Of a DNA stretch of 64,000 bases, positions 1-64,000 are shown piece by piece (position 1 is the first letter of the stretch; each line of letters opens with the position of its first letter). The position numbers and the translations under genes were made by a program. The notes below the pieces were generated by a model. It searched no databases. It worked only from the letters and a program-made list of their open reading frames with translations, and had not been told where the DNA came from. The stretch lies in IMG/VR virus record IMGVR_UViG_3300030102_006934, positions 62,001 through 126,000 of that record; one strand, written 5' to 3'.

Positions 1-255
1 TGGAGGAACAAGATATATTGGGCCCCATATAGTGATGAGCAGTTAAAATCTGTATACGTTTTATGTGAAAAATTATGTGGCGAATTTAATATACCACTTA
101 AAGCAATAAGTCATAATACTAATATAGATAAACCAAACAACTATTATGGCGTGCTTTATAAAAGTAACTTTAATAAAAACCAAACAGACGTAAACCCAAA
201 TTGGGATTGCAAATGGATAAAAAGTAAATTAGAAAATATTGATTATGAAAATTAA
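1..255 (+). CDS. C-terminal fragment of an N-acetylmuramoyl-L-alanine amidase-like protein (5' truncated)
   Basis: Open frame from base 1 (WRNKIYWAPYSDEQLKSV...SHNT...TDVNP) resembles the C-terminus of the amidase at 6945 (YWHSYTPEQIESL...THTN...D). Confidence 0.5.
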   Translation, partial: WRNKIYWAPYSDEQLKSVYVLCEKLCGEFNIPLKAISHNTNIDKPNNYYGVLYKSNFNKNQTDVNPNWDCKWIKSKLENIDYEN

Positions 256-688
256 TGAACACGACATGACAAAACAAATGCTTGGTAAAATCAGAAGTAA
301 ATCAAGCAATGTTAAAAACTTAATTAAAGAGGAAAACGAATCTGAAATGAGTGGTGATTTTGAATCATCTCTAGATGATGTTGAAAAAGACTATTTAGAT
401 AAAGATAAAAGCTCATTTATTGAAAAAGTTGACCCAGGGGCCAAAATTACTAATTATGCTGTAGATAAAGAAACTGAAAACGTAACCATGGGTGGAACCT
501 TAGCCAATACTATGGAGTGGTCCTATTCAAAAGGTAACGGAGTCGAACTAGGAACGCCTGTTGGTTCTAGATACGTTAATTTTACAAAAGATGATTTAAA
601 AGTACTTAACACATTAGTTAATTATTACGACCTGTGGAAGAATGAATGGTTTAAAAGATTCAATGAAGACACTATGTTAAAAAAATAA
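245..688 (+). CDS. hypothetical acidic protein (LIKEE motif, possible virion protein)
   Basis: ORF; ATG at 245 preferred over TTG at 239. Confidence 0.6.
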   Translation: MKINEHDMTKQMLGKIRSKSSNVKNLIKEENESEMSGDFESSLDDVEKDYLDKDKSSFIEKVDPGAKITNYAVDKETENVTMGGTLANTMEWSYSKGNGVELGTPVGSRYVNFTKDDLKVLNTLVNYYDLWKNEWFKRFNEDTMLKK

Positions 689-691
689 CTT

Positions 692-1075
692 ATGAGTAAA
701 AATAATATAAATATTAATATTGATATGAAAATTATTTTTATAATAATACTAGGTGGTCTACTTATTTTTCAGTTTATGTTTAAAGATGGTACTGTTATTG
801 AAAAATATGAAAAAGAAATTGAAGACTTAAGAGTTAAAAATAATGAATTAACGATAAGCAATAAAAAATTGTTAAGCGTTAATAAAGAGTTGATAAGGGA
901 AATTGATAGTTTGTACTACTCCATAGATAGTACAGTTGCTGAAATTATGGAGAAGGATAGAAAAATTGATAGTTTAGAATATGAAAAAGGTAAAGTTACT
1001 GGTTTTGTTAACAAGCTTAATGCTAATGGCGTTACAAGTGAAATCTCAAAATACCTTAACAGAAGAGACAAATAG
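692..1075 (+). CDS. N-terminal TM + coiled-coil protein, possible spanin-like lysis component
   Basis: Hydrophobic N-terminus, heptad pattern, overlaps next gene, follows amidase-like gene. Confidence 0.4.
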   Translation: MSKNNININIDMKIIFIIILGGLLIFQFMFKDGTVIEKYEKEIEDLRVKNNELTISNKKLLSVNKELIREIDSLYYSIDSTVAEIMEKDRKIDSLEYEKGKVTGFVNKLNANGVTSEISKYLNRRDK

Positions 1076-1457
1076 AGTCTTTACTTACGTTAATGATTTT
1101 GGGGACACAATGGTAAGCATGAATATTGAAGATGCTAAAACACTTTTAGAAGACGTTTTACATTATGAATATGCTGATAGTTTATTAAAAGTCTATATAG
1201 CTAAAGATAGCCTTAACAATGAGAGATTTGAAATGCAAAAAAGTACAATACTAAAGCTTAGTAAGGTTCAAAGTAATCAAGATGAAATCATTAATAACCT
1301 AGAAGAAATGGTTAAAAATAAAGATACCGAAAACAACCTTAAGGACGATATAATAGAACAACAGGATAAGGAAATTAAGAAACAAAAAATACTAAAAAAA
1401 TTAGGTTTTAGTGGTTCGGTTATATTACCCATAATTGTATTACTAATTTTAATTTAA
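981..1457 (+). CDS. signal peptide + coiled coil + C-terminal TM protein, possible spanin partner
   Basis: MKKVKLLVLL... signal, C-terminal hydrophobic tail, 95 bp overlap with upstream gene. Confidence 0.4.
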   Translation: MKKVKLLVLLTSLMLMALQVKSQNTLTEETNRVFTYVNDFGDTMVSMNIEDAKTLLEDVLHYEYADSLLKVYIAKDSLNNERFEMQKSTILKLSKVQSNQDEIINNLEEMVKNKDTENNLKDDIIEQQDKEIKKQKILKKLGFSGSVILPIIVLLILI

Positions 1458-1458
1458 T

Positions 1459-1617
1459 ATGAAACAAGTAATTCCAACACACGACCCACAAACTGGTGAG
1501 CTAAACCCTTACTACGAAGAACTAACTGGTGAAAAAAATCCATTAGAAATCCAAGACAAAACAGTTAAATTAACTAAGTTAGAAAAAATTATAGGTAAAA
1601 TAAAGAAAAGCTTATGA
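1459..1617 (+). CDS. small hypothetical protein (MKQVIPTHDPQTGELNPYYEELTG..., 52 aa)
   Basis: Read manually; fills the gap exactly, ATGA overlap with next gene. Confidence 0.6.
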   Translation: MKQVIPTHDPQTGELNPYYEELTGEKNPLEIQDKTVKLTKLEKIIGKIKKSL

Positions 1618-1988
1618 ATATGTTAGAAATCAATTGGTGGTATAAAAATCCTGTTGATTTTGAACATAAAAAATGGACATTAATGGCCTACTTAAAAAGT
1701 ATGGACGAGTCATTTCATAAGAAAAAATTTTCACCATGGTTATTACACTCTGAAGGCTTATTATTTGATATGCTAGACTCAAAACGAAGAATATTAAAAC
1801 TTACTGATGACTTAACCGAGAATGTTCTTATTTTTGAAAACAATTATATTTATAACGATATTAGAAAACCAAAAATGGGTGAACTAAGAACTTACTTAAA
1901 TATATTAAATTATTCAATACCCTTATTGAGTAATAAGATTGATTTTGGTTGGCAATTATGGAAAGATAACCCATCAATACTATTTTAA
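1614..1988 (+). CDS. hypothetical protein
   Basis: ORF in operon context. Confidence 0.6.
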   Translation: MNMLEINWWYKNPVDFEHKKWTLMAYLKSMDESFHKKKFSPWLLHSEGLLFDMLDSKRRILKLTDDLTENVLIFENNYIYNDIRKPKMGELRTYLNILNYSIPLLSNKIDFGWQLWKDNPSILF

Positions 1989-2032
1989 ATTAAAGGTAAG
2001 GTTTAAATATCTGTTTTTTTTAGTATTAAATT

Positions 2033-2040
2033 ATATTTAT
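2033..2040 (+). promoter_or_regulatory. putative phage late promoter ATATTTAT (type example; also at 3881, 6375, 9834, 11877, 21041, 21595, 31191, 31518, 33855, 39005, 46326, 54617, 61583, 63363 on + and 37202 on -)
   Basis: Same 8-mer a short distance upstream of start codons, mostly of structural or cargo-type genes. Confidence 0.65.
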
Positions 2041-2050
2041 TATAAAAGAA

Positions 2051-2308
2051 ATGATGAAAGATTTAATAAGACGTAAATTAAATGAAGATATGAAGAAGTC
2101 TGACGTTAAATCAGAGATAAAAAAATATATTGACTCTTCAGAGTTTAAAACTAAAATTGAGAAAATAGTCAAGGATAGAATTAAGAACGAAAAAGAGTTG
2201 GAGGATAAAGTCGTTGATATAACTAAGAACGTATTAACTCAACTATATAAGCAGTTGTGGGTTAAAAGAGCTTTCTGGAGAAACGGACTATCCAATAAAA
2301 GAACTTAA
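2051..2308 (+). CDS. hypothetical protein with KDLIRRKLNE leader
   Basis: ORF after ATATTTAT. Confidence 0.65.
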   Translation: MMKDLIRRKLNEDMKKSDVKSEIKKYIDSSEFKTKIEKIVKDRIKNEKELEDKVVDITKNVLTQLYKQLWVKRAFWRNGLSNKRT

Positions 2309-2309
2309 A

Positions 2310-3863
2310 ATGGCTAAGATTAAAATAACCGAAGAACAAGCTACCATGCTTAAGGAAATGGGTAAAACCAAAGTACTGAAGGTAACTAAAGAACAATATG
2401 ATAAAATTGTTGAAATGGAAGGCACTATATCTGAGAAAAGCCTATCCCATATGGGTAAAGAAATGGTTAAACAAGCCGAACCACAAGACAGACCAAATTT
2501 TAAAAGAGAATTAAAAAGTAACCTACCAGAGATGTACGAGAAATTCATTAATGAACTTTACGGTGTTTCTGAATCAACTGAAAAGGTTTATGAAAAACTA
2601 CACAAACTAATGGAGCTTAACGGATTAATATCCAACGGTAAATTAGTTAAAGAAAAATTTAACGGTGATAAAGAAAGAGTTAAGCAAGTTATTAGTTGTG
2701 GTCTTTACGAAATGTCCTGTGGTGGTAGTGTCTATAAAGCAATGGAAGCTATTGAGGAAGCATTAAAATTAAAAGACATTACTGGTGACTATTTTAAAAA
2801 ACAAATTGGCGAACCAAAGAAGTCTGGTAAATCTAGAGAAGAGTTAGTAGCAGCCATTAAAAGAAAACGAGAAGAATCTAAAAAGGAAACTGAAAGACAA
2901 GAAGCCCTAAAAGCACTAGCAAATAGAGAAGAAGAAGATAAAATAGAAGAAGATAGTGGATACCCAGCTGGGACAGCAAACGACCCATCGGCACCATGGA
3001 ATCAAGATGATTCGGACTACAGAAAGGGCGATAGAGTCGAAGGCGATTTTAAAGTAGTTGGATATAATCAAGAAGTAGCAATACTTTCAAATAAAAAGGG
3101 ACAATTATTTGCTCTTTATTATTACGATATTGATAATTCAGAATTAGAGCAGTATGCTGATATAGGTAGAACATATATAGGTAATGATGAAGATGGTATG
3201 CCAGACTTTGAATATTCTGACGAATTCGACATCGATGAAGATGTTATTTCTAGTTACGTTAATGATAATATTAAACAAATGAAAATAGGTAAAGGTCTTG
3301 ATGACTTCGAATCTGGAGTTGATTTAACTTTAATAGATGATGAATTAAGAAACGACCTAATATCAGTACATAAAGATTTAGAAAAATACTTAAACAAAGT
3401 CGGTGAAGCTACAACGGCTGGCTCTGCTGGCGCTTTCGTACCTGGATTATCTCTTGGGGGTGAACAAAAATATAAGCCACAAGTAAAAATAGTTCCAGAA
3501 GAAGAAATAGATGAAGCAACCACAATGGGTAGCGGTGCGATACCAACATTCGACATACCAATGGGTAGGGGTGATAAAGATAAATCATTTTGGCACCCAA
3601 AAGGTAGTCAAGGACCTAAAATGAAAGGTAATAAGGTAAATGAAGACTCACAAACTCAAACACAGTGGAAAGGCGGTTCTTTTGTTAAAATTAAAGACGA
3701 ATGTAATGAATTCCCTTATTGTGACCAAGGAGCTGGAGCAATAGAACTTAAAAAAACTAAAACTTCCGTAATATCAAATGACCACATAGTACAAGAGGTT
3801 GCTAAAAAAACGAATAGAACGGTAGAAGATGTTAAAAAGATTATTAATAATAAAAATATATAA
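2310..3863 (+). CDS. acidic putative head/prohead-core protein with many [ILV]xE sites
   Basis: 517 aa, E/K-rich; ITEE, IEED, VGEATT, IDEATT, VNED motifs. Confidence 0.5.
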   Translation: MAKIKITEEQATMLKEMGKTKVLKVTKEQYDKIVEMEGTISEKSLSHMGKEMVKQAEPQDRPNFKRELKSNLPEMYEKFINELYGVSESTEKVYEKLHKLMELNGLISNGKLVKEKFNGDKERVKQVISCGLYEMSCGGSVYKAMEAIEEALKLKDITGDYFKKQIGEPKKSGKSREELVAAIKRKREESKKETERQEALKALANREEEDKIEEDSGYPAGTANDPSAPWNQDDSDYRKGDRVEGDFKVVGYNQEVAILSNKKGQLFALYYYDIDNSELEQYADIGRTYIGNDEDGMPDFEYSDEFDIDEDVISSYVNDNIKQMKIGKGLDDFESGVDLTLIDDELRNDLISVHKDLEKYLNKVGEATTAGSAGAFVPGLSLGGEQKYKPQVKIVPEEEIDEATTMGSGAIPTFDIPMGRGDKDKSFWHPKGSQGPKMKGNKVNEDSQTQTQWKGGSFVKIKDECNEFPYCDQGAGAIELKKTKTSVISNDHIVQEVAKKTNRTVEDVKKIINNKNI

Positions 3864-3905
3864 TTTTAAGTAAAAACTTGATATTTATAATAAAAGACGA
3901 GAATT

Positions 3906-4844
3906 ATGAATAAGGATTTAATTAAAGAATACCTAAACACTACTTTCCTAGCTGAGGAAACTATTCCTAATGGTCTTAAAGATACAAAAGCCATTCAAAA
4001 GGATGATGCAGATATTAATAAAGAGGCTATGAAGGACGTTGAAGAAAAAATGGAAGAATATTTAGAAGGTATTACTGGTGAAAAAGAAAACGAAGAAGTC
4101 GTTAAAAAATACAACTTAAATGATGAGCAAAAAGACGCTCACGAGAAAGGTGAACTACCCAACGGAAGTATGGCAGTTCTTGATGTTAAAGGTGATACTG
4201 AAGAATGGAATGATAGACAAGAGAAAGCTATTAAGGGTGACTCAACAATGGGAAATGGAAAAACTGGTGACGAGGTTGCCAATGTAATACCTAGCGACCA
4301 AGCTGGATTCAAAGGACCAGAAGGTGACGAAGAAACTTATGATAATTCTATGAACTTTAAAGATGAATTCGAAAAAGCTAAACGAAAAGTTGATGCTAGA
4401 TTAGCAACATCTGTTGATAGTGATACTAAAGATACATACTTAGATGTTGACGAAGAAGATAAAAAATCTAAAAAAGTTAATGAGGGTATGAAAAGACTAG
4501 TATTCAAAAAAGAATTTAATGGTATTGAGAATGCACTCAAATTAATACCAGAATCATACAAAATTGATAACAAGACCTTCCAAATGACTGACGGAAATGA
4601 AAATTATGAAATCAGATGGGAAGGCAACATTAACGAAGGCAAAGCAATCGTTATTAAAGCCTCTGATAAAAATCTAATGAATGAGGATATGAATAAAATG
4701 AAACATCTTATGAACTTTAAATCTCAAGACACTTTAGGTACGCTTAAAGGTAATGATAGAATTAATGAAGACGAATCATTTAATAACATTTGGAATAAGA
4801 CAAAAGATTTGTTAAAAGAATCTGAAGAAAAAACACAAGAATAA
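3906..4844 (+). CDS. acidic putative virion protein; C-terminal domain duplicated in next gene
   Basis: ORF after late motif; MKRLVFKK...NALKLIPESYK domain. Confidence 0.55.
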   Translation: MNKDLIKEYLNTTFLAEETIPNGLKDTKAIQKDDADINKEAMKDVEEKMEEYLEGITGEKENEEVVKKYNLNDEQKDAHEKGELPNGSMAVLDVKGDTEEWNDRQEKAIKGDSTMGNGKTGDEVANVIPSDQAGFKGPEGDEETYDNSMNFKDEFEKAKRKVDARLATSVDSDTKDTYLDVDEEDKKSKKVNEGMKRLVFKKEFNGIENALKLIPESYKIDNKTFQMTDGNENYEIRWEGNINEGKAIVIKASDKNLMNEDMNKMKHLMNFKSQDTLGTLKGNDRINEDESFNNIWNKTKDLLKESEEKTQE

Positions 4845-4845
4845 A

Positions 4846-6312
4846 ATGAAAAGGTTAACATTTAAAAAACCATTCAACGGAATGGATAACGCTTTAAAAT
4901 TAATTCCAGAATCTTATAAGGTTGATGGACAAGAGTTTCAAATTACAGATGGAACCGAAACATATAATATAAGATGGGATATTAATGAGGCTACTGTACT
5001 AATAGCTGATAATAAAAATCTTATAAGTGAAGATGTAAAGAAAATGAAACATCTTATGAACTTTAAATCTCAAGATACTCTAGGAACACTTAAAGGTGAC
5101 GAAAGAATCAACGAGAACTCTTCATTTAACGATGTTTGGAGTAAGACAAAAGATTTATTAAATGAGTCTGAAGAAATAAATGAAATGACATCTGGTTCTG
5201 CGGGTGGATTAGGTTTCACTGGTGAAGGTAACTTAGAAGGTAATACACCAATTAAAGAGATGGAATCTGAAGAAAAAGAAGAAGAAAAAGAAGAAGAAAA
5301 AGAAACAGTTAAAATTTCTGACTCACAAATGGAAAAACTAAAAGATGAAGGCATATGTGATTGTGATGATAAATGCTTAATCAACACATCAGCAGATGTT
5401 GACTTTAAAGAAGTTTTAGAAAAAGCCGAAAAAATGGATAAAGAATGTATTATTGTCTCAAAAGAGAGAATGGACATGCTAGAAGAAAAAGGTGAATGTG
5501 GTTGTGGAAAAATTAAATTAAAATGTCACAAAGAAAGTGAAACCATTAACGAAATAACAAGAACAGAGTTTGAAAATAATGCTTCTCCTACCGATTTGAA
5601 AAGATATAAAAGGAATCCATATGAATTTGGACCTTTTGATGATGAAAAAAAGGATGAAAAAGCTATTGAAGAATTGACCCTACCAGATGCTGTTGATTTT
5701 GCAACTGGATTTCCAGTTGCCATGCTACCATTTATAGCTACCGCATTAGGTGTATCAGTTGCTGTGGCAAAACATCATTTAAAGAATGCTAAGTCAGGTA
5801 AAGAAGCTATGAAAGCCATATATGATATGAAAAATGATAAGGATGGTGATAATGACAATAATCCAAAAAATGAAGGTATTTACGAAGAAGCTCCTGGTGA
5901 AGAAGCTACAACACAAGTTAGTGTAGCTGATATAAGAAAAGACCTTAAAACTTTATTGTATAGCCTAAACAAAGCAGACTTTAAAGCAAAAGAGAGAAAA
6001 GTAGTCGACAGATTATTAGATATGATTAAACAACTTGGAGGAGAGGAAGATTCTTTCTCACCTAGATTATCATCTAAATTAGATTTAGTACAAAAAGCTA
6101 TTGATGATAAATCACAACCTAAAGATGCGACACCTGATTTAGCACAAGACGCTATGTCTGCTAATCAGAATGAAGAAAAAGATAGATTTGATGAAATCTT
6201 TGAAGATATGTATCAAGAAGAATTAAGTAAAAAACAATCTGAAGTTATGGATACCAACAATGATGGTAAAATTGACGCTGAGGATTTAGCTAACTTAAGA
6301 AATAAAAAATAA
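4846..6312 (+). CDS. acidic putative prohead core/scaffold protein with C-terminal EF-hand-like loop
   Basis: N-terminus paralogous to the end of the upstream gene; ends DTNNDGKIDAEDL. Confidence 0.5.
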   Translation: MKRLTFKKPFNGMDNALKLIPESYKVDGQEFQITDGTETYNIRWDINEATVLIADNKNLISEDVKKMKHLMNFKSQDTLGTLKGDERINENSSFNDVWSKTKDLLNESEEINEMTSGSAGGLGFTGEGNLEGNTPIKEMESEEKEEEKEEEKETVKISDSQMEKLKDEGICDCDDKCLINTSADVDFKEVLEKAEKMDKECIIVSKERMDMLEEKGECGCGKIKLKCHKESETINEITRTEFENNASPTDLKRYKRNPYEFGPFDDEKKDEKAIEELTLPDAVDFATGFPVAMLPFIATALGVSVAVAKHHLKNAKSGKEAMKAIYDMKNDKDGDNDNNPKNEGIYEEAPGEEATTQVSVADIRKDLKTLLYSLNKADFKAKERKVVDRLLDMIKQLGGEEDSFSPRLSSKLDLVQKAIDDKSQPKDATPDLAQDAMSANQNEEKDRFDEIFEDMYQEELSKKQSEVMDTNNDGKIDAEDLANLRNKK

Positions 6313-6336
6313 AATAGTTTAAAAGTTTATATAATA

Positions 6337-6364
6337 AAACCTCCGCATTAGTGGGGGTTTTTTT
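6337..6364 (+). terminator. intrinsic terminator
   Basis: AAACCTCCGC...GTGGGGGTTT hairpin + T run after a stop codon. Confidence 0.6.
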
Positions 6365-6399
6365 GTTTGGTATTATATTTATTAATAAAGAATACAGTT

Positions 6400-6933
6400 A
6401 TGGGTAAAGATATTAAAATATTAAATGAGGTTCATAAAATGAAGAACCTAATGAAATACATGGGAGGTGAGAAGTTATCCCCAAAGCAATTAAAAGAAAG
6501 TTATTACGAAGAATCGGAAATGCCACTAGAGGAAGGTGTTAGCGACAACTACTCAAGAGAAGTTAAACTAAGTGTTAGCACATACCAAGCAACTATTAAT
6601 GGTAATGAAATTGACTGGGTTGAAGCAAGTTCAGTAAAATTATCATACCTTATAGACATAGAAGCTAGAGAGTGGGGGATTAAAGGTATTAGTTTATACG
6701 CTATAGAAGGACCATCTGAGATTGAATTAGAGGTTTCTTATTACCCAGAAGGTAGTGATGACCCAGAACAAATGACAATAACAGTACCACTAAATTGGGA
6801 TAATGCCAATAAAGAAGAGGAAAGTGGTAATGAAGTTATAACAGTTGGTGAAGAAGTTGAACTACAACTATCTAATAATGATAAAGGTGAACTATTTGTT
6901 AGTGAAATAACAATTCCAGTTTATACCCTATAA
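6400..6933 (+). CDS. hypothetical putative virion protein (ILNEVHKMKNLM leader)
   Basis: ATG 6400 follows ATATTTAT at 6375. Confidence 0.55.
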   Translation: MGKDIKILNEVHKMKNLMKYMGGEKLSPKQLKESYYEESEMPLEEGVSDNYSREVKLSVSTYQATINGNEIDWVEASSVKLSYLIDIEAREWGIKGISLYAIEGPSEIELEVSYYPEGSDDPEQMTITVPLNWDNANKEEESGNEVITVGEEVELQLSNNDKGELFVSEITIPVYTL

Positions 6934-6944
6934 AAACTAAAATT

Positions 6945-7907
6945 ATGATATTAAAATTAGGCTCTAAGGGTGAAGAAGTAAAAGAACTGCAAGAAGCTTT
7001 GGGCATTTTATCAGATGGTATATTTGGCCCTGGAACAGAAAAATCCGTTAAAGAATTTCAGAAAAAAAATAATTTAATAGTTGATGGCATTGTAGGTAAA
7101 ATAACATTATCAAAAATACTTTTAGATATAGACACTGATATAACTGGTTTTGATGATTCTGGAGATAGAGACAATAAGTTAAATTATTTAGGTAAATACA
7201 CAACTAAAGAAGGCCTTGAAATCGATAGGGCATATTTAGATTCTGATGAGTACGTAAAAGATTATGGCAAATTAGAACCACTAAACTTTTTCATACATCA
7301 CACCGCTGGTTGGAACAACCCATATAATACAATAAATAATTGGAACAGAGATAAAAGAGGTAGAGTGGCAACGCAATACTGCATTGGTGGTACGAGTGTT
7401 AGAATAGGTAAATATGGAGATGATAAATATAATGGGAAGGTAGTTGAATGTTTCCCAAACAACTATATTGGTTGGCACCTAGGTAAGGTTGGAAACTTTA
7501 ATATGTCTAAATATTCCTCAGCAGTTGAAATAAATAATTTTGGTTACGTAACTAAGAAGGGCGATAAATACTATAACTATGTTAATGTGGAGGTCCCAGA
7601 AACTATGGTTTGTGACCTAGGTTATAAATTTAGGGGTTATCAGTATTGGCACTCATACACTCCAGAGCAAATAGAAAGTCTAAGGCTTTTAATTAAACAT
7701 GTGGAGACAACGTATCCAAAAATAAGTATAACATCTGGATTACCAAAACTATTAAAAGATGGTATGCATCCAAAAGATGCTTTTGAATTTAATAAAGACG
7801 CTTACTACGGTAAAGTGAAAGGGCTTTGGACACATACCAATGTTAGAAAAGATAAATTTGATTGTTTTCCACAACAAGAATTAGTAGATATGTTAATTTC
7901 ACTATAA
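6945..7907 (+). CDS. endolysin: peptidoglycan-binding domain + N-acetylmuramoyl-L-alanine amidase
   Basis: LKLGSKGEEVKELQ...DGIFGPGT...FQ...DGIVG PG-binding motif; IHHTAG and HTN..D zinc-amidase motifs. Confidence 0.85.
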   Translation: MILKLGSKGEEVKELQEALGILSDGIFGPGTEKSVKEFQKKNNLIVDGIVGKITLSKILLDIDTDITGFDDSGDRDNKLNYLGKYTTKEGLEIDRAYLDSDEYVKDYGKLEPLNFFIHHTAGWNNPYNTINNWNRDKRGRVATQYCIGGTSVRIGKYGDDKYNGKVVECFPNNYIGWHLGKVGNFNMSKYSSAVEINNFGYVTKKGDKYYNYVNVEVPETMVCDLGYKFRGYQYWHSYTPEQIESLRLLIKHVETTYPKISITSGLPKLLKDGMHPKDAFEFNKDAYYGKVKGLWTHTNVRKDKFDCFPQQELVDMLISL

Positions 7908-7943
7908 CATTTATTTTTCTATTATGATTATTATATTTAAATT

Positions 7944-8420
7944 ATGATAGAAAAAACTGATAAAAATATTAAATTTTTGAGTTATATAGGAACACCTTTG
8001 AGTGAAAATAGTATATCGGTTTTATATAGTGCCAACAATATAAATTTTGAGAGATGCGAATTATTTAGTGATTACGTTCAGTCATTACTATCTATTATAT
8101 TTGATACCTATCTGGGTGATGATATAACTGAAGATGATGATAAGATTAAACATTTTGAGTGGTGCTGGATAAAAAATATAGAAAATTTTGAAAAGGAAAA
8201 TATAAAATTTTCAATAAAAAGTGAAAGCTTTGACTACTTTAAAGAATTTATGATAGAAGTTTTCTATAATGTGGAATTAAAAGAAGAAAATAAAATCAAA
8301 CCTATAATAAAAAATCTTTGGAATTCTATATTTTCATATAATGGGACTAAGACCAGTTCAGATATGGACAACTTCATTGAAATATATAAAATTTTAGAAA
8401 ATTCACTAAAAAAAGGGTAA
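7944..8420 (+). CDS. hypothetical protein
   Basis: ORF. Confidence 0.6.
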   Translation: MIEKTDKNIKFLSYIGTPLSENSISVLYSANNINFERCELFSDYVQSLLSIIFDTYLGDDITEDDDKIKHFEWCWIKNIENFEKENIKFSIKSESFDYFKEFMIEVFYNVELKEENKIKPIIKNLWNSIFSYNGTKTSSDMDNFIEIYKILENSLKKG

Positions 8421-8457
8421 AAGAGCACATTAGGGTTTATTTTTATTTATAAATACC

Positions 8458-8465
8458 TATATTTG
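8458..8465 (+). promoter_or_regulatory. Bacteroidota sigma-A type -7 element TAnnTTTG (type example; also 12888, 13459, 20573, 22609, 24773, 34841 on +; 11847, 17087, 33016, 34297, 53710, 54585, 61543 on -)
   Basis: Matches the established Bacteroidota housekeeping promoter consensus, intergenic and upstream of genes or RNAs. Confidence 0.7.
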
Positions 8466-8469
8466 CGAC

Positions 8470-8697
8470 ATGAGAGTATTAGAAATAGTTTTAAGAGAGT
8501 TGGCTTCTGACGTTTTAAAAAATGAAGAGAAGCTACAAAGACTAATTAATAGTAATGACGGTGACTTAGATAAATCAATTGAAAAAATTAAGTCACTATT
8601 AAAAGAAATCACTCAACTAGAAGATATGATAGAAAAATGGAAATCATATATAGGACCTATTGGGGATGAAAACAATAATAATGAAAGTAAAAATTAA
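8470..8697 (+). CDS. hypothetical coiled-coil protein
   Basis: ORF. Confidence 0.6.
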   Translation: MRVLEIVLRELASDVLKNEEKLQRLINSNDGDLDKSIEKIKSLLKEITQLEDMIEKWKSYIGPIGDENNNNESKN

Positions 8698-8702
8698 TTA
8701 AA

Positions 8703-8894
8703 ATGGAAAAGTTTGAAAATTTAAAGACTTTAGTTGAAAGTTTAACAGAAGATATGGATAAATTCCATACAAAAGGTAATAATGCGGCTGCAACTAGAGT
8801 TAGACAAGGTCTACAACAGGTTAAAAAAGTTGCACAAGAAATCAGATTAGACATTTCTGAAATAAAGAAAGCCAAAGCAGCAGCTAAAGGTTAA
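8703..8894 (+). CDS. histone H1-like Hc1 family protein
   Basis: KF..KGNNAAATRVRQGLQQVK..AQEIR motif of the Hc1 family. Confidence 0.8.
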   Translation: MEKFENLKTLVESLTEDMDKFHTKGNNAAATRVRQGLQQVKKVAQEIRLDISEIKKAKAAAKG

Positions 8895-8905
8895 TAAGAC
8901 ATTAT

Positions 8906-9118
8906 ATGGTTTTGGATATACTTAATAAAATTTTATTTATTTTGTTACTAATGGCAACTCTAAACGTCATTAGACATAGTTATTATTTCATACAGGCATG
9001 GGTAAAATCTAGTAGTGAGACACCACAGAAATATATTTTAGGTGGTAAATCATTGTGGATATTAAGTATTTCCATATCATATATATTAAACGCCATAATC
9101 AATGGTGTTTATTTGTAA
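8906..9118 (+). CDS. small membrane protein
   Basis: Two hydrophobic segments. Confidence 0.6.
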   Translation: MVLDILNKILFILLLMATLNVIRHSYYFIQAWVKSSSETPQKYILGGKSLWILSISISYILNAIINGVYL

Positions 9119-9132
9119 AAAAACTAAAAAAA

Positions 9133-9768
9133 ATGTCAAAAATACAAGAAATGTTAGATTCCCTACAACCATATGTTGTAGGCATCAGATACTTAAACGG
9201 AATTCAAATAGTTGATGCGGTATTTAAGGAGGGTTGGACTGTCCCAGATTCTGATGTAATAAAGAGAGAGTTCGTTGATGAATCTCAAAACTACTTTATG
9301 TTTTACACAGAAAAAGAGGGCGTTACTATTGACGACCTTTTAGCATATGTAGAAGGTATTATTGGTGTTAACATTGAAAGAGAGAAAAAATATATATTAT
9401 TGAAGGCTAAAGTTGAAGAACTTAAAAGATTATTTAAAGAAAAATCACTAAGTGAGTTAGAAGAACTTAAATTTTCTTTTACTAAATCTGGGGTTATGCC
9501 ATCACTAGCCGATATGGATAATTTTGACTTAAAAGATGAGACTGAAATGCCTGAAGTTAATGAAACAACTAAACCAGAGCCAGAAAATCTAGAAGAGATT
9601 ACCAAGGCTAATGAAAAAGTTAAGGGAAATGGTAGTCTAACAAGTGTAAAGGGACAGAAAATAGAACTACCACCAAAAGACAAAAAGATTGTGGTGGAAG
9701 AATATGAAGAACCAAAGATAGTTTGTAAATGCGGACCAGGAGATGTGTGCCCAGCATGTGAAGAATAA
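9133..9768 (+). CDS. hypothetical protein with C-terminal CxC..CxxC zinc motif
   Basis: Ends CKCGPGDVCPACEE; ATG 9133 preferred. Confidence 0.6.
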   Translation: MSKIQEMLDSLQPYVVGIRYLNGIQIVDAVFKEGWTVPDSDVIKREFVDESQNYFMFYTEKEGVTIDDLLAYVEGIIGVNIEREKKYILLKAKVEELKRLFKEKSLSELEELKFSFTKSGVMPSLADMDNFDLKDETEMPEVNETTKPEPENLEEITKANEKVKGNGSLTSVKGQKIELPPKDKKIVVEEYEEPKIVCKCGPGDVCPACEE

Positions 9769-9797
9769 AAAAATTTAAAAAACTTACTTAAAAAATA

Positions 9798-9820
9798 AAG
9801 CCTCCAAATCGGAGGCTTTT
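9798..9820 (+). terminator. intrinsic terminator
   Basis: AAAGCCTCC-AAATC-GGAGGCTTT. Confidence 0.7.
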
Positions 9821-9858
9821 ATATTTCTAAAAGATATTTATAATAAAACAAAATTGTT

Positions 9859-10617
9859 ATGAGAAGATTTGATAAATCAAATAATATTAGAAAAGCTAAT
9901 TTATTAGTTGAAGAAAGATACCTCATTTCTAAGGGGTTCTTAAAAGAAGAAGAAGCTACACCATCAAAAAGAAAGATAGTTGTATTAGTTGGTCCACCAT
10001 CAGTTGGTAAATCTACTTGGACTAAAAGTAATTTTCCAAACGCTTATATTATTAATAGAGATGATATAGTTGATAAAGTTGCATCTAAGCATGGTTGGAC
10101 TTATGATGATATGTTTGCCAGCCCACCAGCAGACGCTAAAGTTGGTGAAGAGGATGAGAAGTATGGTAAAGTAGTCGAATCACCAGAATGGATGAGTTGG
10201 GCCGATACTGTGTTTGATAAAGTATTTAAAGCCAATGGCGAAGTTCAAAATATATTCGGACAAAGAGTTAAGGATGCACACCCAAGTGGTCAAGATATCG
10301 TTGTTGATATGACTAACATGAATCCTGGTTCTAGAAAAGGTGCGCTTAAAGCCATTGAAGGTAATGAAGGCGAATATACAACTGTTGCTGTTGATTTTAA
10401 ATTTGCTGGTGCAGAGGAAATCATTAAGAAGATGGCAGCCAAGAGAGCCGAGGCCGCAAAAAGAATGGGTAAATCTAAAACTATTCCACCACAAGCGTTT
10501 GATAGAATGTTTAAATCGTATCAAGCCCCTAGTAAAGCTGAAGGGTTTGATGAAATAATTAATGTTAATAATATTAATAATCTTAAAAAAGCTTTAGCTA
10601 AGGGTGATAAAATATGA
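9859..10617 (+). CDS. P-loop kinase (AAA_33/polynucleotide kinase-like) with MRRFDK leader
   Basis: VLVGPPSVGKST Walker A, INRDDI, IVVDMTN, P...EGFDEI. Confidence 0.75.
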   Translation: MRRFDKSNNIRKANLLVEERYLISKGFLKEEEATPSKRKIVVLVGPPSVGKSTWTKSNFPNAYIINRDDIVDKVASKHGWTYDDMFASPPADAKVGEEDEKYGKVVESPEWMSWADTVFDKVFKANGEVQNIFGQRVKDAHPSGQDIVVDMTNMNPGSRKGALKAIEGNEGEYTTVAVDFKFAGAEEIIKKMAAKRAEAAKRMGKSKTIPPQAFDRMFKSYQAPSKAEGFDEIINVNNINNLKKALAKGDKI

Positions 10618-11444
10618 GAAGATTCGATAAGAAATACAATATGCAAAAGGTTAACTTATTAGCCGAACAAAGATACTTACAATCAAAGAATGTAATTGGT
10701 GAATCATTAATTATTGAGAATTTTATTAACTCTTATAAGCTATTATTAGAATTAAAATTCCATGATAGTCCAGACGAAGATTTACCTGGTGGTAAAAGGA
10801 CTATTATTTTTAATAAGGAAGATGAATATCCTTCACCAGAAGGGAATACTCATGGTTTATTAAGCCACGCTATTAAACATTATTTAGAATTCGAACCAGA
10901 ACGTGTTAAAGGTTTATTAGATAAAGTAGCCAACGAGATTAGACAAGAAGCTGATGAACTATATATGGTTGATAAAAATGGTAATGTTGTATTAGATGGT
11001 GATAGAGCAAAAAAAGAAATTAACCATAATGTTATTTTAAATACATTAGACTCGATTCAAGATAAAGTTAAAAATGGTAAAAATTTACTTGATATTGAGA
11101 AAAGAATTCATAAATATACCGAAGAAATGGCTAAACAATATCAAGAACTAATAAAACAAAAAATGAATTCAGCTGTAGACATTGACACAGACCAAGAAGT
11201 TGCTGATGATGCTATAAGTAATAATAAAAATTTAAAGTTTAAAGGTAGTTATTCTGGTAAAGATTTTGACTATTACCTAGACCCAAAGGATAGTTCATTA
11301 GTAGCTTCAGATGGTGATTCAGTTTCCACCCTTTTTAGAATAGACAAAAAGGGAAATAGGTTAGATAAGATGTCTGGATATTTTAGTAGAGGTACTAAAA
11401 TCTACAATGACAAGTTAAGGTCAGCATTAAATTTATCGGAATAA
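10614..11444 (+). CDS. hypothetical protein with MRRFDK leader
   Basis: Shares ~25 aa N-terminal leader with the upstream kinase. Confidence 0.65.
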   Translation: MRRFDKKYNMQKVNLLAEQRYLQSKNVIGESLIIENFINSYKLLLELKFHDSPDEDLPGGKRTIIFNKEDEYPSPEGNTHGLLSHAIKHYLEFEPERVKGLLDKVANEIRQEADELYMVDKNGNVVLDGDRAKKEINHNVILNTLDSIQDKVKNGKNLLDIEKRIHKYTEEMAKQYQELIKQKMNSAVDIDTDQEVADDAISNNKNLKFKGSYSGKDFDYYLDPKDSSLVASDGDSVSTLFRIDKKGNRLDKMSGYFSRGTKIYNDKLRSALNLSE

Positions 11445-11506
11445 TTGATTTATAATAAAATAAATTTAAACAATAAAATCCCCCTATGTGAGGAGGGATT
11501 TTATTT

Positions 11507-11830
11507 CTAATCTTCAAAGTGTTCAACAATCACATTAAATGCGTAAACACCACCACTGGCTAGTACTCCATCTAAGAATACTATCAAGTATAAGTTTTCA
11601 AGACCATAAATGGTAAAGGGGGTATCCATACCTTGCATTTGTAATAAGTAAGATAACCCAAATCCAACCCAGGTTGGCATACACATCATACATGTAAACA
11701 ATTTGTATAAACTTTTATCACCAGTACCTAACTTAGATAATAAGTTTCTAAATGATTCAAATATAGAACCATATACTAAGATGTTACTAATCCCGTAACA
11801 TGCTATAATAAAAATAAATAATTTAATCAT
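11507..11830 (-). CDS. DUF1360-like membrane protein
   Basis: IFESFR...LFTCMMCMPTWVG motif and TM segments. Confidence 0.65.
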   Translation of the reverse strand: MIKLFIFIIACYGISNILVYGSIFESFRNLLSKLGTGDKSLYKLFTCMMCMPTWVGFGLSYLLQMQGMDTPFTIYGLENLYLIVFLDGVLASGGVYAFNVIVEHFED

Positions 11831-11889
11831 ATTGTTGTTTTTTATACAAAAATAGTATATAATGATGACATTGTCAATATTTATATTAT

Positions 11890-12330
11890 ATGAAATATTT
11901 CATAAGAAAGAGGTTATTAGAAGAGATTGGTCCAGGAGAACCAAGTAAGGCGGCTGGTGTATTAATTAAGTGTATTAAGACAAATAGAGTTTTACTATTA
12001 CTTAGAGCTGAAGGTACACATTCAAACAAGTGGGCTATGGTTAGTGGCGGTATAGATGAAGGTGAAGAAGTTTTAAGTGGCCTTAAAAGAGAGATAGGTG
12101 AAGAGATGCAAATAAACGCTGATAATCCAGACACTAAAATAGATTTTACTTTTAAGAAAAAAATTGTTAATACAATTAAAAATTCAGAGTTTTATTATTA
12201 CGAAGGATTTACTAATTCAGAATTTATACCTAAATTAGACCATGAGAACCATGATTACATTTGGTGTAGCAAAGAACAACTACCATCACCATTATATCCT
12301 GGCTTAAGCACTAAGATACAAAATATATGA
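11890..12330 (+). CDS. Nudix hydrolase with KYFIRKRLLEE leader
   Basis: Nudix box GGIDEGEEVLSGLKREIGEE. Confidence 0.85.
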   Translation: MKYFIRKRLLEEIGPGEPSKAAGVLIKCIKTNRVLLLLRAEGTHSNKWAMVSGGIDEGEEVLSGLKREIGEEMQINADNPDTKIDFTFKKKIVNTIKNSEFYYYEGFTNSEFIPKLDHENHDYIWCSKEQLPSPLYPGLSTKIQNI

Positions 12331-12644
12331 GTAAGAAAAATTTAGAAGGTAAGATATCGTTAGAAGAGGTTCTACACAAATTCAACAAACAAAACGAAAA
12401 GTTTAAGAAAAATTTAGAAAAAGAAGAAGCATACGAAGATAGTATAGAAACTATGGACTCTATATTTAACGATATTAAAGCTACCAAAGAAAATACAACT
12501 AGAAATAAACTTAAATTTATTGACGAAGTTAAATCTGGACTTGGTGATAAGGTTAAAAAAAACCCAAACAAAATAAAAGTAATAAAGAAAAATTGGTATC
12601 AAAAGATATCAGAAACTATAAAAAATATTTTTACTAAGTTTTAA
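12327..12644 (+). CDS. hypothetical protein
   Basis: ORF, ATGA overlap. Confidence 0.55.
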   Translation: MSKKNLEGKISLEEVLHKFNKQNEKFKKNLEKEEAYEDSIETMDSIFNDIKATKENTTRNKLKFIDEVKSGLGDKVKKNPNKIKVIKKNWYQKISETIKNIFTKF

Positions 12645-12645
12645 T

Positions 12646-12876
12646 ATGAATTACGAGGAGCTAATAGAAACTATTTCAGAAGTTATAAACAATAAAAAAA
12701 TATATAAAGAAGGTTTAACACTACTTTATGAACTAGATGAAGAAAATCACGCCAAAATGGATGAGCACCTATTCTATAAATCAAAACCAGAGGGTAATTT
12801 TGAACATAGAGATATAATTGAACTTGAAATAGATGGTGTTATTATTAAATTTATTAAAAAAAGTTTGGAATATTAA
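12646..12876 (+). CDS. hypothetical protein
   Basis: ORF. Confidence 0.55.
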   Translation: MNYEELIETISEVINNKKIYKEGLTLLYELDEENHAKMDEHLFYKSKPEGNFEHRDIIELEIDGVIIKFIKKSLEY

Positions 12877-12918
12877 AATCTTTTTTTTACATTTGTATCG
12901 AACGTTAAAAATAATCAC

Positions 12919-13428
12919 ATGAAAATTAATGTAAAAAGGGATATGAAATTAACAATACTAACCGCAATATTATTTAGTTTATTAGTAACTTCTTGTAAGA
13001 AAGAAGACTATATACCATATGAGCTTGTGGAAGAAAATAATCAAGATACAACACAATGGCAGAGTTCTTATTCTGACGGTGGGACAATAACCAATGGTAC
13101 ATATACTAATGACTTATTAGGTACTAAATGGGTTTTAACTAAATACGTCTCTGCTTTCGCTACAGAATACCCAAATGATACTATAGAATTTATTAGTGTT
13201 AACACATACGAATTAAATGGTTCTGGTGACAGGACGTATAATTTATCAAATATACCATCATCAACTAACTACGATTTAACATTAAATTATTTTTCACCCT
13301 TTGGTGGTAGTCACTACTCTGGAAATGTAGGTTATTACTTCGTTGACGATGGTGAGATAAATAACGTTGAGTTCACTAATATACAAAATACAAGCATGAC
13401 AATTAGAGCTTGGTTTGAAAAAATTTAA
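12919..13428 (+). CDS. lipoprotein (lipocalin-like Bacteroidota type)
   Basis: Lipobox LVTS-C followed by KKED; LLGTKW motif. Confidence 0.65.
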   Translation: MKINVKRDMKLTILTAILFSLLVTSCKKEDYIPYELVEENNQDTTQWQSSYSDGGTITNGTYTNDLLGTKWVLTKYVSAFATEYPNDTIEFISVNTYELNGSGDRTYNLSNIPSSTNYDLTLNYFSPFGGSHYSGNVGYYFVDDGEINNVEFTNIQNTSMTIRAWFEKI

Positions 13429-13493
13429 AAAAAAACTTGACAATTAAAATAATCGTATTATATTTGTTTCGAATTTAAACTATAACTATTATT

Positions 13494-14948
13494 ATGAGTA
13501 AATTAATTGATACTTTATTAACTAAAGATTCTCTAACAGAGAACGGTATGTCCACAAATTCTACAGCACTAAATTCATGCGTAGATTTATTTTTCAAAAT
13601 TGGTGCATTAAGAGGCGCTGAAAAAAACATAAAAATTAGTTCATTCACTAAAGCTTTTGGTGAAGACCCATTAACGGCCATGAAGATTCTTTTTTGGGCA
13701 AGAGACGTAAGGGGTGGTGCTGGAGAGCGAAAAACTTTTAGAGAGATATTAAGGTATTTAGTTAAAAACAAAACTGAAGTTGTTAAAAACAACATGGCTT
13801 TAATTCCTGAATACGGTAGATGGGACGACATGTTATATCTAATTGGAACTAAATTAGAGAAAGAAGCCCTAGGTGAAATCGCGTGTGCCTTAGAAGGTAA
13901 AAATGGTCTTTGCGCCAAGTGGATGCCTAGAGGCAACACTAAAAACAGGGAAAAGAAAAGATGGGCTTCGGTCATCAGAAAATATTTAGGATTAACTCCT
14001 AAATCTTACAGAAAATTATTATCTGAATTATCTAATACTGTTGAACAGTTAATGTGTTCTAAAAAATTCAAAGACATTAACTATTCTCACGTACCATCAA
14101 AGGCTATGTCTGATTATATGAGAGCTTTTGAAAGGAACGATAGTGAGGGTTTTAATAAATACTTAGATTCACTTAAAAATGGGGATACTAAAATTAACTC
14201 TGGGGCTATATACCCATATGATGTAACTAAGAACTTACAACATGGTTCTTCAGTAGGTGCAGTTGAGCAATGGAAATCATTACCAAACTATATGGAGGGT
14301 TCTAAAGAAAGAGTTTTACCAGTTGTTGATGTTTCTGGTTCTATGACTGTTCCAGCTGGTAATAACCCAAACCTATCTTGCTTAGATGTTTCGGTTTCTC
14401 TAGGTTTATATATTTCAGAAAGAAATGAAGGACCTTTTAAAGACGCCTTTTTTACTTTCTCAAATTCGCCACAGCTACAATATTTGAAGGGGGACCTTTC
14501 AGATAGGTTCACACAATTAAGTATGGCTGAATGGGGTGGGTCAACGAATATTGAAGCTACATTTAAAACTCTTTTAGATGTATCGGTAAATAACAATGTT
14601 AGTGCTGAAGAAATGCCTACAATGATATTAATACTCTCAGATATGGAATTCAATCAAGCCACCAGTATGGGTTGGAGCCAAGCTGAATCAGGCTGGAACC
14701 CAACGGTACAAGAAATGATTGAAAAAATGTATGATAATGCTGGTTACAAAATGCCAAAGATTGTATATTGGAACATTCAATCAAGACGGGACAATGTGCC
14801 AGTTAAATTTGATAAACAAGGTACCGCATTAGTTAGTGGGTTTAGCCCCGCATTACTAACCGCTTTATTATCTGGAAATGAAATCACACCATACAGTATT
14901 ATGAGTGATGTTATTAATTCAGAAAGATATGATAAAATAAAAATATAA
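13494..14948 (+). CDS. TROVE-like/vWA domain protein (DUF2828 family, Ro60-related)
   Basis: TENG, ARDVRGGAGER, YGRWDD, AKWMPR motifs; MIDAS DVSGS; ILSDMEF; YWN. Confidence 0.8.
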   Translation: MSKLIDTLLTKDSLTENGMSTNSTALNSCVDLFFKIGALRGAEKNIKISSFTKAFGEDPLTAMKILFWARDVRGGAGERKTFREILRYLVKNKTEVVKNNMALIPEYGRWDDMLYLIGTKLEKEALGEIACALEGKNGLCAKWMPRGNTKNREKKRWASVIRKYLGLTPKSYRKLLSELSNTVEQLMCSKKFKDINYSHVPSKAMSDYMRAFERNDSEGFNKYLDSLKNGDTKINSGAIYPYDVTKNLQHGSSVGAVEQWKSLPNYMEGSKERVLPVVDVSGSMTVPAGNNPNLSCLDVSVSLGLYISERNEGPFKDAFFTFSNSPQLQYLKGDLSDRFTQLSMAEWGGSTNIEATFKTLLDVSVNNNVSAEEMPTMILILSDMEFNQATSMGWSQAESGWNPTVQEMIEKMYDNAGYKMPKIVYWNIQSRRDNVPVKFDKQGTALVSGFSPALLTALLSGNEITPYSIMSDVINSERYDKIKI

Positions 14949-14950
14949 TT

Positions 14951-15088
14951 TAAAGAATGCATTCAGCAAACTCTTACTTAAACACAAATAGAGAAGAGAG
15001 GTTTAGTTGTTTCCTAGGTTTTTAAAACCACGATAAAAAAAATGACACCTTCACTACTGGGCTAGAAGTAAAAGCCCAAGCATTCTGA
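14951..15088 (+). ncRNA. putative structured RNA, TAAAGA-N4-TTCAGC family, copy 1
   Basis: AGAATGC (14954) pairs with GCATTCT (15080); internal hairpins; followed by terminator. Confidence 0.55.
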
Positions 15089-15094
15089 TTTATT

Positions 15095-15131
15095 AAGGGG
15101 ATTTGTAATTTTTTTTACAAATCCCTTTTTT
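15095..15131 (+). terminator. intrinsic terminator
   Basis: GGGATTTGTAA...TTACAAATCCC + T run. Confidence 0.75.
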
Positions 15132-15193
15132 AATATTTACACTTTCAGAAAAAATAAGTATCTTTAAAATATAAAAAAAAATAAACATTTGAT

Positions 15194-15427
15194 ATGAAAA
15201 TTTTAATAAAATATATTAAAGAAGACCACTCGGAGTCAATAGTTTATCTGGTTGACCACAACGACAACCCAATCAAGGCAGATATCGTAAATAAAGATGA
15301 ACAAAAGATATTAGTAAACGAATTACTATCCGAATATTTTACACCAGAAGATTGGGTAAATAATAAAAAAGATTTAACATCAAACGTGAGTGAGATAACT
15401 TATGATGAATATTTAAATCAAGAATGA
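15194..15427 (+). CDS. hypothetical protein
   Basis: ORF. Confidence 0.55.
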   Translation: MKILIKYIKEDHSESIVYLVDHNDNPIKADIVNKDEQKILVNELLSEYFTPEDWVNNKKDLTSNVSEITYDEYLNQE

Positions 15428-15813
15428 ACTTTATAACACAACACCCGATTAAAAAATCAGACTTAGGTTTTCATGGTAACCTATTTGGCGGTAAGTTACT
15501 AGCCTGGTTAGATGCAGCCGCAGCATCATTTGCTTGTGAGTTTTGTGACACACCAAGAATGGTTACTAAATCTATAGATAAATGCGTATTTAATAGACCA
15601 GCCAGAGAAGGCCAACTATTAAAAATATATGGTAAAGTTGAAAAGATAGGTACAACTAGTGTAGATTTAAAACTTGAAGCTAGAAGTCATAATGTTTACA
15701 ATGGTAAACAAAACATTATATTAGGGACAAATATAACTTTTGTTAGGGTTGATGAACAGGGAGATGCAATACCTATATCAGAAAGAGTTAAGAATAAAAT
15801 TAAAAAAAAGTAA
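15424..15813 (+). CDS. acyl-CoA thioesterase (hotdog fold, YciA-like)
   Basis: DLGFHGNLFGGKLLAWLD...VGTTS-like segment...ITFVRVD. Confidence 0.85.
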   Translation: MNFITQHPIKKSDLGFHGNLFGGKLLAWLDAAAASFACEFCDTPRMVTKSIDKCVFNRPAREGQLLKIYGKVEKIGTTSVDLKLEARSHNVYNGKQNIILGTNITFVRVDEQGDAIPISERVKNKIKKK

Positions 15814-15816
15814 ATT

Positions 15817-16137
15817 ATGGAAAAAGGATACCCACTATTAATTGTTTTTTATTTGGATAGAGAAATGATGACTAATCCAGATATTGTACAACCGTTTGCC
15901 AATTCGGTTAATGACGCATTAGCTCAAAGGGAAGCAAATGCAATGGCTTTCTTTCTACCAACTGATGGTGAGGAAAGAATTGAATGTATAAACCCAATAC
16001 AGGTTACTAAAACAAATATGAAGAAAATAAATAAATTAGTTGAAGACCTCACAAATAACTTTGACATCGGAAAGGGTGCGGACAAAGGCAAGAGCGACCC
16101 ATCTAATGATATTGAAATTAAAAATGATGGAAAGTAA
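15817..16137 (+). CDS. hypothetical protein
   Basis: ORF. Confidence 0.55.
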   Translation: MEKGYPLLIVFYLDREMMTNPDIVQPFANSVNDALAQREANAMAFFLPTDGEERIECINPIQVTKTNMKKINKLVEDLTNNFDIGKGADKGKSDPSNDIEIKNDGK

Positions 16138-16294
16138 TAGTAGAGAGTGCGAATTACTATCGTTACTGTATAGGTCTGAAGAACTGTTATTGGAAATAAT
16201 GGACGGATGTAAAGACAATCAGGATTATATGTACCTATCTATAATAATAAAAAATTTGGAAGACAAAATAAGTCAGCAACAAGATTTGATATGA
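16124..16294 (+). CDS. small hypothetical protein
   Basis: Downstream ATG of ORF 16040..16294. Confidence 0.4.
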   Translation: MMESNSRECELLSLLYRSEELLLEIMDGCKDNQDYMYLSIIIKNLEDKISQQQDLI

Positions 16295-16400
16295 TAAATA
16301 AAAATAAATTAACAACACAGTTTTCAAAGAAAGATACGGTTAAAAGGCTTATCAAACAACGTAGATTAAGTTTTAATAAATTAAAATTAAGGGGTTAATA

Positions 16401-17069
16401 TTAAGGTCTAGTGGATGTTCTTCTAATTTTAAGTATGTCCCAGCCAGTATTCTCTTTTATTATATCATACATTTTACCAGTCATAACTTTACTAGCTGTA
16501 CCCATAAAAACCAAGCCATTTATTTTAGCTTTGGTTACTGATTTATTCAATTCATGATGTAATCTTTGAGCATCTTTTTTACACTTACAAATAACCATAT
16601 CAAACTGTTTTTCATTATAAATAATTAATTTATTATGAACTACAATTATCTGTTTTGAATGATTAATTTCGGTTATATTTTTAAATAAACTATTTATTAT
16701 TTCATGTATTGTTACTCTATCGTTTTTGGGGTCCCTACCATATAACCAAAACGTTTCTTCTAATTCATAATGCTGGTCATCTATTACAGTCCATATACCA
16801 AAAAGAGGTTTTTCGCTATAAGTCCTACCCATAGAATCCCTTCTAGTTCTAAATTTATCCCCATCTTCAGTATCTTTAACTATGTATAGTCTATACTTAA
16901 CTGGCTTTATACCATCATAATTTATAAATTTCTTGGGGAACATAACAGATTTATTATCATCAATAATTTTGTGATAATTAATGAAAGAAGCTTCAATAGT
17001 TTTACATCTGTGTAGGGTCATTTTATAATCCCCGTTTTTTGTAAGTATTACCCTGTACATATTCAACAA
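16401..17069 (-). CDS. hypothetical protein
   Basis: 222 aa ORF with TAnnTTTG upstream. Confidence 0.65.
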   Translation of the reverse strand: MLNMYRVILTKNGDYKMTLHRCKTIEASFINYHKIIDDNKSVMFPKKFINYDGIKPVKYRLYIVKDTEDGDKFRTRRDSMGRTYSEKPLFGIWTVIDDQHYELEETFWLYGRDPKNDRVTIHEIINSLFKNITEINHSKQIIVVHNKLIIYNEKQFDMVICKCKKDAQRLHHELNKSVTKAKINGLVFMGTASKVMTGKMYDIIKENTGWDILKIRRTSTRP

Positions 17070-17099
17070 ATTTACTTATATTAATACAAAAATAAATAG

Positions 17100-18155
17100 A
17101 TGCCCAAAAAAGATTACTATAAAATACTAGGTGTTAACAGAGATTCTGATGCCAAAACAATTAAAAAGGCATATAGAAAGTTATCTAAAAAATACCATCC
17201 AGATGTAAATCCAGATAACAAAGAAGCTGAGGAAAAATTTAAAGACGTTGCTTCAGCATATGAGGTCCTTTCTGATAAAACTAAAAAGAGTAATTATGAT
17301 ACCTTTGGTGATGAGAATGGGCGACCCAATAACTCATTTAATGATACAAACATGTCTGATATATTTAGTCAGTTTGGTTTTGGTGGGAGAGCAAATCCAT
17401 TTACAAGACAAAGACAAACTAGGGGTAATGATTTGGCTTTAAATATAAAAATAAGTCTTGAGGATGTTCATAACGGACTGACTAAAAAATTCAAATATAG
17501 GAGGAACGCAAAGTGTGAACCATGTGACGGTGAAGGTGGAACAGAAAAATCAACTTGTCCAAATTGTAATGGTACTGGGTATCAAACATTCCAACAAAAA
17601 ACCCCAATGGGTATTATGAGACAAATGGTTGATTGTAGTACGTGCGAATCAACTGGTGAGGTAAATAAAAAAATGTGTAACTCATGTTCTGGAAATGGAG
17701 TTAAAAATAAAGAAGAATATATAGAGGTTAAAATACCAAAAGGTGTTACAGATAATGATATTATATCATATAATGGTATGGGTCATTCTATAAAGGGTGG
17801 TTCTTCGGGTAGACTAATAGTTAAATTATTAATCACAAAAAATGAGCACTTTACTAGAAATGGTGATGATTTAAAATATAATTTAAAATTAAAATACCCA
17901 CAATTGGTTTTAGGTGATAAGGTAGAAATACCAACAATAGACGGAACTAAAATAAGAGTTAAAATACCAAAGTTAAGTAATATTGGTGATAACTTAAGAA
18001 TCGTTGGTAAAGGATTAAATAGCAAAAAGGGTGATAATGTAGTTGGTGACATGTTAATAAATTTAGATATTGAAATGCCTAAAAAACTAGAAGAAGGTGA
18101 AGAAGAACTAATAGATAAATTAAAAATAATTAATGAAAGAGTTGCTAAAGAATAA
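17100..18155 (+). CDS. dnaJ: molecular chaperone DnaJ
   Basis: J domain with HPD, G/F region, four CxxCxGxG-type repeats, C-terminal domain. Confidence 0.95.
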
Positions 18156-18189
18156 AATGAATGATATATTTGATGGAAATATTAACTAT

Positions 18190-18402
18190 ATGAGTGAAAA
18201 TTCAGGTAAAGGTGGGGGATTAGGTTTAAGCACTATGGTGTTTATAGTATTCCTAATACTTAAATTATGTAAAGTAGGTATGGTTGCCAACTGGTCATGG
18301 TTGTGGGTAACATCCCCATTATGGATACCAATAATTGTTATGTTTGGTATAATAGTTATGGTACTGATACTTAGCTTTATAGTTAAAATTTTTGATTATT
18401 AA
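18190..18402 (+). CDS. small membrane protein (LKL...WSWxWVTSPLWI family)
   Basis: Paralog of 30933..31145. Confidence 0.65.
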   Translation: MSENSGKGGGLGLSTMVFIVFLILKLCKVGMVANWSWLWVTSPLWIPIIVMFGIIVMVLILSFIVKIFDY

Positions 18403-18433
18403 ATAATATTATATTAACAATTAAATTAAATTT

Positions 18434-18853
18434 ATGGCAAAGTACGAAGAACCATTTAAAGACACACAAGAAATTTTTGATGAAGTGATTAGAAATTCAG
18501 GCTTGGACAGGTATATCAACATTAAATTATTGGTAGATAATAAGCAAAAGAAAAAAGTTGCAAAACCATATAAGTCACCAAACTTATTAAAACATGAAAC
18601 AAAAAATGATGTTTACATTATAATAAATGAATTGATTTTTGAACAACTAGAAACCTGGCAAAAATTAATGGTCGCTGAGGAAGCTATAGCTGGAATTAGT
18701 TTTGATACGGAAAAGGATAAACTAGAAATAAAAACTGGTGACATCTCAACTTTTTCAGGGCTATTAAAGAAGTATGGCTATGAAAGGTACGAAGTAGTTG
18801 AAGAGTCTGTCAAGACACTATATAATGTCGAAAGAGAAACAGCAGAGGTGTAA
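18434..18853 (+). CDS. hypothetical protein (possibly degenerate phage metallopeptidase-like)
   Basis: ORF; no intact HExxH. Confidence 0.45.
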   Translation: MAKYEEPFKDTQEIFDEVIRNSGLDRYINIKLLVDNKQKKKVAKPYKSPNLLKHETKNDVYIIINELIFEQLETWQKLMVAEEAIAGISFDTEKDKLEIKTGDISTFSGLLKKYGYERYEVVEESVKTLYNVERETAEV

Positions 18854-19107
18854 TGACTAGAGAAGAAATTGCAGAATATAATGAAGAGGCGCTAATATGT
18901 GATGGCTTTGATGAAGCCATCATTGGTGTCGCTGAGAGAATAAATTTAGGTCCAGTAGCCGCATATAGCGTTGAAAAAATAATAGAAATACTAATGGAAA
19001 GAGACGGTATGACATATGAAGATGCTCACGAGCACTTTTCTTATAATATTATTGGGTCATGGATGGGCGAATACACACCCGTCTTTATTTACACAAATGA
19101 AGAATAA
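18853..19107 (+). CDS. conserved phage hypothetical protein
   Basis: DGFDEAIIG...YS..KII..LM..DGMT.E.A.E.F.YNI.G.WMGE.TP motif common in phages. Confidence 0.7.
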   Translation: MTREEIAEYNEEALICDGFDEAIIGVAERINLGPVAAYSVEKIIEILMERDGMTYEDAHEHFSYNIIGSWMGEYTPVFIYTNEE

Positions 19108-19109
19108 AT

Positions 19110-19331
19110 ATGAAAGAACAATTGTACAAATTATTAAGTAGTAAGGCATTATCAGAAAAAGAAGAAGCCTTAACCACATTGAAATTATTATCAGAATATC
19201 CAGCTGGTATTGGTGACCACTCTACTGGTGACTTTTATAATAATGCTGAAGAGGCTCTACAAAAATTAGTTGATGCTGATGATAAGTTAGAAACACTAGA
19301 TAAATATAAAGATATTTTATTTAAAATTTAA
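19110..19331 (+). CDS. conserved phage hypothetical protein
   Basis: PAGIGDHS motif. Confidence 0.6.
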   Translation: MKEQLYKLLSSKALSEKEEALTTLKLLSEYPAGIGDHSTGDFYNNAEEALQKLVDADDKLETLDKYKDILFKI

Positions 19332-19335
19332 GATT

Positions 19336-20034
19336 ATGTTAGACTTTTATAGTGAATTTAAAAAATATGCTAAATTACATATGGGTGTTGATGAAATGAA
19401 ATTTCGTGACTGGGAGAACCTACAATCAAATATGTATAATAATGTTCAAGTGGGTGGGTCATTAACACCTTACATATTGGAAGAAAGGGAAATGAGAGTA
19501 ACTCAGATGGACATCTTTTCAAGACTAATGATGGATAGAATATTATGGGTGGCTGGCCCAGTAAACGACCAAATGAGCACTGTACTTCAAGCTCAATTAA
19601 TGTTTTTAGATAACGTTGAGGAAAGAGACATTACGATGCATGTCGACTCACCAGGGGGGTCAGTTAAATCTGGATTAAGCATGGTAGATGTTATGAATTA
19701 TGTTAAATCAGATATTGTAACCATAAATACTGGTATGGCGGCCTCCATGGGCTCAATATTGCTTGGTAACGGAACTAAAGGTAAAAGATTTTCACTGCCA
19801 AACTCAAAAGTTATGCTACACCAAGTTTCCGCTGGGGCACAAGGCCATGTTGAAGACATGAAAATTAGTATTGCGGAGGCTGACAAATATAATGATAAAC
19901 TATTTGGCATGTTAGCTAGTTTTTGTGGTAAAACAAAGAAAAGAGTATTAGCTGATTGCAATAGAGATAATTGGCTTGATGCGAAAGAAGCTTTAGACTA
20001 TGGCATCATTGATGGTATAGTTGAAAATAAATAA
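19336..20034 (+). CDS. clpP: ATP-dependent Clp protease proteolytic subunit
   Basis: DIFSRLMMDRI, DSPGGSV, GMAASMG (catalytic Ser), MLHQ, RDNW. Confidence 0.95.
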   Translation: MLDFYSEFKKYAKLHMGVDEMKFRDWENLQSNMYNNVQVGGSLTPYILEEREMRVTQMDIFSRLMMDRILWVAGPVNDQMSTVLQAQLMFLDNVEERDITMHVDSPGGSVKSGLSMVDVMNYVKSDIVTINTGMAASMGSILLGNGTKGKRFSLPNSKVMLHQVSAGAQGHVEDMKISIAEADKYNDKLFGMLASFCGKTKKRVLADCNRDNWLDAKEALDYGIIDGIVENK

Positions 20035-20036
20035 AG

Positions 20037-20507
20037 TAAAATCGGGTTGTTACTAATAACAAATGAATATAAAATTAAATTAATATGGAAACAATAATTT
20101 TAGTAACAGTCTTATCAACACTAGGTGTAGTTGCAATGCTTACGGCAATTGTGGTTATGGCTTTTAAGTTGAGAAATAAGGTTGATGTTAATAGTTTCGA
20201 AGAAGAAGTAAAAACTATTTATAATGAATCAAATATAAGATTCTCTGAATTAGAATCAAGACTCGATGATGAAATTCAACACATACATCGAGAACTTAAT
20301 AATAATGTTGAAGAAGCGCATAGGCGTATAAATAATGAAAGTGAAGAAATTAGGAGACTAATTGATTCAAGGCTTGATAAATTAGACTCTAAATTTGTTG
20401 GCGGTATTAACCAATTACAGAATGAGTTAAACTTTAATCTAGCTAAAAATAAAATGGGTGAGGATATACTCACACCTATAGACTAATAAAACAACAACCC
20501 GATTTTA
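20037..20507. repeat. perfect 15-bp inverted repeat bracketing one gene
   Basis: TAAAATCGGGTTGTT (20037-20051) / AACAACCCGATTTTA (20493-20507). Confidence 0.85.
20085..20486 (+). CDS. TM-anchored coiled-coil protein
   Basis: N-terminal TM; IDSRLDKL motif. Confidence 0.65.
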   Translation: METIILVTVLSTLGVVAMLTAIVVMAFKLRNKVDVNSFEEEVKTIYNESNIRFSELESRLDDEIQHIHRELNNNVEEAHRRINNESEEIRRLIDSRLDKLDSKFVGGINQLQNELNFNLAKNKMGEDILTPID

Positions 20508-20618
20508 AATGAGGACCTCGAAAGATTTCCTCATTTTTTTTTTAACCACTTGACTTTAAGATAAAAGTTTATTATATTTGTGAATATTTAAAAACAAAAG
20601 ATACGTTCTTTAACATAT

Positions 20619-20990
20619 GGGGCAAAATGGTTATTGATTATTTATAGTCGTGATTAGTAAGCATGCAGTGTTAGATTGGAAACACTTTAATTACCTATCA
20701 TTTTTCTTAGATGGAAACGAGTTTGACATCGATGAAAACTTCCTAGATACCGCTTCAGTAGAAGTTGGTACGGGAGAGGTTGCATTCGCCTAAGAGTAAT
20801 GATGATGGTGGTAATCCACCAACCCTCTTTGATAGTAGAGTTTAAAAAATTATCCAGAAGATTAGTTATCAGTAAAACGAACTGTAATAAGGGAACTGTT
20901 AAACTTTGCTGGGATTAGAAACCAGATAAGCATGTAGAAAACTCTTTATGAGTAAGTAAGACTAGAGTTCGAATCTCTATTGCTCCACTA
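20619..20990 (+). ncRNA. ssrA: tmRNA; probable tag (A)GNEFDIDENFLDTASVEVGTGEVAFA
   Basis: Acceptor stem GGGGCAA/TTGCTCC-A with G3.U wobble; T-arm TAGAG-TTCGAAT-CTCTA; internal frame 20713-20793 ending AFA-stop; TATATTTG promoter at 20573; CCA not encoded. Confidence 0.88.
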
Positions 20991-21080
20991 ATACTCCTTT
21001 ATTTTTATATCAAGGGGTTTACTAAAAAAATATATTACTTATATTTATAAAAGAATAAAAAAAATAAAAAAAATTTTATT

Positions 21081-21530
21081 ATGTCAGTTATTACAGAAAA
21101 CAGTACAGTGATGGTCCATTACACTGGTAAATTAAACGATGGATTTGTGTTTGATTCATCAAAAGCCGTTGAAGGTGATGATAGGTTTGTAGATAGAGAA
21201 CCATTAAAAGTTGAGTTGGGTAAAGGGTTAGTTATACCTGGATTTGAAAAGGGTTTAATCGGAATGAAAGCTGGTGAAACTAAAACCGTTGCCATACCAA
21301 CAAAAGAAGCTTACGGTGAAAAAAGAGAAGACATGCTTCAAGAAATACCTAAAGAAAACGCCCCAAAAGATGTTAAAGTGGGTGCTGGATTACAAGCGGA
21401 TGGCCCAAACGGAAAAATGGTTGTTGTTGTATCTGAGGTTAAAGAAAAAACAGTTGTTATTGATGCAAATCACCCACTAGCTGGAAAAGATTTGAATTTT
21501 GAATTAGAGGTAGTTTCTATCGAGAAATAG
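21081..21530 (+). CDS. FKBP-type peptidyl-prolyl isomerase (SlyD/SlpA-like)
   Basis: HYTGKL.DG.VFDSS, IPGFEKGL.GM, EAYG, DANHPLAGKDLNF. Confidence 0.92.
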   Translation: MSVITENSTVMVHYTGKLNDGFVFDSSKAVEGDDRFVDREPLKVELGKGLVIPGFEKGLIGMKAGETKTVAIPTKEAYGEKREDMLQEIPKENAPKDVKVGAGLQADGPNGKMVVVVSEVKEKTVVIDANHPLAGKDLNFELEVVSIEK

Positions 21531-21556
21531 ATATATTAAATAACATTTAAGACATT

Positions 21557-21583
21557 AAAAAGCCCACAGTTGTGGGCTTTTTT
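21557..21583 (+). terminator. intrinsic terminator
   Basis: AAAAGCCCAC-AGTT-GTGGGCTTTT. Confidence 0.75.
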
Positions 21584-21618
21584 ATTATAAATATATATTT
21601 ATTATAAAAATAAACACT

Positions 21619-21846
21619 ATGAAAGAATTTATAAAAGATATATTTACCGAAGACAAAAATGAAGGTAAATATTCATCAAAAAAAACAGTTGGAATAATTG
21701 CTGCTATTTTAGGTTTTATTGGATTTATTGTTGACGGGTTTCACTTTTACGAAATTAGCGAAACTATGTTTGATTCAATATTAATTTTTTCGGGTACTAT
21801 GTTAGGTGCCTCACTTGTTAAAAGTTTTAGTAAAAGCAGTAAATAA
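21619..21846 (+). CDS. two-TM small membrane protein, holin candidate
   Basis: SSKK motif then two TM helices, basic tail, late motif upstream. Confidence 0.45.
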   Translation: MKEFIKDIFTEDKNEGKYSSKKTVGIIAAILGFIGFIVDGFHFYEISETMFDSILIFSGTMLGASLVKSFSKSSK

Positions 21847-22102
21847 AAAACGAATGGGGCTCAATAAGCCCCATAGTTTTATTTATTAACGTTATTATTA
21901 TTATTATTATTATTGGTATTATTAGCGTTGTTACTATTTGTTGGCTTAGGTCTATTAGCTTTGTTTTTTTTACATCCACATCCCATGATAATATAAATTT
22001 ATATCTATTGTTATACATTAATAAATATAAGATTAAGATAAAAAAAATAAAGGTAAAATGTTTATTTATGTTATTTTTTTTATATATTAGTTTAAAACAA
22101 TC

Positions 22103-22345
22103 ATGCTTTTTAAGAAATACGTAATAACAATAATTGACGAGAAATGGAATATTGTCAAAACAAAATTTAAGGTAAAGGTTATACCAAGAATTCACGAGCT
22201 ATTTTATTTGGAAGAAAACGGTAAATACTATAGAGTTGTCAATGTAATACACAATATAAAAAAAACACATGAGCTATGCGTTGTTATAGAGGAGTATATT
22301 GATGATTATAAACTAAAAGATAATAAAGAAATTATTAAAAGTTAA
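22103..22345 (+). CDS. hypothetical protein
   Basis: ORF. Confidence 0.55.
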   Translation: MLFKKYVITIIDEKWNIVKTKFKVKVIPRIHELFYLEENGKYYRVVNVIHNIKKTHELCVVIEEYIDDYKLKDNKEIIKS

Positions 22346-22348
22346 TTT

Positions 22349-22585
22349 ATGAAAAAATTATTGATTAAATTTTGTCAGTTTTTAACTAAAAACATGTTAA
22401 TTCGCATTTTTATTTTATCAATTATAACACTTATTTCAGCAATAATTGCTAATTTTTATGAACCAGCCGAAAAGATTATGTTGGTGTGCATACTATTACT
22501 AACAATAATAGCTATAATTTTTATAATTTACGCCTGGATTATAAACCCGATAAGAAGACTAATCGATAAAAAAAATAAAAAATAA
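22349..22585 (+). CDS. small membrane protein
   Basis: Two TM segments. Confidence 0.55.
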   Translation: MKKLLIKFCQFLTKNMLIRIFILSIITLISAIIANFYEPAEKIMLVCILLLTIIAIIFIIYAWIINPIRRLIDKKNKK

Positions 22586-22643
22586 TTGCTTTAGACTACA
22601 AAAATAATTATATTTGTATATATTTGTATAAATAAACGGTAGT

Positions 22644-22703
22644 TAAAGATTAGTTTCAGCCAGTTTTAAGACAAGTTATAGTTATAGTTAAAAACTAATC
22701 TGA
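22644..22703 (+). ncRNA. putative structured RNA, TAAAGA-N4-TTCAGC family, copy 2
   Basis: AGATTAGTTT pairs with AAACTAATCT-GA; TATATTTG promoter just upstream. Confidence 0.5.
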
Positions 22704-22708
22704 CGTTA

Positions 22709-22769
22709 TAAAGAAAGGTTTCAGCAAATAAGCTTTAAATATATGATTAATTTAAAAACGCCTTTCTGA
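22709..22769 (+). ncRNA. putative structured RNA, TAAAGA-N4-TTCAGC family, copy 3
   Basis: AGAAAGG pairs with CCTTTCT-GA. Confidence 0.5.
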
Positions 22770-22947
22770 TAAAACAACTACAATTTTTCATAGTTTTAAG
22801 AACCAAAGTAGTGTTTTAAGTTGGTTCACAATTTTATCGTTATTTTTAAATTAAGTCCTTACCAACCAGGTGAGGATTTTTTTTATTCTTTATTCTTGTA
22901 TTATATTTTATATTTTTATATATTTGTTATCAAATAATTGATTTATT

Positions 22948-23472
22948 ATGATTAAAACTCCATCAAAACTACCAAAACTACTTATAATTGGAAACGCGAG
23001 ACACGGAAAAGACACCCTGGCAGAAATACTTAGGGATGAGTTTGACCTAACATTCGAATCATCATCAAAATCAGCTTCAGACATATTCATATATGATTTA
23101 TTTAAAGAAAAGTATAGTTATAAAACACCCGAAGACTGCTACCAAGACAGAATTAATAGAAGACAAGAGTGGTATGAAGCAATATGTGAATATAACAAAT
23201 ATGATAAAGCCAGACTAGCTAAAGGAATATTATCTAGAACTGGTTGTTATGTTGGAATGAGAGACAGAGAAGAGATAAAAGAATGTATCAACCAAGGACT
23301 GTTCGATTTAATTATCTGGGTTGACGCCAGTGATAGATTACCCGAAGAACCAGCAACATCATTTAATATAGATAAAGGGTGCGCTGATATTATAATTGAA
23401 AATAATGAAACTTATGAAGACTTTCACACCAAGGTCTTAAGGTTAGGTAAAACTTTAATAAATGAAAAATAA
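22948..23472 (+). CDS. P-loop kinase, deoxynucleoside monophosphate kinase-like
   Basis: IIGNARHGKDT, YVGMR..EE, ADIIIENN. Confidence 0.65.
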   Translation: MIKTPSKLPKLLIIGNARHGKDTLAEILRDEFDLTFESSSKSASDIFIYDLFKEKYSYKTPEDCYQDRINRRQEWYEAICEYNKYDKARLAKGILSRTGCYVGMRDREEIKECINQGLFDLIIWVDASDRLPEEPATSFNIDKGCADIIIENNETYEDFHTKVLRLGKTLINEK

Positions 23473-23731
23473 AATAAACATAACAAAATTATATATTATA
23501 TTAAGTATTTTTCTATTATTATTCTTGATGATAAAAATTGTGAATATTAATAACGATAATATAAAATTAAAAGAAATAAATAAAAGGAATATTATTACAC
23601 ACACCAAAATAATCGATGATTATTTAAATATAAAGGAAGAAAACGACTTAATGTTAGATGAAATCATAAGACTTGAAGAAGAAAATAAAATACTGGGTAG
23701 TTATATTGCAAATGATGAATTAGAAAAATGA
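23462..23731 (+). CDS. TM + coiled-coil protein
   Basis: ORF. Confidence 0.5.
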   Translation: MKNKINITKLYIILSIFLLLFLMIKIVNINNDNIKLKEINKRNIITHTKIIDDYLNIKEENDLMLDEIIRLEEENKILGSYIANDELEK

Positions 23732-24054
23732 CTGAAGAAGAAAAAATAGAAGAAAAAATTACTGATGTTTTAAGAACCATAGCCGACCCAGAGTTACCAG
23801 TGAATATATATGAACTGGGGTTAATATATTCTATAAAACTATCTAAAGTAAATAATAACACTTATGATTTGGATATAGTTATGACCGTTACAGCACCAAA
23901 CTGCCCAGCAATAGAATCAATGCCAAAAGAGATTAAAGAAAAAACTGAGAGTTTAGATGATATCAAAAATTGTAATGTTAAAATTACATTTGACCCACCA
24001 TGGGATATGAGAATGATGAGTGAGGCCGCAATGCTAGAATTAGGTATGTTATAA
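23728..24054 (+). CDS. DUF59/SufT-like Fe-S cluster assembly protein
   Basis: DPELPVNIYELGLIY, MTVTAPNCP, FDPPW...MSEAA.LELG. Confidence 0.9.
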   Translation: MTEEEKIEEKITDVLRTIADPELPVNIYELGLIYSIKLSKVNNNTYDLDIVMTVTAPNCPAIESMPKEIKEKTESLDDIKNCNVKITFDPPWDMRMMSEAAMLELGML

Positions 24055-24169
24055 ATAAACAAAAATGGGATTAAAAGAAGATTACAACTGGGATTTTATA
24101 TTTTTATTACTTGGATTAATATTTTTTTGGTTTTTAATATATTTTTTAGTTAAAATCTGTTAAAAATAT

Positions 24170-24742
24170 ATGGGAGGTAAATTTTACATTAATTGGGGCA
24201 AGGATAAGTTAATTAACTCCCACTATATTCATACGGTAAATTATATTAAGGAAATTGAACCTAACTCTACAGTATTGGATGTGGGGGGATTTGGATGTGG
24301 GGGGCTAAATACAACGGTATATCTAAAACAAAAAGGGTGTAGTATCGATGTTCTAAATATTGACGATTCTGTAAAAGGGTGGTGTAATGATTTTGATGTT
24401 CACTTTATTCATGCAGACATATTCAACTATAGTTATAAAGAAAAAAAATATGATGTAATTATACTAGAACTTGTTATAGAAACTCAAATTAATATGTATA
24501 AAGAAAATCTCATTGATAAGCTAAAAAATATATTAAAACCCAATGGATATATATTAACATTTTATGTAGATGATATAAGTAAAGTACCCACTAAAAGATT
24601 AAAAGAAACAAAACACCTCATAGAAGAATTTAAAAAAGATTATCTAAATAATATACCTATAGAAGAAATATATAAAGAAGAATTTATCGGTATAGATAAT
24701 AATAGGAAATATATGAAATGGTTTAAATTTAAAAAAAAATAA
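24170..24742 (+). CDS. class I SAM-dependent methyltransferase
   Basis: VLDVGG.G.GG, YDVII, LKPNG. Confidence 0.75.
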   Translation: MGGKFYINWGKDKLINSHYIHTVNYIKEIEPNSTVLDVGGFGCGGLNTTVYLKQKGCSIDVLNIDDSVKGWCNDFDVHFIHADIFNYSYKEKKYDVIILELVIETQINMYKENLIDKLKNILKPNGYILTFYVDDISKVPTKRLKETKHLIEEFKKDYLNNIPIEEIYKEEFIGIDNNRKYMKWFKFKKK

Positions 24743-24838
24743 AAAAAAATTGTTTTTTTAAAATATTTTTATTATGTTTGTTACCAATCAATCTTTAATG
24801 TAAATTCCTACACACATTAAAGTTCAAAAATAAATAAA

Positions 24839-25045
24839 ATGAGTGGTAAAGTTTTTCATATAATTGAAGCTAGAGATTTAGATACTAATCAAGTAGAAGA
24901 GCGAAGATTATACACTACAGAAGAACAGTATAAAATTAGAGGTCCAAAACAAATTTCTAAATTCGTTAAAAAATATAAAGTTAAGGTAACTAAATATGTG
25001 TGTAACGAATCGGTTGAAATATTAAATCAAAAACCAGTATGTTAA
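24839..25045 (+). CDS. hypothetical protein
   Basis: ORF after TATGTTTG. Confidence 0.5.
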   Translation: MSGKVFHIIEARDLDTNQVEERRLYTTEEQYKIRGPKQISKFVKKYKVKVTKYVCNESVEILNQKPVC

Positions 25046-25500
25046 AATACAGAATGTATGGACTAGTACCATACAACATCAGTCCAATACAGCAAGGAAT
25101 TCAATTTGGACATGCAGTAGTAGAATATGGTATATCTAATACGTTAGAACATAACTACATACAATGGGCACACAATGATAAGACATTCATCATTTTAAAT
25201 GGTGGAACTACAAATACAAACCCTTTATCATTGGGGACTTTGAATCAATCTAGAAATGATTTAAAAGAAATGAAAGTTGAATATGCATCATTCTATGAAC
25301 CAGATTTAGGAGACCAATTAACTGCCGTAGTCTTTTTAGTGGATGAACGGGTTTGGGACAAAGATAAATATCCTGAATATGATGAATTATTACATGGAAG
25401 TTATACAGATAAACCAAATCATGACTTTGATTTATTCGGTGATGATGCAGATAAGATATTAGAAATGAGAGAATTCCTTTCTAATTATAGATTGGCATAA
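25039..25500 (+). CDS. peptidyl-tRNA hydrolase PTH2-like protein
   Basis: QQGIQFGHA, W...DKT.IIL, FYEPDLGDQLTAV. Confidence 0.65.
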   Translation: MLKYRMYGLVPYNISPIQQGIQFGHAVVEYGISNTLEHNYIQWAHNDKTFIILNGGTTNTNPLSLGTLNQSRNDLKEMKVEYASFYEPDLGDQLTAVVFLVDERVWDKDKYPEYDELLHGSYTDKPNHDFDLFGDDADKILEMREFLSNYRLA

Positions 25501-25527
25501 ATAAGGTTAATTCACCTACCTGTTTAA

Positions 25528-25743
25528 ATGGTGAGTAAAATAAAAATTAGTATGAAAAAAGAAACATTACTTAAAATCTTGGGGTATATCTCCATTGGGT
25601 TGGTAATACTTATTACACTTAAATATATTAAGATGTTACCAGCATTTCTAAAAGTATTGGCCCTGGCGACCAATGTATTAACAGGTTATTTCGCCTATAA
25701 TAATTTAATTAATAATAAAAAAACAAAAAAAAATGACAATTAA
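25528..25743 (+). CDS. small membrane protein
   Basis: Two hydrophobic segments. Confidence 0.5.
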   Translation: MVSKIKISMKKETLLKILGYISIGLVILITLKYIKMLPAFLKVLALATNVLTGYFAYNNLINNKKTKKNDN

Positions 25744-26557
25744 AAGTATTTTTAAAACAGCAGCGTTGAGTTTTATTGGTATCACAATATTAGGTGTGAT
25801 ATTCTCAGCATGGGTTGATGTAGACCCAGGACAAGAAGGGTTTTCTTACCGACCTTATAACGGTGGTGTAGATATGAAAGCGAGTTATACTGAAGGAACG
25901 TATTTTATCGCTCCGTGGAATGATGTAATTACATATAATATTCTACAACAATCCAAATCATATGAGTCCACGGTAATGGATGTCAATGGAACGGATATTT
26001 CTGTAGAGGTAGCGGTTAACTTCTCAGTTAAAAAGGGACATGCCGCAAAACTACACCTTAAACACGGTAAAGGATATATTCAATTTATTGATGATAAGGT
26101 AAAAGGTGCAATTAAAGATGTTGTGGGTAGATACACATATCAAGAAGTATATTCTACAAAGAGAGAAGCCTTGGAAGGTGAGATAGAAGAAATATTGATT
26201 GAGGACTTTAAGGGTAACTATATTGTATTTCATTATGTAGAGATTGCAGACGTAAACCTACCTAAAAACATTGCAACTGAGATTACCAATAAGGAGACTC
26301 AGAAGCAGAAAAACCTTACCGCACAACAGAAACAACAAGAACAGATATATCTAGCAGCGGCAAAAATGGAAACTGCTAAAGGTGATAGTGCAAAAGTAGT
26401 AATTAGAGCTAACGCAGAAGCACAATCTATTAAGATTAAGCAAAAACAACTTCGCCAATCTCCACAGTATATTGAATACTTAAAAGCTAAGCAGTGGAAT
26501 GGTCAGATGCCCAAAGTAGTTGGTTCAAGCGGTGGTTTAATTATAGACCTAAAATAA
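25733..26557 (+). CDS. SPFH/prohibitin (Band 7) family protein
   Basis: N-terminal TM, V.PG..G, EG.YF..PW, AEA coiled coil, WNGQMP. Confidence 0.88.
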   Translation: MTIKSIFKTAALSFIGITILGVIFSAWVDVDPGQEGFSYRPYNGGVDMKASYTEGTYFIAPWNDVITYNILQQSKSYESTVMDVNGTDISVEVAVNFSVKKGHAAKLHLKHGKGYIQFIDDKVKGAIKDVVGRYTYQEVYSTKREALEGEIEEILIEDFKGNYIVFHYVEIADVNLPKNIATEITNKETQKQKNLTAQQKQQEQIYLAAAKMETAKGDSAKVVIRANAEAQSIKIKQKQLRQSPQYIEYLKAKQWNGQMPKVVGSSGGLIIDLK

Positions 26558-26562
26558 TAGAT

Positions 26563-26766
26563 ATGTTAGAACTATTTATAATTTTATATATTATTAGAGT
26601 TATATTATGTACGCTAATAACCCTAATATTTGATAAATTAGAGCTAAAAGAAACCTTTATGGTTAATAGCGCCATTCAAGCCTTAATATTCATATTAATG
26701 CCATTCTATATACCGTATCTCTTTTGGAGGATAATAGAAAATAAATTTAAACAAGAAGGGGTCTAA
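26563..26766 (+). CDS. small membrane protein
   Basis: Hydrophobic; ATG 26563 preferred. Confidence 0.5.
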   Translation: MLELFIILYIIRVILCTLITLIFDKLELKETFMVNSAIQALIFILMPFYIPYLFWRIIENKFKQEGV

Positions 26767-26790
26767 GACCCCTTTTTAAAACAAAAAAAA

Positions 26791-27270
26791 ATGAAAAAAA
26801 TATTATTATTAATTTTACTTTCACCTTTAGTATTACATTCACAAAATAAATTGTTTTATGTGGAAGCTAATGGAGGTGTAAGCACGACAGTAAATTACGA
26901 AGATGAAGTCATAGACATTGTGGATATGAGTGTAACTTACAAAAACAATGATAGATTTATGGGTTCAATATCTATAGGGTCTAATATACCAATGGGTGAT
27001 TACAGTTTAATAGATATACAAGTTGGTGTAGTTTACCCATATATTATAACGGGCAAAGTAGGAGTTGGCTCTTATTACGGTAAAAATGAACAAATATCTA
27101 TTGTATTGGGTGTTAGGCCATATCCTTTAACTGGGTATATGCAATTAAATATTAGACCTAACACTGGATTACACTTTACAATATGTGGAGAAATAGGTAC
27201 TGGTTCGGACATATCTTTAGGTGTTAGAAGTATCTTTAATGTAGGAATGAGATTACCAATTTTTAAATAA
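26791..27270 (+). CDS. secreted/outer-membrane beta-strand protein, copy 1
   Basis: Signal peptide, alternating hydrophobic strands; paralog at 57452..57940. Confidence 0.65.
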   Translation: MKKILLLILLSPLVLHSQNKLFYVEANGGVSTTVNYEDEVIDIVDMSVTYKNNDRFMGSISIGSNIPMGDYSLIDIQVGVVYPYIITGKVGVGSYYGKNEQISIVLGVRPYPLTGYMQLNIRPNTGLHFTICGEIGTGSDISLGVRSIFNVGMRLPIFK

Positions 27271-27276
27271 AAAATT

Positions 27277-27546
27277 ATGACAAATTCATTACTTTTAGGT
27301 TTAGTGGTGTGTGTGTTTTTAATTATAACACAAAACGTAGTATTAAAAATATACAAAAGATTTCCAGAACACGGTATAGGACTCATGTATGGAAGTTTAG
27401 GTGTTAAACTGATATTTGTGTGTGGTATAACTATTGCCTTAAGAAGTGAAATAGAAAACTCTATTTTATATGCAATAATCATTTTAATGGGTGTGTTATA
27501 CAGTAATGTGAGAACCATATTAGAATTATATGTAAAAACTAATTAA
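27277..27546 (+). CDS. small three-TM membrane protein
   Basis: Hydrophobic segments. Confidence 0.55.
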   Translation: MTNSLLLGLVVCVFLIITQNVVLKIYKRFPEHGIGLMYGSLGVKLIFVCGITIALRSEIENSILYAIIILMGVLYSNVRTILELYVKTN

Positions 27547-27556
27547 AAAAACAAAA

Positions 27557-27775
27557 ATGATTAAAGAAGAAAAACATACAATAGATTTAGAATATTTTAA
27601 AAAATATGTTGAAACTTATGATTATAGTGAATTTGAATATAATGAAACATTTATAAAAGATATGATTTATGGTATTGGTTTAGCCGTTAACGGTGATAAG
27701 TTCAAAATGGCTGATGGGTATAAAAGATTTGAAGATTTCTTATTAAATGAAATTATAAAACAAAAACAAAGATGA
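27557..27775 (+). CDS. cassette ORF, hypothetical (ends KQKQR in junction repeat)
   Basis: ORF ends in repeat TGA. Confidence 0.65.
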   Translation: MIKEEKHTIDLEYFKKYVETYDYSEFEYNETFIKDMIYGIGLAVNGDKFKMADGYKRFEDFLLNEIIKQKQR

Positions 27776-27924
27776 AAATATTTTTAAGTTTAATGATAAT
27801 GCTTTGTATGGGAATGACCTTATACCATTTCATCTCTCAACCAGAAGAGACAAACGAACTTATATTATGGTCAATGTTAACCCTATTTAATAGTCAATCT
27901 TTAATTAATATAAACCAAAACTGA
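27772..27924 (+). CDS. cassette ORF, 50 aa hydrophobic peptide
   Basis: MKIFLSLMIMLCMG...ININQN; runs repeat to repeat. Confidence 0.55.
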   Translation: MKIFLSLMIMLCMGMTLYHFISQPEETNELILWSMLTLFNSQSLININQN

Positions 27925-27925
27925 G

Positions 27926-28108
27926 ATGAGTAAAGAAAGAATAAAACAACTAACAGAAGAATATCCAGGTTGGATATCTTCTCTACTAGAAAGAGGTCTT
28001 ATGGAGCATCAGACAAGTTATGGTGACATGATACCTGTACCCAATGAAGTAGTAGTTTTTATTAAAGAATTTTATGAATACGAACAAAACAAAGATGAAG
28101 AAAACTGA
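27926..28108 (+). CDS. cassette ORF, hypothetical
   Basis: Starts at repeat ATG. Confidence 0.6.
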   Translation: MSKERIKQLTEEYPGWISSLLERGLMEHQTSYGDMIPVPNEVVVFIKEFYEYEQNKDEEN

Positions 28109-28397
28109 TTATAAACCACTAATTCCAATATGTTCAGATGAAGAACTAAAAGACATCGCAGAACAATGGTGTGATTTAGTTGGTACAGAACCTACTAACA
28201 CTACGTTAAACGCATTTATGATGGGAGCAAAAATAGCTATATCTAATATCGGTTGGGTAGTAAACCAAAACGAAGATGATATGAGAATTGAATGTTTAAT
28301 CGGTGAAACATATCAAGTTACTGATGGTTCTACTGTATGGCTTCAAGGTAGTTTATCAGATTGTGAGTCATACTTAAACCAAAAAAAAGATGAGTAA
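28095..28397 (+). CDS. cassette ORF, apparent fusion of two cassettes across a mutated repeat at 28261
   Basis: Starts at repeat ATG (MKKTDY); internal VNQNEDDM; ends LNQKKDE. Confidence 0.6.
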   Translation: MKKTDYKPLIPICSDEELKDIAEQWCDLVGTEPTNTTLNAFMMGAKIAISNIGWVVNQNEDDMRIECLIGETYQVTDGSTVWLQGSLSDCESYLNQKKDE

Positions 28398-28647
28398 AGA
28401 GATTAACATACAGGTAGAAACCATTGAGGTTAAGGGTGAGGTGATACCATTACAACATGAATGGAAAGTTTGTGAAAATAATAAAGAATGGTACGGTAGA
28501 TTACCCAGAAAGAAGAAGAAACAATTAAAGAAACGAATGGGTGAAGAATCTTTTGTTAGTTGGTGGAATGGACTTGATGTATATTATCATCCTGATATTG
28601 AAGAAGAATTAACAAAGTTACTTATAAATAAACCAAAACAAAGATGA
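28390..28647 (+). CDS. cassette ORF, hypothetical (RLPRKKKK motif; ends KPKQR)
   Basis: Repeat to repeat. Confidence 0.65.
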   Translation: MSKEINIQVETIEVKGEVIPLQHEWKVCENNKEWYGRLPRKKKKQLKKRMGEESFVSWWNGLDVYYHPDIEEELTKLLINKPKQR

Positions 28648-28702
28648 GTTATGAAACAAGAAAATAGAATAATTAGAATGATAATGGATTCCGATACTGT
28701 TT

Positions 28703-28712
28703 NNNNNNNNNN
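28703..28712. other. assembly gap (10 N)
   Basis: N run inside the cassette array. Confidence 1.
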
Positions 28713-28816
28713 AACTACTTTATTACATCTTTTAATAGAGACAGTAAGAAAGGTAAACGATATTTGGAACTACGTAGTGAATATGTTTTATAAACACAAT
28801 ATAAACCAAAACAAAA

Positions 28817-29113
28817 ATGACTAAACAATATAATGTAAAGTATGAAGTAGGACAAGATGTCTATGTATTAAGAGATAAAAAGATAAGTAAAAATAGGGTA
28901 TACAAGATTAGAGTTACCGAACAACAACCTTATACTAAGGGTAATTCAGATGGAACTCTTACTGAAATGTCGGGTATTGAAATAGATTATCTTATAGAAA
29001 CAAAAAGAGATTTCATACATCCACATACAAAAAGCACCCAAAGTTCATACGATTGGTACAATGAAGAAGATGTCTTTACTAATAAGGATGAATTGATTGC
29101 ACAAATTGTATAA
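28817..29113 (+). CDS. cassette ORF, SH3-like beta protein
   Basis: KYEVGQDVY...EEDVFTNKDEL; repeat to repeat. Confidence 0.65.
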   Translation: MTKQYNVKYEVGQDVYVLRDKKISKNRVYKIRVTEQQPYTKGNSDGTLTEMSGIEIDYLIETKRDFIHPHTKSTQSSYDWYNEEDVFTNKDELIAQIV

Positions 29114-29125
29114 ACCAAAACAAAG

Positions 29126-29254
29126 ATGAGAAGAATTGATATTGGATTAATACTTAAATTGGTTTTTCTTATTACCATTATATGGTTCTTGTTTTACATT
29201 GGAAAAGACAAAAATGTGAATTACAAAGGCAAAGGTTATTATGAAACTAGATAA
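29126..29254 (+). CDS. cassette ORF, 42 aa single-TM peptide
   Basis: MRRIDIGLILKLVFLITIIWFLFY...; repeat to repeat. Confidence 0.55.
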   Translation: MRRIDIGLILKLVFLITIIWFLFYIGKDKNVNYKGKGYYETR

Positions 29255-29266
29255 ACCAAAACAAAG

Positions 29267-29509
29267 ATGAGTAACAAAACAATAGCAATTATATACTTCA
29301 ATCAATATGATGGTAAGTATAATACTAAGTCTTATATGTATTTTGAAACTAAACTACATGCTGAAAGATACTTGATGGTAAACGGTTATCAGCCCGATGA
29401 TATTTTTGAATGGAAAAAGGATTACCTTTATTCAGCTAAAATCCATATGGAAACATTACATCTAGGTGATGGTGAGCATATTATTGATACTAAACAAAAA
29501 CAAAGATGA
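29267..29509 (+). CDS. cassette ORF, hypothetical (ends KQKQR)
   Basis: Repeat to repeat. Confidence 0.65.
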   Translation: MSNKTIAIIYFNQYDGKYNTKSYMYFETKLHAERYLMVNGYQPDDIFEWKKDYLYSAKIHMETLHLGDGEHIIDTKQKQR

Positions 29510-30003
29510 GTAAAAAGAAATTCATAGAAAGAAGACCAAATTATTTTTCAGGGTTTGAAGATAGTGAGTATGAGGTAGACAACTTCAATCAAGTTTTAGA
29601 AATACCCTTCGTAAAAAAGTTTTCAGAAGCCCCAAAATTTCATTCTTATGCGGTCTCTGTCAATATTAATGATGACTTACCTAGAGATGATGAGAATTAC
29701 TATAAGATGGAATTAATGGCTATGTATGATTGGGACGATGAATATAATGGTTGTAAACAATGGTGGGTAATAGGCCATCTTCCAGGATTTATTATGTATG
29801 AAACCAAATTAAAAGGATGGGAAGATATTAAAGCATCACACAAACCCAACTGTTGGAGTAGAAAATACAGCGGATGTAAAGACCTATTAGGTGTGGATAG
29901 AGATAAAGAAACCAAAATGAAAGTATTAAAGGAACTTGGTTGGGAACGAGATGATATGGTAGGTATTGTCGGTCATTGTGATTGTGGATGGAAAAATAAT
30001 TAA
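29506..30003 (+). CDS. cassette ORF, hypothetical with Cys/His motifs
   Basis: H..NC and CDCG; repeat to repeat. Confidence 0.65.
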   Translation: MSKKKFIERRPNYFSGFEDSEYEVDNFNQVLEIPFVKKFSEAPKFHSYAVSVNINDDLPRDDENYYKMELMAMYDWDDEYNGCKQWWVIGHLPGFIMYETKLKGWEDIKASHKPNCWSRKYSGCKDLLGVDRDKETKMKVLKELGWERDDMVGIVGHCDCGWKNN

Positions 30004-30015
30004 ACCAAAACAAAG

Positions 30016-30168
30016 ATGAGAGAAGTAAATTACAAATGGGTTCCTAAAAAGGGATGGGTGGTTGAATCTGAAGATGAAACACTAAAAATGGTGGTGGAAG
30101 AAACACTAAAAGAAGTTGATAGAACAATAAATTTTCAAGAATACTTAAACCAAAACAAAAATGAGTAA
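30016..30168 (+). CDS. cassette ORF, 50 aa (ends LNQNKNE)
   Basis: Read manually; repeat to repeat. Confidence 0.55.
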   Translation: MREVNYKWVPKKGWVVESEDETLKMVVEETLKEVDRTINFQEYLNQNKNE

Positions 30169-30331
30169 AGAAGAAAAAAGATTTGAGTTATGGGTTAATA
30201 AATTCAGAAATGAATTAGCAGAAGGTCAAATAGAAGTTTTACAAGATAGTTTATCTAATTTTGAATGGCCTGATGAATATAAAGAAATACTTCAGGATAG
30301 GATAAAGGAACTTAAACCAAAACAAAGATGA
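30161..30331 (+). CDS. cassette ORF, 56 aa (ends KPKQR)
   Basis: Read manually; repeat to repeat. Confidence 0.55.
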   Translation: MSKEEKRFELWVNKFRNELAEGQIEVLQDSLSNFEWPDEYKEILQDRIKELKPKQR

Positions 30332-30687
30332 GTAAGAAAAAGAAAGAAAATAAAAAGATTAGGGATAAGAATACTACGACTCTAAAAGAAATGGAAGAAA
30401 ATGGTATTGTCCCAGAGAACTTTCATTTATACGATAGTGTTGACATGAAAGAATATAATAACCAATTTGACGGTTATAAGGAATGGGAAGAAAAACAAAA
30501 CCGAAAAACAAAGATAAGTAAAAAAGAATTAGATAAAGCATACGATAAGATAGTAGAAGACCTAAGAGGTAATCTAACATCAGAAGAATATAAAGAACTA
30601 ATCACCCTTGAGCTTGCCCTAAGTCAAGGGTATGATGTTAATGGCGATGAAGAAAGATATAAAGAATTAAGTAATAAACGAAATTAA
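30328..30687 (+). CDS. cassette ORF, hypothetical
   Basis: Repeat to partial repeat. Confidence 0.65.
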   Translation: MSKKKKENKKIRDKNTTTLKEMEENGIVPENFHLYDSVDMKEYNNQFDGYKEWEEKQNRKTKISKKELDKAYDKIVEDLRGNLTSEEYKELITLELALSQGYDVNGDEERYKELSNKRN

Positions 30688-30754
30688 ACCAAAATAAATT
30701 TGGCCAACCAAAATAAAAGCTGTATGTTTATATTAACTATTTAAAACAGTAAAG

Positions 30755-30931
30755 ATGAATAAAGAAGAACATAAAAAAATTTTAGTTGAGACTATCATTG
30801 ATTTTATTGAAAAAGGCACTCAAAACTTAACAGAGACTTTTGGTATGGTTGAAGATGAGTATGAAAAAGAAGATATTTTAAATGTCTTAAATGAAGTAAA
30901 TCAATCTTTTAAAAATTCAACCAGAACATAA
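30755..30931 (+). CDS. small hypothetical protein (58 aa)
   Basis: Read manually, follows the duplicated promoter block. Confidence 0.5.
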   Translation: MNKEEHKKILVETIIDFIEKGTQNLTETFGMVEDEYEKEDILNVLNEVNQSFKNSTRT

Positions 30932-30932
30932 A

Positions 30933-31145
30933 ATGGCTGAAAGCAATTCAAAATCAGGTGGAATCGGACTAGGAGGAGGAATATTCCTAGTATTTTTATT
31001 TTTAAAATTAGCTGGAATAGGCCAAGTAGCAAACTGGTCTTGGTGGTGGGTAACAAGTCCACTATGGATAACTCTTCTTCTTGCATTAACAGTGCTTGCT
31101 GTAGCAGGAATTATAGCAATAATCGTATTATACAGGGACAGATAG
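30933..31145 (+). CDS. small membrane protein, paralog of 18190..18402
   Basis: LKL..IG.VANWSWWWVTSPLWI. Confidence 0.65.
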   Translation: MAESNSKSGGIGLGGGIFLVFLFLKLAGIGQVANWSWWWVTSPLWITLLLALTVLAVAGIIAIIVLYRDR

Positions 31146-31202
31146 AATAAATAACTTATAGAGATATAGGGGGTTTTTTATGCCAAGATAATATTTATTA
31201 GT

Positions 31203-31472
31203 GTGGAAAATCTTATTAGAAAAATCATAAGGGAAGAAATGGATGGCTTTGATTGGGCTAGAGATATAGCCAAACCATTTATTATTACTACAACTGATAC
31301 AAACAATAGATATTGGGTGTCTAAAGGAAGACCAATAAAGGTTGGAGATTTTGTTGTTTATAAAACCGCTTCAGGTATATGGAGAGAATATGGTATAATG
31401 AATCCAGAGAAAGTAGATGATGCTAATAATTATGAGGGTTATTATAGTGTTATAGATAAAATATTAGATTAA
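31203..31472 (+). CDS. leader + FDW single-module protein
   Basis: MENLIRKIIREEMDGFDWARD. Confidence 0.7.
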   Translation: MENLIRKIIREEMDGFDWARDIAKPFIITTTDTNNRYWVSKGRPIKVGDFVVYKTASGIWREYGIMNPEKVDDANNYEGYYSVIDKILD

Positions 31473-31530
31473 TAACCACTTCGTTAACCAATATTACCCC
31501 ATAGAGATATAAGGACCATATTTATAATAT

Positions 31531-31923
31531 ATGAATATCAGAAAAATCATAAGAGAAGAAATAGTTTTATTAAAAGAAGATTTAGAAACTTATAGTCTAA
31601 TGGGATATAAGAAATTACCCAATGAAGAAAAAAAGATAATAGACCAAATAGTAGATAAACTAATAAGTAAAACTAAATTATATAAAAGAAAGGGAGAGAT
31701 TAAATTCCCTTTTTATAGTGAACCTATGAGATGGGATTTGAACTATTGGAAGAGATATGGCTTTGGTCAGTCATTCTTTAATTTTATAGACAGTTATCTG
31801 GAAGATAATAATATAGAATTTAAAAGTCCTATATTAAATAACATGGTGAATTTAAACTTTATGGGCCCAAGACAATTAACACCCCATGAGATGGTAAAGT
31901 ATATATATCTAAACAAAATATAA
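31531..31923 (+). CDS. leader-bearing hypothetical protein
   Basis: MNIRKIIREE...LLKED. Confidence 0.7.
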   Translation: MNIRKIIREEIVLLKEDLETYSLMGYKKLPNEEKKIIDQIVDKLISKTKLYKRKGEIKFPFYSEPMRWDLNYWKRYGFGQSFFNFIDSYLEDNNIEFKSPILNNMVNLNFMGPRQLTPHEMVKYIYLNKI

Positions 31924-32310
31924 TATTTAAATCCCTTATAGAAATATAAGGTTTTTTTATGCCTTCTATAAGAAGAATAGAACGTCTCTCCGGACATATA
32001 AACCCATAGGGTATACAAGTATATATAAATTAATTTAAATGTCCTTATAACCCCCGAAAAACGCCTACCTTAATTTAACGTTTATGTGGATGTTGTGTCT
32101 GGGGGTAGTAAAGAAAAGCATTGCCTAAGTGTATTATTGTGGGAAAGAGTGGTAAAAGGTGGTCATTTTACGCTAACATTTTATTTAGGAGTCAGAGCTC
32201 TCCGTTTAGTCCTCTCAAAAAATCCTTAAAATTTGTTAAAAAATACCACTTTCAGAATTCACAGAGTTAATTTACCACTGTTAGAAAGCCGTACCATAAT
32301 TATACCACTG

Positions 32311-32769
32311 TTAGATGGGCCTCAAAGTATTTTTCAACCACTTCGAAGGCATCTTTTTAGGTGGGGGTTTTTTATAACCATACCTATCAAAATAATAGCC
32401 TTTAGGTGGACTCCTTCTGAGTGGGGGTTTTCTATAATCACCACTAGATTTAAAATTAGATGCCACCAGTTTAGGCCTAACCTCATCAAATTTAAATTCT
32501 TTAATTTTCATCTTAGGTTTAATATCACCAACAAGAACTATCTCCAATACTTTTGTGAACACCTCTACTGAGGGGTACTTATGATTTAAGGTATCATGAT
32601 ATCTAGATATAGTATATAAGTCTGCCTCTCTAAATTTTTCATTAAGAAAATGAAGTTTACGCCATGAGGGTCTATCGAATTTAATCTGAAGAGATTGATT
32701 ACTAGAACTAGACTCACCATAACATGTTACATGCCTAGCTATCTCAAGAAGTTTATGTCCTCTATACAT
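32311..32769 (-). CDS. hypothetical basic protein
   Basis: ORF in a minus-strand run. Confidence 0.5.
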   Translation of the reverse strand: MYRGHKLLEIARHVTCYGESSSSNQSLQIKFDRPSWRKLHFLNEKFREADLYTISRYHDTLNHKYPSVEVFTKVLEIVLVGDIKPKMKIKEFKFDEVRPKLVASNFKSSGDYRKPPLRRSPPKGYYFDRYGYKKPPPKKMPSKWLKNTLRPI

Positions 32770-32771
32770 AA

Positions 32772-33011
32772 TTAAACAAATTTAAAACTACCCTTATTAT
32801 ACTTTTTAACTAGACTAACAGTTGGTTCTTCACAAACCTCATCAATCATGTCCTTACAAATATCATCCAAAATCTGTTCATAATATTCATAATCATAATC
32901 ATCATTAGACCAAAACCTTTTGATTGCTCCGTATGATGAATTCAGTGCATTCGCTAATACATTACTTTGTAACGCCAACCTTAATCTTCTTTCTTCTGCC
33001 GTTTCCCCCAT
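32772..33011 (-). CDS. hypothetical protein
   Basis: ORF after TATATTTG. Confidence 0.55.
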   Translation of the reverse strand: MGETAEERRLRLALQSNVLANALNSSYGAIKRFWSNDDYDYEYYEQILDDICKDMIDEVCEEPTVSLVKKYNKGSFKFV

Positions 33012-33120
33012 ATAACAAATATAAGAATAATACTTTAGATAAACAAATTATTGAGCATAAAAAAACCTCCCTAAGATTAATCCTAGAGAGGTCTTATTTA
33101 AAACAGTCGTAAGTTAATAC

Positions 33121-33303
33121 TTACGCTTTTTCACCCAACCATTTCACTACTGAGTTCAATCCATAAATCTCTTGGATTTTTTGGACAAATCTTTTAGGGT
33201 TTTTTCTAATGTACGTCAAACTCTGAGTTGGTACGTTGGTTGATGCTGGTCCGAACAAAGACTTAAGCTCTTGTTCTCTTGTTGATTTTACACTTTGTGC
33301 CAT
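33121..33303 (-). CDS. small hypothetical protein
   Basis: ORF followed by hairpin at 33062-33095. Confidence 0.55.
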   Translation of the reverse strand: MAQSVKSTREQELKSLFGPASTNVPTQSLTYIRKNPKRFVQKIQEIYGLNSVVKWLGEKA

Positions 33304-33380
33304 TTTACTAAATTTTTAAAACTTTATTATTTCATTAACATTATAAGTATAGGTATTATATTCTTAGCAGACAAGCCTTT

Positions 33381-33665
33381 TTAAAAAGTTTTTGGCGGTT
33401 TTGTTTTAAAGTGTGGGCTGGGATTTAATTGGTCGTGTAGTTTATACTTCTCACAGATGGTTCCCCAATACTCGGTCCCTTCTTTTGTAATAGCCCAATC
33501 AAAAGAAGATTCAATAAAGTCACAGAAGTTATGATACTTAATAGCAAACAAAATACTAGCAGGAATGTGCAATCCCAGCTGCTGGGAATGTTTAATAACA
33601 TTACGCATCCATCGCCGTTGTTCTAGTTCAGACATTGCTTTATAACATTCTTCTCCACTTATCAT
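33381..33665 (-). CDS. hypothetical protein
   Basis: SFDW..T.EG..YW motif. Confidence 0.6.
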   Translation of the reverse strand: MISGEECYKAMSELEQRRWMRNVIKHSQQLGLHIPASILFAIKYHNFCDFIESSFDWAITKEGTEYWGTICEKYKLHDQLNPSPHFKTKPPKTF

Positions 33666-33868
33666 AGCCTTAAATATAATAAAGAAAAATGAAAAATAAC
33701 TTGTTTATATGAAAAAAATTTTTTATCTTTATAGGGTCATTAGCTAAGACGCACAGGTATAGACTCCAGCATACCACCTGCCTTATAAAAAAAATAAAGC
33801 AACAGACTAGAGCATCAACACTAAGATACTAATAATATTTTATATGGCAATAGGATATTTATAAAAAG

Positions 33869-34249
33869 ATGCGTAAATTAATAAAAAAGATATTAAAAGA
33901 GAATGAATGGGACTGGGTTAAAAAAACGAAAATCTCAATTCCCTTTGACTATGTTGAAATAGGCACTGCGTATACAATAGATTTTATGGATCCCATGAGA
34001 TTTATTAAGGAGACAGAAAAATGTGGTGTTGCTAATGCAGAAGATATAGCATATAAGACTTATTATGCAATACCTAGGGAAAGAGCTTATCTTGAATCTG
34101 GAGCCCTGTACTGTGGAGATGGTAATACAGAACATTTTAAAGGCAGTAAAACTTCTTTGTCACTAAGCTTTTATGACAATCAAAATAAATTAATACATTC
34201 ATACTACTGGATAGCCGAAGAAGAAGGGGTAGAACTAAGACCTTATTAA
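33869..34249 (+). CDS. leader + WDW single-module protein
   Basis: MRKLIKKILKENEWDWVKK; module resembles third module of 46340. Confidence 0.7.
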   Translation: MRKLIKKILKENEWDWVKKTKISIPFDYVEIGTAYTIDFMDPMRFIKETEKCGVANAEDIAYKTYYAIPRERAYLESGALYCGDGNTEHFKGSKTSLSLSFYDNQNKLIHSYYWIAEEEGVELRPY

Positions 34250-34385
34250 AAAAAAAGCAGGAGCAATGCTTCGGTCCTTCCATCCAATCTATAATACAAA
34301 GATACGAATAATTTTTGACATGGCCAAATAATTCTTAAACTTTTTACCTGTTGTCTCTGTAAAATAAATTTACTATAGTTATTGT

Positions 34386-34808
34386 ATGAATGAATTAGAA
34401 TTAATGTTAGTCTGCAGTATAATAGTAGGTGCCTTTTACTTGGGAGTATACTTAAGCCATAAACGGTCTATAAAGAGAATTAAAGAAAAGTTATCCCAAC
34501 CAACAATTGATTTGGACGAGGGACTTACAGGAGACACAATTCCTGTAATCTCCGTTGTTGTAAATGCAAGACCATTCCAAATACCCATAGAGAAAAAGGA
34601 AGACTTTATTCCCAAGAAAAGAATGAGAGCACATAAACTAGAGAAAATGGGCCCATTAACTAAGTCTGGTAGACCTGATATGAGGTATAGTGTTAACAGA
34701 GGTGATAGAGGCAACATAGCAGATGGTTTCATGGAAGATGAAGAATATGTCGGTGCTCCTTTCTGTAATGATTGTTATGACACCACTGATTATGAATTCC
34801 CATTTTAA
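34386..34808 (+). CDS. TM-anchored hypothetical protein
   Basis: N-terminal TM; LTKSGRPDMRY motif; CxxC. Confidence 0.55.
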   Translation: MNELELMLVCSIIVGAFYLGVYLSHKRSIKRIKEKLSQPTIDLDEGLTGDTIPVISVVVNARPFQIPIEKKEDFIPKKRMRAHKLEKMGPLTKSGRPDMRYSVNRGDRGNIADGFMEDEEYVGAPFCNDCYDTTDYEFPF

Positions 34809-34875
34809 GCATTTTATTTGGCCATCTATAATAAAATCCGTATATTTGTATTAACTATTTAAAACAGTATTATAC

Positions 34876-35406
34876 ATGGCAGGATTTAAAGATATCGATG
34901 AGGTTGAAGCATACGCGAAGGAACTATTACATAGAGAATATAGAATAGAGGCTAATGGAAAGGTTCACTGGTTAACACCTAGTAAAATAGGCTATCGTTT
35001 TAAGTTTGATAATGCTAAGAGACGTTTTGGCCAATGTTCTTATAGAGATAAAAGAATAAGTCTATCAAAGCCACTGTGTGAGTATAACCTAAATAACTTT
35101 TTTCAGATTAATGATACCATACTACATGAGATAGCACACGCACTGTCTTATAAGATACATGGTAGAAGGGGGATGGGCCATTGTAAGAGATGGGTTCATG
35201 TGGCCAAATCTATTGGATGTAATGGTATTAGATGCTATGATAGTACTCAGGTTAATAATATAGAACATAAGTATACTTTGGTCTGTGATACATGTGGTGG
35301 TGAGAATCCAAGACATAGAAGACCTAGACAAGATTATTCATGTGCTAAGTGTGAACCTAAGAAGTTTGATGAGAGATACCTATTAAGAGTAGTACAAAAT
35401 TTTTAA
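34876..35406 (+). CDS. SprT-like zinc metalloprotease
   Basis: AKRRFGQC, ISLS, TILHEIAH, GH..RW..IG, two CxxC. Confidence 0.88.
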   Translation: MAGFKDIDEVEAYAKELLHREYRIEANGKVHWLTPSKIGYRFKFDNAKRRFGQCSYRDKRISLSKPLCEYNLNNFFQINDTILHEIAHALSYKIHGRRGMGHCKRWVHVAKSIGCNGIRCYDSTQVNNIEHKYTLVCDTCGGENPRHRRPRQDYSCAKCEPKKFDERYLLRVVQNF

Positions 35407-35407
35407 G

Positions 35408-35665
35408 ATGGGTTTTATAGAGGTTTCAGTAATAACATTTGTGGCAATACTAATCTTTTTTATCATTTCTATTGTAATATCACAAAGGAAATTTACAAGA
35501 GAACTAAAGGCACAGATGGAAGAGATAGATAGAAGGCAGATGGAGAGGATGAGAGTATATAGGGAGAATTTAATTATTGGTAGGGGTTATACTAGAACCG
35601 CCAATCTTGATGACGAAAGAAGCCTTAAACCAGCCAAACATATAAAACGCCATAGTATAAGATGA
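35408..35665 (+). CDS. TM-anchored hypothetical protein
   Basis: N-terminal TM. Confidence 0.55.
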   Translation: MGFIEVSVITFVAILIFFIISIVISQRKFTRELKAQMEEIDRRQMERMRVYRENLIIGRGYTRTANLDDERSLKPAKHIKRHSIR

Positions 35666-35726
35666 GTGATACAGTAATAGAGATAATGATAGTGGTGGGG
35701 GTGGTACTAATACCTGTATTGTTCTC

Positions 35727-36003
35727 TGGGGGCCTAGACGATTAAGGGCTGGGGAGTTGGTTAGTACTAGCTGGAGAGCCTACAGAACTTAGACTGGGGA
35801 CCCACAGAAGAAGGGGTGTAGAGCCCCCTATTTAGCCTAGGCGGGGAGCCAAGGGGGTAGGCTGGGGAGAGCCCCCTGGGGTAGGCGTATCCCCCCTCCC
35901 TGATCTACGGGTAGGCCGTACCAGGGGGTCGGTTCCGTTTATATTGTAAAACCCTAAAAGGTCCAGAAAATATGATCAAAAATTTTTTCTGAAAAAAAGG
36001 TCT
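35727..36003. other. GC-rich mostly non-coding island; candidate replication origin or packaging/terminus site
   Basis: Many G4-5 and C5-6 tracts, GGGTAGGC x3, AGAGCC x3, then AAAAATTTTTT tract. Confidence 0.45.
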
Positions 36004-36011
36004 TAGTATAT

Positions 36012-36248
36012 ATGAAAGAAGATATAAATAAAGAATTAATTAAGTGGTATCAAAGTAGATACCTAAACCCAAATTGTTATAGTCTTAAGGATGACCCCAA
36101 GATAATGAGAACATCTGGTATCTATTTTATTTTAGAAAGGACTAGAAATCGTAAACCAATGGAACCTAAAAGAGTAATGAATAAAGTCCGTATATGGGAT
36201 GGAACTCCGACTCAAAAGTTTTTCGGTAAGAAAAAAGTAGAAAGTTAA
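36012..36248 (+). CDS. hypothetical protein
   Basis: ORF. Confidence 0.45.
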   Translation: MKEDINKELIKWYQSRYLNPNCYSLKDDPKIMRTSGIYFILERTRNRKPMEPKRVMNKVRIWDGTPTQKFFGKKKVES

Positions 36249-36288
36249 AAAATTTTTGGGCAGTATTTTTTTCCGAAAAAAGGTCTGA

Positions 36289-37197
36289 CTAACTTAGTAA
36301 GTCTGTACGACCATCTATATAAGTTATATGTCCGTAATTACCACTCATTAGAATATCCTTGTACTCACCCCAATCTTTTGTTGTTCTATATAGGGTTGCG
36401 TTTCTTACAATATAACCCTTATTAGTAAAAGTACTACAGTAATGTTTCCATACTTCACCATGACCCTCTTTCCAATCAATACCCATGTCTATTAATGTTT
36501 GTTGTACCTCACACGCTTCATCATCATCCAACTGACTTATATCAATATAATATTCACCATTGTAAAAATCATAGTTAGGTATTTCATCAACCCAACCGAA
36601 GTCATTTTTAGACTCGTTGATATCGGTTAGTTTTGGTTGTAAAACATATACACCTCTGTTAAATTTTCCAGCAACTGTAGAACTAAATTGTGGAGCACAA
36701 TCTTTAGCGTAGAAATCTTTTTTACTATGTTGGTGTGTGCAAACCTTAACTTCAGCTGAATTAATCCCAGGTTCTAACCAATATATTGTAGGTATTCCTT
36801 GAGAGGAAACCCATTTACTTTTTTCAAGGGGACTATACCAATAAAATGGTTTGTTGTATAAAATATCAATAGTTTCTTCATCTACCTTAGAATCAATATC
36901 CTTAATCCAATCAAAGTCATTAGATTCTTTAATTGATTTAGGGTTAACTTTTTCGGCTGAATGCCACCATCCTTGATGTTTCTCTGACCATCTATATCCT
37001 AGACTTGTCGCTAGATTAAATAGTAAGTCTTCATCTATATCGTCTACATCGTCTACAAAGTTCTTTATAATATAACGCATTTTATCATCGTCTCTAAAAG
37101 ATATATAAGGTGAAATTGTTAATTCATCAGCTTCTATATCCTTAATCCATTGAAGGTCATTATTAATTTCTTCTCTGATAACTTTTTTCAGACTCAT
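36289..37197 (-). CDS. leader + three-module FDW polyprotein
   Basis: MSLKKVIREEINNDLQWIKD; IKESNDFDWIKD; INESKNDFGWVDE. Confidence 0.75.
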   Translation of the reverse strand: MSLKKVIREEINNDLQWIKDIEADELTISPYISFRDDDKMRYIIKNFVDDVDDIDEDLLFNLATSLGYRWSEKHQGWWHSAEKVNPKSIKESNDFDWIKDIDSKVDEETIDILYNKPFYWYSPLEKSKWVSSQGIPTIYWLEPGINSAEVKVCTHQHSKKDFYAKDCAPQFSSTVAGKFNRGVYVLQPKLTDINESKNDFGWVDEIPNYDFYNGEYYIDISQLDDDEACEVQQTLIDMGIDWKEGHGEVWKHYCSTFTNKGYIVRNATLYRTTKDWGEYKDILMSGNYGHITYIDGRTDLLS

Positions 37198-37248
37198 ACT
37201 AATAAATATTCTCTTTATTAATTAAATTAAATTTACTATACTTTAACC

Positions 37249-37536
37249 ATGGATAATTTAGAACAAAGCAAAGATTGGTGTCATTATTCTGGTATGCCTT
37301 CGCCTAGTGCGTATGTTGAATCAGATAAAAGGTTAGAATTATATAATGTATGGAAGCATCGTGATGTAGAAGATGGTATTAGTTTTTATGGGTGGTTACG
37401 TGTAATACTATGCAATGCCTCTGTATGGTCAGAAGTTTCTGTTGAGGGCCAATTTCGTAGGTCTGATGCTCTAGATATAATGTTAGACCATGCCTCAGGT
37501 AAGATAAATTGTAATAGTCCTTATCCTTGGGAATAA
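37249..37536 (+). CDS. hypothetical protein
   Basis: WCHYSGMPSPSAY motif. Confidence 0.55.
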   Translation: MDNLEQSKDWCHYSGMPSPSAYVESDKRLELYNVWKHRDVEDGISFYGWLRVILCNASVWSEVSVEGQFRRSDALDIMLDHASGKINCNSPYPWE

Positions 37537-37623
37537 GTGTGGAAAAGAAAAAAATTGGCGGCTTAAGTCGAATCCCCCCTTACCCCCCTTTATTTTTTAA
37601 ATTATTATTATTATACTTTTTAT

Positions 37624-37926
37624 ATGAATTATTATAATGTAGGTGATATTTTTACACGTCACTCATTTAAGGATATGGTTGGGGGAGAAAAGGATTTGTT
37701 ATGTGTAATAGATAGTATTGAAACTACACCTAATTATTTTTTGGATACTAATGGACCCATGTATAATATTAGATTTAAAGTTTACAAATTTGTTGATGGT
37801 GTTAGTTGTTATATCGGCAATTCTAATTATAATGTTAGAAGTTTAGATTATAGGCAAGATGATTTATATATTAAAGGTGATTGGGCTTTTAAAAATAAAA
37901 AATTAAAAAAACTTTCTTTTGTATAA
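37624..37926 (+). CDS. hypothetical protein
   Basis: ORF. Confidence 0.55.
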   Translation: MNYYNVGDIFTRHSFKDMVGGEKDLLCVIDSIETTPNYFLDTNGPMYNIRFKVYKFVDGVSCYIGNSNYNVRSLDYRQDDLYIKGDWAFKNKKLKKLSFV

Positions 37927-38159
37927 TGGATGGTATGTATTATCTTGATGATAGCGACCACATGGTTAAAGTGGTAAGATATAGGTCTTTGCTGGGTATA
38001 AACAATTTATATCAGATTATATGGGAACCACACTTTTACAATGTGGTTGAGGATAAAACATTTTACTTTGGGTGGGAACTTGAAAACAAGATAAACCTTG
38101 GTTTACTTAGGCCTGTAAGTTTTATTAAACATAACATGACTAAACATTCTTTTTCTTAA
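37926..38159 (+). CDS. hypothetical protein
   Basis: ORF, TAATG overlap. Confidence 0.5.
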   Translation: MDGMYYLDDSDHMVKVVRYRSLLGINNLYQIIWEPHFYNVVEDKTFYFGWELENKINLGLLRPVSFIKHNMTKHSFS

Positions 38160-38251
38160 TATATGAACCGAGATTTGGCCTCGGCATAAGTTTGTAAATG
38201 TGGATAAGTAAAAAATTGGCGGCTAAACACAAACCCCCCTACCCCCCTTTT

Positions 38252-38440
38252 TTATTTTTGGTTCCACTTGTTAATGAATAGAGTGTTATATTTCTTTATC
38301 CATGATAATTTTTCCCCTCCGTATGTTGTATTGATTTTCTCTGTGATTTCTGCCTTTAGTTCAATATTCCTATTTAAAGTTTTTCTTATTTGTTCTAAGA
38401 ATATGCTTCTTGGTGTTAAATGATTTATTATCATATACAA
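38252..38440 (-). CDS. small hypothetical protein
   Basis: ORF. Confidence 0.4.
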   Translation of the reverse strand: MYMIINHLTPRSIFLEQIRKTLNRNIELKAEITEKINTTYGGEKLSWIKKYNTLFINKWNQK

Positions 38441-38502
38441 TATGTTGGTGTGGAATAGAAAAATTTTGACCTAAAGTTTTGACCCTTGGACTATTCTTAA
38501 TT

Positions 38503-38946
38503 TTATTCTTTTGGTTTGACGGTGCTTAGTTCAGTATCCCTATGATTGTCAAAATAGTCTCTACAACGTTCTATTACCTCGTCTTTATCCTCTTGGGATT
38601 CTGGATACCAAGCCATCATCGATACAATTATAGATTTTTTATTATAGGCAGTTCCAGGTGGGTAAATATCAAAATAAAGTGAGTTAGGATATCCACTATC
38701 ATCTTTTATCCCATCACGAATACTATATACTGAACTACTAGTGTGTAAATCATCATTACTCTCTATTACACCAATTATATGATCTAATATCATTAATTGT
38801 TGTTCTTTTGGTATATTACCTAACCATACCTTATAATCACCTGGTGGGTATTTATCGATATTTAATATTTCATTTGGGATGAGTTTGATTTCTTTTACCC
38901 AATCAAAATCATTAATTTCTTCTCTTATAATATTCCTAAGACTCAT
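38503..38946 (-). CDS. leader + FDW single-module protein
   Basis: MSLRNIIREEINDFDWVKE. Confidence 0.7.
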   Translation of the reverse strand: MSLRNIIREEINDFDWVKEIKLIPNEILNIDKYPPGDYKVWLGNIPKEQQLMILDHIIGVIESNDDLHTSSSVYSIRDGIKDDSGYPNSLYFDIYPPGTAYNKKSIIVSMMAWYPESQEDKDEVIERCRDYFDNHRDTELSTVKPKE

Positions 38947-39027
38947 ATTTATTAAATATCTGGTTAAAAGTATTAAATCAGGACACTGTTACTAAAATTA
39001 AGATATATTTATTAAATAAAAAAAGGT

Positions 39028-39267
39028 ATGACCAACCAAAAACATACGTCCCCAGGTGTTTATACATCTGAGAAAGACTTAAGCTTTAGAAAAAATGGTA
39101 GTGGTAACAATATATTAGAAGTAGCTGGTGGGGGTGGTACCAACAATAACCCAATACCAGTAGTAAAACCTATTTTTTGGATACTGCGTTGTGGTATTTG
39201 GGAAGATGAGGGTACTTGGTTAAGTTACGCTAAATGGGAAGATAGTCCAATTTGGCCTTGTAAATAA
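39028..39267 (+). CDS. small tail-associated protein with sheath-like N-terminal arm and Trp-rich tail
   Basis: SPGVYTSEKDLS; W.L..G.WEDEG.W...AKW.D. Confidence 0.5.
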   Translation: MTNQKHTSPGVYTSEKDLSFRKNGSGNNILEVAGGGGTNNNPIPVVKPIFWILRCGIWEDEGTWLSYAKWEDSPIWPCK

Positions 39268-39276
39268 TTTAATAAA

Positions 39277-39678
39277 ATGGCGATAGGTAATATTAATAAT
39301 AAAGAAAGTGGGGCTTCGGTTAGGAATAAACTTAACCAGCTCATAAATGAGGTTAATACGTTAGCTTCTCAAATAAACTCAGGTGGCACTACTGGTGCGA
39401 CTTTAGAAAATAATATTATTTCTTTTGATACAACATTACAACAAGATGCTTATAGTGTTGATATAAGTGGAGCAGGTCCTTTTACTAGTATTTCTGATTA
39501 TGGATTTACAGTAATATCACCATCCGCAACAACAGCAACAACAATAAATACAAACATAACACTAAGTTATCCTAGCGGAACAACGGTAACCTATCCCAGC
39601 CCTTTAATTATTGGTGAGGATGGTGGTATTGTAGTACCTGATGGGGTAACTTTAATAATAACAAGTGGAACAACTTAA
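39277..39678 (+). CDS. short tail-fibre-associated protein
   Basis: N-terminal INN.ESGASVRNKLN shared with 41380. Confidence 0.6.
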   Translation: MAIGNINNKESGASVRNKLNQLINEVNTLASQINSGGTTGATLENNIISFDTTLQQDAYSVDISGAGPFTSISDYGFTVISPSATTATTINTNITLSYPSGTTVTYPSPLIIGEDGGIVVPDGVTLIITSGTT

Positions 39679-39704
39679 ATAATAATAAAATAAAAAAATA
39701 AATT

Positions 39705-41360
39705 ATGTCTTATATTAACGTAAATAATATTTTTTCATATACAAACCCTTATGGTGGTGCTCCAGGGCCAAATCCTCCATTCCCAGGTAAAATTAAAATC
39801 CTTTACTCCCCATTACTCCATGGTTTCATGTGTGATGCTATACATGGTGGTTCTCACGCAGAAGGAGAAAGGTCTAAAGCTTATGGTAGTCCTTCTCACG
39901 CGGAAGGTTATAAAACTGAAGCTTTTGGTGCTTATTCTCATTCTGAGGGTTATGAAACACAAGCTCACGCTGAGGGTTCTCACGCTGAGGGTTATAGAAC
40001 CGAGGTTGTGAGTGGTACTTCCGTTACTGGACATTATGCTCATGCTGAAGGTGGTTACACCAATGCTCATGGGCAATATTCACACGCTGAAGGTAGTAGT
40101 ACAAATGCTATTGGTAATACCTCACATGCTGAAGGAAAACATACAACATCTACTGGTATTAACTCACACGCTGAGGGTTTATTTTCTGAATCTATTGGTA
40201 ATGCTTCGCACGCAGAAGGACAAGGTACAATTGCTAGTGGTGATTTTTCCCATTCAGAAGGTTTTTTCACCCAATCTAATGGGGAGGGTTCTCACGCTGA
40301 GGGTTATAGGACAACGGCGAATGGTGATTATTCTCATTCTCAGGGGTATTGGACTACTACAGACGCTAACTACCAAACCGTAGTGGGTAAATATAATTCT
40401 CCGAGTGGTACTCAAGGGGCTTTTATTGTCGGTAATGGTGTCGCTAATAACGTACTAAACAATTTATTGGTTGCTGCTGGTAACGAAGTAGAAGTATTTG
40501 GTAACACAAAAACTGAGACTATACAAGTAACGGATGGAGCGACAGCAGGATATGTATTAACTTCTGACGCTTCAGGTAATGGTACTTGGCAATCAGTCGC
40601 TGGATTAACAGACACATTTGTAACAGGAGCTTCTTTAGCTGGTACTGATTTAGAAATAAATAGAAATAATGGTGAACCACAAATAGTTGTTGATTTATCA
40701 CCACTTAGTGGTGTTGATATCTTTACAACAGGTGCTACATACGATAATGGGACATCAACTGCCACATTTAATAGAAATGATGGTAATTCATATACTTTAG
40801 ATTTGTCCACTATGGATGTTAATGACACATTTGTTACAAGTTCCTCTTTAAGTGGTACAACCTTATTAATAGATAGAAACCAAGGAGAACCACAAATTAG
40901 TGTAGATTTAAGTTCATTGGCAGACGACACTATTGTAAATGGTTTTACTTATTCAAATAATAACTTAACAATTAGTCAAAATGGTCAATCTGATTTAACA
41001 ACTAACATAAGTGTTATGACAGGGGTAACTGTTAATGGTGTCGCTGACTTTACTGATGAGATTTTAATTAATTCTACAACCTTATTTGGACAAACTACAT
41101 GGAACCCAGCGGGTGTAAGTAGAGCAACCCATAGAATAGATGGTATAGTCACACCAACATTAGCAGATGGTACTGATGGGCAGTTATTACACATCTTCGT
41201 AGCAGATGTTTTAAGTGTTGGTAGCTCAACTGTAACAGTTACTACTAGTTTAGGTTTCAATACGATAGCCTTTAACGCACTTGGTGATTCCGTGACTTTA
41301 ATGTTTAATCAACCTTTTGGTTGGACAATCGTTGGTAGTTATAATGTGGTAATTAGTTAA
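39705..41360 (+). CDS. tail fibre/adhesin with YadA-head-like SHAEG repeats
   Basis: About 12 SHAEG/SHSEG 14-aa repeats, FIVGNG, GYVLTSDASGNGTW, DTFVTG repeats. Confidence 0.75.
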   Translation: MSYINVNNIFSYTNPYGGAPGPNPPFPGKIKILYSPLLHGFMCDAIHGGSHAEGERSKAYGSPSHAEGYKTEAFGAYSHSEGYETQAHAEGSHAEGYRTEVVSGTSVTGHYAHAEGGYTNAHGQYSHAEGSSTNAIGNTSHAEGKHTTSTGINSHAEGLFSESIGNASHAEGQGTIASGDFSHSEGFFTQSNGEGSHAEGYRTTANGDYSHSQGYWTTTDANYQTVVGKYNSPSGTQGAFIVGNGVANNVLNNLLVAAGNEVEVFGNTKTETIQVTDGATAGYVLTSDASGNGTWQSVAGLTDTFVTGASLAGTDLEINRNNGEPQIVVDLSPLSGVDIFTTGATYDNGTSTATFNRNDGNSYTLDLSTMDVNDTFVTSSSLSGTTLLIDRNQGEPQISVDLSSLADDTIVNGFTYSNNNLTISQNGQSDLTTNISVMTGVTVNGVADFTDEILINSTTLFGQTTWNPAGVSRATHRIDGIVTPTLADGTDGQLLHIFVADVLSVGSSTVTVTTSLGFNTIAFNALGDSVTLMFNQPFGWTIVGSYNVVIS

Positions 41361-41379
41361 TATAAAAAAATAAAAAAAA

Positions 41380-44300
41380 ATGACAATAGGTAATATTAAT
41401 AATAAAGAAAGTGGGGCTTCGGTTAGGAATAAACTTAACCAGCTCATAAATGAGGTTAATACGTTAGCTTCTCAAATAAGTTCGGGTGATACCAATACTT
41501 TTGTTACTGGTGCGACTTTGGTTAGTACTATTTTAGATATTGAAAGAAACGATGGTGTAGATATTAGTGTAGACCTATCTTCAATTAATAGTAATGTTTT
41601 TGTTGATAGTGGTAATGCGAACCCTATTACACAACAACTAACTTTTACAAACACTAGTGGTGGTACTTTTAATGTTACCAACGCTGCAGCCCTATTTAGT
41701 GGTAACGATGTGAATGTTACGGGTGGAACATATAACCCAACCAATGGTTGTGTTACATTTAGTACAAATAGTGCATCAACTTTCGATGTCTGTGGATTTT
41801 TAACTGGGCTAACTGATACTTTTATTAGTGGGACCACATTAGTGGGGACAAGTTTTACTTTAAATAGAACAGATGGTGTTAATTTAACAACTGATTTTAG
41901 TAGTATTGTTGATGACAAATTAGATATAACCACTTTTGATTCTTATACCGCTAATACCACTGATAATGTGGTGACTGGAGCAACTTTAGTAGGAACGACT
42001 TTAGAATTAGAAAGAAATAATGGATTATCTGATGTAACAGTAGATTTAAGTCCCCTGAGTGGTTCAAGTGTAGACACTTTTGTTACAGGTAGTACTCTAA
42101 TAGGTACATCCTTTACTTTAAAAAGAAATGATGGGGTAGACATAACAACCGACTTGAATCCCATAGTAAATAATAAATTAGATATAACCACCTTTGATTC
42201 TTATACCGCAAACACTACAGATAATGTGGTGACTGGAGCAACTTTAGTTGGACCTATATTAGAATTAGAAAGAAATAATGGATTATCTGATGTAACAGTA
42301 GATTTAAGTTCATTAACTGGGTCGGTAGATACAAATACGTTTGTCACAGGTAGTACTCTAGTGGGTACAACTTTGAATTTGGAAAGGAACGATGGTGTTA
42401 CTGTTAGTGTTAATTTAAACTCACTGACTGGTTCTACTGATACAAATACTTTTGTAACAGGGACAACATTAAATGGTAATGATTTGATAATTGAGAGGAA
42501 TGATGGTGTTGAAATAACCACTAATTTAAACCCTATTTTAAGTGGTAAGTTAGATACCACCTTATTTAATTCTTATACCGCTAATACCACTGATAATGTG
42601 GTGACTGGAGCAACTTTAGTAGGAACGACTTTAGAGTTAGGGAGAAATAATGGATTAAGTGATGTAACCGTAGATTTAAGTTCCATAGATAATAATGTTT
42701 TCGTTAATAGTGGTAAAGCAAATGCTGCGACTCAAAGATTATCATTTACCAACACAACTGGGGGTACTTTTACCGTCACAGATTCAGCAGCACTATTTAG
42801 TGATAACGATGTAAACGTAACTGGCGGAACATATAACCCAACCAATGGTTGTGTTACATTTAACACAAATAGTGGAACTACTTTTGATGTTTGTGGTTTT
42901 GTAACTGGATTGACTGATACATTTATCACAGGTACCACTTTAGTTGGTACAAATTTTACTTTAAATAGAACAGATGGTGTTAATTTAACGACAGACTTTA
43001 ACCCTATCCTTAGTGGTAAATTAGATATAACCACTTTTGATTCTTATACCGCAAACACTACAGATAATTTTGTTACAGGTGCTACCTTAGTGGGTAGTAC
43101 TTATACTATAAAAAGAAATGATGGGGTAAATATATCTACTAATTTAAACCCTATTTTAAGTGGTACGGTGGATACCACATTATTTAATTCTTATACCGCT
43201 AATACACAAACTGAAATTAATAATAAGTTAAACATCACCACTTTTGATTCTTATACCGCAAACACTACAGATAATGTAGTGACTGGAGCGACTTTAGTGG
43301 ACACATCATTAGGGTTAGAAAGAAATAATGGATTATCTGATGTAACAGTAGATTTATCACCATTAAGTGATATAAATACTGGTAATATTTTATGGGTAGA
43401 CTCAATTTTTGGTGACGACTCAACTGCGGTTACTAATAGACAAGACAAACCTTATTTAACCATAGAACAGGCGTTAAGTGCTTCAACAGTTGGGGATACA
43501 TTAGTTGTAAGACCAGGTATCTATGATGAGGAAGGATTAGTTGTCTCAAAAGGAGTTTCTTTAGTTAGTGAAGGTGGTTGGGAAGTAACTACTATTGGTA
43601 AATCTTCCGCAACTGCATCTAGAGATATATTGGAATTAAATGAAAATTCATTTATAGATGGATTTAGTGTAAATGTACCAGAAGGAAACTTTAATGGTAT
43701 AATAGCTTCAAATAGTGGTGGAACATCTACCGCAAATAATATTACATTCTACGGTAATGGAGGAACAGGAAGTACTGGTACTGGTTTATTTAAAACAGGT
43801 GGTGGTAAATTAATCGGTTTCTCAATTAGAGTAGAAGGTGGTGGTATGGGTAACTGCTTGAAGGTTGATTCGGGTACTTTAGCATTAGAGGGTGTACATG
43901 TACCACAATCAAATGGTGAGATTAAAAATGTATTATTGGTAACTACTTCGGGTGGTACTAACGCGGGTATAGCACAAATGGTAGGGTTTAATTCTGGAAA
44001 CAGTAATGTATCTAACGCTATTAGAACCCAAGGTGGTAGTTCGGGTGTTATACCAGTGGTCAAAATATTTACACCTAACATATTTGGTTCGACTAACGCA
44101 TTAAGTGCCTCGGGAGATTATGAAGATATTAATTTATTGGGGGGTTCACTAGAGAATGTAACTTATTCAGTAAAAGTGGATTTAACTGGTACTGGTGTAG
44201 GTGCCTCTTATAGAATAACCTCTAACCACCAACCAAATTATATTTACCCACCAGCAGTAGCCTATACAGCAGACTTTGGTTTAGATTTTACACAAGAATC

Positions 44301-46137
44301 TACTGATGAATTTAAGTCAAGTAAAAATTTGTTCGGTTTATCTCAAATGAGTTTAGGTTTCGCAGAGAAAGGAACGGAATTAAACGCTGGTAGGGGAGCA
44401 CCCTCTACTGTGGGTATGAAAGTATTTACTACAGATAATACCGCGTCTAGTGTTAGTGATGGTGGAAATATAACTGATGTTACAGATGAAGCAAAATCTA
44501 AGGCAGGTAGTACGGTTACTTTCCAAACGGGAGGTACTAATACCACAATATTATTTACCACACAAAGAGTTTCTCCAGATTTTTCCACACCATTAAAATA
44601 TTATGGGTTGGATTTAAATGTCTTACAGAAAAAAGTGGGTGGTGATTATACCTTTGAATATTGGGACGGTTCGGAATGGGTTGAGGATTTGGTTCATATT
44701 CATTCTGCTGATTTAGGTTATAGTTATGGTAATGAATTGTTTTTGAGAAGTCAAAGTGATGAAAATTTAATTTTTGATTTAAGTAAAGATTCTTGGTCAG
44801 TTAAAACTATAAATGGTGTAGATGGTTATTGGATGAGGTGTAGAATGACCAGTACTGGTACGACTCAACCTACAATAGAACAATCTAAAATAATTTATGA
44901 TAGTAGTACCATAAGTAAAGATGGTGTACTTTCTTTTAATGGTAAATCTCTTTATAAGGAGGTAACAAATTTATATAATGGAACATGGGGTTATCCAGTC
45001 TCTACCTTATCTGATTATAACGTTACTGTGGGGTCAGGTACAGGCTCAGAAACTTGGACACATGAATTTTTAGATTCTCAGTTTGCCAATAATGAAGCAG
45101 CAACTTTTGTACTAAAAATACCACAAGGTGCTAGTACATCACAAAAAGTTAATGTTAACGCTACTTACACATTAAACGGTACAGCAGCAGACACAACGGC
45201 AGCTCAATTAGAGTTTTCCTTTTTACCAGTGGAAGTCGCAAACATTAGAGTCGCTGATGGAGAAGGTAGTAAAGAACCAATCCCTAGAATTGTTTCCGCA
45301 ACAACAGAATTTAACGTAGATGCGGCTCAAACAACAAAACCTTTAACTGAAATAGGGGAAAATAAAATATTTCAATCTCCTTTAGGTAGTTTCGACATCT
45401 CAAATTATTATGAAGGTGATATAGTACTTATGAGGTTAGAAAAAGAGAGTGGTACTAACGTTAATTTTAATTTAATATCTTTAGACTTCGAAGTTTCTAA
45501 ATGGAGTTTAGGTAAACAGTCAGAAGGGTTAAAAATAGCCACTGAAACAATATTTAGTGAGGATTGGTCTGACTTTGGTGTTAGTAATGGTTGGCAATAT
45601 GAACAAGATTCTGGGGAGGACAACTTATGGGTAGTTAGTAGTGGTACCTCTAGAACGGGAGACAACTCAGCATATATAACTAATGATAGTGGAGGTACTA
45701 ATGTATATGAATATAATGTTAGTAATACTAATAACGGAACACATTTATATGTCGATTTCTCAATTCCAGCAAAAGCAAGTAGTTTAACTGTTAATTTCTA
45801 TTGGACAGCGAAAGGTGAAAACGGTGGAGGATCGACCTCTTGGGATTACGGTAGGGTTGGTTTATTACCAACTAGTACAACACCAAGTGCTGGTAGTGAA
45901 TTTTCTAGTACTTTTAGAATAGGAGCAGATTCTAACTCAAATAAATTTAATTTAGGGTATAACGGAGGTGCTTTCGAAGATGATTGGCAATTAGAAACAA
46001 TACCAATTTCAAATAGTTTATGGACTGCTGGTGAAGATAGAAGACTATGTTTAACTTGGAAAAACGATTTCGGTGCGGGTACACAACCACCATTCGCGGT
46101 AACAGATATAACAATTGATATACAGTATTTAGAATAG
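41380..46137 (+). CDS. long tail fibre/spike: tandem DTFVTGATL..RNDG repeats + beta-helix (pectin-lyase-like) domain
   Basis: ~640 aa repeat stalk; WVDSIFGDDS...PYLTIEQAL...GDTLVVRPGIY beta-helix cap. Confidence 0.75.
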   Translation: MTIGNINNKESGASVRNKLNQLINEVNTLASQISSGDTNTFVTGATLVSTILDIERNDGVDISVDLSSINSNVFVDSGNANPITQQLTFTNTSGGTFNVTNAAALFSGNDVNVTGGTYNPTNGCVTFSTNSASTFDVCGFLTGLTDTFISGTTLVGTSFTLNRTDGVNLTTDFSSIVDDKLDITTFDSYTANTTDNVVTGATLVGTTLELERNNGLSDVTVDLSPLSGSSVDTFVTGSTLIGTSFTLKRNDGVDITTDLNPIVNNKLDITTFDSYTANTTDNVVTGATLVGPILELERNNGLSDVTVDLSSLTGSVDTNTFVTGSTLVGTTLNLERNDGVTVSVNLNSLTGSTDTNTFVTGTTLNGNDLIIERNDGVEITTNLNPILSGKLDTTLFNSYTANTTDNVVTGATLVGTTLELGRNNGLSDVTVDLSSIDNNVFVNSGKANAATQRLSFTNTTGGTFTVTDSAALFSDNDVNVTGGTYNPTNGCVTFNTNSGTTFDVCGFVTGLTDTFITGTTLVGTNFTLNRTDGVNLTTDFNPILSGKLDITTFDSYTANTTDNFVTGATLVGSTYTIKRNDGVNISTNLNPILSGTVDTTLFNSYTANTQTEINNKLNITTFDSYTANTTDNVVTGATLVDTSLGLERNNGLSDVTVDLSPLSDINTGNILWVDSIFGDDSTAVTNRQDKPYLTIEQALSASTVGDTLVVRPGIYDEEGLVVSKGVSLVSEGGWEVTTIGKSSATASRDILELNENSFIDGFSVNVPEGNFNGIIASNSGGTSTANNITFYGNGGTGSTGTGLFKTGGGKLIGFSIRVEGGGMGNCLKVDSGTLALEGVHVPQSNGEIKNVLLVTTSGGTNAGIAQMVGFNSGNSNVSNAIRTQGGSSGVIPVVKIFTPNIFGSTNALSASGDYEDINLLGGSLENVTYSVKVDLTGTGVGASYRITSNHQPNYIYPPAVAYTADFGLDFTQESTDEFKSSKNLFGLSQMSLGFAEKGTELNAGRGAPSTVGMKVFTTDNTASSVSDGGNITDVTDEAKSKAGSTVTFQTGGTNTTILFTTQRVSPDFSTPLKYYGLDLNVLQKKVGGDYTFEYWDGSEWVEDLVHIHSADLGYSYGNELFLRSQSDENLIFDLSKDSWSVKTINGVDGYWMRCRMTSTGTTQPTIEQSKIIYDSSTISKDGVLSFNGKSLYKEVTNLYNGTWGYPVSTLSDYNVTVGSGTGSETWTHEFLDSQFANNEAATFVLKIPQGASTSQKVNVNATYTLNGTAADTTAAQLEFSFLPVEVANIRVADGEGSKEPIPRIVSATTEFNVDAAQTTKPLTEIGENKIFQSPLGSFDISNYYEGDIVLMRLEKESGTNVNFNLISLDFEVSKWSLGKQSEGLKIATETIFSEDWSDFGVSNGWQYEQDSGEDNLWVVSSGTSRTGDNSAYITNDSGGTNVYEYNVSNTNNGTHLYVDFSIPAKASSLTVNFYWTAKGENGGGSTSWDYGRVGLLPTSTTPSAGSEFSSTFRIGADSNSNKFNLGYNGGAFEDDWQLETIPISNSLWTAGEDRRLCLTWKNDFGAGTQPPFAVTDITIDIQYLE

Positions 46138-46180
46138 GTAGTGAAGTTTATTTAGGACGTTAGACAACTTTTGAATTAGA

Positions 46181-46255
46181 TTAATCTCTTTTTCTTAATA
46201 TTATCACTAGTAGTACCACCAAGAAGCAGAAAACGAATCTTTCAAATTCTTCCAT
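46181..46255 (-). CDS. 24-aa hydrophobic peptide MEEFERFVFCFLVVLLVIILRKRD
   Basis: Read manually; start codon enclosed in a 10-bp stem. Confidence 0.4.
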   Translation of the reverse strand: MEEFERFVFCFLVVLLVIILRKRD

Positions 46256-46339
46256 GTCTTTTAGATTCGTTTATAAATATAGTAACATGTATCAAAGTAT
46301 AGTATTTATTTTTAACCTTTAATCGATATTTATTAATAT

Positions 46340-47809
46340 ATGAGTATCAAAAAATACATAAAAGAAGAGATGGATAGTTTTGACTGGATTAAGGACGTAA
46401 AAACTAATGATACTATCGCTAAAGAAATTTATGATACTCTAAAATGGCATAAGGTTCCCAATGTAACAACAGATTTTGTGAAAGTACCGTGGGTTGACAT
46501 TGTTTTTGCGGTAAGAAAAAGAAACTTAAGTGACTCCAAAATACCTTTAATCACCCCAAGTACATTTTACAAAGGTTTTACAAAATACGTAAAAGAATAT
46601 TACAATATTTTTGATCCTCAAACTGGTGTGTTAGAAATTTACAATAAAGTTAGGGCATTAATGGGGGATAAAATTCATGGAACTATTACTGAGTCTAATG
46701 ACTTTGGTTGGACAAATAGTTCTAAACTCATATACCCTCAAGACTTAGTCGGTTATTATTTTACTTACACTGAAAAAGAATATACAATAACTAAGGTGGA
46801 TGAAATGTATTTAAGTGATGATCCAGAAGATGAAAAACTCACCGTTTATTATAAGTATCGAGCTTATGAGGGGTTACGTAAAAACAAAATGGATGTGGAT
46901 ACTTTGATTTATAGAATCAAAGGTGGTGACTACGGTCTATATGACTTGGAGGGTAATCCTGTTAATCCAGATGATTTGGTATATAGTGATGGTAAGTTGG
47001 AAGATGTTGATTCTGTTAATGAAAATTCTGATTTTGATTGGGTGAGTGATGTTACCCCTTATATTGATAAGGTTACTGACCTACAAATTGGTGAGTATTA
47101 TGAAATAAAGGACATAGACACAAAACTTTTCACCATGTTGGTTGATTGTGGGTGGCACTATGAGTCTGAATTAATTAGAGATTTATATGATAAAGGTGAA
47201 ATACTTACCGTTAAAATTAGTGAAACGGTACCAAACGCTATATTAAATTACTATGTTTATTGTGATGGGCGTACAACATCATGGAAACCTAATAATACCG
47301 TTTCAAAGAGGGGTCCTGTAGCGGGAATAGAACTTTATAGTGAAATGGATACCTCACATCACCCAAGACATGATTGGATACCTTTCCACTCTTTTTATAT
47401 TACAGATGGTATGATAACATTTTACAGAGATAATAAGGATTTGAATGAGTCCGCAGAATTTGGTTGGATAGAAGATGTAAAACCAAATGTGTTGAAGGCT
47501 TTGGCTGATGCGAGTACGGGTGATGAGAGAATTAATTTTATTTATAGTGATGAAAATAAATATTTCACCTCCATTGAGGATGAAAAAGGTTTTAACTACT
47601 TTACTAGAGTATCTCTTATTTCATACTTAAGAAAAGTTAGGCAGGATTGGGATACCATGCCTGAGGTAATACTTAATAGTATGACCGTTGATGAGATGTT
47701 GGGTTTTATAGAAAAATTTTTAAAAGATAACTTCCCTGACCAACAACCAGTTGCTATATATGAGGACTATTTATATTTATATGAATTTATTAAACGTGGA
47801 TTAAAATAA
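46340..47809 (+). CDS. leader + four-module FDW polyprotein
   Basis: IKEEMDSFDWIKD; ITESNDFGW; VNENSDFDWVSD; LNESAEFGWIED. Confidence 0.8.
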   Translation: MSIKKYIKEEMDSFDWIKDVKTNDTIAKEIYDTLKWHKVPNVTTDFVKVPWVDIVFAVRKRNLSDSKIPLITPSTFYKGFTKYVKEYYNIFDPQTGVLEIYNKVRALMGDKIHGTITESNDFGWTNSSKLIYPQDLVGYYFTYTEKEYTITKVDEMYLSDDPEDEKLTVYYKYRAYEGLRKNKMDVDTLIYRIKGGDYGLYDLEGNPVNPDDLVYSDGKLEDVDSVNENSDFDWVSDVTPYIDKVTDLQIGEYYEIKDIDTKLFTMLVDCGWHYESELIRDLYDKGEILTVKISETVPNAILNYYVYCDGRTTSWKPNNTVSKRGPVAGIELYSEMDTSHHPRHDWIPFHSFYITDGMITFYRDNKDLNESAEFGWIEDVKPNVLKALADASTGDERINFIYSDENKYFTSIEDEKGFNYFTRVSLISYLRKVRQDWDTMPEVILNSMTVDEMLGFIEKFLKDNFPDQQPVAIYEDYLYLYEFIKRGLK

Positions 47810-47810
47810 A

Positions 47811-50800
47811 ATGGGGGATAAAAAGGAAGAATTTAATTGGGTTAATGATATCTCAAGTGATTACTGGGACTACCATAACGTTTTAGTGTTTAATGATGCC
47901 ATTAGTTATGAAGAGTTCGATGATTTAATCTCTCACGCTTTATATTCCAAGTCACCTAAAAATTCACACCAATGGGGAGACGATGGGAAAAAAGAGGCTT
48001 GGAATTATTTAACCCACCTTGTAAAAAGTTATAGTGTGGGTTATCTTATTTGGGATAAACCATATTTATCCGTTTCAGCTCAACACAAGCTGAAACAAGG
48101 AGACCCAAAATTAGTAAATTATAAGGATATAGTTAATCAAAAACCAAAGTTAGATGAGTCTGATGAATTTAGTTGGGTTAGAGATGAGGTTGATAGTCCG
48201 ATTAGGTTTAGTGTAGGTGATAAAATAAGGGTTATTAATGTGGGTGATGTACAAACTTTCATCGATTTTTTGGGTACTGCTGGTGTATATTATCGTAAAG
48301 GTCTACTTGGAACTAATATTGAGGGTGAGATTATAGATGGTGGTAATGAATATTTATTCCCCTTAAGGGAGAAAAATAGGGGTAAAATAATTTTTTTACC
48401 ATGGTTAGACATGGTAGATTATTGGGCTGACTCCTACCCTGATTTGGATGTTAGGTATGAATTTATAGATGATGACTTAAACGAATCTAGTGATTTAGAT
48501 TGGATTAGAGATGTTGAACCGCCTAATTTAGATTTTAGTTTTGATGGTAAGGAACATTGGGTTGACGTTTCACAAATAGATAGAGAAGGTAGGAAAAAAA
48601 TTGTAAATTATATTAAAAAAACTGTTCCAAATTACGAAGAATTTGAAAGTGATCTGTTCGGTCATATATCTAGAGGTAATTATAAAGGAATTATTATTCA
48701 TTGTGGTTCTGATAGGACCTATTATGAACCTGAAGAAGGTTTATTATGTAGTGCAAATAGTAGTTACGAAGATGATTATAAAATAGACAACCCATACTCA
48801 GATATGCTAAAATCTGTTTATCTTGATGGCCAAGAAATATTAGATTATATTACTGTGACTGATGATGTTGATGAAGAATTAGATGAATCTTTGGAGTGGT
48901 CAGACAAGGACGCACCTTTTGATGAAAAAGATAAAAGTTTTGAATCAGACCCTAGTTGGAAGAATGATGAAGATTGGTCATTAAACCCCGAAAGGTCTTA
49001 TTGGAAACAAGGGGATACTGGGGGTTCTGGTGGTGGTGACGTGAATGAGTCCAATGAGTTAGAATGGATTTATGATATAAGACCCACATTAAAAGACGTT
49101 TTTGATGAAAATTTGATTGGGGTTGGGGATATTTTAACACTTTATGGGACATTGGAAGATGAAAATGGTTTGGAAGAACAACAGGTAGATGATTTTAAAG
49201 TAAAGATAGAGACTGTCTCAAATTCAGAAAGACCTCGATTAGTCTCTACTTACTTCAAACCATTACAAAAAAAATATTGGGGTTTCTTGGGTTATGATGG
49301 TACGGGAGATATAAGGTTCACTAAAAAAGATGGTAACTTACAGTTGGTGGATAGAATTAGTGGTAAAGGTTTGGTAGAAGGGTCTAATGACTGGGATTGG
49401 GTGGAAGATATACCAGGAACAAAAGAATTTGACCAAAAATATAGATATTTTGAAATTTTGGCTTGTTATGGTGTTGATTATGAATCTGAAGAGTGTGATG
49501 ATGAATATTCACATTATGTTAGAATACCCAAATATGAGGCTGATGAAATATGGGACCATTCGGTTGATTATTTCGCTGGAATTGCTGATGGTGATTCTTA
49601 TGATGTTATTATGTACGCAATACAAAATAGACTAATATCACACTTTGAAATCAACGAAATTGTTATGTTTGAGGGTGTTAGAGAGTTGGATAAAAATACT
49701 TATGATAAACTAACAGATTATAGAGATGACTTGCTTACAAATGAATCATATTTTATCAATGAAAAAAGTGATGACTTTGACTGGGTTAAGGATATAAAAC
49801 CCAATTGGGGTACTTATTATGGTGGTATAATAATGAAGGACATTGAGGGTCTACCTAAAAAATTAGAAGATGTAACAAGTGAAATGTTACTACCTATTTG
49901 GATGAAAATAGAAACTATTAATAGACAAATATTAACTAGAAAAAACAGAGATGATAAACATGGTGTGAGTGAGACGTTAATTGATTCTATGGATCAAATC
50001 GAGTGGCTGTTTGGTAGAATAATGGCTTTGGTTGATGGTGAAACCGATAGTTTAGTATCTTCCAGAATGGAACCACAGGAGTATTACAATTCAAGAAAAC
50101 TAACTATAATTAGTTACATAAAAGGCATGGCTCAACAATTAGAACTACTCGGTGAATCTAATGACTTTGGTTGGGTAGAAGATGTAACACCAAGGATGGA
50201 CGCTACCCTATTAAAACCTGGACAAAAATTCTATGACAAATGGGGTGGCGTTATAAGAGTGTTAGAGTACTTGGGTAGGGATGATTCTGAAGGTGAAGTT
50301 TGTTATGAACCCCCTTGTAGTTTATTAAGATTTAGGAAAATAAAAGACCCAAGTGGTTACATACCAATTCCTGGATTACCAGCTGATGACCCACAAAACA
50401 CAGATATGGTAATGAACCCAAACGATTTCGATAGTTACATTGAATCTGGTAAATTAAAGTTAGTTAGTAAACGTACAATGTATGAATCAAAAGATTTTGA
50501 TTGGGTTAGGGATGTTGAAACCGATAGAACTGACTCTAAGTATTATATAATAGATAGAAGAAGTTTCTCTGGGGTTCCTGAAAAACAAAAAGATGAGTGG
50601 TTTATGATAGAAATATTAGAAAATGACAAGTATGGCATTCATTGGAGACCTTACGCATGGAATTTGGTGAATGTTCATACTTGGAATCCAACCCATCGAG
50701 TTGGAAAAATGTCAAACGATGAATTTAAAAATTTATTAGGTTTAGGTTCAAAGGATAAACCTTACTGGTACCCTCATGATGGGGATTTGACTGACCTACC

Positions 50801-51575
50801 CAAAAATTACGACCATGGGTTGTTGTCTCAACTAAATACCCCCAAAAATCTTAGGGAGTCTGATGATGTTAGCCATTTTAATTGGGTTAAAAAGATCTCA
50901 AGTGACGACTATGAACCCCGTACTGGTGACCACATTGAAATTGTTAATCAAGGAAAACCACATTTATTTAAAAATTGGTTATCCCCCACTATTTGGATGG
51001 ATTATAACATGGGTAAAATAACTAACACAGATGGTAATATAGAGGGTGTAGTACAAAATGATTACCCAACTCAAAACGCTCAAGATAATTTTGTCGTCAA
51101 AATAAAAGGTACCAAAAATGAATATATTTTTCTACCTAAGAGATATAAAATAAAACAAATTAAAGAAAAAACTAGGGACCCTGAATGGCACGGTTTAGAC
51201 ATTATATATAGACCTATTGAATTAAGATCAGAATTAAAAGAGGATTCTAGTGACACCTCTGATTGGGACTGGGCTAAAAAGATTGAACCAAAATATACAA
51301 AAATAGCACCAAATATATATCAATATGGTAGTGGGAGTTTACCAAGGATAAAGGTTGTATTTAAAAGGGTAGTGGATGGTGAAATAAAAACCACCGCAAT
51401 AGAGTTTGACGATTATGAGTTTTTAGATAGTGAAGAATACATGAATAGGCATTTCATTTTAATGGGTGTTGATGATGAGGATAATGATTGGATAGTTGAT
51501 GGTATAGCTTATCTTATTGGTGGGGGTGAGTATGAGTGGGATGTTAATTGGGATTCTATAGAAAATAATGGTTAG
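47811..51575 (+). CDS. ~10-11 module FDW polyprotein
   Basis: Motif recurs about every 110-130 aa across 1254 aa. Confidence 0.8.
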   Translation: MGDKKEEFNWVNDISSDYWDYHNVLVFNDAISYEEFDDLISHALYSKSPKNSHQWGDDGKKEAWNYLTHLVKSYSVGYLIWDKPYLSVSAQHKLKQGDPKLVNYKDIVNQKPKLDESDEFSWVRDEVDSPIRFSVGDKIRVINVGDVQTFIDFLGTAGVYYRKGLLGTNIEGEIIDGGNEYLFPLREKNRGKIIFLPWLDMVDYWADSYPDLDVRYEFIDDDLNESSDLDWIRDVEPPNLDFSFDGKEHWVDVSQIDREGRKKIVNYIKKTVPNYEEFESDLFGHISRGNYKGIIIHCGSDRTYYEPEEGLLCSANSSYEDDYKIDNPYSDMLKSVYLDGQEILDYITVTDDVDEELDESLEWSDKDAPFDEKDKSFESDPSWKNDEDWSLNPERSYWKQGDTGGSGGGDVNESNELEWIYDIRPTLKDVFDENLIGVGDILTLYGTLEDENGLEEQQVDDFKVKIETVSNSERPRLVSTYFKPLQKKYWGFLGYDGTGDIRFTKKDGNLQLVDRISGKGLVEGSNDWDWVEDIPGTKEFDQKYRYFEILACYGVDYESEECDDEYSHYVRIPKYEADEIWDHSVDYFAGIADGDSYDVIMYAIQNRLISHFEINEIVMFEGVRELDKNTYDKLTDYRDDLLTNESYFINEKSDDFDWVKDIKPNWGTYYGGIIMKDIEGLPKKLEDVTSEMLLPIWMKIETINRQILTRKNRDDKHGVSETLIDSMDQIEWLFGRIMALVDGETDSLVSSRMEPQEYYNSRKLTIISYIKGMAQQLELLGESNDFGWVEDVTPRMDATLLKPGQKFYDKWGGVIRVLEYLGRDDSEGEVCYEPPCSLLRFRKIKDPSGYIPIPGLPADDPQNTDMVMNPNDFDSYIESGKLKLVSKRTMYESKDFDWVRDVETDRTDSKYYIIDRRSFSGVPEKQKDEWFMIEILENDKYGIHWRPYAWNLVNVHTWNPTHRVGKMSNDEFKNLLGLGSKDKPYWYPHDGDLTDLPKNYDHGLLSQLNTPKNLRESDDVSHFNWVKKISSDDYEPRTGDHIEIVNQGKPHLFKNWLSPTIWMDYNMGKITNTDGNIEGVVQNDYPTQNAQDNFVVKIKGTKNEYIFLPKRYKIKQIKEKTRDPEWHGLDIIYRPIELRSELKEDSSDTSDWDWAKKIEPKYTKIAPNIYQYGSGSLPRIKVVFKRVVDGEIKTTAIEFDDYEFLDSEEYMNRHFILMGVDDEDNDWIVDGIAYLIGGGEYEWDVNWDSIENNG

Positions 51576-51577
51576 TT

Positions 51578-52792
51578 ATGGAGATAAGAAAAATAATAAG
51601 GGAAGAATTAAATGATTTCGATTGGGTTAGGGATGTTGAACCTGAATTAACGCCAGAAACATTAGAATTAATCTATAATAAGCCATTTCACTTTCACCGT
51701 ACAGAAGATAGTGGACCAAATATGAAGAATGGTAAACCAACAGTCTACTGGGTGGATAGGAGGTTGAGTGAGTTAAAAAATACTAATAAGTCTTCTAAGA
51801 ACCCTATTGCGGATGATAGAGAGTTTTTTTTATGTTATAAAGAACCCCAAGGACCACACACACTTCACCAATGTAGTGAAATGTATGCTAAAACAATAAT
51901 CAGTTATATCAAAAGAAAACAACTTGTTCAACAGAAAGAATTATCAGATATTAAAGAATCTGAAATTTATTTAAATAAAATACTTAATAGGTTATCCTTA
52001 ATTAAAGAAGATGGTAAAAAACCAGACATGGAGTGGGATTTTACTAAGACTAATTTAGATAAATCTAAAAAATGGGTTAAAACAAAAGAAGATGTTAAAA
52101 AATATCTTTCACTCTTATTTGATAAATTAAAAAATTTACCTAGAAAAACTAAAATTAAAATAATTAAGTATGTTTTAACTTCTTTTATTGGTTTATTAAC
52201 AATAAGCCAATTACAAGATATTGTGGATGAGACCTCACCAGAGAAGATAGAAATTAAGAAACCAATAAAACAAGAACTTCCAACAGACAAGGATTCAACC
52301 AAAGTTATGAACACTCAAATAAATAAAATTAGAAAACCTAGTGAAGAGTTAACTACTTTTCTAAAAAAAGAAGAGGGGTACGTTGATAAAGGTTATAAGA
52401 TTGGTGATGGTAAAATAACGATTGGTTGGGGTCATGCTGAGGATATTGATGGTTCTAAATATACATTGGGTCAACAGATTGACACAACAGAAGCCGAAAC
52501 ATTATTAAGACAAGATATTAAAGAATCTTCAGATGCTTTAAACAGAATTTTAGATGATTGGGAAAGTAAGGGTATCAAGGTTGATATTACACAAGATATG
52601 TATAATGTGATGACATCTATGGTTTTTAATATGGGTATCGGTAACTTTAGAAATTCTGATTTTATCCAATTAGTTAAGGGTAATGAGTTGAGTAGAGCTA
52701 AGGAAAAAATAAAAACAACAAGTTCACACTTATTTGGTAAATTTCCAGGTCTTAAAAAAAGAAGAAAATTAGAATCAGATTTATTTAATTAA
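51578..52792 (+). CDS. leader + FDW module + C-terminal phage lysozyme (GH24-like) domain
   Basis: MEIRKIIREELNDFDW; KKEEG...YKIGDGKITIGWGH, SMVFNMG.GNF, PGL..RR..E..LF. Confidence 0.8.
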   Translation: MEIRKIIREELNDFDWVRDVEPELTPETLELIYNKPFHFHRTEDSGPNMKNGKPTVYWVDRRLSELKNTNKSSKNPIADDREFFLCYKEPQGPHTLHQCSEMYAKTIISYIKRKQLVQQKELSDIKESEIYLNKILNRLSLIKEDGKKPDMEWDFTKTNLDKSKKWVKTKEDVKKYLSLLFDKLKNLPRKTKIKIIKYVLTSFIGLLTISQLQDIVDETSPEKIEIKKPIKQELPTDKDSTKVMNTQINKIRKPSEELTTFLKKEEGYVDKGYKIGDGKITIGWGHAEDIDGSKYTLGQQIDTTEAETLLRQDIKESSDALNRILDDWESKGIKVDITQDMYNVMTSMVFNMGIGNFRNSDFIQLVKGNELSRAKEKIKTTSSHLFGKFPGLKKRRKLESDLFN

Positions 52793-53010
52793 AAATCGAA
52801 AGGTTTTATAAATTTTGGTGGGTTTATGTTACCAGCAAAGCTATTGAATTTGATATTACCTGCCGCTATACCACTTATTAATTTAGATTTTTTAATAATG
52901 AACCTACTACCATCAGATAAATCTAAGTCAATATCATCATTATTTATATCTGTTATAATAGCGTGATAACCATTATTATAACCTAAAACGTCACCTATTT
53001 TGAAAATCAT
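52789..53010 (-). CDS. small SH3-like hypothetical protein
   Basis: FKIGDVL. Confidence 0.5.
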   Translation of the reverse strand: MIFKIGDVLGYNNGYHAIITDINNDDIDLDLSDGSRFIIKKSKLISGIAAGNIKFNSFAGNINPPKFIKPFDF

Positions 53011-53013
53011 GAT

Positions 53014-53220
53014 TTATTTTAATATGTGTTTATCTAAAGAAAAAACTACTTTATCATCTAAATAAACCTTGTAACCATCCTTCACTAGGTCCCAACCAAA
53101 TTCCATCATCAAATATTTTACTTGTCTATCTAATTCTTTAGAAGCTTCAACCTCTTTTTCAAAAAAAGAAACATAGTTAGGACATTCACCAGTTTTATCC
53201 AATAAACAATATATATCCAT
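53014..53220 (-). CDS. small hypothetical protein
   Basis: ATG 53220 preferred. Confidence 0.45.
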   Translation of the reverse strand: MDIYCLLDKTGECPNYVSFFEKEVEASKELDRQVKYLMMEFGWDLVKDGYKVYLDDKVVFSLDKHILK

Positions 53221-53224
53221 TACT

Positions 53225-53686
53225 TTATTCGTTGAAAAAAAATGATATCGCTGGGAAATTACTCTCCTCATCGTTATTTAAACCACTCTGAGATATTGTT
53301 TCTGTTGCGTAGTATGTTTGACTAGACGTGACTACCTCTCTAGTAGATACTAATACATCGTCAACGTATACCTCCATAATAAACCAATAGTAGAGTTGCG
53401 GGTTAACAATAAACTTAACCTCATCACCACTTTTTAGTTGCCAAAATTCGTAATCCCACTCATAACCAGGTGTTATGTAGTCTTTGTAAATTCTAGGTGG
53501 ATCATTGTCGTAGTTAGGTGAACAACTAACCTCAATAAAATCTGAAGACCCTACTGGTGGAACTTCCATAAATGTTAGATGAAATCTAACTCTGTGAAAA
53601 TTATTGTCGTGTTTATCACAAGAAGAAGTGATTAAACTTAAGATTAATAATAGAAAGAGAAATAATTTGTTAAATAAAGTTTTCAT
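53225..53686 (-). CDS. lipoprotein
   Basis: Signal peptide with ITSS-C lipobox; TTTG..TATATTTG promoter. Confidence 0.65.
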   Translation of the reverse strand: MKTLFNKLFLFLLLILSLITSSCDKHDNNFHRVRFHLTFMEVPPVGSSDFIEVSCSPNYDNDPPRIYKDYITPGYEWDYEFWQLKSGDEVKFIVNPQLYYWFIMEVYVDDVLVSTREVVTSSQTYYATETISQSGLNNDEESNFPAISFFFNE

Positions 53687-53747
53687 TGTTTTTTGTTTTT
53701 TTCTATATACAAATATAGTGAATTATCATTAAGCCACCAAATCTAAA

Positions 53748-53951
53748 TTAAATATTTTTATCATGATAACCTTCGAATACTTCATTTATTTTTTCAGTGG
53801 ATATACCCCCATCTGTTATAGGTGTATCTAAAAGAATTTTCATAGTCTGAAAAGCCATTCCGAATTTACCCTCTTTCAACATATCACCCATCACTTTAAG
53901 TTTAAAATCTTCTGGTAAACCTAAAAACCATTGTTTTTCTTTAAATGTCAT
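53748..53951 (-). CDS. small hypothetical protein
   Basis: ORF. Confidence 0.5.
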   Translation of the reverse strand: MTFKEKQWFLGLPEDFKLKVMGDMLKEGKFGMAFQTMKILLDTPITDGGISTEKINEVFEGYHDKNI

Positions 53952-53977
53952 ATCCTATATTTTTATATAAATATAAA

Positions 53978-54018
53978 TAAAAAAACTCATTCTCCAAAAG
54001 AAAATGAGTTTTTTTTTT
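53978..54018. terminator. bidirectional terminator hairpin
   Basis: A-run-CTCATT...AATGAG-T-run. Confidence 0.65.
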
Positions 54019-54019
54019 A

Positions 54020-54153
54020 CTTGGGGGAGGGTATCTAACCCTCCACAGCTTCTCTTCGTGATTAATACTTCTAAAAAGATCTTCAATATTAACCCTTATT
54101 ACCCGAAACCAACCTACTCGTCAGTAGGTCGCATATACTTTTCGCCACCCAAG
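54020..54153 (-). ncRNA. tRNA-like RNA with ~65-nt extended variable arm
   Basis: CTTGGG/CCCAAG acceptor-like stem, TGGCGAAAAGTATATGC D-arm-like, GACCTAC/GTAGGTT stem, GGAGGG-TTAGATA-CCCTCC T-arm-like; TTGACT..TATTAT upstream and terminator downstream. Confidence 0.55.
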
Positions 54154-54196
54154 ATTACTTAATAATAATAATAATAATAAAACTATTAGTCAACAC

Positions 54197-54580
54197 TTAC
54201 TCACTAAAATTAAATTTCTTTAGACATTTACCATTTAAAGATAATCCTATCATTTGGTTCTTTAAATTTTCCGTCTCTTCTAAGACAGCCTTTTTTGTCC
54301 ATACTTCACGTGTATCCATTAAATGACGAGTATCGAAACCAATTACCCACCCCCCTTTTAACTCTTCATTAGTAAAGTTACCTTCATTTATGTTGGGTCT
54401 CAAATCGAAAAATATCTCGTAAGTTCTACTAAAGGTTAATCCACCATGGACGTAAACTGGTATTTCATCGTATTCCACACCCCACATTGGATGGTCTTTA
54501 AAAATGATTACGTACCCATTACCCCATCCTTGTTTATTCCAATCGTTTTCTAAGACAAATGATAAAATTTTAATTTTCAT
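54197..54580 (-). CDS. conserved phage hypothetical protein
   Basis: GWGNGYV...HP..G...VHGGLTF...W.IGFDT.H motif. Confidence 0.7.
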   Translation of the reverse strand: MKIKILSFVLENDWNKQGWGNGYVIIFKDHPMWGVEYDEIPVYVHGGLTFSRTYEIFFDLRPNINEGNFTNEELKGGWVIGFDTRHLMDTREVWTKKAVLEETENLKNQMIGLSLNGKCLKKFNFSE

Positions 54581-54642
54581 AATACAAATATACTACAATT
54601 TTTTATGTAAAACAAGATATTTATGAATATATAAAACATGGG

Positions 54643-57348
54643 ATGTTAAAAAAAGTTACTTTACCTAAAAATATTAATTTTTTAAAGGAGTCGGAATTTG
54701 ATTTTGTTGACGATAAAACCAACAACCCTTTAGATGGTGTTAAGTTTACTATGAATAAATCACCAATAAAAGGTGACGAGAAAAACATTTACTATATAAT
54801 AGATGACGGTGGCTTATTTGTTAAAATAAAATGGTACGGTGGTGGTTATTTAAAAAGAACCTTTAAGAGAGATAGGGTAATGGATTTATTTAAAAGAGGG
54901 GTTTGGGAACCTTATTTTGAACCTACTAAGAACATTAATGAATCAGAAAATGGTGACTTTGATTGGATAAAAGATACTACCCCAAAAGAGATAGACAACT
55001 ATTATAAAGTTGTTTTGGATTTTTTTGATTGGAGTAGGAAATATAAAGGTTACAGTTATAGTGCAAATGATGTAGGTGTTGTAGAGTGGTACATACCAAT
55101 AGTTGATTTTCCATATCCGTTTCATGACTATTATTTTTACGCAACCCCTTATTGGGAGGGTAATGGTGTTATGAATGTTACCGCTGTGGATGAACAAGGC
55201 CACGAAATAGAGTTACACACAATACCATTACCTAAATTTAAATACGAAGAACAACTAAAAGAATGGTTAACGTCAGAGTACCCAAAAATAGTTTACGAAG
55301 AAATAAAACATTTTGAAGACACTCGGCAATATAGTGGTGATACTTTAACCGAAACCAAAGATTTACAGTGGATAAAAGATGTGGGTACCAATAGAATCGA
55401 TTTGGTTAAAAAAATAAAAGAGACGTTATCTAATCATGGTGTTGAGGTAGAATGGGAAAGGGACCACTTGGCTTATAACCAAGAAGACACAGATGGTACT
55501 AGGGGTGAGGTTTTTGCTAAATTTTTCTATGATGCTGGTGATAGACAGTTTTTTATTGAACTTATAGAATCGGAAAATGATTTATATGGTTTTTATGTTT
55601 ATGAATATAATGAACAATATGACACTTATTATGTAAACGCTAATTATAATTCCCTTGGTATACCTAGGGAATCAGATGAAACTTGGCGTCATGTGTGTTG
55701 GACGGTTCTAAATCAAATGGATGCTTTTCCAAAAAAAGATAAGGTTGGTGATTTAGCAGATTATTTAAAAGAATCTGATGATTTCGAATGGGTTAGAGAT
55801 TACAAAGATGTTTTTGATAAAAACAAAAACTACGCTCTATACGTGGGTAAAATTAATATTGATGACATGACTTTACCGCCAAGGGAAAATCCGAATAACA
55901 AATCAATATACATTCATAAATTAAATAAACAGGTGAAGTTTATTCTTAGTTTAATACATCAGTTTGAAGATATGGGTTATGATATAAGGGAGTTAGATAG
56001 AGAGATTGCCATCCCCTCAAACCAAAGAGTTTCTTGGATATACATAAACGGTAAAGAAAGTAAATCTGGAAAACCAATGTCGTTAGAGTTTGATGACATA
56101 CCCCCTGGAGACCCAACCTATGATGGTCAATATGAGATTATTGATAATTTTAAAGACTTTTATTTTTTAATTACTAATGAAGTTATTAAAGAGTCCGATA
56201 ATTTGGATTGGATTAGGGATATTAAATCACAAGGTTTTGAAAAAAGTAAAAGTTATGTTGTTGATGTTAGTAACTTAATGGTAGATACACCAATGTCTGT
56301 TTCCCCTACTTCTGAGGAATACACTAAATTAACAAGAGCAGATGTTCTAGACAAATTTAAAGCGTTAGGTTATAATGTTGATGATATTTCTGTTGCTGAC
56401 GCTGATTATCTATATATTGAACCTAACGATGAAGCTGGTTATTGGGATGATACTGTTTGGGTTAAGCAAACTCATTGGGTAGACTATGATATGGAACACA
56501 ACACACCCGACCCAACTTATAATGGCAAGTACGAAATGATAGATGTTAATGACCTTATGTTTTTACTTGATAATAAATTTATTAGTGAATCTAAATCAAT
56601 AACTGAAGTAGCGGGTATTTCATTTGAATCAAGGGAATGGGCTAAAATAATAAATGACAAAATATTAAAAAACCCAAATGAAAAAGAGAGGTTGATTATT
56701 GATGGTTACGATTATCCAGAAGCCTTTAAGAGTTTCCCAATAGACTATATTGTGATTGATTTTTACGATAAGTTAACTGGTTATGCTCAAGAACACTCTG
56801 GTTATGATAAAGATGGTAACTATGTTGTACTATTATATATACAACCTAAAGTAATTAGTGGTACTGGTGGGTTTAACCTAAGAACAGTACTTAATCATGA
56901 AATGAAACACGCATGGGACGATTATAACAGGCTTTCTAAAGGCCAACCTAGTATTGATAAGAATAAGGAAAACAGGGAGTTGTATAACAAAGATTTTATA
57001 TTAATGTTATCAGATAAAAATGTTCGTGGACCCATAAAAGAAATCTTAAAATATTATTATTATTTATCTGAACTAGAGAAGACGGCTTACCTAGAAAATG
57101 TTTATGATGGTAATTTAAATTACGAAAAAATAATAAGGGATATATCTAGTAAAGACTTCGAACCTTTTAAAGAAAGATTTGATTTGGATATTAATTGGCA
57201 TTTAATGAATACGGCTTACGATATACCATTCTTGAAGAAATTTAAATCCCCAATAGAATTTATTGATTATAGTTCTGAGGAATTAAGGTCAAAAGCGGTT
57301 GATATGATTAAGAAAATCAACAAAATGAAATATATTCATAATAAATAA
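54643..57348 (+). CDS. five-module FDW polyprotein with C-terminal HExxH metallopeptidase-like domain
   Basis: LKESEFDF; INESENGDFDWIKD; LTETKDLQWIKD; LKESDDFEWVRD; IKESDNLDWIRD; LNHEMKHAWD...E..AY. Confidence 0.78.
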   Translation: MLKKVTLPKNINFLKESEFDFVDDKTNNPLDGVKFTMNKSPIKGDEKNIYYIIDDGGLFVKIKWYGGGYLKRTFKRDRVMDLFKRGVWEPYFEPTKNINESENGDFDWIKDTTPKEIDNYYKVVLDFFDWSRKYKGYSYSANDVGVVEWYIPIVDFPYPFHDYYFYATPYWEGNGVMNVTAVDEQGHEIELHTIPLPKFKYEEQLKEWLTSEYPKIVYEEIKHFEDTRQYSGDTLTETKDLQWIKDVGTNRIDLVKKIKETLSNHGVEVEWERDHLAYNQEDTDGTRGEVFAKFFYDAGDRQFFIELIESENDLYGFYVYEYNEQYDTYYVNANYNSLGIPRESDETWRHVCWTVLNQMDAFPKKDKVGDLADYLKESDDFEWVRDYKDVFDKNKNYALYVGKINIDDMTLPPRENPNNKSIYIHKLNKQVKFILSLIHQFEDMGYDIRELDREIAIPSNQRVSWIYINGKESKSGKPMSLEFDDIPPGDPTYDGQYEIIDNFKDFYFLITNEVIKESDNLDWIRDIKSQGFEKSKSYVVDVSNLMVDTPMSVSPTSEEYTKLTRADVLDKFKALGYNVDDISVADADYLYIEPNDEAGYWDDTVWVKQTHWVDYDMEHNTPDPTYNGKYEMIDVNDLMFLLDNKFISESKSITEVAGISFESREWAKIINDKILKNPNEKERLIIDGYDYPEAFKSFPIDYIVIDFYDKLTGYAQEHSGYDKDGNYVVLLYIQPKVISGTGGFNLRTVLNHEMKHAWDDYNRLSKGQPSIDKNKENRELYNKDFILMLSDKNVRGPIKEILKYYYYLSELEKTAYLENVYDGNLNYEKIIRDISSKDFEPFKERFDLDINWHLMNTAYDIPFLKKFKSPIEFIDYSSEELRSKAVDMIKKINKMKYIHNK

Positions 57349-57359
57349 AATAACCCCAC

Positions 57360-57449
57360 TTATTTTACTATAAAATGTAGTGTAGCAGCTACAGATAAAG
57401 CTATTAAACAAAATAGTAGGGTTCTTAATATTTCTTTAACAATTTCCAT
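57360..57449 (-). CDS. 29-aa single-TM peptide
   Basis: MEIVKEILRTLLFCLIALSVAATLHFIVK, read manually. Confidence 0.4.
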   Translation of the reverse strand: MEIVKEILRTLLFCLIALSVAATLHFIVK

Positions 57450-57451
57450 AG

Positions 57452-57940
57452 TTACATACCACCCTTGATTGGGTATCTAAGACCGAAATTAAACATACTC
57501 CTAGTACCTAAAGAAATATCTCCCCCCGTACCTATTTCACCACAAACTACAAAGTGTAAACCAGTGTTAGGTCTAATATTTAATTGAGCGTATCCCATTA
57601 ATGGATAAGGTCTAACACCTAATACAATAGCTATTTGTTCCCTTTTACCATAATAAGAACCCACACCCACCTTACCAGTTAATATATATGGGTAAGATAA
57701 ACCAATTTGTATATCTATCAAACTATAATCCCCCATAGGTATGTTAGTACCTATCGATAATGAACCCATAAATCTATCGTTATTTTCATAGGTTACACTC
57801 ATGTCTACAATATCTACAACTTCATCTTCGTAATTTACTGTGGTACTTACACCAGCATTGGCTTCTACATAAAATAACTTGTTCTGTGAGTATAATAACT
57901 TAGGTATTAATAAAATTAGTAATAGTATTTTTTTCATCAT
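57452..57940 (-). CDS. secreted/outer-membrane beta-strand protein, copy 2
   Basis: ~83% aa identity to 26791..27270 by manual count. Confidence 0.65.
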   Translation of the reverse strand: MMKKILLLILLIPKLLYSQNKLFYVEANAGVSTTVNYEDEVVDIVDMSVTYENNDRFMGSLSIGTNIPMGDYSLIDIQIGLSYPYILTGKVGVGSYYGKREQIAIVLGVRPYPLMGYAQLNIRPNTGLHFVVCGEIGTGGDISLGTRSMFNFGLRYPIKGGM

Positions 57941-57994
57941 TTTTTTTTTAATTCAAATCTAATCAAAAATTATAAAATCGTAAATAGAAAACAA

Positions 57995-58735
57995 TTATTT
58001 AGTTGTAGCCTTTAAATACTCTCTATTCATCCTAGCAATATTTTCTAATGAAATACCCTTTGGGCATTCTACCTCACATGCACCCGTATTAGTACAATTA
58101 CCAAACCCTTCTTTATCCATCTGATTAACCATGTTGATAACCCTTTCTTTGGACTCAACCTTACCTTGAGGTAACAGTGAAAACTGAGACACCTTAGCCC
58201 CAACAAATAACATAGCCGAACTATTCTTACAACTAGCAACACAAGCTCCACAACCTATACAAGTTGCTGCCTCAAAAGCCTTATCCGCATCTTCCTTTCT
58301 AATGGGTATTGTATTAGCATCTATTAAACTACCCGTGTTTATTGATACGTAACCACCAGATTGTTGAATTCTATCGAAAGCACTTCTATCTACCATTAAA
58401 TCTTTGATTATTGGGAAAGCTTTTGCCCTAAATGGCTCAACGTAGATGGTATCACCGTCATTGAAACTTCTCATGTGTAGTTGGCAAGTTGTAACGCCTT
58501 TATCTGGACCGTGAGGTTCACCGTTTATATACATTGAACACATACCACATATACCTTCTCTACAATCATGGTCGAAAGCTACTGGTTCTAACCCCTCACT
58601 GACTAGGTTACCATTTAAAACATCCATCATTTCTAGAAAAGACATATCACCAGAAATATTATTTATTTCATAGGTAACTATCTTTCCTTTAGATTTATAG
58701 TTTTTTTGACGCCAAACTTTTAAAATTAAATTCAC
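57995..58735 (-). CDS. sdhB: succinate dehydrogenase/fumarate reductase iron-sulfur subunit
   Basis: [41 protein letters not shown]. Confidence 0.93.
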
Positions 58736-58787
58736 TACTATTTGGTTAACTCTTTTAAGGTAAATATAAATATGTTTTCAGATTGAT

Positions 58788-59018
58788 TTATTTTTGATTT
58801 TTAGATTTAAATCTAGTACTTAAACTGTTTGTTTTGTGTTTAGTTTTTCTACTCTTAACTCTTTTTCTCCACATTATAAAAGAACTTTTCTTCATATACT
58901 TTCTCATCAGCTTTCTAACATCATTTTCTTTTATCCCAAACTGATATTCTATGGCTTCGAAAGGAGTTCTGTCCTCCCATGCCATCTCTATGATTCTATC
59001 TATGTCTTCTTTTGTCAA
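58788..59018 (-). CDS. TIGR03643/DUF2805 family protein
   Basis: RIIEMAWEDRTPFEAI..QFG..E...WRKRV..RKTKH. Confidence 0.8.
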   Translation of the reverse strand: MTKEDIDRIIEMAWEDRTPFEAIEYQFGIKENDVRKLMRKYMKKSSFIMWRKRVKSRKTKHKTNSLSTRFKSKNQK

Positions 59019-60076
59019 TTGGATATAGGTGCTTTAATTGGGGTGTCCGATTGATAATCAACTAATTCAAAATCAGTTATATCATACCCATCCAATACAC
59101 CATTATTAATTAATACCTTCGGTAATCTTTTAGGTTCTCTGGTTAGTTGTTCTTTCGCCTGTTCAATGTGATTCTTATACAAATGAACATCACCTAAATT
59201 ACCAACCAATTCATCAGGAACCATATTAACTTCTTTAGCGATGATTTCAAGTAGTAAACCATATGATGCTATGTTGAATGGTAAACCTAAGAATGTATCT
59301 ACTGAACGTTGATTCCACATTAGAGAGATTGCTCGTTTAGGTATTCCTGCTTTATCATATTGTTCTTCTCTAGACCATTGATTCATTCTAAATTCATAAC
59401 CCTTTTCCTCAAAGATTTTATATCTTTCATCCTCACTCAACTCTCTTGTGTAAACCTGAAATCCATAATGACAAGGTGGAAGTGTCATTTGGTCTAACTC
59501 ACCTACATTCCAAGCGTTAACCATTAATCTTCTAGAATCTGGATTTGTTTTGAGTTGTTCTATTAGGTTTGAGATTTGGTCATCTCTATTGAGTACTTTG
59601 TAAATAGGTATAGCATCTTCACCCTCTCCTACCCACTCACTCACATTGTTATCATAAATTATTTTCCAACTTCTCCATTGTTTACCATAGATGGGACCTA
59701 ATTCACCCCACTTCTTTGCGAACTCATCATCTGTTTTGATTAGACGAATAAATTCTTCTTTTGTGTAATAGGGTCCAAAGTATTGTGAGTCCCTGTTTTT
59801 GAGATATGATTGGTAAGCGTCCCCATCCCAAATATGACAATCATTATCAACAAGGTATTTGATGTTTGTGTCACCACGTAAGAACCATAACAATTCTGTT
59901 ACAATTCCTTTCCAATACATTTTCTTTGTTGTTAGTAGAGGGAACCCTTGATTCATTTTGTGTCTGATTTGTCTACCAAACACAGAGATTGTACCCGTAC
60001 CAGTACGGTCTTGTTTTTCTTTTCCGTTGTTTAAAATATCTTTTAATAATCTTAGGTAATCGTGTTCTATATTCAT
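59015..60076 (-). CDS. thyA: thymidylate synthase
   Basis: DRTGTGT, FPLLTTKK, ELLWFL.G, GPIYG.QWR, LPPCH, QRSVD.FLGLPFNIASY. Confidence 0.97.
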   Translation of the reverse strand: MNIEHDYLRLLKDILNNGKEKQDRTGTGTISVFGRQIRHKMNQGFPLLTTKKMYWKGIVTELLWFLRGDTNIKYLVDNDCHIWDGDAYQSYLKNRDSQYFGPYYTKEEFIRLIKTDDEFAKKWGELGPIYGKQWRSWKIIYDNNVSEWVGEGEDAIPIYKVLNRDDQISNLIEQLKTNPDSRRLMVNAWNVGELDQMTLPPCHYGFQVYTRELSEDERYKIFEEKGYEFRMNQWSREEQYDKAGIPKRAISLMWNQRSVDTFLGLPFNIASYGLLLEIIAKEVNMVPDELVGNLGDVHLYKNHIEQAKEQLTREPKRLPKVLINNGVLDGYDITDFELVDYQSDTPIKAPISN

Positions 60077-60079
60077 TAA

Positions 60080-60352
60080 TTATTTTTTACCCCTCCTATT
60101 ATTTCTCTTTTTTAACTCATTTTTAAGTTTCCAATAATTACTTCTTATAAATTCTTGGTTTTTTTCATTTTCTTCTTTAACCATAACTCTAGTTAATGAG
60201 ATTAAAAAAGAACATGTAATAACCATAATAATACTGTCGTATCTAACTTCCTGACTTGTTAAGTAAGATAACAAGGTATACATGATTATAAAAATAGTGA
60301 ATACAATTAAAAATTGTTTTGTTAAGTTTTTTAGTTTTTCAAAATATATCAT
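60080..60352 (-). CDS. small membrane protein
   Basis: Two TM segments. Confidence 0.55.
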   Translation of the reverse strand: MIYFEKLKNLTKQFLIVFTIFIIMYTLLSYLTSQEVRYDSIIMVITCSFLISLTRVMVKEENEKNQEFIRSNYWKLKNELKKRNNRRGKK

Positions 60353-60370
60353 AATTACTTTTTATTTTTT

Positions 60371-60601
60371 TTATTCTTTATCCCCCCAACCGTTATTAAG
60401 TTCCATCTTTTTACCCAGTATCGCATTGGATAGTACGTCTAAAAAGTTTTCTTCTTGCCCATACTTTTGTTTGAACAATTCTACATAACTTTCAGCTATC
60501 TTCAGTTGTTCTAAGTTATTACAACTCTCAATTACTCTAATAACCTTGTCATAATCACCCGCTAAATCGGTTATAGGTGATTCAGGATTAAATTCTTCCA
60601 T
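60371..60601 (-). CDS. hypothetical protein
   Basis: VIESC...QL..A..Y.ELF motif. Confidence 0.55.
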   Translation of the reverse strand: MEEFNPESPITDLAGDYDKVIRVIESCNNLEQLKIAESYVELFKQKYGQEENFLDVLSNAILGKKMELNNGWGDKE

Positions 60602-60632
60602 ACTTTTTTATTTTAAATAAAGTTAAATAAAA

Positions 60633-61538
60633 CTAACTTATCAATAGCCCACCATATTTTTTATTATACTCCAAAACGGATAACTCTTTGGCTTTAGCTT
60701 CCATCATGATATCTATGTTGTGTCCATAATTGTTAACTCTACTTCTAACATAGTCGTGATGAGCTCTGAACATTTTTTCATCTCTTGGTTCTGATACATG
60801 TACGGCTGGTACAATATTTTTAGGCCAAGTAGAGATAGCTATTTCTAAAGCTTCTTGGTGTGTCATACCACCATTGTGACAAGTATGGTGATGGTAATCA
60901 AATACTATTGGGATTCCAGTGTTCTCATGAATAAACATAAGGTCACGTACTGTGTACGCTGATTGTTTATCATCGTTTTCAATGGTTAAACGAGACTTTG
61001 TACCTTCATCTAGTGACTTGAAGTTATCTACCCATCTTTGTAAGGCTGAAGTTTTATCACCATATACACCACCAACATGTATGTTTATTTTATTGTAGGG
61101 TGTTCTAGATAGACCCATTAGGTCCATTATCTGTGAGTGTTTATTCAATTCTACTATTGTTTTTTTAACAACATTATCACTGGGGGATGCTAAAACATTA
61201 AATGGTCCTGGATGAAAACTCAAACGTTGGCCGTACTTGTTAGCCAAATTACCAATACCTGATAATAACACACTTATTTTTTTATAATCTGGTAAATCAA
61301 CAAATTCATATTCTGACATCCATGGAAACATATCCGAAGACATACGATAAAAGTTGATACCGTTTTTTTCATTCCATTTAATCACCTCGATTAAGTCTCT
61401 AATGTTTTGTAAAGCTAATTCTGATACATAAGAAATACCTTTCTCATCAAAAGTTTTACGAATCATTCCTCTGTTAGTGGTTATTTTGGGTTTTTGTGAC
61501 CCCAAAGTCATGTTAATACAAGCATATCCAATATTCAT
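60633..61538 (-). CDS. uvsE: UV DNA damage endonuclease
   Basis: IGYACIN, YRMSS, RLSFHPG, INIHVGG.YG, LTIENDD, FDYHHH, MMEAKAKE. Confidence 0.93.
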   Translation of the reverse strand: MNIGYACINMTLGSQKPKITTNRGMIRKTFDEKGISYVSELALQNIRDLIEVIKWNEKNGINFYRMSSDMFPWMSEYEFVDLPDYKKISVLLSGIGNLANKYGQRLSFHPGPFNVLASPSDNVVKKTIVELNKHSQIMDLMGLSRTPYNKINIHVGGVYGDKTSALQRWVDNFKSLDEGTKSRLTIENDDKQSAYTVRDLMFIHENTGIPIVFDYHHHTCHNGGMTHQEALEIAISTWPKNIVPAVHVSEPRDEKMFRAHHDYVRSRVNNYGHNIDIMMEAKAKELSVLEYNKKYGGLLIS

Positions 61539-61604
61539 ACTACAAATATAATAAATTTTTTACAACTAAACAAGTGTGTTAGATATTTATTTAAAAAAGA
61601 TATT

Positions 61605-61847
61605 TTGGAAGATCCTAGTAAAATTTATTTAATACTTGACTCATTGAAGGAGTCTAGGTATGACTATATAGCTGTTGTTAATCCTAAAAATGGGGAAAAA
61701 TTAATGAGTTTGAAGGTTAAGTTAAATAGTGAACGCTTTATGGACCTTTTAGACACTTTTTTCGATTCTGGTTTTAAAGTTGTTAAGATTAGTAAGGAAG
61801 AATTTAACTCTTTAGAAACAGAGGACGTTTTAAGATTTAAAATTTAA
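61605..61847 (+). CDS. hypothetical protein
   Basis: ORF after ATATTTAT. Confidence 0.55.
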   Translation: MEDPSKIYLILDSLKESRYDYIAVVNPKNGEKLMSLKVKLNSERFMDLLDTFFDSGFKVVKISKEEFNSLETEDVLRFKI

Positions 61848-61851
61848 TTGA

Positions 61852-62211
61852 GTGATGAGTAGAATGAATAAAAAAATAAACAAAGAACCTTTACTATCTG
61901 AGAAAAAAATAGATAAAATTATAAAGAAGTATCTATTAGAGAGGGAAGAAGTAAATGATGACTATAGTGAAGAGTTAGAAGATTTTAGTGAAGATACTAA
62001 AGAAGTTTTTAGTGGTATGATAGAAGGTTTGGGAGAAGTTTTGGTAGATTTAGACTTTATAAAAAATAAAGAAGGTGATGTAAAAATCTATAAAAAATAT
62101 AATAAACATCTATATGCCGATAATCATTTAAATACTTTAATTAACAAATTAGAAGATGTTATCAATGAATTAAGTTTCTTAGTAGAGGGTGAAGATACTG
62201 AAGATGTTTAA
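61852..62211 (+). CDS. acidic hypothetical protein with IDKIIKKYLLE motif
   Basis: ORF. Confidence 0.55.
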   Translation: MMSRMNKKINKEPLLSEKKIDKIIKKYLLEREEVNDDYSEELEDFSEDTKEVFSGMIEGLGEVLVDLDFIKNKEGDVKIYKKYNKHLYADNHLNTLINKLEDVINELSFLVEGEDTEDV

Positions 62212-62222
62212 CATTACTTATA

Positions 62223-63344
62223 TTGAGTAAAATACATAAATTAAATAAAAATAATAACCAAGAACTACTATTGTGGTTAAACTCTTTGTGCGAACCCAAC
62301 GATAGTGTTTTTTGTAAACCAAATAAGGGTTTAATATTCTTATCTGAAAACTTACCCAGAAACTACCCACTAAATAATTTTATAAAAGACATAAAAATCA
62401 TATACAAAGAACTTAAACCATATGGTAATAACAATATGGTTATTTTTAGGGGTTTAATAGAGAATATAATAAACCTAGATACACCAATAAACACCATAAA
62501 AATAATATCTGAATACGTTAAAAGAGCTGACAATAGTGAAGATATAAAATCAAAGTTAAGGAAATTTAAAGAAGGTGATTGGTCACCCACTAGTTTGGAT
62601 GATTTTATTAAAAGAACAAAACACCAAACCTACAATGAGTATGAAAATTCTTTTAATGGTGATAATTTTGAATCACATAGAACTAGATTAATTTTAAATT
62701 TCAAAAAAGAGGAAGGAATTAACAACGTAGAGACTATTAAAAAAATATTAAAAGAAGATAAAAATAATACACCTAAAATAGCGAAAGACTTATATAAAAA
62801 TATTATAGATAATTTTGTGGGTGATTTAGTAAAGTCTGACCTTAAATGTGTTAAAAATATTTTAGACACTGAAGGTAACCTTGTGATAGAAAAGGGTGAC
62901 TTAGTCGAGGTTAAGAAAATAGATTATGAAGCCGATAGTTATTTGTCAGAATTTTTTAGTGTTTATAAGAGTAGTGTGGATAAATTGCCAAGTTACGCGA
63001 AAAAAAGAGGTTTTAAGGATAATTATAATGATTTAATTGATAGTGTCTATAATTTACTTTTAAAAAACGATGGTGGTATAATAAATTCGGTGAAAGATAG
63101 TTTCGTGGGTATTATTTACGATGAAAATATCTTTATAAAAAAAGAAAATTTAGAGTTATACTGGAGTAACAAAGGCAGGTCTAGTTGTGAGTCAGACCAC
63201 AGATTATCTATTAGGTATAGGGTTGTTAAAAAAGGTAATAAACCAATATATGGTTATGTCTACAAAGAAGGTGAACCATTACAGAAAGTAAAGTTAAATA
63301 TTCCCAACATAAACAAACAAAAAGTTTATTGTAAATGTAATTAA
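62223..63344 (+). CDS. hypothetical protein
   Basis: 373 aa ORF. Confidence 0.6.
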   Translation: MSKIHKLNKNNNQELLLWLNSLCEPNDSVFCKPNKGLIFLSENLPRNYPLNNFIKDIKIIYKELKPYGNNNMVIFRGLIENIINLDTPINTIKIISEYVKRADNSEDIKSKLRKFKEGDWSPTSLDDFIKRTKHQTYNEYENSFNGDNFESHRTRLILNFKKEEGINNVETIKKILKEDKNNTPKIAKDLYKNIIDNFVGDLVKSDLKCVKNILDTEGNLVIEKGDLVEVKKIDYEADSYLSEFFSVYKSSVDKLPSYAKKRGFKDNYNDLIDSVYNLLLKNDGGIINSVKDSFVGIIYDENIFIKKENLELYWSNKGRSSCESDHRLSIRYRVVKKGNKPIYGYVYKEGEPLQKVKLNIPNINKQKVYCKCN

Positions 63345-63379
63345 ATTATATGTAATTTATAGATATTTATTTATAAGTT

Positions 63380-64000
63380 ATGAAAAATATAATAAAAGAA
63401 GAGTTATTAGTTAAAGTCTTATTAGAGGGTAGATTAGAAGACGTTGTTAACAAATATGCCGATAATCAAGATGATGTTGATGACATACTCTATTTTTCAA
63501 AAAACGATCCATCTGGTAATAATAAATATTTAAAATGGATGGCGAACCAATGGTTAAAACCAGTACCAACTGGTGGAGCCAATAATAAAGGGGATATAGT
63601 TTTAGTTGTTAAATCTTTCCACGAAAATCTACAAAGAATAAATAATAAAGATATTAATAGTTACAAAACTTTTGGTGAATTAAAAAAAGTAACCGATGAG
63701 GCTGAAGAAAAGAAAAAAGAGGCTGAAGAAAAGAAAGCGGTTAAAAATCAAAAAGTTGTAATTTATAATGACGATGATTGGTTGGTCGTGTCCCCATTAT
63801 CGTGGGAAGCTTCTTGTTACTACGGTGCTGGAACAAAGTGGTGTGTGGCCTCAAAACAAACTGACACCCATTGGAAAGGTTACAATAAAAGATCTACCTT
63901 TTTTTATGTGATAGATAAAAATAAAAATCAAAAAGACCCACTTTATAAAGTCGCTTACAGAATGTTAAAGGATAATAGAAGGGAGTTTTGGGATGCTGAG
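63380..64000 (+). CDS. leader-bearing protein (MKNIIKEE...LLEG), 3' truncated
   Basis: Open frame to window end; DPSGNNKYL.W and ASCYYGAGTKWC motifs. Confidence 0.7.
   Translation, partial: MKNIIKEELLVKVLLEGRLEDVVNKYADNQDDVDDILYFSKNDPSGNNKYLKWMANQWLKPVPTGGANNKGDIVLVVKSFHENLQRINNKDINSYKTFGELKKVTDEAEEKKKEAEEKKAVKNQKVVIYNDDDWLVVSPLSWEASCYYGAGTKWCVASKQTDTHWKGYNKRSTFFYVIDKNKNQKDPLYKVAYRMLKDNRREFWDAE

Follow-up and report, generated by a model that had tools for sequence, protein, structure and literature searches.

Short repeats that punctuate arrays of phage or bacterial genes have been described in several forms. In T4-type phages, the promoter-early stem-loop (PeSL), a sigma-70-like early promoter plus a terminator stem-loop in an intergenic space, flanks nonessential ORFan genes in hyperplastic regions; insertions, deletions, and replacements between relatives have their breakpoints at the motif, recombination between copies is the proposed driver with no dedicated recombinase involved, and mini-circles have been shown (Arbiol et al. 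2010, PMC2839356; Comeau et al. 2014, PMC4122927). In Cluster K mycobacteriophages, the 13-bp start-associated sequence (SAS), GGGATAGGAGCCC, contains the Shine-Dalgarno (SD) core AGGAG and lies 3 to 7 bp before the start codons of a scattered subset of nonstructural genes, in one orientation, sometimes containing the stop codon of the upstream gene; it is essentially absent from the host genome, and its function is presumed to be translational (Pope et al. 2011, PMC3203893). Stoperators of Cluster A mycobacteriophages are asymmetric repressor-binding DNA sites found in many copies at gene junctions, oriented with transcription (as cited in PMC3203893). In integrons, co-oriented, apparently promoterless cassettes are separated by attC sites, imperfect inverted repeats able to fold as hairpins, next to a gene for the tyrosine recombinase IntI. 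Finally, Bacteroidia initiate translation without an SD sequence, in weakly structured, A-rich, Kozak-like regions, and in Flavobacterium johnsoniae A at −3, −6, −12, and −13 has been measured as a positive determinant of initiation (Baez et al. 2019, PMC6847099).

Here we describe an array that shares some properties with each of these. It lies in a 64,000-nucleotide stretch (the window) of IMG/VR virus record IMGVR_UViG_3300030102_006934, positions 62,001 to 126,000, part of a very large phage contig of 380 kb whose host is inferred to be a member of the Bacteroidota.

A row of small genes joined by a repeated stop-start element

The initial annotation of the window reported about 14 copies of a repeat at the boundaries of small, unrelated, co-oriented ORFs, without promoters or terminators between them, and this observation was confirmed. 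We searched the window for TAAACCAAAACAAAGATGAG with up to 3 mismatches and found 12 copies, all on the + strand, between 27757 and 30332, whereas none were found in 100 shuffles. A search with a 17-nt core added a degenerate copy, and a decayed copy without an ATG marks the end of the array, giving 13 copies plus one decayed end copy of T-AAACCAAAACAAAG-ATG-AG(TAA), spaced 114 to 510 nt apart. The core AACCAAAAC occurs elsewhere in the window only at 16744 (+) and 36638 (−); neither is followed by the rest of the motif, and we regard both as chance matches. The features are as follows.

27557 to 30704 (+): whole array of 13 small co-oriented ORFs (42 to 165 aa) packed without intergenic space, inside a long + strand block of accessory genes
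27757 to 27776 (+): junction copy 1 (3 mismatches); ORF A ends ..KQKQR at the TGA that overlaps the ATG (frame 2), and ORF B starts at 27772
27911 to 27930 (+): junction copy 2 (2 mismatches); ORF B ends at a TGA inside the variant copy, and the next ORF starts at 27926
28080 to 28099 (+): junction copy 3, degenerate (3 mismatches in the 17-nt core); its ATG at 28095 starts cassette C, and the upstream ORF reads through to 28108
28261 to 28280 (+): junction copy 4 (2 mismatches); a 5-nt duplication (GATGATATGAG) removes the frame-3 stop and fuses cassettes C and D into one ORF, 28095 to 28397; homologues of C in other contigs end here
28375 to 28394 (+): junction copy 5 (1 mismatch); the upstream ORF ends ..NQKKDE at the frame-3 TAA, and ORF E starts at 28390
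28629 to 28648 (+): junction copy 6 (exact); ORF E ends ..KPKQR (frame 2), the motif ATG gives only 7 codons, and cassette F starts at the second ATG, 28651
28651 to 28793 (+): cassette F (70 aa in relatives), interrupted by the assembly gap, with its own TAA at 28791 to 28793, 8 nt before the next junction copy
28703 to 28712 (no strand): assembly gap inside cassette F; the flanks are colinear, but the frame is not kept by the 10 Ns
28802 to 28821 (+): junction copy 7 (2 mismatches); ORF G (98 aa) starts at 28817
29111 to 29130 (+): junction copy 8 (exact); ORF G ends at the motif's first TAA (frame 1), and ORF H (42 aa, hydrophobic) starts at 29126
29252 to 29271 (+): junction copy 9 (exact); H ends at the frame-1 TAA, and ORF I (80 aa) starts at 29267
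29491 to 29510 (+): junction copy 10 (1 mismatch); I ends ..KQKQR (frame 2), and ORF J (165 aa) starts at 29506; with copy 8 it bounds the H+I segment
30001 to 30020 (+): junction copy 11 (exact); J ends at the frame-1 TAA, and ORF K (50 aa) starts at 30016
30146 to 30165 (+): junction copy 12 (1 mismatch); K ends ..NQNKNE at the frame-3 TAA, and ORF L (56 aa) starts at 30161
30313 to 30332 (+): junction copy 13 (exact); L ends ..KPKQR (frame 2), and ORF M (119 aa) starts at 30328
30685 to 30704 (+): decayed terminal copy (TAAACCAAAATAAATTTGG, no ATG), which supplies the stop codon of M

The element is the gene junction itself: each copy lies at an ORF boundary, its ATG is the start of the next ORF, and it carries stop codons in all three frames (TAA at −15, TGA overlapping the ATG, and TAA, TAG, or TGA at +5), so that the upstream ORF ends in it whatever its frame. 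Among 154 junction contexts, upstream ORFs ended in the motif in frame 1, 2, or 3 in 32, 36, and 58 cases. The frame-3 stop was present in 124 of the 154, including 66 of the 96 that do not need it, whereas about 20% would be expected from the composition of nonarray starts. Conservation is sharp but limited to −15 to +3, and is weaker to +8. Comparison of cassettes showed that they are coding in the frame of the motif ATG (mismatches by codon position, 610/459/827).

We found no SD sequence before 94 nonarray genes of the window or before 498 long ORFs of motif-bearing loci (6.8% have an SD-like core), and A peaked at −14 to −11 and at −3, as in F. johnsoniae. The motif likewise has no SD sequence and has all four of the positive adenines. 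The stretch from −15 to 0 was predicted to be about 13 times more accessible than average positions (P = 1e−5), although not significantly more so than ordinary gene starts (P = 0.08). In contrast, C at −11, −10, and −5 was seen in at most 7% of the 94 nonarray genes, against 64 to 82% in the array, so that the motif does not precede most genes in this window. Consensus scans showed no excess of promoters (39 found, 45 expected) and only one terminator-like site inside or near the array, at 30968, which is past its end.

To examine the gap, we used two continuous relatives among the motif-bearing IMG/VR stretches (numbered here with an L): L020, a second array from the same contig, and L074. 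In both, the two flanks of the gap are joined by 80 nt, not 10, and form one 70-aa ORF that starts at a second ATG 7 nt after the motif ATG, the right flank being read in frame 0. The 57-aa ORF read across the Ns is therefore an artifact of the arbitrary gap length. We also considered L020 as a strain variant of the same locus, but its flanks are unrelated to those of the window.

Searches of the cassettes and the array against Pfam, PHROGs, and Rfam gave nothing above threshold. Cassette J has 24 homologue clusters, all hypothetical; its AlphaFold2 model (pLDDT 77.7) gave no match with E below 0.1 in a Foldseek search of the PDB. A DNA search of the array against INPHARED phages found no match, and a 34-nt motif query found only chance-level hits. 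The exact motif string does not occur in the literature library searched, where keyword searches for motifs of Flavobacterium or Cellulophaga phages found nothing relevant; the paper on the crAss-like phage phi14:2 reports no common early motif.

Distribution of the junction and order of the cassettes in other contigs

The exact 20-mer occurs in at least 120 IMG/VR stretches, giving 415 copies on the majority strand and 0 on the other, with a median spacing of 220 nt. It is at chance level in 596 Gb of cellular genomes. The 9 hits there are low-GC contigs in MAGs and SAGs of unrelated phyla, several with arrays, so they are most likely misbinned phage DNA and gave no host assignment. The motif is shared by at least two unrelated groups of phage contigs, and 8 of 79 cassette clusters span two unrelated contig groups. 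One group of arrays lies beside a Sak4-like annealing protein.

The initial annotation had proposed comparing relatives for cassette presence, absence, and order, with breakpoints at the repeat, and we carried out this comparison. Cassettes with 89 to 98% nucleotide identity to those of the window occur in other orders in L057, L054, L033, L020, L117, and L076, whereas core genes of the same contigs are only 64 to 78% identical to those of the window. More than half of the homology ends fall inside the motif. Precise indels are joined through a single motif copy, as for the H+I segment, which is present in the window and absent in L020; 6 of 16 colinear indels are of this kind. At 80 to 95% amino acid identity, the downstream neighbor was conserved in 1 of 30 pairs (3%) across motif junctions, against 23 of 38 (61%) across plain junctions of genes of at most 170 aa in the same loci (P = 4e−7). 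The junction itself stayed 15/15 in cassette pairs that are only 73 to 83% identical. All of the comparison sequences are metagenome assemblies retrieved through the exact motif, which biases conservation estimates.

Arrays sit at contig ends 25 times in 58, against about 6 expected, in keeping with heterogeneous or repeated DNA. An attempt to anchor synteny on the flanks of the array gave nothing, because its 274-aa and 153-aa neighbors have no close relatives in IMG/VR apart from the contig itself, and the relatives at 47 to 63% identity have neither synteny nor arrays.

We found no integrase or recombinase among about 55 window ORFs scanned, and no protein family recurred within about 4 kb of arrays in more than 6 of 60 loci. 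There are no inverted repeats or stem-loops at the junctions, the repeat being a nonpalindromic, A/C-rich block of 19 to 24 nt.

A proposed translation junction that may also serve as microhomology

The interpretation in the initial annotation, an integron-like or recombination-driven cassette system in a jumbo phage, was only partly supported. The repeat is indeed where gain, loss, and reordering of small accessory genes take place, and the contig is very large, but the integron-like reading was not supported, and the suggested anti-defense or host takeover function of the cassettes remains pure conjecture in the absence of any family, structure, or defense-related hit. The annotation did not recognize that the repeat is first of all a stop/start junction, with an inferred role in translation, or that it is not peculiar to this phage.

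With moderate confidence, we favor the view that the segment is a hyperplastic array of small ORFan genes, each joined to the next by a portable 19- to 24-nt block, T AAACCAAAACAAAG ATG AGT AA, with two roles. In the first, which is inferred from the sequence and published rules, the block would be a translation junction for ribosomes that ignore SD sequences: it ends the upstream ORF in any frame and presents an unstructured A-rich leader with an AUG within 15 nt of the stop, such that a terminating or freshly bound ribosome could initiate on the next gene of a polycistronic mRNA. In the second, the same block, flanking every cassette in many phages, would serve as microhomology for homologous recombination between copies in one genome, between arrays, or between coinfecting phages, using phage or host functions. 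Crossovers inside the block would delete, duplicate, reorder, and transfer whole genes and always regenerate a working junction, the three-frame stops and the conserved ATGAGTAA making any pair of neighbors compatible. In effect, this would be an integrase-free cassette exchange system, analogous to PeSL-mediated modular shuffling in T4-type phages. The copies, their strand and phase, the frames of the stops, and the pattern of shuffling are shown by the sequences, whereas translation enhancement, coupling, crossover within the motif, and the host are all inferred. The conserved C at −11, −10, and −5 and G at −1 are not part of the published Bacteroidia rules, are not explained by them, and could mark a specific binding site. 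In addition, 20 to 24 nt is short for efficient homologous recombination, and breakpoints at gene boundaries can also arise from illegitimate recombination followed by selection, although the plain-junction control argues against this.

Of the alternatives, the one that survives best, although we consider it unlikely, is that the block is only a regulatory or translational signal of one gene class, comparable to SAS, such as an operator for a phage-encoded RNA-binding repressor or activator or a cleavage site for an endoribonuclease acting on the polycistronic mRNA, and that the shuffling reflects relaxed selection on dispensable genes, not recombination at the motif. Consistent with this idea, the conserved C and G positions are kept in 75 to 89% of nonseed copies, beyond what the general initiation rules need, the motif appears to be phage specific and marks only a subset of genes, and the same gene family exists without it in other phages. 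However, neighbor linkage is about 20 times lower across motif junctions than across plain junctions of equally small genes, the indels described above are joined through exactly one copy, and no shared candidate regulator was found in the roughly 4 kb visible on each side of arrays. The two roles are not exclusive.

Two further readings are improbable, to about the same degree. A dedicated recombinase encoded elsewhere in the genome, of which only 64 of 380 kb were examined, might recognize the repeat and move cassettes as circles; the co-oriented, apparently promoterless cassettes bounded by one repeated site, with presence, absence, and order varying at that site, would fit. Against this, the site is a short asymmetric direct repeat without a foldable structure, no recombinase was found in the window, no family recurs beside arrays beyond the 6 of 60 loci noted above, the site occurs in at least two unrelated phage groups, and it doubles as coding sequence and start codon with fixed phase. 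Alternatively, the block might be a promoter for a phage RNA polymerase or a modified host polymerase that starts transcription at or next to the ATG, giving one leaderless mRNA per small gene; its size (about 19 to 23 nt), strict orientation, and high conservation resemble single-subunit RNA polymerase promoters, and fixed spacing to the ATG is what leaderless transcripts require. However, it does not resemble the Bacteroidetes −33/−7 consensus, matches to which lie in other intergenic regions, the only one inside the array being on the opposite strand at 28613 to 28642. There are also no terminators between the genes, upstream ORFs read through the block in three frames, the same block in small and very large unrelated phages would require the same polymerase specificity in all of them, and most F. 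johnsoniae transcripts are leadered (PMC6847099).

That the variable orders are chimeric joins made by assemblers at a short repeat cannot be fully excluded, given that arrays lie at contig ends and at a gap in metagenome assemblies, but is very unlikely, because the repeat is shorter than the usual final k-mer sizes of assemblers, identical arrays recur in independent samples (L009/L024 and L031/L039), cassette sequences differ by 2 to 25% between contexts and so are not the same reads rejoined, and the motif copies are plain sequence in the window.

A broader possibility, which we advance only tentatively, is that the block is a universal adaptor, such that any ORF placed between two copies is terminated, reinitiated, and made recombination competent. 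Unrelated phages of SD-blind Bacteroidota would then share one pool of tiny accessory genes through an integrase-free exchange network, and the conserved C and G positions may additionally be read by a dedicated phage factor, a translational regulator or a recombination protein. If the favored view is correct, it would show how phages of hosts that ignore SD sequences express dense arrays of tiny genes and that a translational signal, rather than a promoter/terminator or an att site, can be the shared module that drives cassette exchange. The exact string also pulls out hyperplastic accessory-gene arrays, the likeliest home of host takeover and counterdefense genes, from hundreds of uncultured phage genomes, it explains why such regions break assemblies, and it offers a compact candidate expression junction for polycistronic constructs in Flavobacteriia and other Bacteroidota, where genetic tools are scarce.

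Comparison with described systems

Like stoperators, the block is an asymmetric short site present in many copies at gene junctions and oriented with transcription, but stoperators have no fixed phase to the start codon, whereas here the phase to the ATG is invariant and no repressor is known. Like the initiation regions of Bacteroidia, it lacks an SD sequence, has A at −3, −6, −12, and −13, and has low structure and an AUG start; host genes, however, show only a statistical preference, whereas here a fixed 19-nt string with conserved C and G positions is reused verbatim and is virtually absent from cellular genomes. The array resembles integrons in having co-oriented, apparently promoterless cassettes whose presence and order vary with breakpoints at a repeated site, but no IntI, attI, or attC hairpin was found in the window, the site is part of the coding and initiation sequence, and exchange is most simply explained by homologous recombination.

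The block agrees with SAS in being an asymmetric repeat at the start codons of a subset of genes, in one orientation, and rare in cellular genomes, in containing the stop codon of the upstream gene, and in having a presumed translational function. It differs in sequence, in lacking an SD core, in abutting and including the ATG, and in carrying three-frame stops, and SAS genes are confined to one phage cluster and are not reported as shuffling cassettes. The closest parallel is with the PeSLs of T4-type phages, in that a short conserved motif flanks nonessential ORFan genes in hyperplastic regions, indels and replacements between relatives break at the motif, and recombination between copies, without a dedicated recombinase, is the proposed driver. 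What differs here is that there is no promoter, no stem-loop, and no intergenic space, that the shared module is a translational rather than a transcriptional signal, a stop/start block that overlaps both coding regions, and that the same block is shared by unrelated phage groups.

A stop-start block at the gene junctions of the array

The initial annotation had described a short element repeated at the boundaries of small, co-oriented ORFs, and this description proved correct. We found 12 occurrences of the 20-mer TAAACCAAAACAAAGATGAG in the window when up to 3 mismatches were allowed, all of them on the + strand, and none were found in 100 shuffles. A search with a 17-nt core added a degenerate copy, and a decayed copy without an ATG closes the array. 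The 9-nt core occurs elsewhere only twice, and in neither case is it followed by the rest of the motif. Every copy lies at an ORF boundary, and the ATG inside the block (positions 16 to 18) is the start of the next ORF, which is 42 to 165 aa long. The features of the array referred to below are as follows.

27757 to 30332 (+), the 12 copies found with up to 3 mismatches
28095, the ATG of the degenerate copy
28261 to 28285, a junction copy with a 5-nt duplication (GATGATATGAG)
28703 to 28712, an assembly gap written as 10 Ns
30685 to 30704, the decayed copy without an ATG

The assembly gap lies inside a single cassette. In L020, a second array at another place in the same contig, and in L074, a continuous relative, the two flanks of the gap are joined by 80 nt and form one 70-aa ORF that begins at a second ATG, 7 nt after the motif ATG, and ends at the position equivalent to 28791 to 28793. 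The flanks are therefore colinear, but the 10 Ns misstate both the length and the frame, and the 57-aa ORF obtained by reading across them is not real. The left flank is 100% identical to the second copy of this cassette in the same contig, which is a plausible reason for the assembly break.

To define the limits of the block, we compared 364 distinct contexts. Conservation was sharp, with nothing conserved upstream of -16. The conserved string runs from a T at -15 through AAA, CC, AAAA, C, AAA and G to ATG A, with a weaker GTAAA extending to +8. The block holds a stop codon in each frame, namely, a TAA at -15 in frame with the next gene, a TGA overlapping the ATG, and a TAA, TAG or TGA at +5. 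In the window, upstream ORFs end in all three ways, at a plain TAA, as ..KPKQR or ..KQKQR, or as ..NQNK(N/D)E, and across 154 contexts from other contigs the corresponding counts were 32, 36 and 58. The frame-3 stop was present in 124 of these 154 contexts, including 66 of the 96 in which the upstream ORF does not use it, whereas about 20% would be expected from the base frequencies at non-array starts. The stop is therefore part of the element. The copy at 28261 provides a natural illustration of what this stop prevents, because there the 5-nt duplication has removed it and fused two cassettes in frame into one ORF (28095 to 28397).

Translation context and distribution of the block

We next asked how the block compares with other gene starts. 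The 94 non-array genes of the window have no Shine-Dalgarno (SD) signal (the frequency of G is at most 0.17 at any upstream position) and show mild A enrichment at -14 to -9 and at -3. Of the 498 long ORFs in the motif-bearing loci, only 6.8% have an SD-like core, and A peaks at -14 to -11 (0.68 at -12) and at -3 (0.61). This is the signature measured by ribosome profiling and reporters in Flavobacterium johnsoniae, in which A at -3, -6, -12 and -13 stimulates initiation and SD is not used (PMC6847099). The block has A at all four positions. Its -15 to 0 stretch is predicted to be unpaired about 13 times more often than average positions (P = 1e-5), which is similar to other gene starts (P = 0.08). 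However, the C at -11, -10 and -5 and the G at -1 are not accounted for by the general signature; they reach at most 7% in other genes but 64 to 89% in the block.

Three observations point to a host in the Bacteroidota, although this remains an inference: the tail-spike protein is 49% identical to that of a Flavobacterium phage, SD sequences are absent throughout, and matches to the Bacteroidetes promoter consensus TTTG-N(17-23)-TAnnTTTG lie in other intergenic regions of the window. The total number of these matches (9, against 5.5 expected) is not significant, but those listed here lie in intergenic or divergent regions just upstream of ORFs. We also noted a phage-encoded tmRNA gene and, upstream of the array, a block of host-like protein and RNA quality control genes (13494 to 20034, +).

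12864 to 12895 (+), promoter consensus match
34817 to 34848 (+), promoter consensus match
33016 to 33047 (-), promoter consensus match
34297 to 34328 (-), promoter consensus match
53710 to 53741 (-), promoter consensus match
13494 to 14948, Ro60/TROVE-like protein (DUF2828 plus DUF7788; phrog "RNA-binding protein")
17100 to 18155, full-length DnaJ
19336 to 20034, ClpP-like or head-maturation protease family member
20619 to 20988 (+), tmRNA gene, found by ARAGORN with a tag peptide ending ..GEVAFA and by Rfam RF00023 at 59.7 bits (gathering score, 47)

The exact 20-mer occurs in at least 120 IMG/VR stretches, which hold 415 copies when up to 3 mismatches are allowed. All of the copies within a locus are on one strand, and the median spacing is 220 nt. 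The densest array seen, at the start of a 242-kb contig (L054, positions 1 to 6529), has 25 junction copies in 6.5 kb. The ORF downstream of a copy has a median length of 63 aa, and mismatches between homologous cassettes fall 610/459/827 on codon positions 1/2/3, so that these are real genes in the frame of the motif ATG. In 596 Gb of cellular genomes, by contrast, we found only 9 stretches (L122 to L130), and our estimate from base composition puts a handful of matches at chance level. All nine are low-GC contigs, several of them with arrays, binned into MAGs or SAGs of unrelated phyla (Campylobacteraceae, Aenigmatarchaeota, Promethearchaeia, Prochlorococcus and others), and they are probably misbinned phage DNA; one, QCKH01000009.1 (63,985 bp), has the same length as an IMG/VR contig.

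The window corresponds to positions 62001 to 126000 of a 380,343-bp contig, which has a second array of 14 junction copies at its very 3' end (L020, 367749 to 380343) with unrelated flanks. This second array carries copies of window cassettes A, F, G and J that are 95 to 100% identical, among other cassettes, and the contig ends inside the J copy, so that it is either a true second array or a chimeric contig end. The motif-bearing loci fall into at least two groups that share no long protein. One group has thymidylate synthase and large contigs, whereas the other, consisting of smaller contigs, has a primase, a DnaB-like helicase and a Sak4-like single-strand annealing protein next to the array (L071, 2119 to 2793, - strand, and 7 other loci).

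Rearrangement of cassettes at the block

The initial annotation had named three observations that would count against exchange at the repeat, namely, identical gene order and content in relatives, indel breakpoints away from the repeat, and uniform occurrence of the motif before most genes genome-wide; we looked for each and found none of them, the last being examined within the window, where the motif does not precede most genes. Order and content were not conserved. Against the window order A B C D E F G H I J K L M, a 156-kb contig (L057) has I H. K E. G at 96 to 98% nucleotide identity, the L054 array has I, C and B far apart, and the L020 array has F.. G J. Breakpoints fell at the repeat: of 328 internal left ends of high-identity alignments, 174 lie within 10 nt of the core start, and of 328 right ends, 163 lie just past the core. 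Indels could also be precise. The window has H and I (360 nt together) between G and J, where L020 joins its counterparts of G and J through one copy, and 6 of 16 colinear indels in the whole set have both breakpoints and the joint at copies.

To control for ordinary mosaicism at gene boundaries, we compared homologous pairs of genes of at most 170 aa at 80 to 95% amino acid identity. The downstream neighbor was also homologous in 23 of 38 pairs across plain junctions but in only 1 of 30 across motif junctions (P = 4e-7). At 95% identity or more, the figures were 95% and 73%, respectively. Furthermore, cassettes were far more similar than core genes. In motif-bearing contig L077, cassette G is 96% identical while the Ro-like and endonuclease genes are 64 to 66% identical, and in L076, J is 89% and thymidylate synthase is 75% identical. 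Eight of 79 cassette clusters span the two unrelated contig groups.

We then looked for the components of known cassette systems. No inverted repeats or foldable sites occur at the junctions, no integrase or recombinase was found among about 55 window ORFs, and no protein family recurs within 4 kb of arrays in more than 6 of 60 loci. There is no excess of promoters or terminators, and no Rfam family was detected. The element is therefore not an integron and not a PeSL in composition. The interpretation in the initial annotation, of an integron-like or recombination-driven cassette system, was thus only partly supported, in that gain, loss and reordering do take place at the repeat but the integron-like reading is not supported.

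The gene family of cassette J exists at 58 to 65% identity in other phages without the block, behind ordinary A-rich leaders. The block is a property of arrays and not of the genes. In one such phage (L138, 581 to 4468), a 58%-identical homologue of J with no junction motif sits directly behind a phage DNA polymerase III alpha gene and is followed by a dNMP kinase, an M32 peptidase and a NUDIX gene. As for the cassettes themselves, B and H are short and hydrophobic, and the predicted fold of J, of moderate confidence, matched nothing in the PDB. The suggestion in the initial annotation that the cassettes act in anti-defense or host takeover remains conjecture.

Proposed mechanism and relation to known systems

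We propose that the block is a translational stop-start adaptor for SD-blind ribosomes and that, because it is identical on both sides of every cassette, it is also the homology used for exchange. In this view, a crossover anywhere inside the block would regenerate a complete junction, and the three-frame stops and conserved first codons would guarantee that any upstream gene still terminates and any downstream gene still starts. The anatomy of the block, its specificity to phage contigs, the shuffling pattern, the comparison with plain junctions and the signature of lateral transfer were shown by the sequence comparisons, whereas the stimulation of translation, translational coupling, crossover within the block and the enzymes involved are inferred. 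The junction stays 15/15 in cassette pairs that are only 73 to 83% identical, which needs either selection or homogenization, although retrieval of the sequences through the exact motif biases this estimate.

We found no description of this string or arrangement in the literature searched. In function, the block is closest to PeSL-mediated modular shuffling (PMC2839356, PMC4122927), and in position, it is closest to the start-associated sequences of Cluster K mycobacteriophages (PMC3203893). It differs from both in composition, having no promoter, no terminator and no SD, in its three-frame stop design, and in its spread across unrelated phages.

Follow-up and report, generated by a model that had tools for sequence, protein, structure and literature searches.

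A repeated stop-start junction element in small-gene arrays of uncultivated phages, where genes are also exchanged

How can a short repeat close one gene in any reading frame and open the next one, and why should a phage place it at one gene junction after another? This question is raised by an array of small open reading frames (ORFs) in the 64,000-nucleotide window analysed here, which covers positions 62,001 to 126,000 of the IMG/VR record IMGVR_UViG_3300030102_006934. The array (27557-30687, + strand) consists of 13 co-oriented cassette ORFs of 42-165 aa, whose junctions hold copies of the 23-nt element TAAACCAAAACAAAGATGAGTAA. In this motif, a TAA is found at positions 1-3, an ATG at 16-18, a TGA at 17-19, and a second TAA at 21-23. 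The first TAA is in frame with the ATG, so that this ATG is the first possible start of the downstream ORF. The original prediction described this anatomy, listed the ORFs that use each stop, and proposed that the element is a frame-agnostic expression socket for captured or newly born genes, the next cassette being translationally coupled. The observation has been confirmed, and the element is distributed much more widely than had been seen.

The 23-mer occurs in 10 copies with at most three mismatches, while none was expected in 100 shuffles. Its 16-mer core is present in 14 copies on the + strand between 27759 and 30702, against 2.6 chance matches expected in the whole window. These 14 elements, all on the + strand, lie only between 27757 and 30707, and the element is absent from the other 61 kb of the window. 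As predicted, the ORFs ending at 29113, 29254, 30003, and 30687 stop at the first TAA, those ending at 27775, 28647, 29509, and 30331 end in K[PQ]KQR followed by the TGA, and those ending at 28397 and 30168 end in LNQxKxE followed by the last TAA. The MSK or MSN start of many cassettes follows from the sequence ATG AGT AAx.

The first copy (27757-27779) is degenerate, but its TGA (27773-27775) ends ORF 27557-27775 and its ATG (27772) starts the next cassette. The three following copies were not included in the original list. The copy at 27911-27933 has two mismatches, and a TGA created inside this variant (27922-27924) ends ORF 27772-27924, while the ATG at 27926 starts the next cassette. The degenerate copy at 28080-28102 has lost stop 3, so that the upstream ORF runs two codons further to the TGA at 28106-28108, and the ATG at 28095 is the likely start of the next cassette. 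The degenerate copy at 28261-28283 has lost its stop and is located inside ORF 28095-28397, which is therefore a fusion of two cassettes. In fact, in protein family 5, the homologue of the first half in locus L054 ends in KPKQR at an intact element. The copy at 28375-28397 uses stop 3 (28395-28397) and starts the next cassette at 28390. The copy at 28629-28651 uses stop 2 (28645-28647), but its stop 3 is mutated (GAGTTA) and the downstream ORF starts at the next ATG, 28651. In the copy at 28802-28824, the ATG at 28817 starts cassette 28817-29113. Stop 1 is used in the copies at 29111-29133 (ATG at 29126), 29252-29274 (an exact copy, ATG at 29267), and 30001-30023 (ATG at 30016). Stop 2 is used in those at 29491-29513 (ATG at 29506) and 30313-30335 (an exact copy, ATG at 30328), and stop 3 in that at 30146-30168 (ATG at 30161). 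Finally, a decayed terminal copy without an ATG (30685-30707) provides the TAA that ends the last cassette, 30328-30687, and marks the end of the array.

The window is interrupted by an assembly gap of 10 N (28703-28712). A paralogous array at the end of the same contig (L020) and another contig (L074) match both flanks at 98-100% identity and hold 80 nt at this place, at positions 10784-10863 in L020. Hence, the two sides are one + strand ORF of about 70 aa, running from 28651 through the gap to the TAA at 28791-28793, and ending 8 nt before the element at 28802. The 57-aa ORF 28651-28824, which an ORF-calling program reads through the N run, is out of frame and is an artefact. None of the ORFs of the original list depends on the gap.

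The element is not private to this genome. Its exact 20-mer core was found in at least 120 stretches from at least 116 IMG/VR contigs, of which 87 contain two or more copies and one contains 27. All 457 copies are co-oriented within their locus, with a median spacing of 204 nt. In contrast, only nine stretches, mostly phage-like MAG contigs, were found in 185,579 species genomes, and a 35-nt query around one element gave only chance-level partial matches in 50,697 deposited phage records; no cultured phage carries the element. DNA searches with the array and with 25 kb of the window returned no match among deposited phage genomes, and literature searches for the sequence and for descriptive terms revealed nothing relevant.

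All three stops are also used in other contigs. Among 440 copies, the upstream ORF ends at stop 1, 2, or 3 in 75, 93, and 119 cases, respectively (287 in total). Stops occur in all three frames within the 23 nt in 64% of copies, against 14% at ordinary gene starts of the same contigs. However, the statistics on stops 1 and 2 are partly circular for the 181 seed copies, and in the 259 non-seed copies all three stops coexist in only 32%. Stop-preserving variants (TAA to TGA or TAG) are frequent, accounting for 68 of about 132 single-step variants, although coding constraints on the downstream second and third codons confound any reading of this figure as selection on the unused stops.

It could be argued that the repeat has no special function, being left over from tandem duplication of one ancestral gene with its leader or simply what any AT-rich leader looks like, since A-rich leaders and ATGA overlaps are common and three-frame stops also occur near some ordinary starts. 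This possibility is contradicted by several results and seems remote. The 487 element-started ORFs fall into 314 unrelated families, of which 215 are singletons. The flanks outside positions -15 to +7 (relative to the start codon) show no conservation, and the mismatch distribution of positions -15 to -1 against the consensus is bimodal, with a peak at 0-1, a valley at 3, and a background peak at 9. Moreover, the exact 20-mer recurs in the contigs mentioned above.

The cassettes are real genes, as they evolve under purifying selection in the frame of the element's ATG: the pooled pN/pS is 0.26 over 45 pairs, and 96% of pairs are below 1. No cassette of the window received an assignment in Pfam and PHROG scans, and at most two show weak PHROG matches. 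In other contigs, the element also heads thymidylate synthase, UvdE, a PD-(D/E)XK nuclease, and a phosphatase. Host-like genes such as thymidylate synthase and UvdE carry MSK or MSN heads behind the element, while thymidylate synthase copies without the element start differently. Whether the tails belong to the genes or to the element had been set beforehand as a possible refutation. Members of one family were found to end in LN, KTKQR, or NQNKDE depending on the element frame, which indicates that the KPKQR and NQNKDE tails are element-encoded appendages, and the original prediction thus passed this test.

Regarding translation, only 4 of 64 ORFs of the window and 8% of 758 ORFs in the loci exhibit a Shine-Dalgarno-like tetramer, whereas A is enriched at -14 to -11 and at -3. 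This pattern matches the determinants reported for Flavobacterium johnsoniae (Baez et al. 2019, PMC6847099). The element has adenines at -2 to -4, -6 to -9, and -12 to -14, which include every position (-3, -6, -12, and -13) that promotes initiation on Bacteroidia ribosomes, and it is predicted to be less structured than its surroundings, with an unpaired probability of 0.69 against 0.48 for its flanks. Nevertheless, the leaders of these hosts represent a statistical preference and not a fixed sequence, the exact element is essentially absent from bacterial genomes, and it carries conserved cytosines that the host rule does not require. That the hosts are Bacteroidota is probable but inferred from leader composition and from two Bacteroidota MAG hits.

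The distances from stop to start (+12, -4, and -8 nt) fall within the short range in which termination-reinitiation is reported to be possible, coupling being almost lost at about 20 nt (Huber et al. 2019, PMC6728339; 2023, PMC10666635). The ATGA overlap (-4 nt) is the classical coupled arrangement. However, known cases are individual gene pairs in one frame relationship, whereas here a single repeated module offers all three, and coupling is inferred from this spacing alone.

Neither a sigma-70 nor a Bacteroidota (TTG...TAnnTTTG) promoter consensus was detected in the element, and no promoter or terminator consensus was found on the + strand inside the array, which is thus probably one polycistronic unit. 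The nearest upstream + strand match to the Bacteroidota consensus (24743-24780, with TTG at 24750 and TAtgTTTG at 24773) is a candidate promoter for the transcript that includes the array, based only on this pattern match. The reverse complement of the element resembles a Bacteroidota -7 box. A promoter for a phage RNA polymerase, giving one short or leaderless transcript per cassette, has also been considered, because the length and sharp boundaries of the element resemble those of single-subunit RNA polymerase promoters (a T7-type promoter has 23 bp) and one copy precedes each small gene, as with the promoters of T4 PeSLs. However, the same sequence is shared by contigs of 23-44% GC with different neighbouring genes, while phage RNA polymerase promoters diverge even between close relatives. 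Furthermore, the ATG has a fixed place inside the element, with the preceding TAA in frame with it. This explanation is therefore considered very unlikely.

The element is also the preferred breakpoint for cassette exchange, a role that the original prediction had missed and that explains how the arrays are built at least as well as the expression argument does. Of the inter-contig HSPs that reach an element junction, 81% break there, against 23-29% at non-element gene starts, although HSPs are not independent observations. In L057, another of the loci compared, a cassette is replaced between two elements while the flanks remain identical. In L020, cassettes E and H are adjacent, whereas the window has E-F-G-H. 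Similarly, the window order is A B C D E F G H I J K, while L057 presents G. F. I D. E, at 92-98% protein identity.

This behaviour resembles that of integrons, in which co-oriented, unrelated, promoterless cassettes are separated by a repeated site and their order is reshuffled between relatives, and it could point to a dedicated site-specific recombination system. However, the imperfect inverted repeats of attC sites are missing, as no recurrent inverted repeat was found at the junctions. No integrase or other recombinase was detected in ORFs within about 8 kb of the array, and none is shared among the commonest neighbour families of the 120 loci, where only a Sak4-like AAA_24 protein was found, in eight loci. 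The site is, moreover, only 23 nt long and is itself the stop, leader, and start of the flanking genes, overlapping coding sequence on both sides. From these surroundings of the arrays, a dedicated system therefore also appears very unlikely.

The closest parallel is provided by the PeSLs (promoter-early stem-loops), mobile regulatory cassettes of T4-type phages (Arbiol et al. 2010, PMC2839356; Comeau et al. 2014, PMC4122927). Both are short conserved motifs repeated between small ORFan genes in variable regions, both include the upstream stop and the downstream start, and both are preferred sites of insertion, deletion, and replacement between related phages. Nevertheless, PeSLs are longer composites of a sigma-70 promoter, a stem-loop terminator, and a Shine-Dalgarno sequence that act on transcription. 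The element has no promoter, no stem-loop, and no Shine-Dalgarno sequence, would act (if at all) on translation, carries stops in all three frames, and is shared in sequence across many dissimilar phage contigs. Conserved boundary or linker sequences have also been proposed for module exchange in lambdoid phages, in the modular theory of Susskind and Botstein, where short sequences shared at gene boundaries are used as crossover points. Those sequences are sporadic and lineage-specific, and are not a single consensus that doubles as a translation signal.

According to these data, the element is best understood, with moderate confidence, as a compact and portable junction module used by uncultivated phages whose genes lack Shine-Dalgarno sequences. 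On the mRNA, it would close the upstream ORF in whichever frame it arrives (TAA at 1-3, TGA at 17-19, or TAA, TGA, or TAG at 21-23), offer an unstructured A/C-only leader, and supply the ATG and usually the AGT AAx codons of the next ORF, at distances short enough for a terminating ribosome to restart. On the DNA, the same roughly 20 bp stand at every junction of the arrays in many related and unrelated phages, and would therefore serve as a patch of homology at which cassettes are inserted, deleted, replaced, and reordered, any crossover inside it leaving both neighbours with an intact stop and an intact start. The anatomy, the use of all three stops, the discreteness and wide distribution of the element, the coding status of the cassettes, and the concentration of breakpoints and reshuffling at the element have been demonstrated by the analysis. 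In contrast, that ribosomes restart or initiate there, that homologous recombination and not a dedicated enzyme makes the exchanges, and that the three-frame stop property is itself selected are inferred from sequence alone. In addition, 23 bp is short for efficient homologous recombination unless a phage annealase is involved. The interpretation offered by the original prediction is thus supported only in part, since the stops, the tails, the coding status, the leader, and the host-like genes behind the element agree with it, while translational coupling and the birth of new genes in the arrays remain hypothetical.

The conservation of the three cytosines (-11, -10, and -5) and the G at -1, well beyond what a generic A-rich leader needs and far above background, hints at sequence-specific recognition by an unidentified factor. 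One possibility is that the element is mainly an operator or processing site on the mRNA, recognised by a phage-encoded RNA-binding protein or nuclease and defining a regulon of early genes, like the T4 RegA or RegB targets, with stops and breakpoints as by-products. The restriction of the element to arrays of small genes and its absence from host genomes would fit this view. However, no candidate cognate protein was found in the 64 kb of the 380-kb contig and the short stretches of the other contigs examined, neighbouring conserved genes differ from contig to contig (none is present in more than 12 of 120 loci), no complementary sequence exists in the window, and cassette reshuffling is not explained by this reading alone, so that this alternative is regarded as unlikely. 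A bolder proposal, also doubtful but not excluded, is that the factor is either a translational regulator or an annealase/recombinase. The arrays would then be a phage-borne gene-capture and expression system, a "translational integron", operating across many lineages of Bacteroidota phages and supplying them with a shared pool of small host-takeover or anti-defence genes.

The arrays appear to be places where metagenome assemblies break. The element bears on the open question of how internal cistrons of long operons are translated in bacteria that do not use Shine-Dalgarno pairing, as a natural, ultra-conserved 23-nt junction placed by phages before hundreds of different genes is a ready-made test object and a candidate portable expression part for Bacteroidota. 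It also gives a concrete, countable marker for the variable small-gene arrays of uncultivated phages and suggests a mechanism by which these arrays exchange genes without breaking their neighbours, extending the PeSL idea from transcription signals in T4-like phages to a translation signal in a different, inferred host phylum.

The 23-nt motif is real, with 10 copies carrying at most 3 mismatches, against none in 100 shuffles. Its 16-nt core has 14 + strand copies that are confined to 27757-30707, with nothing comparable in the other 61 kb, and every copy sits at the junction of two small + strand ORFs. The original prediction, which held that the element carries a stop codon in each of the three frames together with an ATG, and that all three stops are actually used, is confirmed as an observation. 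Its list of ORF ends is correct, as four ORFs stop at the TAA in positions 1-3, four end K[PQ]KQR-TGA at positions 17-19, and two end LNQxKxE-TAA at positions 21-23, while the MSK/MSN starts correspond to ATG AGT AAx. In addition, the TAA at positions 1-3, a point that the prediction did not state, is in frame with the ATG, and the element therefore also guarantees that its ATG is the first start codon of the downstream ORF. Three junctions show what happens when a copy decays. The ORF ending at 27924 stops at a TGA created inside a variant copy, and the ORF ending at 28108 runs two codons past a copy that lost stop 3. The copy at 28261 lost its stop altogether, so that 28095-28397 is a fusion of two cassettes, the first half of which has stand-alone homologues in other contigs that end ...KPKQR at an intact element.

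Other repeats were found elsewhere in the window. A repeated coding motif (IRKIIREE...DFDWVRD) at 31215, 31537, 46346 and 51584 heads several otherwise different proteins (the N-termini of ORFs 31203, 31531, 46340 and 51578), including large ones next to the endolysin-like gene, and it also recurs inside the 1254-aa and 901-aa ORFs, with internal copies at 47441-50513 and 55765-56231. Long tandem coding repeats, with units of 42, 62 and about 251 nt, occupy 39837-43373 in the 551-aa and 1585-aa ORFs, which are probably fibre or adhesin-like proteins. A pair of 65-nt direct repeats (37534-37598 and 38195-38259), each with two C-runs followed by a T-run, lies in a region with little long coding sequence. 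The stretch 32000-32800 shows reversed GC skew, overlapping ORFs on both strands and no family match, and an Rfam search found nothing there.

The array includes an assembly gap. The window corresponds to bases 62001-126000 of a 380,343-bp IMG/VR contig, and this same contig ends inside a second cassette array (L020, contig positions 367749-380343) that holds paralogues of window cassettes. Both L020 and another contig, L074, match the two flanks of the gap at 98-100% identity and carry 80 nt where the window has 10 N. With 80 nt, the two sides form one 70-aa ORF, running from 28651 through the gap to 28793, which ends 8 nt before the element at 28802. The 57-aa ORF 28651-28824 that is obtained by a mechanical reading through the N run is out of frame and should be ignored, although no part of the original argument rested on it. 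By visual inspection, 41 of 76 element-bearing stretches in contigs over 20 kb touch a contig end, and the gap in the window is also inside the array. Assemblies seem to break in these arrays.

The element is not private to this genome. The exact 20-mer core occurs in at least 120 stretches from at least 116 IMG/VR contigs of 4-380 kb and 23-44% GC. Within the fetched stretches, 87 contigs have at least two copies, 36 have at least five and one has 27, and all 457 copies are co-oriented within their locus, with a median spacing of 204 nt. By contrast, 596 Gb of bacterial and archaeal genomes hold the 20-mer in only 9 stretches, several of which are obviously phage-like arrays in MAG bins, while two are in Bacteroidota MAGs. 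A search of 50,697 deposited phage records gave only chance-level partial matches, and the sequence was not found in the searchable literature. Conservation falls to background immediately outside positions -15 to +7 relative to the ATG, and the mismatch count of upstream regions against the consensus is bimodal. It is therefore a discrete element, and not a composition trend.

With respect to the use of the stops, in 440 copies the upstream ORF ends at position 1, 17 or 21 in 75, 93 and 119 cases, respectively. A stop is present in all three frames within the 23 nt in 64% of copies, against 14% at ordinary gene starts of the same contigs. Ascertainment needs care here, because the seed 20-mer contains stops 1 and 2. 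In the 259 non-seed copies, stops 1, 2 and 3 are present in 61%, 92% and 53%, and all three coexist in 32%. Positions 21-23, which the seed does not cover, read TAA 213 times, TGA 43 times and TAG 25 times. Selection on the unused stops themselves could not be shown cleanly from these data, and these bases are also the second and third codons of the downstream gene.

The element is independent of what it flanks. The 487 ORFs that start at an element fall into 314 families, of which 215 are singletons, and their median length is about 65 aa. Searches of the window's cassettes against Pfam returned no family, and at most two have weak PHROG matches. Elsewhere, the element also heads thymidylate synthase, UvdE, a PD-(D/E)XK nuclease and a metallophosphatase, each with an MSK or MSN head, whereas thymidylate synthase genes in other loci lack the element and start MNN, MND or MEK. 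Members of one protein family end in different element frames. One family shows ...TPYLN*, ...TPYSFIKTKQR* and a read-through ...FFNQNKDEYN, and another one shows ...SIKPKQR* and ...SIKQKKDE*. In the same way, a database search with the 85-aa cassette 28390-28647 shows a conserved core followed by variable tails, which may be KPKQR, NQNKDEQ, EKENKDE, none, or a fused domain. Whether homologues outside arrays carry the same tails had been set beforehand as a condition that could refute the idea, and the idea passes it, as the tails are translated element and not part of the proteins.

The cassettes are genes. Forty-five pairs of homologous cassettes were compared with the first three and last eight codons trimmed, and the pooled pN/pS is 0.26, with 96% of pairs below 1. 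The frame set by the ATG of the element is therefore under purifying selection.

The translation context was also analyzed. Only 4 of 64 long ORFs in the window, and 8% of 758 in the loci, have a Shine-Dalgarno-like tetramer, and adenine is enriched at -14 to -11 and at -3. This is the signature described for Flavobacterium johnsoniae, where A at -3, -6, -12 and -13 raises initiation and structure lowers it (PMC6847099). The element has A at all these positions, and its predicted unpaired probability is 0.69, against 0.48 for the flanks. No host-type promoter or terminator consensus lies inside the array, and the nearest good + strand Bacteroidota-type match is located at 24743-24780. The cassettes are therefore probably cistrons of one long mRNA, and each would need its own way to load ribosomes. 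On the minus strand of the element copies (for instance, at window positions 30516 and 28620), the reverse complement (cATCTTTG) is one base away from the Bacteroidota -7 promoter box TAnnTTTG. The three stop-to-start distances (+12, -4 and -8 nt) are within the short range in which termination-reinitiation has been measured, coupling being almost lost by about 20 nt (PMC10666635). That ribosomes actually restart at the element is an inference, and so is the Bacteroidota host, for which weak support is provided by a Band-7 protein from the window, whose nearest atlas cluster is mostly in Bacteroidota. The phage-like contig also contains a full-length tmRNA gene (20619-20990, + strand), for which ARAGORN predicts the tag peptide GNEFDIDENFLDTASVEVGTGEVAFA and Rfam RF00023 scores 59.7 bits.

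Between different contigs, 31% of homology breakpoints lie within 20 nt of an element, against 3% for random positions. Of HSPs with at least 80% identity that reach an element junction, 81% stop there, while the figure is 29% at non-element ORF starts and 23% at non-element starts of ORFs of 100 codons or more. The window and L057, another element-bearing contig, are identical up to one element, unrelated for one cassette, and identical again from the next element. L020 has cassettes E and H adjacent, whereas the window has E-F-G-H, and this two-cassette difference is bounded by elements. Moreover, the window order is A B C D E F G H I J K, while L057 carries G, F, I, D and E in that order, interspersed with other cassettes, at 92-98% protein identity. 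The element is thus the crossover point for cassette exchange, and because it contains the stop(s), the leader and the start, any crossover inside it would leave both neighbours intact. Ordinary or annealase-assisted homologous recombination is inferred, as the junctions have no inverted-repeat structure, no recombinase was found near the array, and no recombinase family is shared across the loci examined, apart from a Sak4-like AAA_24 protein in 8 of them. Domain searches of the window also identified a 484-aa protein (13494-14948, + strand) that carries DUF2828 and DUF7788 domains, whose family (phrog_850) is labelled in PHROGs as RNA-binding protein.

The nearest described system is the PeSL of T4-type phages. 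PeSLs are conserved motifs between ORFans that include the upstream stop and the downstream start and that mediate modular shuffling (PMC2839356; PMC4122927). The element described here works like a PeSL at the DNA level but is not one, since it lacks the promoter and the stem-loop that define PeSLs, is about a third to half the size, and belongs to an inferred host group without Shine-Dalgarno recognition. It resembles integron arrays in layout only. Its leader fits the Bacteroidia rule but is far more exact than that rule requires, which leaves open a sequence-specific partner. This possibility represents the main rival explanation, and it is also the basis for considering the system as something more novel.

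According to these data, the interpretation of the element as a frame-agnostic socket that terminates any inserted DNA and couples the translation of the next cassette is supported only in part, and it has been extended. The use of the three stops, the discreteness and wide distribution of the element, the coding status of the cassettes and the concentration of breakpoints at the junctions rest directly on the analysis, while translational restart, the host and the recombination mechanism have been inferred from sequence and by comparison with other systems. The element, which has not been described in the literature that could be searched, is rated as a junction and recombination cassette akin to PeSLs, but one that would operate at the level of translation.

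What the first reader, a model, noticed from the sequence alone, without database searches (positions are those of the whole stretch)
33869..56580. The same cargo modules recur stand-alone and in different polyproteins
Seen by eye: the 33869 protein resembles module 3 of 46340 (IG..Y.I...CG...YC.G...HS.Y). Module 2 of 36289 resembles module 1 of 51578 (ET...[LI]YNKPF...PT.YW...C...C). Module 3 of 36289 resembles module 3 of 47811 ([YW][IV]D[IV]SQ[LI]D...Y[IL]DG). An early and a late module of 47811 share GD.I...N.G...NIEG...IFLP...LD..Y. Modules 4 and 5 of 54643 share F.K.K.Y...GY...YI...DPTY.G.YE.ID. Similarity stops at the FDW motifs. Inference: the motif-coding DNA (GAATCTAATGACTTTGATTGG-like) acts as a recombination joint for domain shuffling.
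Basis: partly seen in the sequence, partly recalled or inferred. Interest (0 to 1): 0.7.

Follow-up and report, generated by a model that had tools for sequence, protein, structure and literature searches.

The report
Tagged, shuffled cargo modules in phage polyproteins
An uncultured 380-kb marine T4-like phage strings roughly 100-residue protein modules into long polyproteins, each module preceded by one short tag that looks like a head-protease cutting site plus a docking peptide, and related phages have reshuffled the modules exactly at that tag.

Summary
The fifth (33869 vs 46340 module 3) is not.

The window belongs to a 380,343-bp T4-like jumbo phage that encodes an S77 prohead protease and a gp23 capsid protein. 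About 25 genes (8.6% of the genome) carry 58 or more copies of one tag, [LI]-x-E-S-[DN]-D-F-D-W-[VI]-[KR]-D-[IV]-x-P.

Comparison with metagenomic relatives shows whole modules inserted, deleted and moved between polyproteins. Every mapped DNA breakpoint lies inside the tag-coding DNA. A profile of the tag finds 369 multi-tag protein clusters among 1.84 billion representatives, with a median tag spacing of 112 residues.

The tag is conserved as protein, not as DNA. Synonymous sites are close to neutral, and two copies share only about 7 nt of exact in-register match on average. So the "recombination joint" reading is only partly supported.

My best explanation is inferred, not shown. The tag is a T4-type protease site plus a targeting or recognition peptide. 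The polyproteins are loaded into the prohead and cut into independent modules, so module order is free. Microhomology plus selection then place viable crossovers in the tag.

I rate it a new variant of a known kind.

The parts
31203..31472 (+). Small tagged ORF. The list gives ATG at 31239, but an in-frame GTG at 31203 adds the full leader ENLIRKIIREE before MDGFDWARDI.
   Evidence: upstream 36 nt read directly
33869..34249 (+). Stand-alone tagged module, 126 aa. Tag at 33890-33928 (ILKENEWDWVKKT).
   Evidence: A homologous module is embedded in polyprotein P0018/L006.
36289..37197 (-). Three-module polyprotein, 302 aa. Tags at 37135-37173, 36895-36933 and 36580-36618.
   Evidence: The orthologue has 5 modules in L004, and 3 in L006 with the middle one replaced.
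38503..38946 (-). Stand-alone tagged module, 147 aa. Tag at 38887-38925.
   Evidence: Paralogue of the C-terminal module of the ORF at genome 369117-370403, E = 1e-30 to 1e-39.
46340..47809 (+). Four-module polyprotein, 489 aa. Tags at 46361-46399, 46685-46723, 47015-47053 and 47441-47479.
   Evidence: The L006 orthologue has 6 modules, including a 38503-like one.
47811..51575 (+). Ten-module polyprotein, 1254 aa. Tags at 47814-47852, 48150-48188, 48477-48515, 49041-49079, 49374-49412, 49758-49796, 50148-50186, 50478-50516, 50859-50897 and 51246-51284.
   Evidence: 41 metagenomic homologues have different module strings. DNA breakpoints mapped.
51578..52792 (+). N-terminal leader and tag (51599-51637), then a ~105-aa module homologous to 36289.m2, then an I-K-E-S site without FDW at residues 126-129, a Lys-rich linker, and a Phage_lysozyme domain (residues 263-399).
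   Evidence: (PF00959, E = 3.5e-20)
54643..57348 (+). Polyprotein, 901 aa. A degenerate first tag (FLKESEFDFVDD), then tags at 54940-54978, 55345-55383, 55765-55803 and 56185-56223. A ~250-aa C-terminal domain with an invariant HExxH follows FISE-S and SITE-V sites that have no FDW.
46664..46759 (+). Example internal junction (…ITE|SNDFGW…): [LI]-x-E site six residues before the invariant Trp.
49353..49448 (+). Junction before module 5 of 47811 (LVEGSNDWDWVEDI). It is the left parent of the L006 joint that deletes module 5.
49737..49832 (+). Junction before module 6 of 47811 (INEKSDDFDWVKDI). It is the right parent of the same L006 joint. The crossover lies within TGGGT.
48456..48551 (+). Junction before module 3 of 47811 (DDDLNESSDLDW). 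In L004 an extra module sits here, flanked by a perfect 29-nt direct repeat of this junction DNA.

Best explanation
These genes encode tagged cargo of the phage head.

Each ~100-residue module, stand-alone or in a string, is preceded by a ~13-residue tag with two parts:
- a T4-type prohead-protease site ([LI]-x-E, cut after Glu);
- a retained peptide, S-[DN]-D-F-D-W-[VI]-[KR]-D-[IV]-x-P, that serves as a docking or recognition element.

Stand-alone genes add a T4-CTS-like N-terminal leader (M-x-[IL]-[KR]-K-[IV]-I-[KR]-E-E).

Proposed sequence of events:
1. The polyproteins are expressed with the structural genes.
2. They are incorporated into the prohead core.
3. The S77 protease cuts them at every junction into independent small proteins, plus a lysozyme and an HExxH domain.
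4. These proteins leave the capsid with the DNA.

Because each module works on its own after cleavage, its position in a string does not matter. Recombination between the short, similar tag-coding stretches (microhomology, kept in frame by selection) can therefore freely insert, delete and move modules. This produces the combinatorial module orders seen among relatives.

Shown: the tag, its site-like conservation, the presence of the protease gene, module recurrence, and breakpoints within the tag.
Inferred: cleavage, packaging, ejection and module function.
For: Genome type:
- S77 prohead protease, E = 4.5e-29; gp23 capsid protein, E = 1e-62.
- The MCP propeptide has L-Y-E51 and I-S-E60 next to the position aligned to the T4 gp23* N-terminus.

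The tag:
- 58 copies in 25 ORFs.
- 38 of 39 internal copies have [LIVMF]-x-E with the Glu 5-10 residues before W, against a background of 2.7% per residue.
- 512 of 520 copies do so in 145 distant representatives.
- T4 gp21 cuts after Glu, for example at ITE-6 and LTE-619 in Alt, and T4 internal proteins carry a cleaved CTS (PMC5694885; PMC3012670).

The leader:
- It occurs at 16 ORF N-termini and at 0 of 2222 internal Met positions.
- One bearer is a core-cluster protein next to the protease.

Other support:
- The catalytic C-terminal domains (lysozyme, HExxH) are preceded by [LI]-x-E-S sites.
- A separate amidase with a PG-binding domain at 6945-7907 could be the endolysin, which would leave the tagged lysozyme as a virion enzyme.
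- A shared upstream box, ATATTTAT, is enriched at tagged genes and also precedes the terminase, protease and large (presumed structural, not annotated here) genes (11/25 vs 65/433, p = 8e-4).
- Position independence: L006 lacks modules 5 and 7 in its 47811-type gene but carries them in its 54643-type gene.
- 47 of 50 module families have two or more different neighbours on each side.
- Junctions are low-confidence linkers in the AF2 model, while module 5 folds at pLDDT 75-86.
- The module families are mostly unrelated: 11 of 780 profile pairs match.
Against: - There is no direct evidence of cleavage, packaging or ejection.
- Modules are mostly acidic (median pI 4.9), unlike the basic T4 IPII/IPIII (from my own knowledge).
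- [LI]-x-E is not depleted inside modules (O/E 0.99), so the protease would need context to choose junctions.
- If the cut is after Glu, the FDW part stays on every mature module, and its role is then unexplained.
- 47811 and 54643 lack the canonical N-terminal leader.
- The upstream box is not shown to be a late promoter, and it is absent before the MCP gene.
- The AF2 models are shallow and of low confidence.
Confidence: 0.5

Rival explanations
1. The polyproteins are not cut by the head protease. They act as intact polyvalent proteins, or are processed by an embedded or separate metallopeptidase (the HExxH domain at the end of 54643, or small HExxH or SprT-like proteins) before or after injection. 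The tag is the site or handle for that enzyme.
For: - The HExxH...D motif is invariant in the 54643 C-terminal domain and in its 37-38%-identical stand-alone paralogue.
- Weak Peptidase_M91 hit, E = 0.021.
- Atlas neighbours include LPD23 and SprT-like clusters at 0.86-0.87.
- A SprT-like gene lies at 34876-35406.
- Polyvalent proteins commonly carry zincin-like peptidases proposed to release domains (PMC5512222).
Against: - The Pfam hit is below threshold, and the AF2 model (pLDDT 73) has no significant PDB fold match.
- Only one polyprotein type carries the domain, whereas the tag is in 25 genes.
- The conserved [LI]-x-E fits the specificity of the S77-type enzyme that the genome does encode.
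Confidence: 0.17
2. The tag-coding DNA is itself a dedicated recombination site, selected at DNA level to drive domain shuffling.
For: - All mapped breakpoints lie in the tag DNA.
- A perfect 29-nt direct repeat flanks one inserted module.
- Ser at position -5 is almost always TCN (24:1), and RTT codons are favoured at +1.
- Conserved sequence elements at the variable internal-protein loci of T-even phages, and PeSL cassettes, are known to mediate gene shuffling (PMC2839356).
Against: - Synonymous sites are nearly as variable as codon usage predicts.
- The mean exact in-register match is about 7 nt, and only 6.6% of copy pairs share 14 nt or more.
- Conservation is at the amino-acid level and includes N-terminal copies, where no joint is needed.
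- The same peptide consensus holds across 145 clusters that are less than 50% identical to each other.
Confidence: 0.1
3. The strings are uncleaved repeat proteins. All modules are diverged copies of one ~100-residue domain whose conserved N-terminal strand or turn is the FDW motif, for example a virion surface or fibre protein.
For: - Module length is strikingly uniform: median tag spacing 112 residues, IQR 98-124.
- The genes lie next to tail-fibre-like genes at 39277-46137.
- Loose single-linkage clustering gives one 211-member cluster.
Against: - Only 11 of 780 family-profile pairs are related.
- The tag also precedes modules of 230-655 residues, and the protein that ends in a lysozyme domain.
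- The tag is at the very N-terminus, behind a leader, in 111 of 145 representatives.
- Junctions are predicted to be linkers, not domain cores.
Confidence: 0.08

Closest known systems
T4 internal proteins (IPI, IPII, IPIII, Alt) with capsid targeting sequence, cleaved by the gp21 prohead protease
   Same: - The genome is T4-like and has an S77 protease and a gp23 capsid protein.
- Both have a short N-terminal leader ending in [LI]-x-E.
- Both have a diverse, fast-evolving set of small proteins that share only the signal.
- In T-even phages the IP loci are also hypervariable (PMC3012670, PMC5694885, PMC2839356).
   Different: - Here the signal is repeated inside long polyproteins (up to 10 copies in this window, 13 in relatives).
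- It includes a conserved FDW element on the C-terminal side of the predicted cut.
- The modules are mostly acidic.
- No sequence similarity to T4 IPs was found.
- Packaging and cleavage are untested.
Polyvalent proteins of phages and conjugative elements (Iyer et al. 2017, PMC5512222)
   Same: - Many unrelated domains sit in one polypeptide.
- They are predicted to be delivered with the DNA.
- Domains may be released by a peptidase.
- A cell-wall hydrolase and a possible zincin-like domain are present.
   Different: - Polyvalent proteins have no common inter-domain tag.
- Their hallmark domains (MPTase, ART, ParB and others) were not detected here at significant scores.
- Modules here are uniform ~100-residue orphans.
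Ejection and inner-body proteins of phiKZ-like giant phages (SPN3US, 201phi2-1), processed by the S80 protease at [SAG]-x-E
   Same: Both are giant phages with many packaged proteins cut after Glu at a three-residue motif, with paralogous families and propeptides that carry several sites.
   Different: - The protease family differs (S77 here).
- The P3 preference differs (Leu/Ile here).
- No repeated-tag polyprotein architecture has been described there.
PeSL cassettes and the conserved elements at T-even IP loci that mediate modular gene shuffling
   Same: Short conserved sequences at module borders coincide with insertion, deletion and replacement breakpoints among close relatives.
   Different: - Those elements are non-coding promoter and stem-loop units that move whole genes.
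- Here the repeat is coding, conserved as peptide, and moves in-frame protein modules.
Viral polyproteins and encapsulin cargo-loading peptides (functional analogies only)
   Same: One translation product is cut into independent proteins at repeated sites, and a short peptide directs cargo into a protein shell.
   Different: The lineages and enzymes are unrelated. No homology is claimed.

Membership tests
T4-type internal head proteins (CTS cargo) | The genome encodes a T4-type (S77) prohead protease and a gp23-type capsid protein | tested here: met
   PF03420, E = 4.5e-29; PF07068, E = 9.9e-63
T4-type internal head proteins (CTS cargo) | A short N-terminal targeting leader ending in a [LI]-x-E cleavage site | tested here: met
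   The leader M-x-[IL]-[KR]-K-[IV]-I-[KR]-E-E is found at 16 N-termini and at 0 of 2222 internal Met positions. It matches the T4 CTS in form only; no sequence homology is shown.
T4-type internal head proteins (CTS cargo) | Cleaved by the prohead protease inside the prohead | not testable with these tools
   Only site conservation is available. The protease-peptide complex prediction gave no verdict.
T4-type internal head proteins (CTS cargo) | Present in the mature capsid and injected with the DNA | not testable with these tools
   This needs virion proteomics. No isolate exists: the nearest cultured relative has 42% MCP identity and lacks the motif.
Polyvalent proteins (Iyer et al. 2017) | 2-15 disparate domains in one phage-encoded polypeptide | tested here: met
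   3-10 modules per ORF. The families are mostly unrelated by hhalign.
Polyvalent proteins (Iyer et al. 2017) | Hallmark domains such as a zincin-like MPTase | tested here: inconclusive
   The HExxH motif is invariant, but the Pfam M91 hit has E = 0.021, below cut-off, and there is no fold match. The lysozyme is present.
phiKZ-like ejection proteins (S80 substrates) | S80 protease with [SAG]-x-E sites | tested here: not met
   The protease matches S77. P3 is Leu or Ile in most tags.
PeSL / IP-locus recombination cassettes | A non-coding promoter and stem-loop element flanks the shuffled genes | tested here: not met
   The repeat is in frame and conserved as peptide, with near-neutral synonymous sites.

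The most novel reading that the evidence does not exclude
The FDW tag is a previously undescribed, portable signal for loading into the capsid and being cut free. If so, a lineage of marine T4-like jumbo phages holds an open-ended cassette library of injected effectors, with hundreds of orphan ~100-residue families. New combinations arise by in-frame recombination at the tag. This would be a protein-level analogue of an integron, and a ready-made tag for packaging foreign proteins into large capsids.
Probability: 0.35. Interest if true: 0.8.

Novelty: new variant of a known kind. Interest (0 to 1): 0.66.

Why it matters
If the tag really directs loading and release of cargo, it has three consequences.

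- It defines a large, unexplored pool of proteins that ocean jumbo phages inject into their hosts: 295 strict module families in the 211 proteins sampled here, almost all without any Pfam or PHROG match. These are likely counter-defence or takeover factors.
- It shows how such a pool can diversify. Cleavage makes module order irrelevant, so crude recombination at a 13-codon tag yields viable new combinations.
- The tag makes the cargo set predictable from sequence alone in uncultured phages, and it could serve as an engineering handle.

If the tag is only a linker, the finding reduces to an unusual repeat-protein family.

Tried and rejected
- **Megablast of the region against the phage collection:** no match.
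- **Pfam and PHROGs on 19 tagged proteins:** only the lysozyme scores significantly.
- **ESM Atlas:** the 54643 C-terminal domain matches only viral hypothetical clusters, and 38503 matches nothing usable.
- **AF2 of 47811 modules 4-5:** mean pLDDT 56, so it was used only for the linker-versus-domain contrast.
- **AF2 of the HExxH domain:** pLDDT 73, but no PDB match at E <= 0.001. I therefore do not call it a peptidase.
- **Complex prediction, protease plus a 33-residue junction peptide:** no verdict. It counts neither for nor against.
- **Test for depletion of [LI]-x-E inside modules:** none seen (O/E 0.99, against 1.14 in other genes).
- **Test for module-wise allelic replacement between the window and L004:** identity is patchy, but the change points are not sharply at tags.
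- **Population variants in public runs:** the phage is present in many marine metagenomes, but only as short low-depth contigs. The single 'joint' was the next gene's tag matching an internal tag.
- **T4 late promoter TATAAATA:** not enriched upstream of tagged genes. A different box, ATATTTAT, is enriched.
- **Literature search for the motif in phages:** nothing relevant.
- **Idea that all modules are one superfamily:** rejected at profile level.


Full report
**What the window is**

The window is bases 62,001-126,000 of a single 380,343-bp virus record. CheckV rates it 100% complete, and its GC content is 31%.
- The genome encodes a T4-type prohead protease (Peptidase_S77, E = 4.5e-29) and a gp23-type major capsid protein (E = 9.9e-63).
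- It also has a portal gene, a large-terminase gene and an acidic scaffold-like gene in T4 order.
- The nearest cultured phages share only 42-43% capsid identity: Flavobacterium phage immuto and Microcystis phage Mel-JY01.
- Close relatives exist only in marine metagenomes.

It is therefore an uncultured marine T4-like jumbo phage.

**The motif**

An HMM built from the obvious copies finds 58 confident instances in 25 ORFs. These ORFs total 10,882 codons, 8.6% of the genome. Twenty-four instances lie in the window.
- Internal consensus: [LI](-8) x E(-6) S [DN] D F D W(0) [VI] [KR] D [IV] x P(+6).
- N-terminal copies read M-x-[IL]-[KR]-K-[IV]-I-[KR]-E-E-x-[ND]-D-F-D-W-[VI]-[KR]-D-[IV].
- 38 of 39 internal copies have [LIVMF]-x-E with the Glu 5-10 residues before the Trp, and 33 of them at 6-7 residues. 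The background rate is 2.7% per residue.
- Segments between tags cluster at 91-130 residues.

Four of the five named pairs hold; 33869 vs 46340.m3 does not (z = 0.8, hhalign P = 0.075). The other four score:

| Pair | SW z-score vs 1000 shuffles | Other statistic |
|---|---|---|
| 36289.m2 vs 51578.m1 | 14.6 | phmmer E = 2.6e-7 |
| 54643.m4 vs m5 | 10.2 | phmmer E = 1.2e-4 |
| 36289.m3 vs 47811.m3 | 4.2 | hhalign P = 1.8e-5 |
| 47811.m2 vs m9 | 4.3 | hhalign P = 1.7e-4 |

Much stronger recurrences exist elsewhere in the genome:
- the stand-alone 38503 protein against the last module of a 428-residue ORF (E = 1e-30);
- 47811.m4 against the last module of an 861-residue ORF (E = 1e-21);
- the 54643 C-terminal domain against a stand-alone 409-residue paralogue (37% identity).

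Some internal tags still carry the complete N-terminal leader, for example ...SIKNIIREELDDFDW... at residue 295 of the 428-residue ORF. These strings therefore arose partly by fusion of stand-alone tagged genes.

**Relatives show shuffling directly**

A search with the 1254-residue protein returned 41 metagenomic homologues whose module strings differ by whole modules. Two syntenic contigs, L004 and L006, were fetched.
- L004's 47811-type gene has two extra modules.
- L006's 47811-type gene lacks modules 5 and 7, but L006's 54643-type gene contains module 5 (75% identity) and module 7 (87%).
- L006 also embeds a 38503-like module and a 33869-like module in polyproteins, while keeping the stand-alone orthologues.

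At DNA level every homology block ends at a tag.
- Insertion 1 in L004 is flanked by a perfect 29-nt direct repeat of the junction DNA.
- Insertion 2 in L004 is flanked by a 15-nt repeat plus TGGGTT.
- The module-5 deletion in L006 switches parents inside TGGGT, the Trp-Val codons.
- In the L006 54643-type gene, block ends lie within -18 to +17 nt of Trp codons, apart from one end about 31 nt short of the next tag.

Without any pre-cutting, homology-block starts cluster at W-8 and ends at W+6/7.

**How widespread the architecture is**

A profile of 48 tags was searched against 1.84 billion representative proteins.
- It finds 369 clusters at E <= 1e-3 and 94 at E <= 1e-10.
- Each hit has 2-13 tags.

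Among the 145 newly found representatives:
- the consensus is unchanged;
- 512 of 520 tags have the [LIVMF]-x-E site;
- the median spacing is 112 residues (IQR 98-124);
- 111 proteins start with the tag.

Other observations on distribution and diversity:
- 904 modules fall into 295 strict families. Of the 50 looser families with at least 3 members, 47 have at least 2 different neighbours on each side.
- Only 11 of 780 family-profile pairs are related, so this is not one repeated domain.
- The DFDW[VI] DNA pattern occurs 21 times in this genome. It occurs 0 times in Flavobacterium phage immuto and in a 484-kb uncultured phage with the closest capsid protein.
- Four other IMG/VR fragments match the stricter NDFDW DNA pattern; NESNDFDW-type junctions were confirmed in three of them. 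One fragment has a gp23 gene.

**Is the tag a DNA joint or a peptide signal?**

Codon counts at conserved residues follow genomic usage closely. Against 300 codon-resampled controls:

| Measure | Observed | Simulated |
|---|---|---|
| Same-codon fraction | 0.606 | 0.569 |
| Nucleotide identity | 0.604 | 0.591 |
| Mean longest in-register exact run | 7.3 nt | 6.8 nt |

The exceptions are Ser at position -5 (TCN 24, AGY 1) and a preference for RTT at +1. These suggest common descent or occasional conversion of copies rather than a maintained DNA site.

Joints do fall in the tag DNA, but the tag is kept for its peptide. The homology it offers is micro-scale. Selection for in-frame, tag-preserving products is an equally good reason for the breakpoint pattern.

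**Mechanism proposed**

T4 gp21 cuts after Glu in short motifs such as ITE and LTE. T4 internal proteins enter the prohead core through a cleaved N-terminal capsid targeting sequence (PMC5694885; PMC3012670). The following points here fit that model:
- The protease is of the same family.
- The capsid propeptide has L-Y-E51 and I-S-E60 close to the position aligned with the T4 gp23* N-terminus.
- The leader also heads FDW-less proteins in the head-core gene cluster.
- The enzyme-like C-terminal domains follow [LI]-x-E-S sites: IKE-S before the lysozyme linker in 51578, and FISE-S / SITE-V in 54643.
- A separate amidase with a PG-binding domain at 6945-7907 is a candidate endolysin. That fits the tagged lysozyme being a virion enzyme.
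- An upstream ATATTTAT box is enriched at tagged genes (p = 8e-4). It also precedes the terminase, protease and several large (presumed structural, not annotated here) genes.

I infer that the strings are loaded into proheads and cut at every tag. This explains why module order is free to change.

Several things remain unexplained:
- the role of the FDW part that would stay on each product (docking element or protease exosite are the options);
- the acidity of the modules (median pI 4.9);
- the lack of depletion of internal [LI]-x-E sites.

**Comparison with known systems**

The closest functional relatives are:
- the T4 internal proteins with their CTS;
- the polyvalent proteins of Iyer et al. 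(PMC5512222);
- the ejection proteins of phiKZ-like phages.

The closest evolutionary analogy is shuffling at conserved border elements in T4-type genomes (PMC2839356). None of these has a repeated in-frame tag that delimits uniform orphan modules. My limited literature search found no description of the motif. I rate the finding a new variant of a known kind.

Noticed in passing
window 39277-39678, 39705-41360, 41380-46137: Three fibre-like ORFs sit immediately upstream of the polyprotein operon. The 133-aa and 1585-aa ORFs share an almost identical ~35-residue N-terminus (M[AT]IGNINNKESGASVRNKLNQLINEVNTLASQI...). The 551-aa ORF has SHAEG-type repeats. The 1585-aa ORF has many ~60-70-residue internal repeats. 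In L004 the corresponding region holds only a 355-aa ORF, so this is a second variable cassette region.
   Followed up: partly
genome C1:152592-154200 and 158543-158950 (outside the window, beside the protease and MCP genes): Small proteins in the head-core cluster start with the same leader (MNIRKIIKEE..., MRSLIKKVLRE..., ...LVKKIIREEE...) but lack FDW. One of them (153796-154200, minus strand, 134 aa) has an HELIH motif.
   Followed up: partly
whole genome; for example upstream of window 33869, 36289(-), 46340 and 54643: A conserved box, ATATTTAT(T/A)A, lies 12-40 nt before the start codons of 76 of 458 genes. These include the terminase, prohead protease and large (presumed structural, not annotated here) genes. 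It is possibly this phage's late or host-type promoter. T4's TATAAATA is not used.
   Followed up: partly
window 17100-18155: A full-length DnaJ chaperone (J domain, CXXCXGXG zinc domain and C-terminal domain) is encoded by the phage.
   Followed up: no
window 6945-7907: A peptidoglycan-binding domain plus an Amidase_2 domain: a likely endolysin, separate from the tagged lysozyme at 51578.
   Followed up: no
window 34876-35406: A SprT-like zinc metallopeptidase (PF10263, E = 1.9e-12) without the tag sits among the tagged genes and is conserved in L004 and L006.
   Followed up: no
window 59015-60076(-) and 60633-61538(-): Thymidylate synthase and a UvdE UV-damage endonuclease.
   Followed up: no
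genome C1:352918-354147 (locus L024): A stand-alone 409-aa paralogue (37%) of the 54643 C-terminal HExxH domain. It starts ...IIKHFLTE-VGGIS, which mirrors the SITE-VAGIS junction in the polyprotein.
   Followed up: partly
L004 16730-17080 and 21546-22145; L006 15593-15964: Relatives' contigs carry SET-domain and DOT1-like methyltransferase genes and a 4HBT thioesterase between the polyprotein genes, according to precomputed Pfam labels.
   Followed up: no
window 13494-14948: A 484-aa protein with DUF2828 and DUF7788 domains (E = 1e-31 and 8e-50).
   Followed up: no
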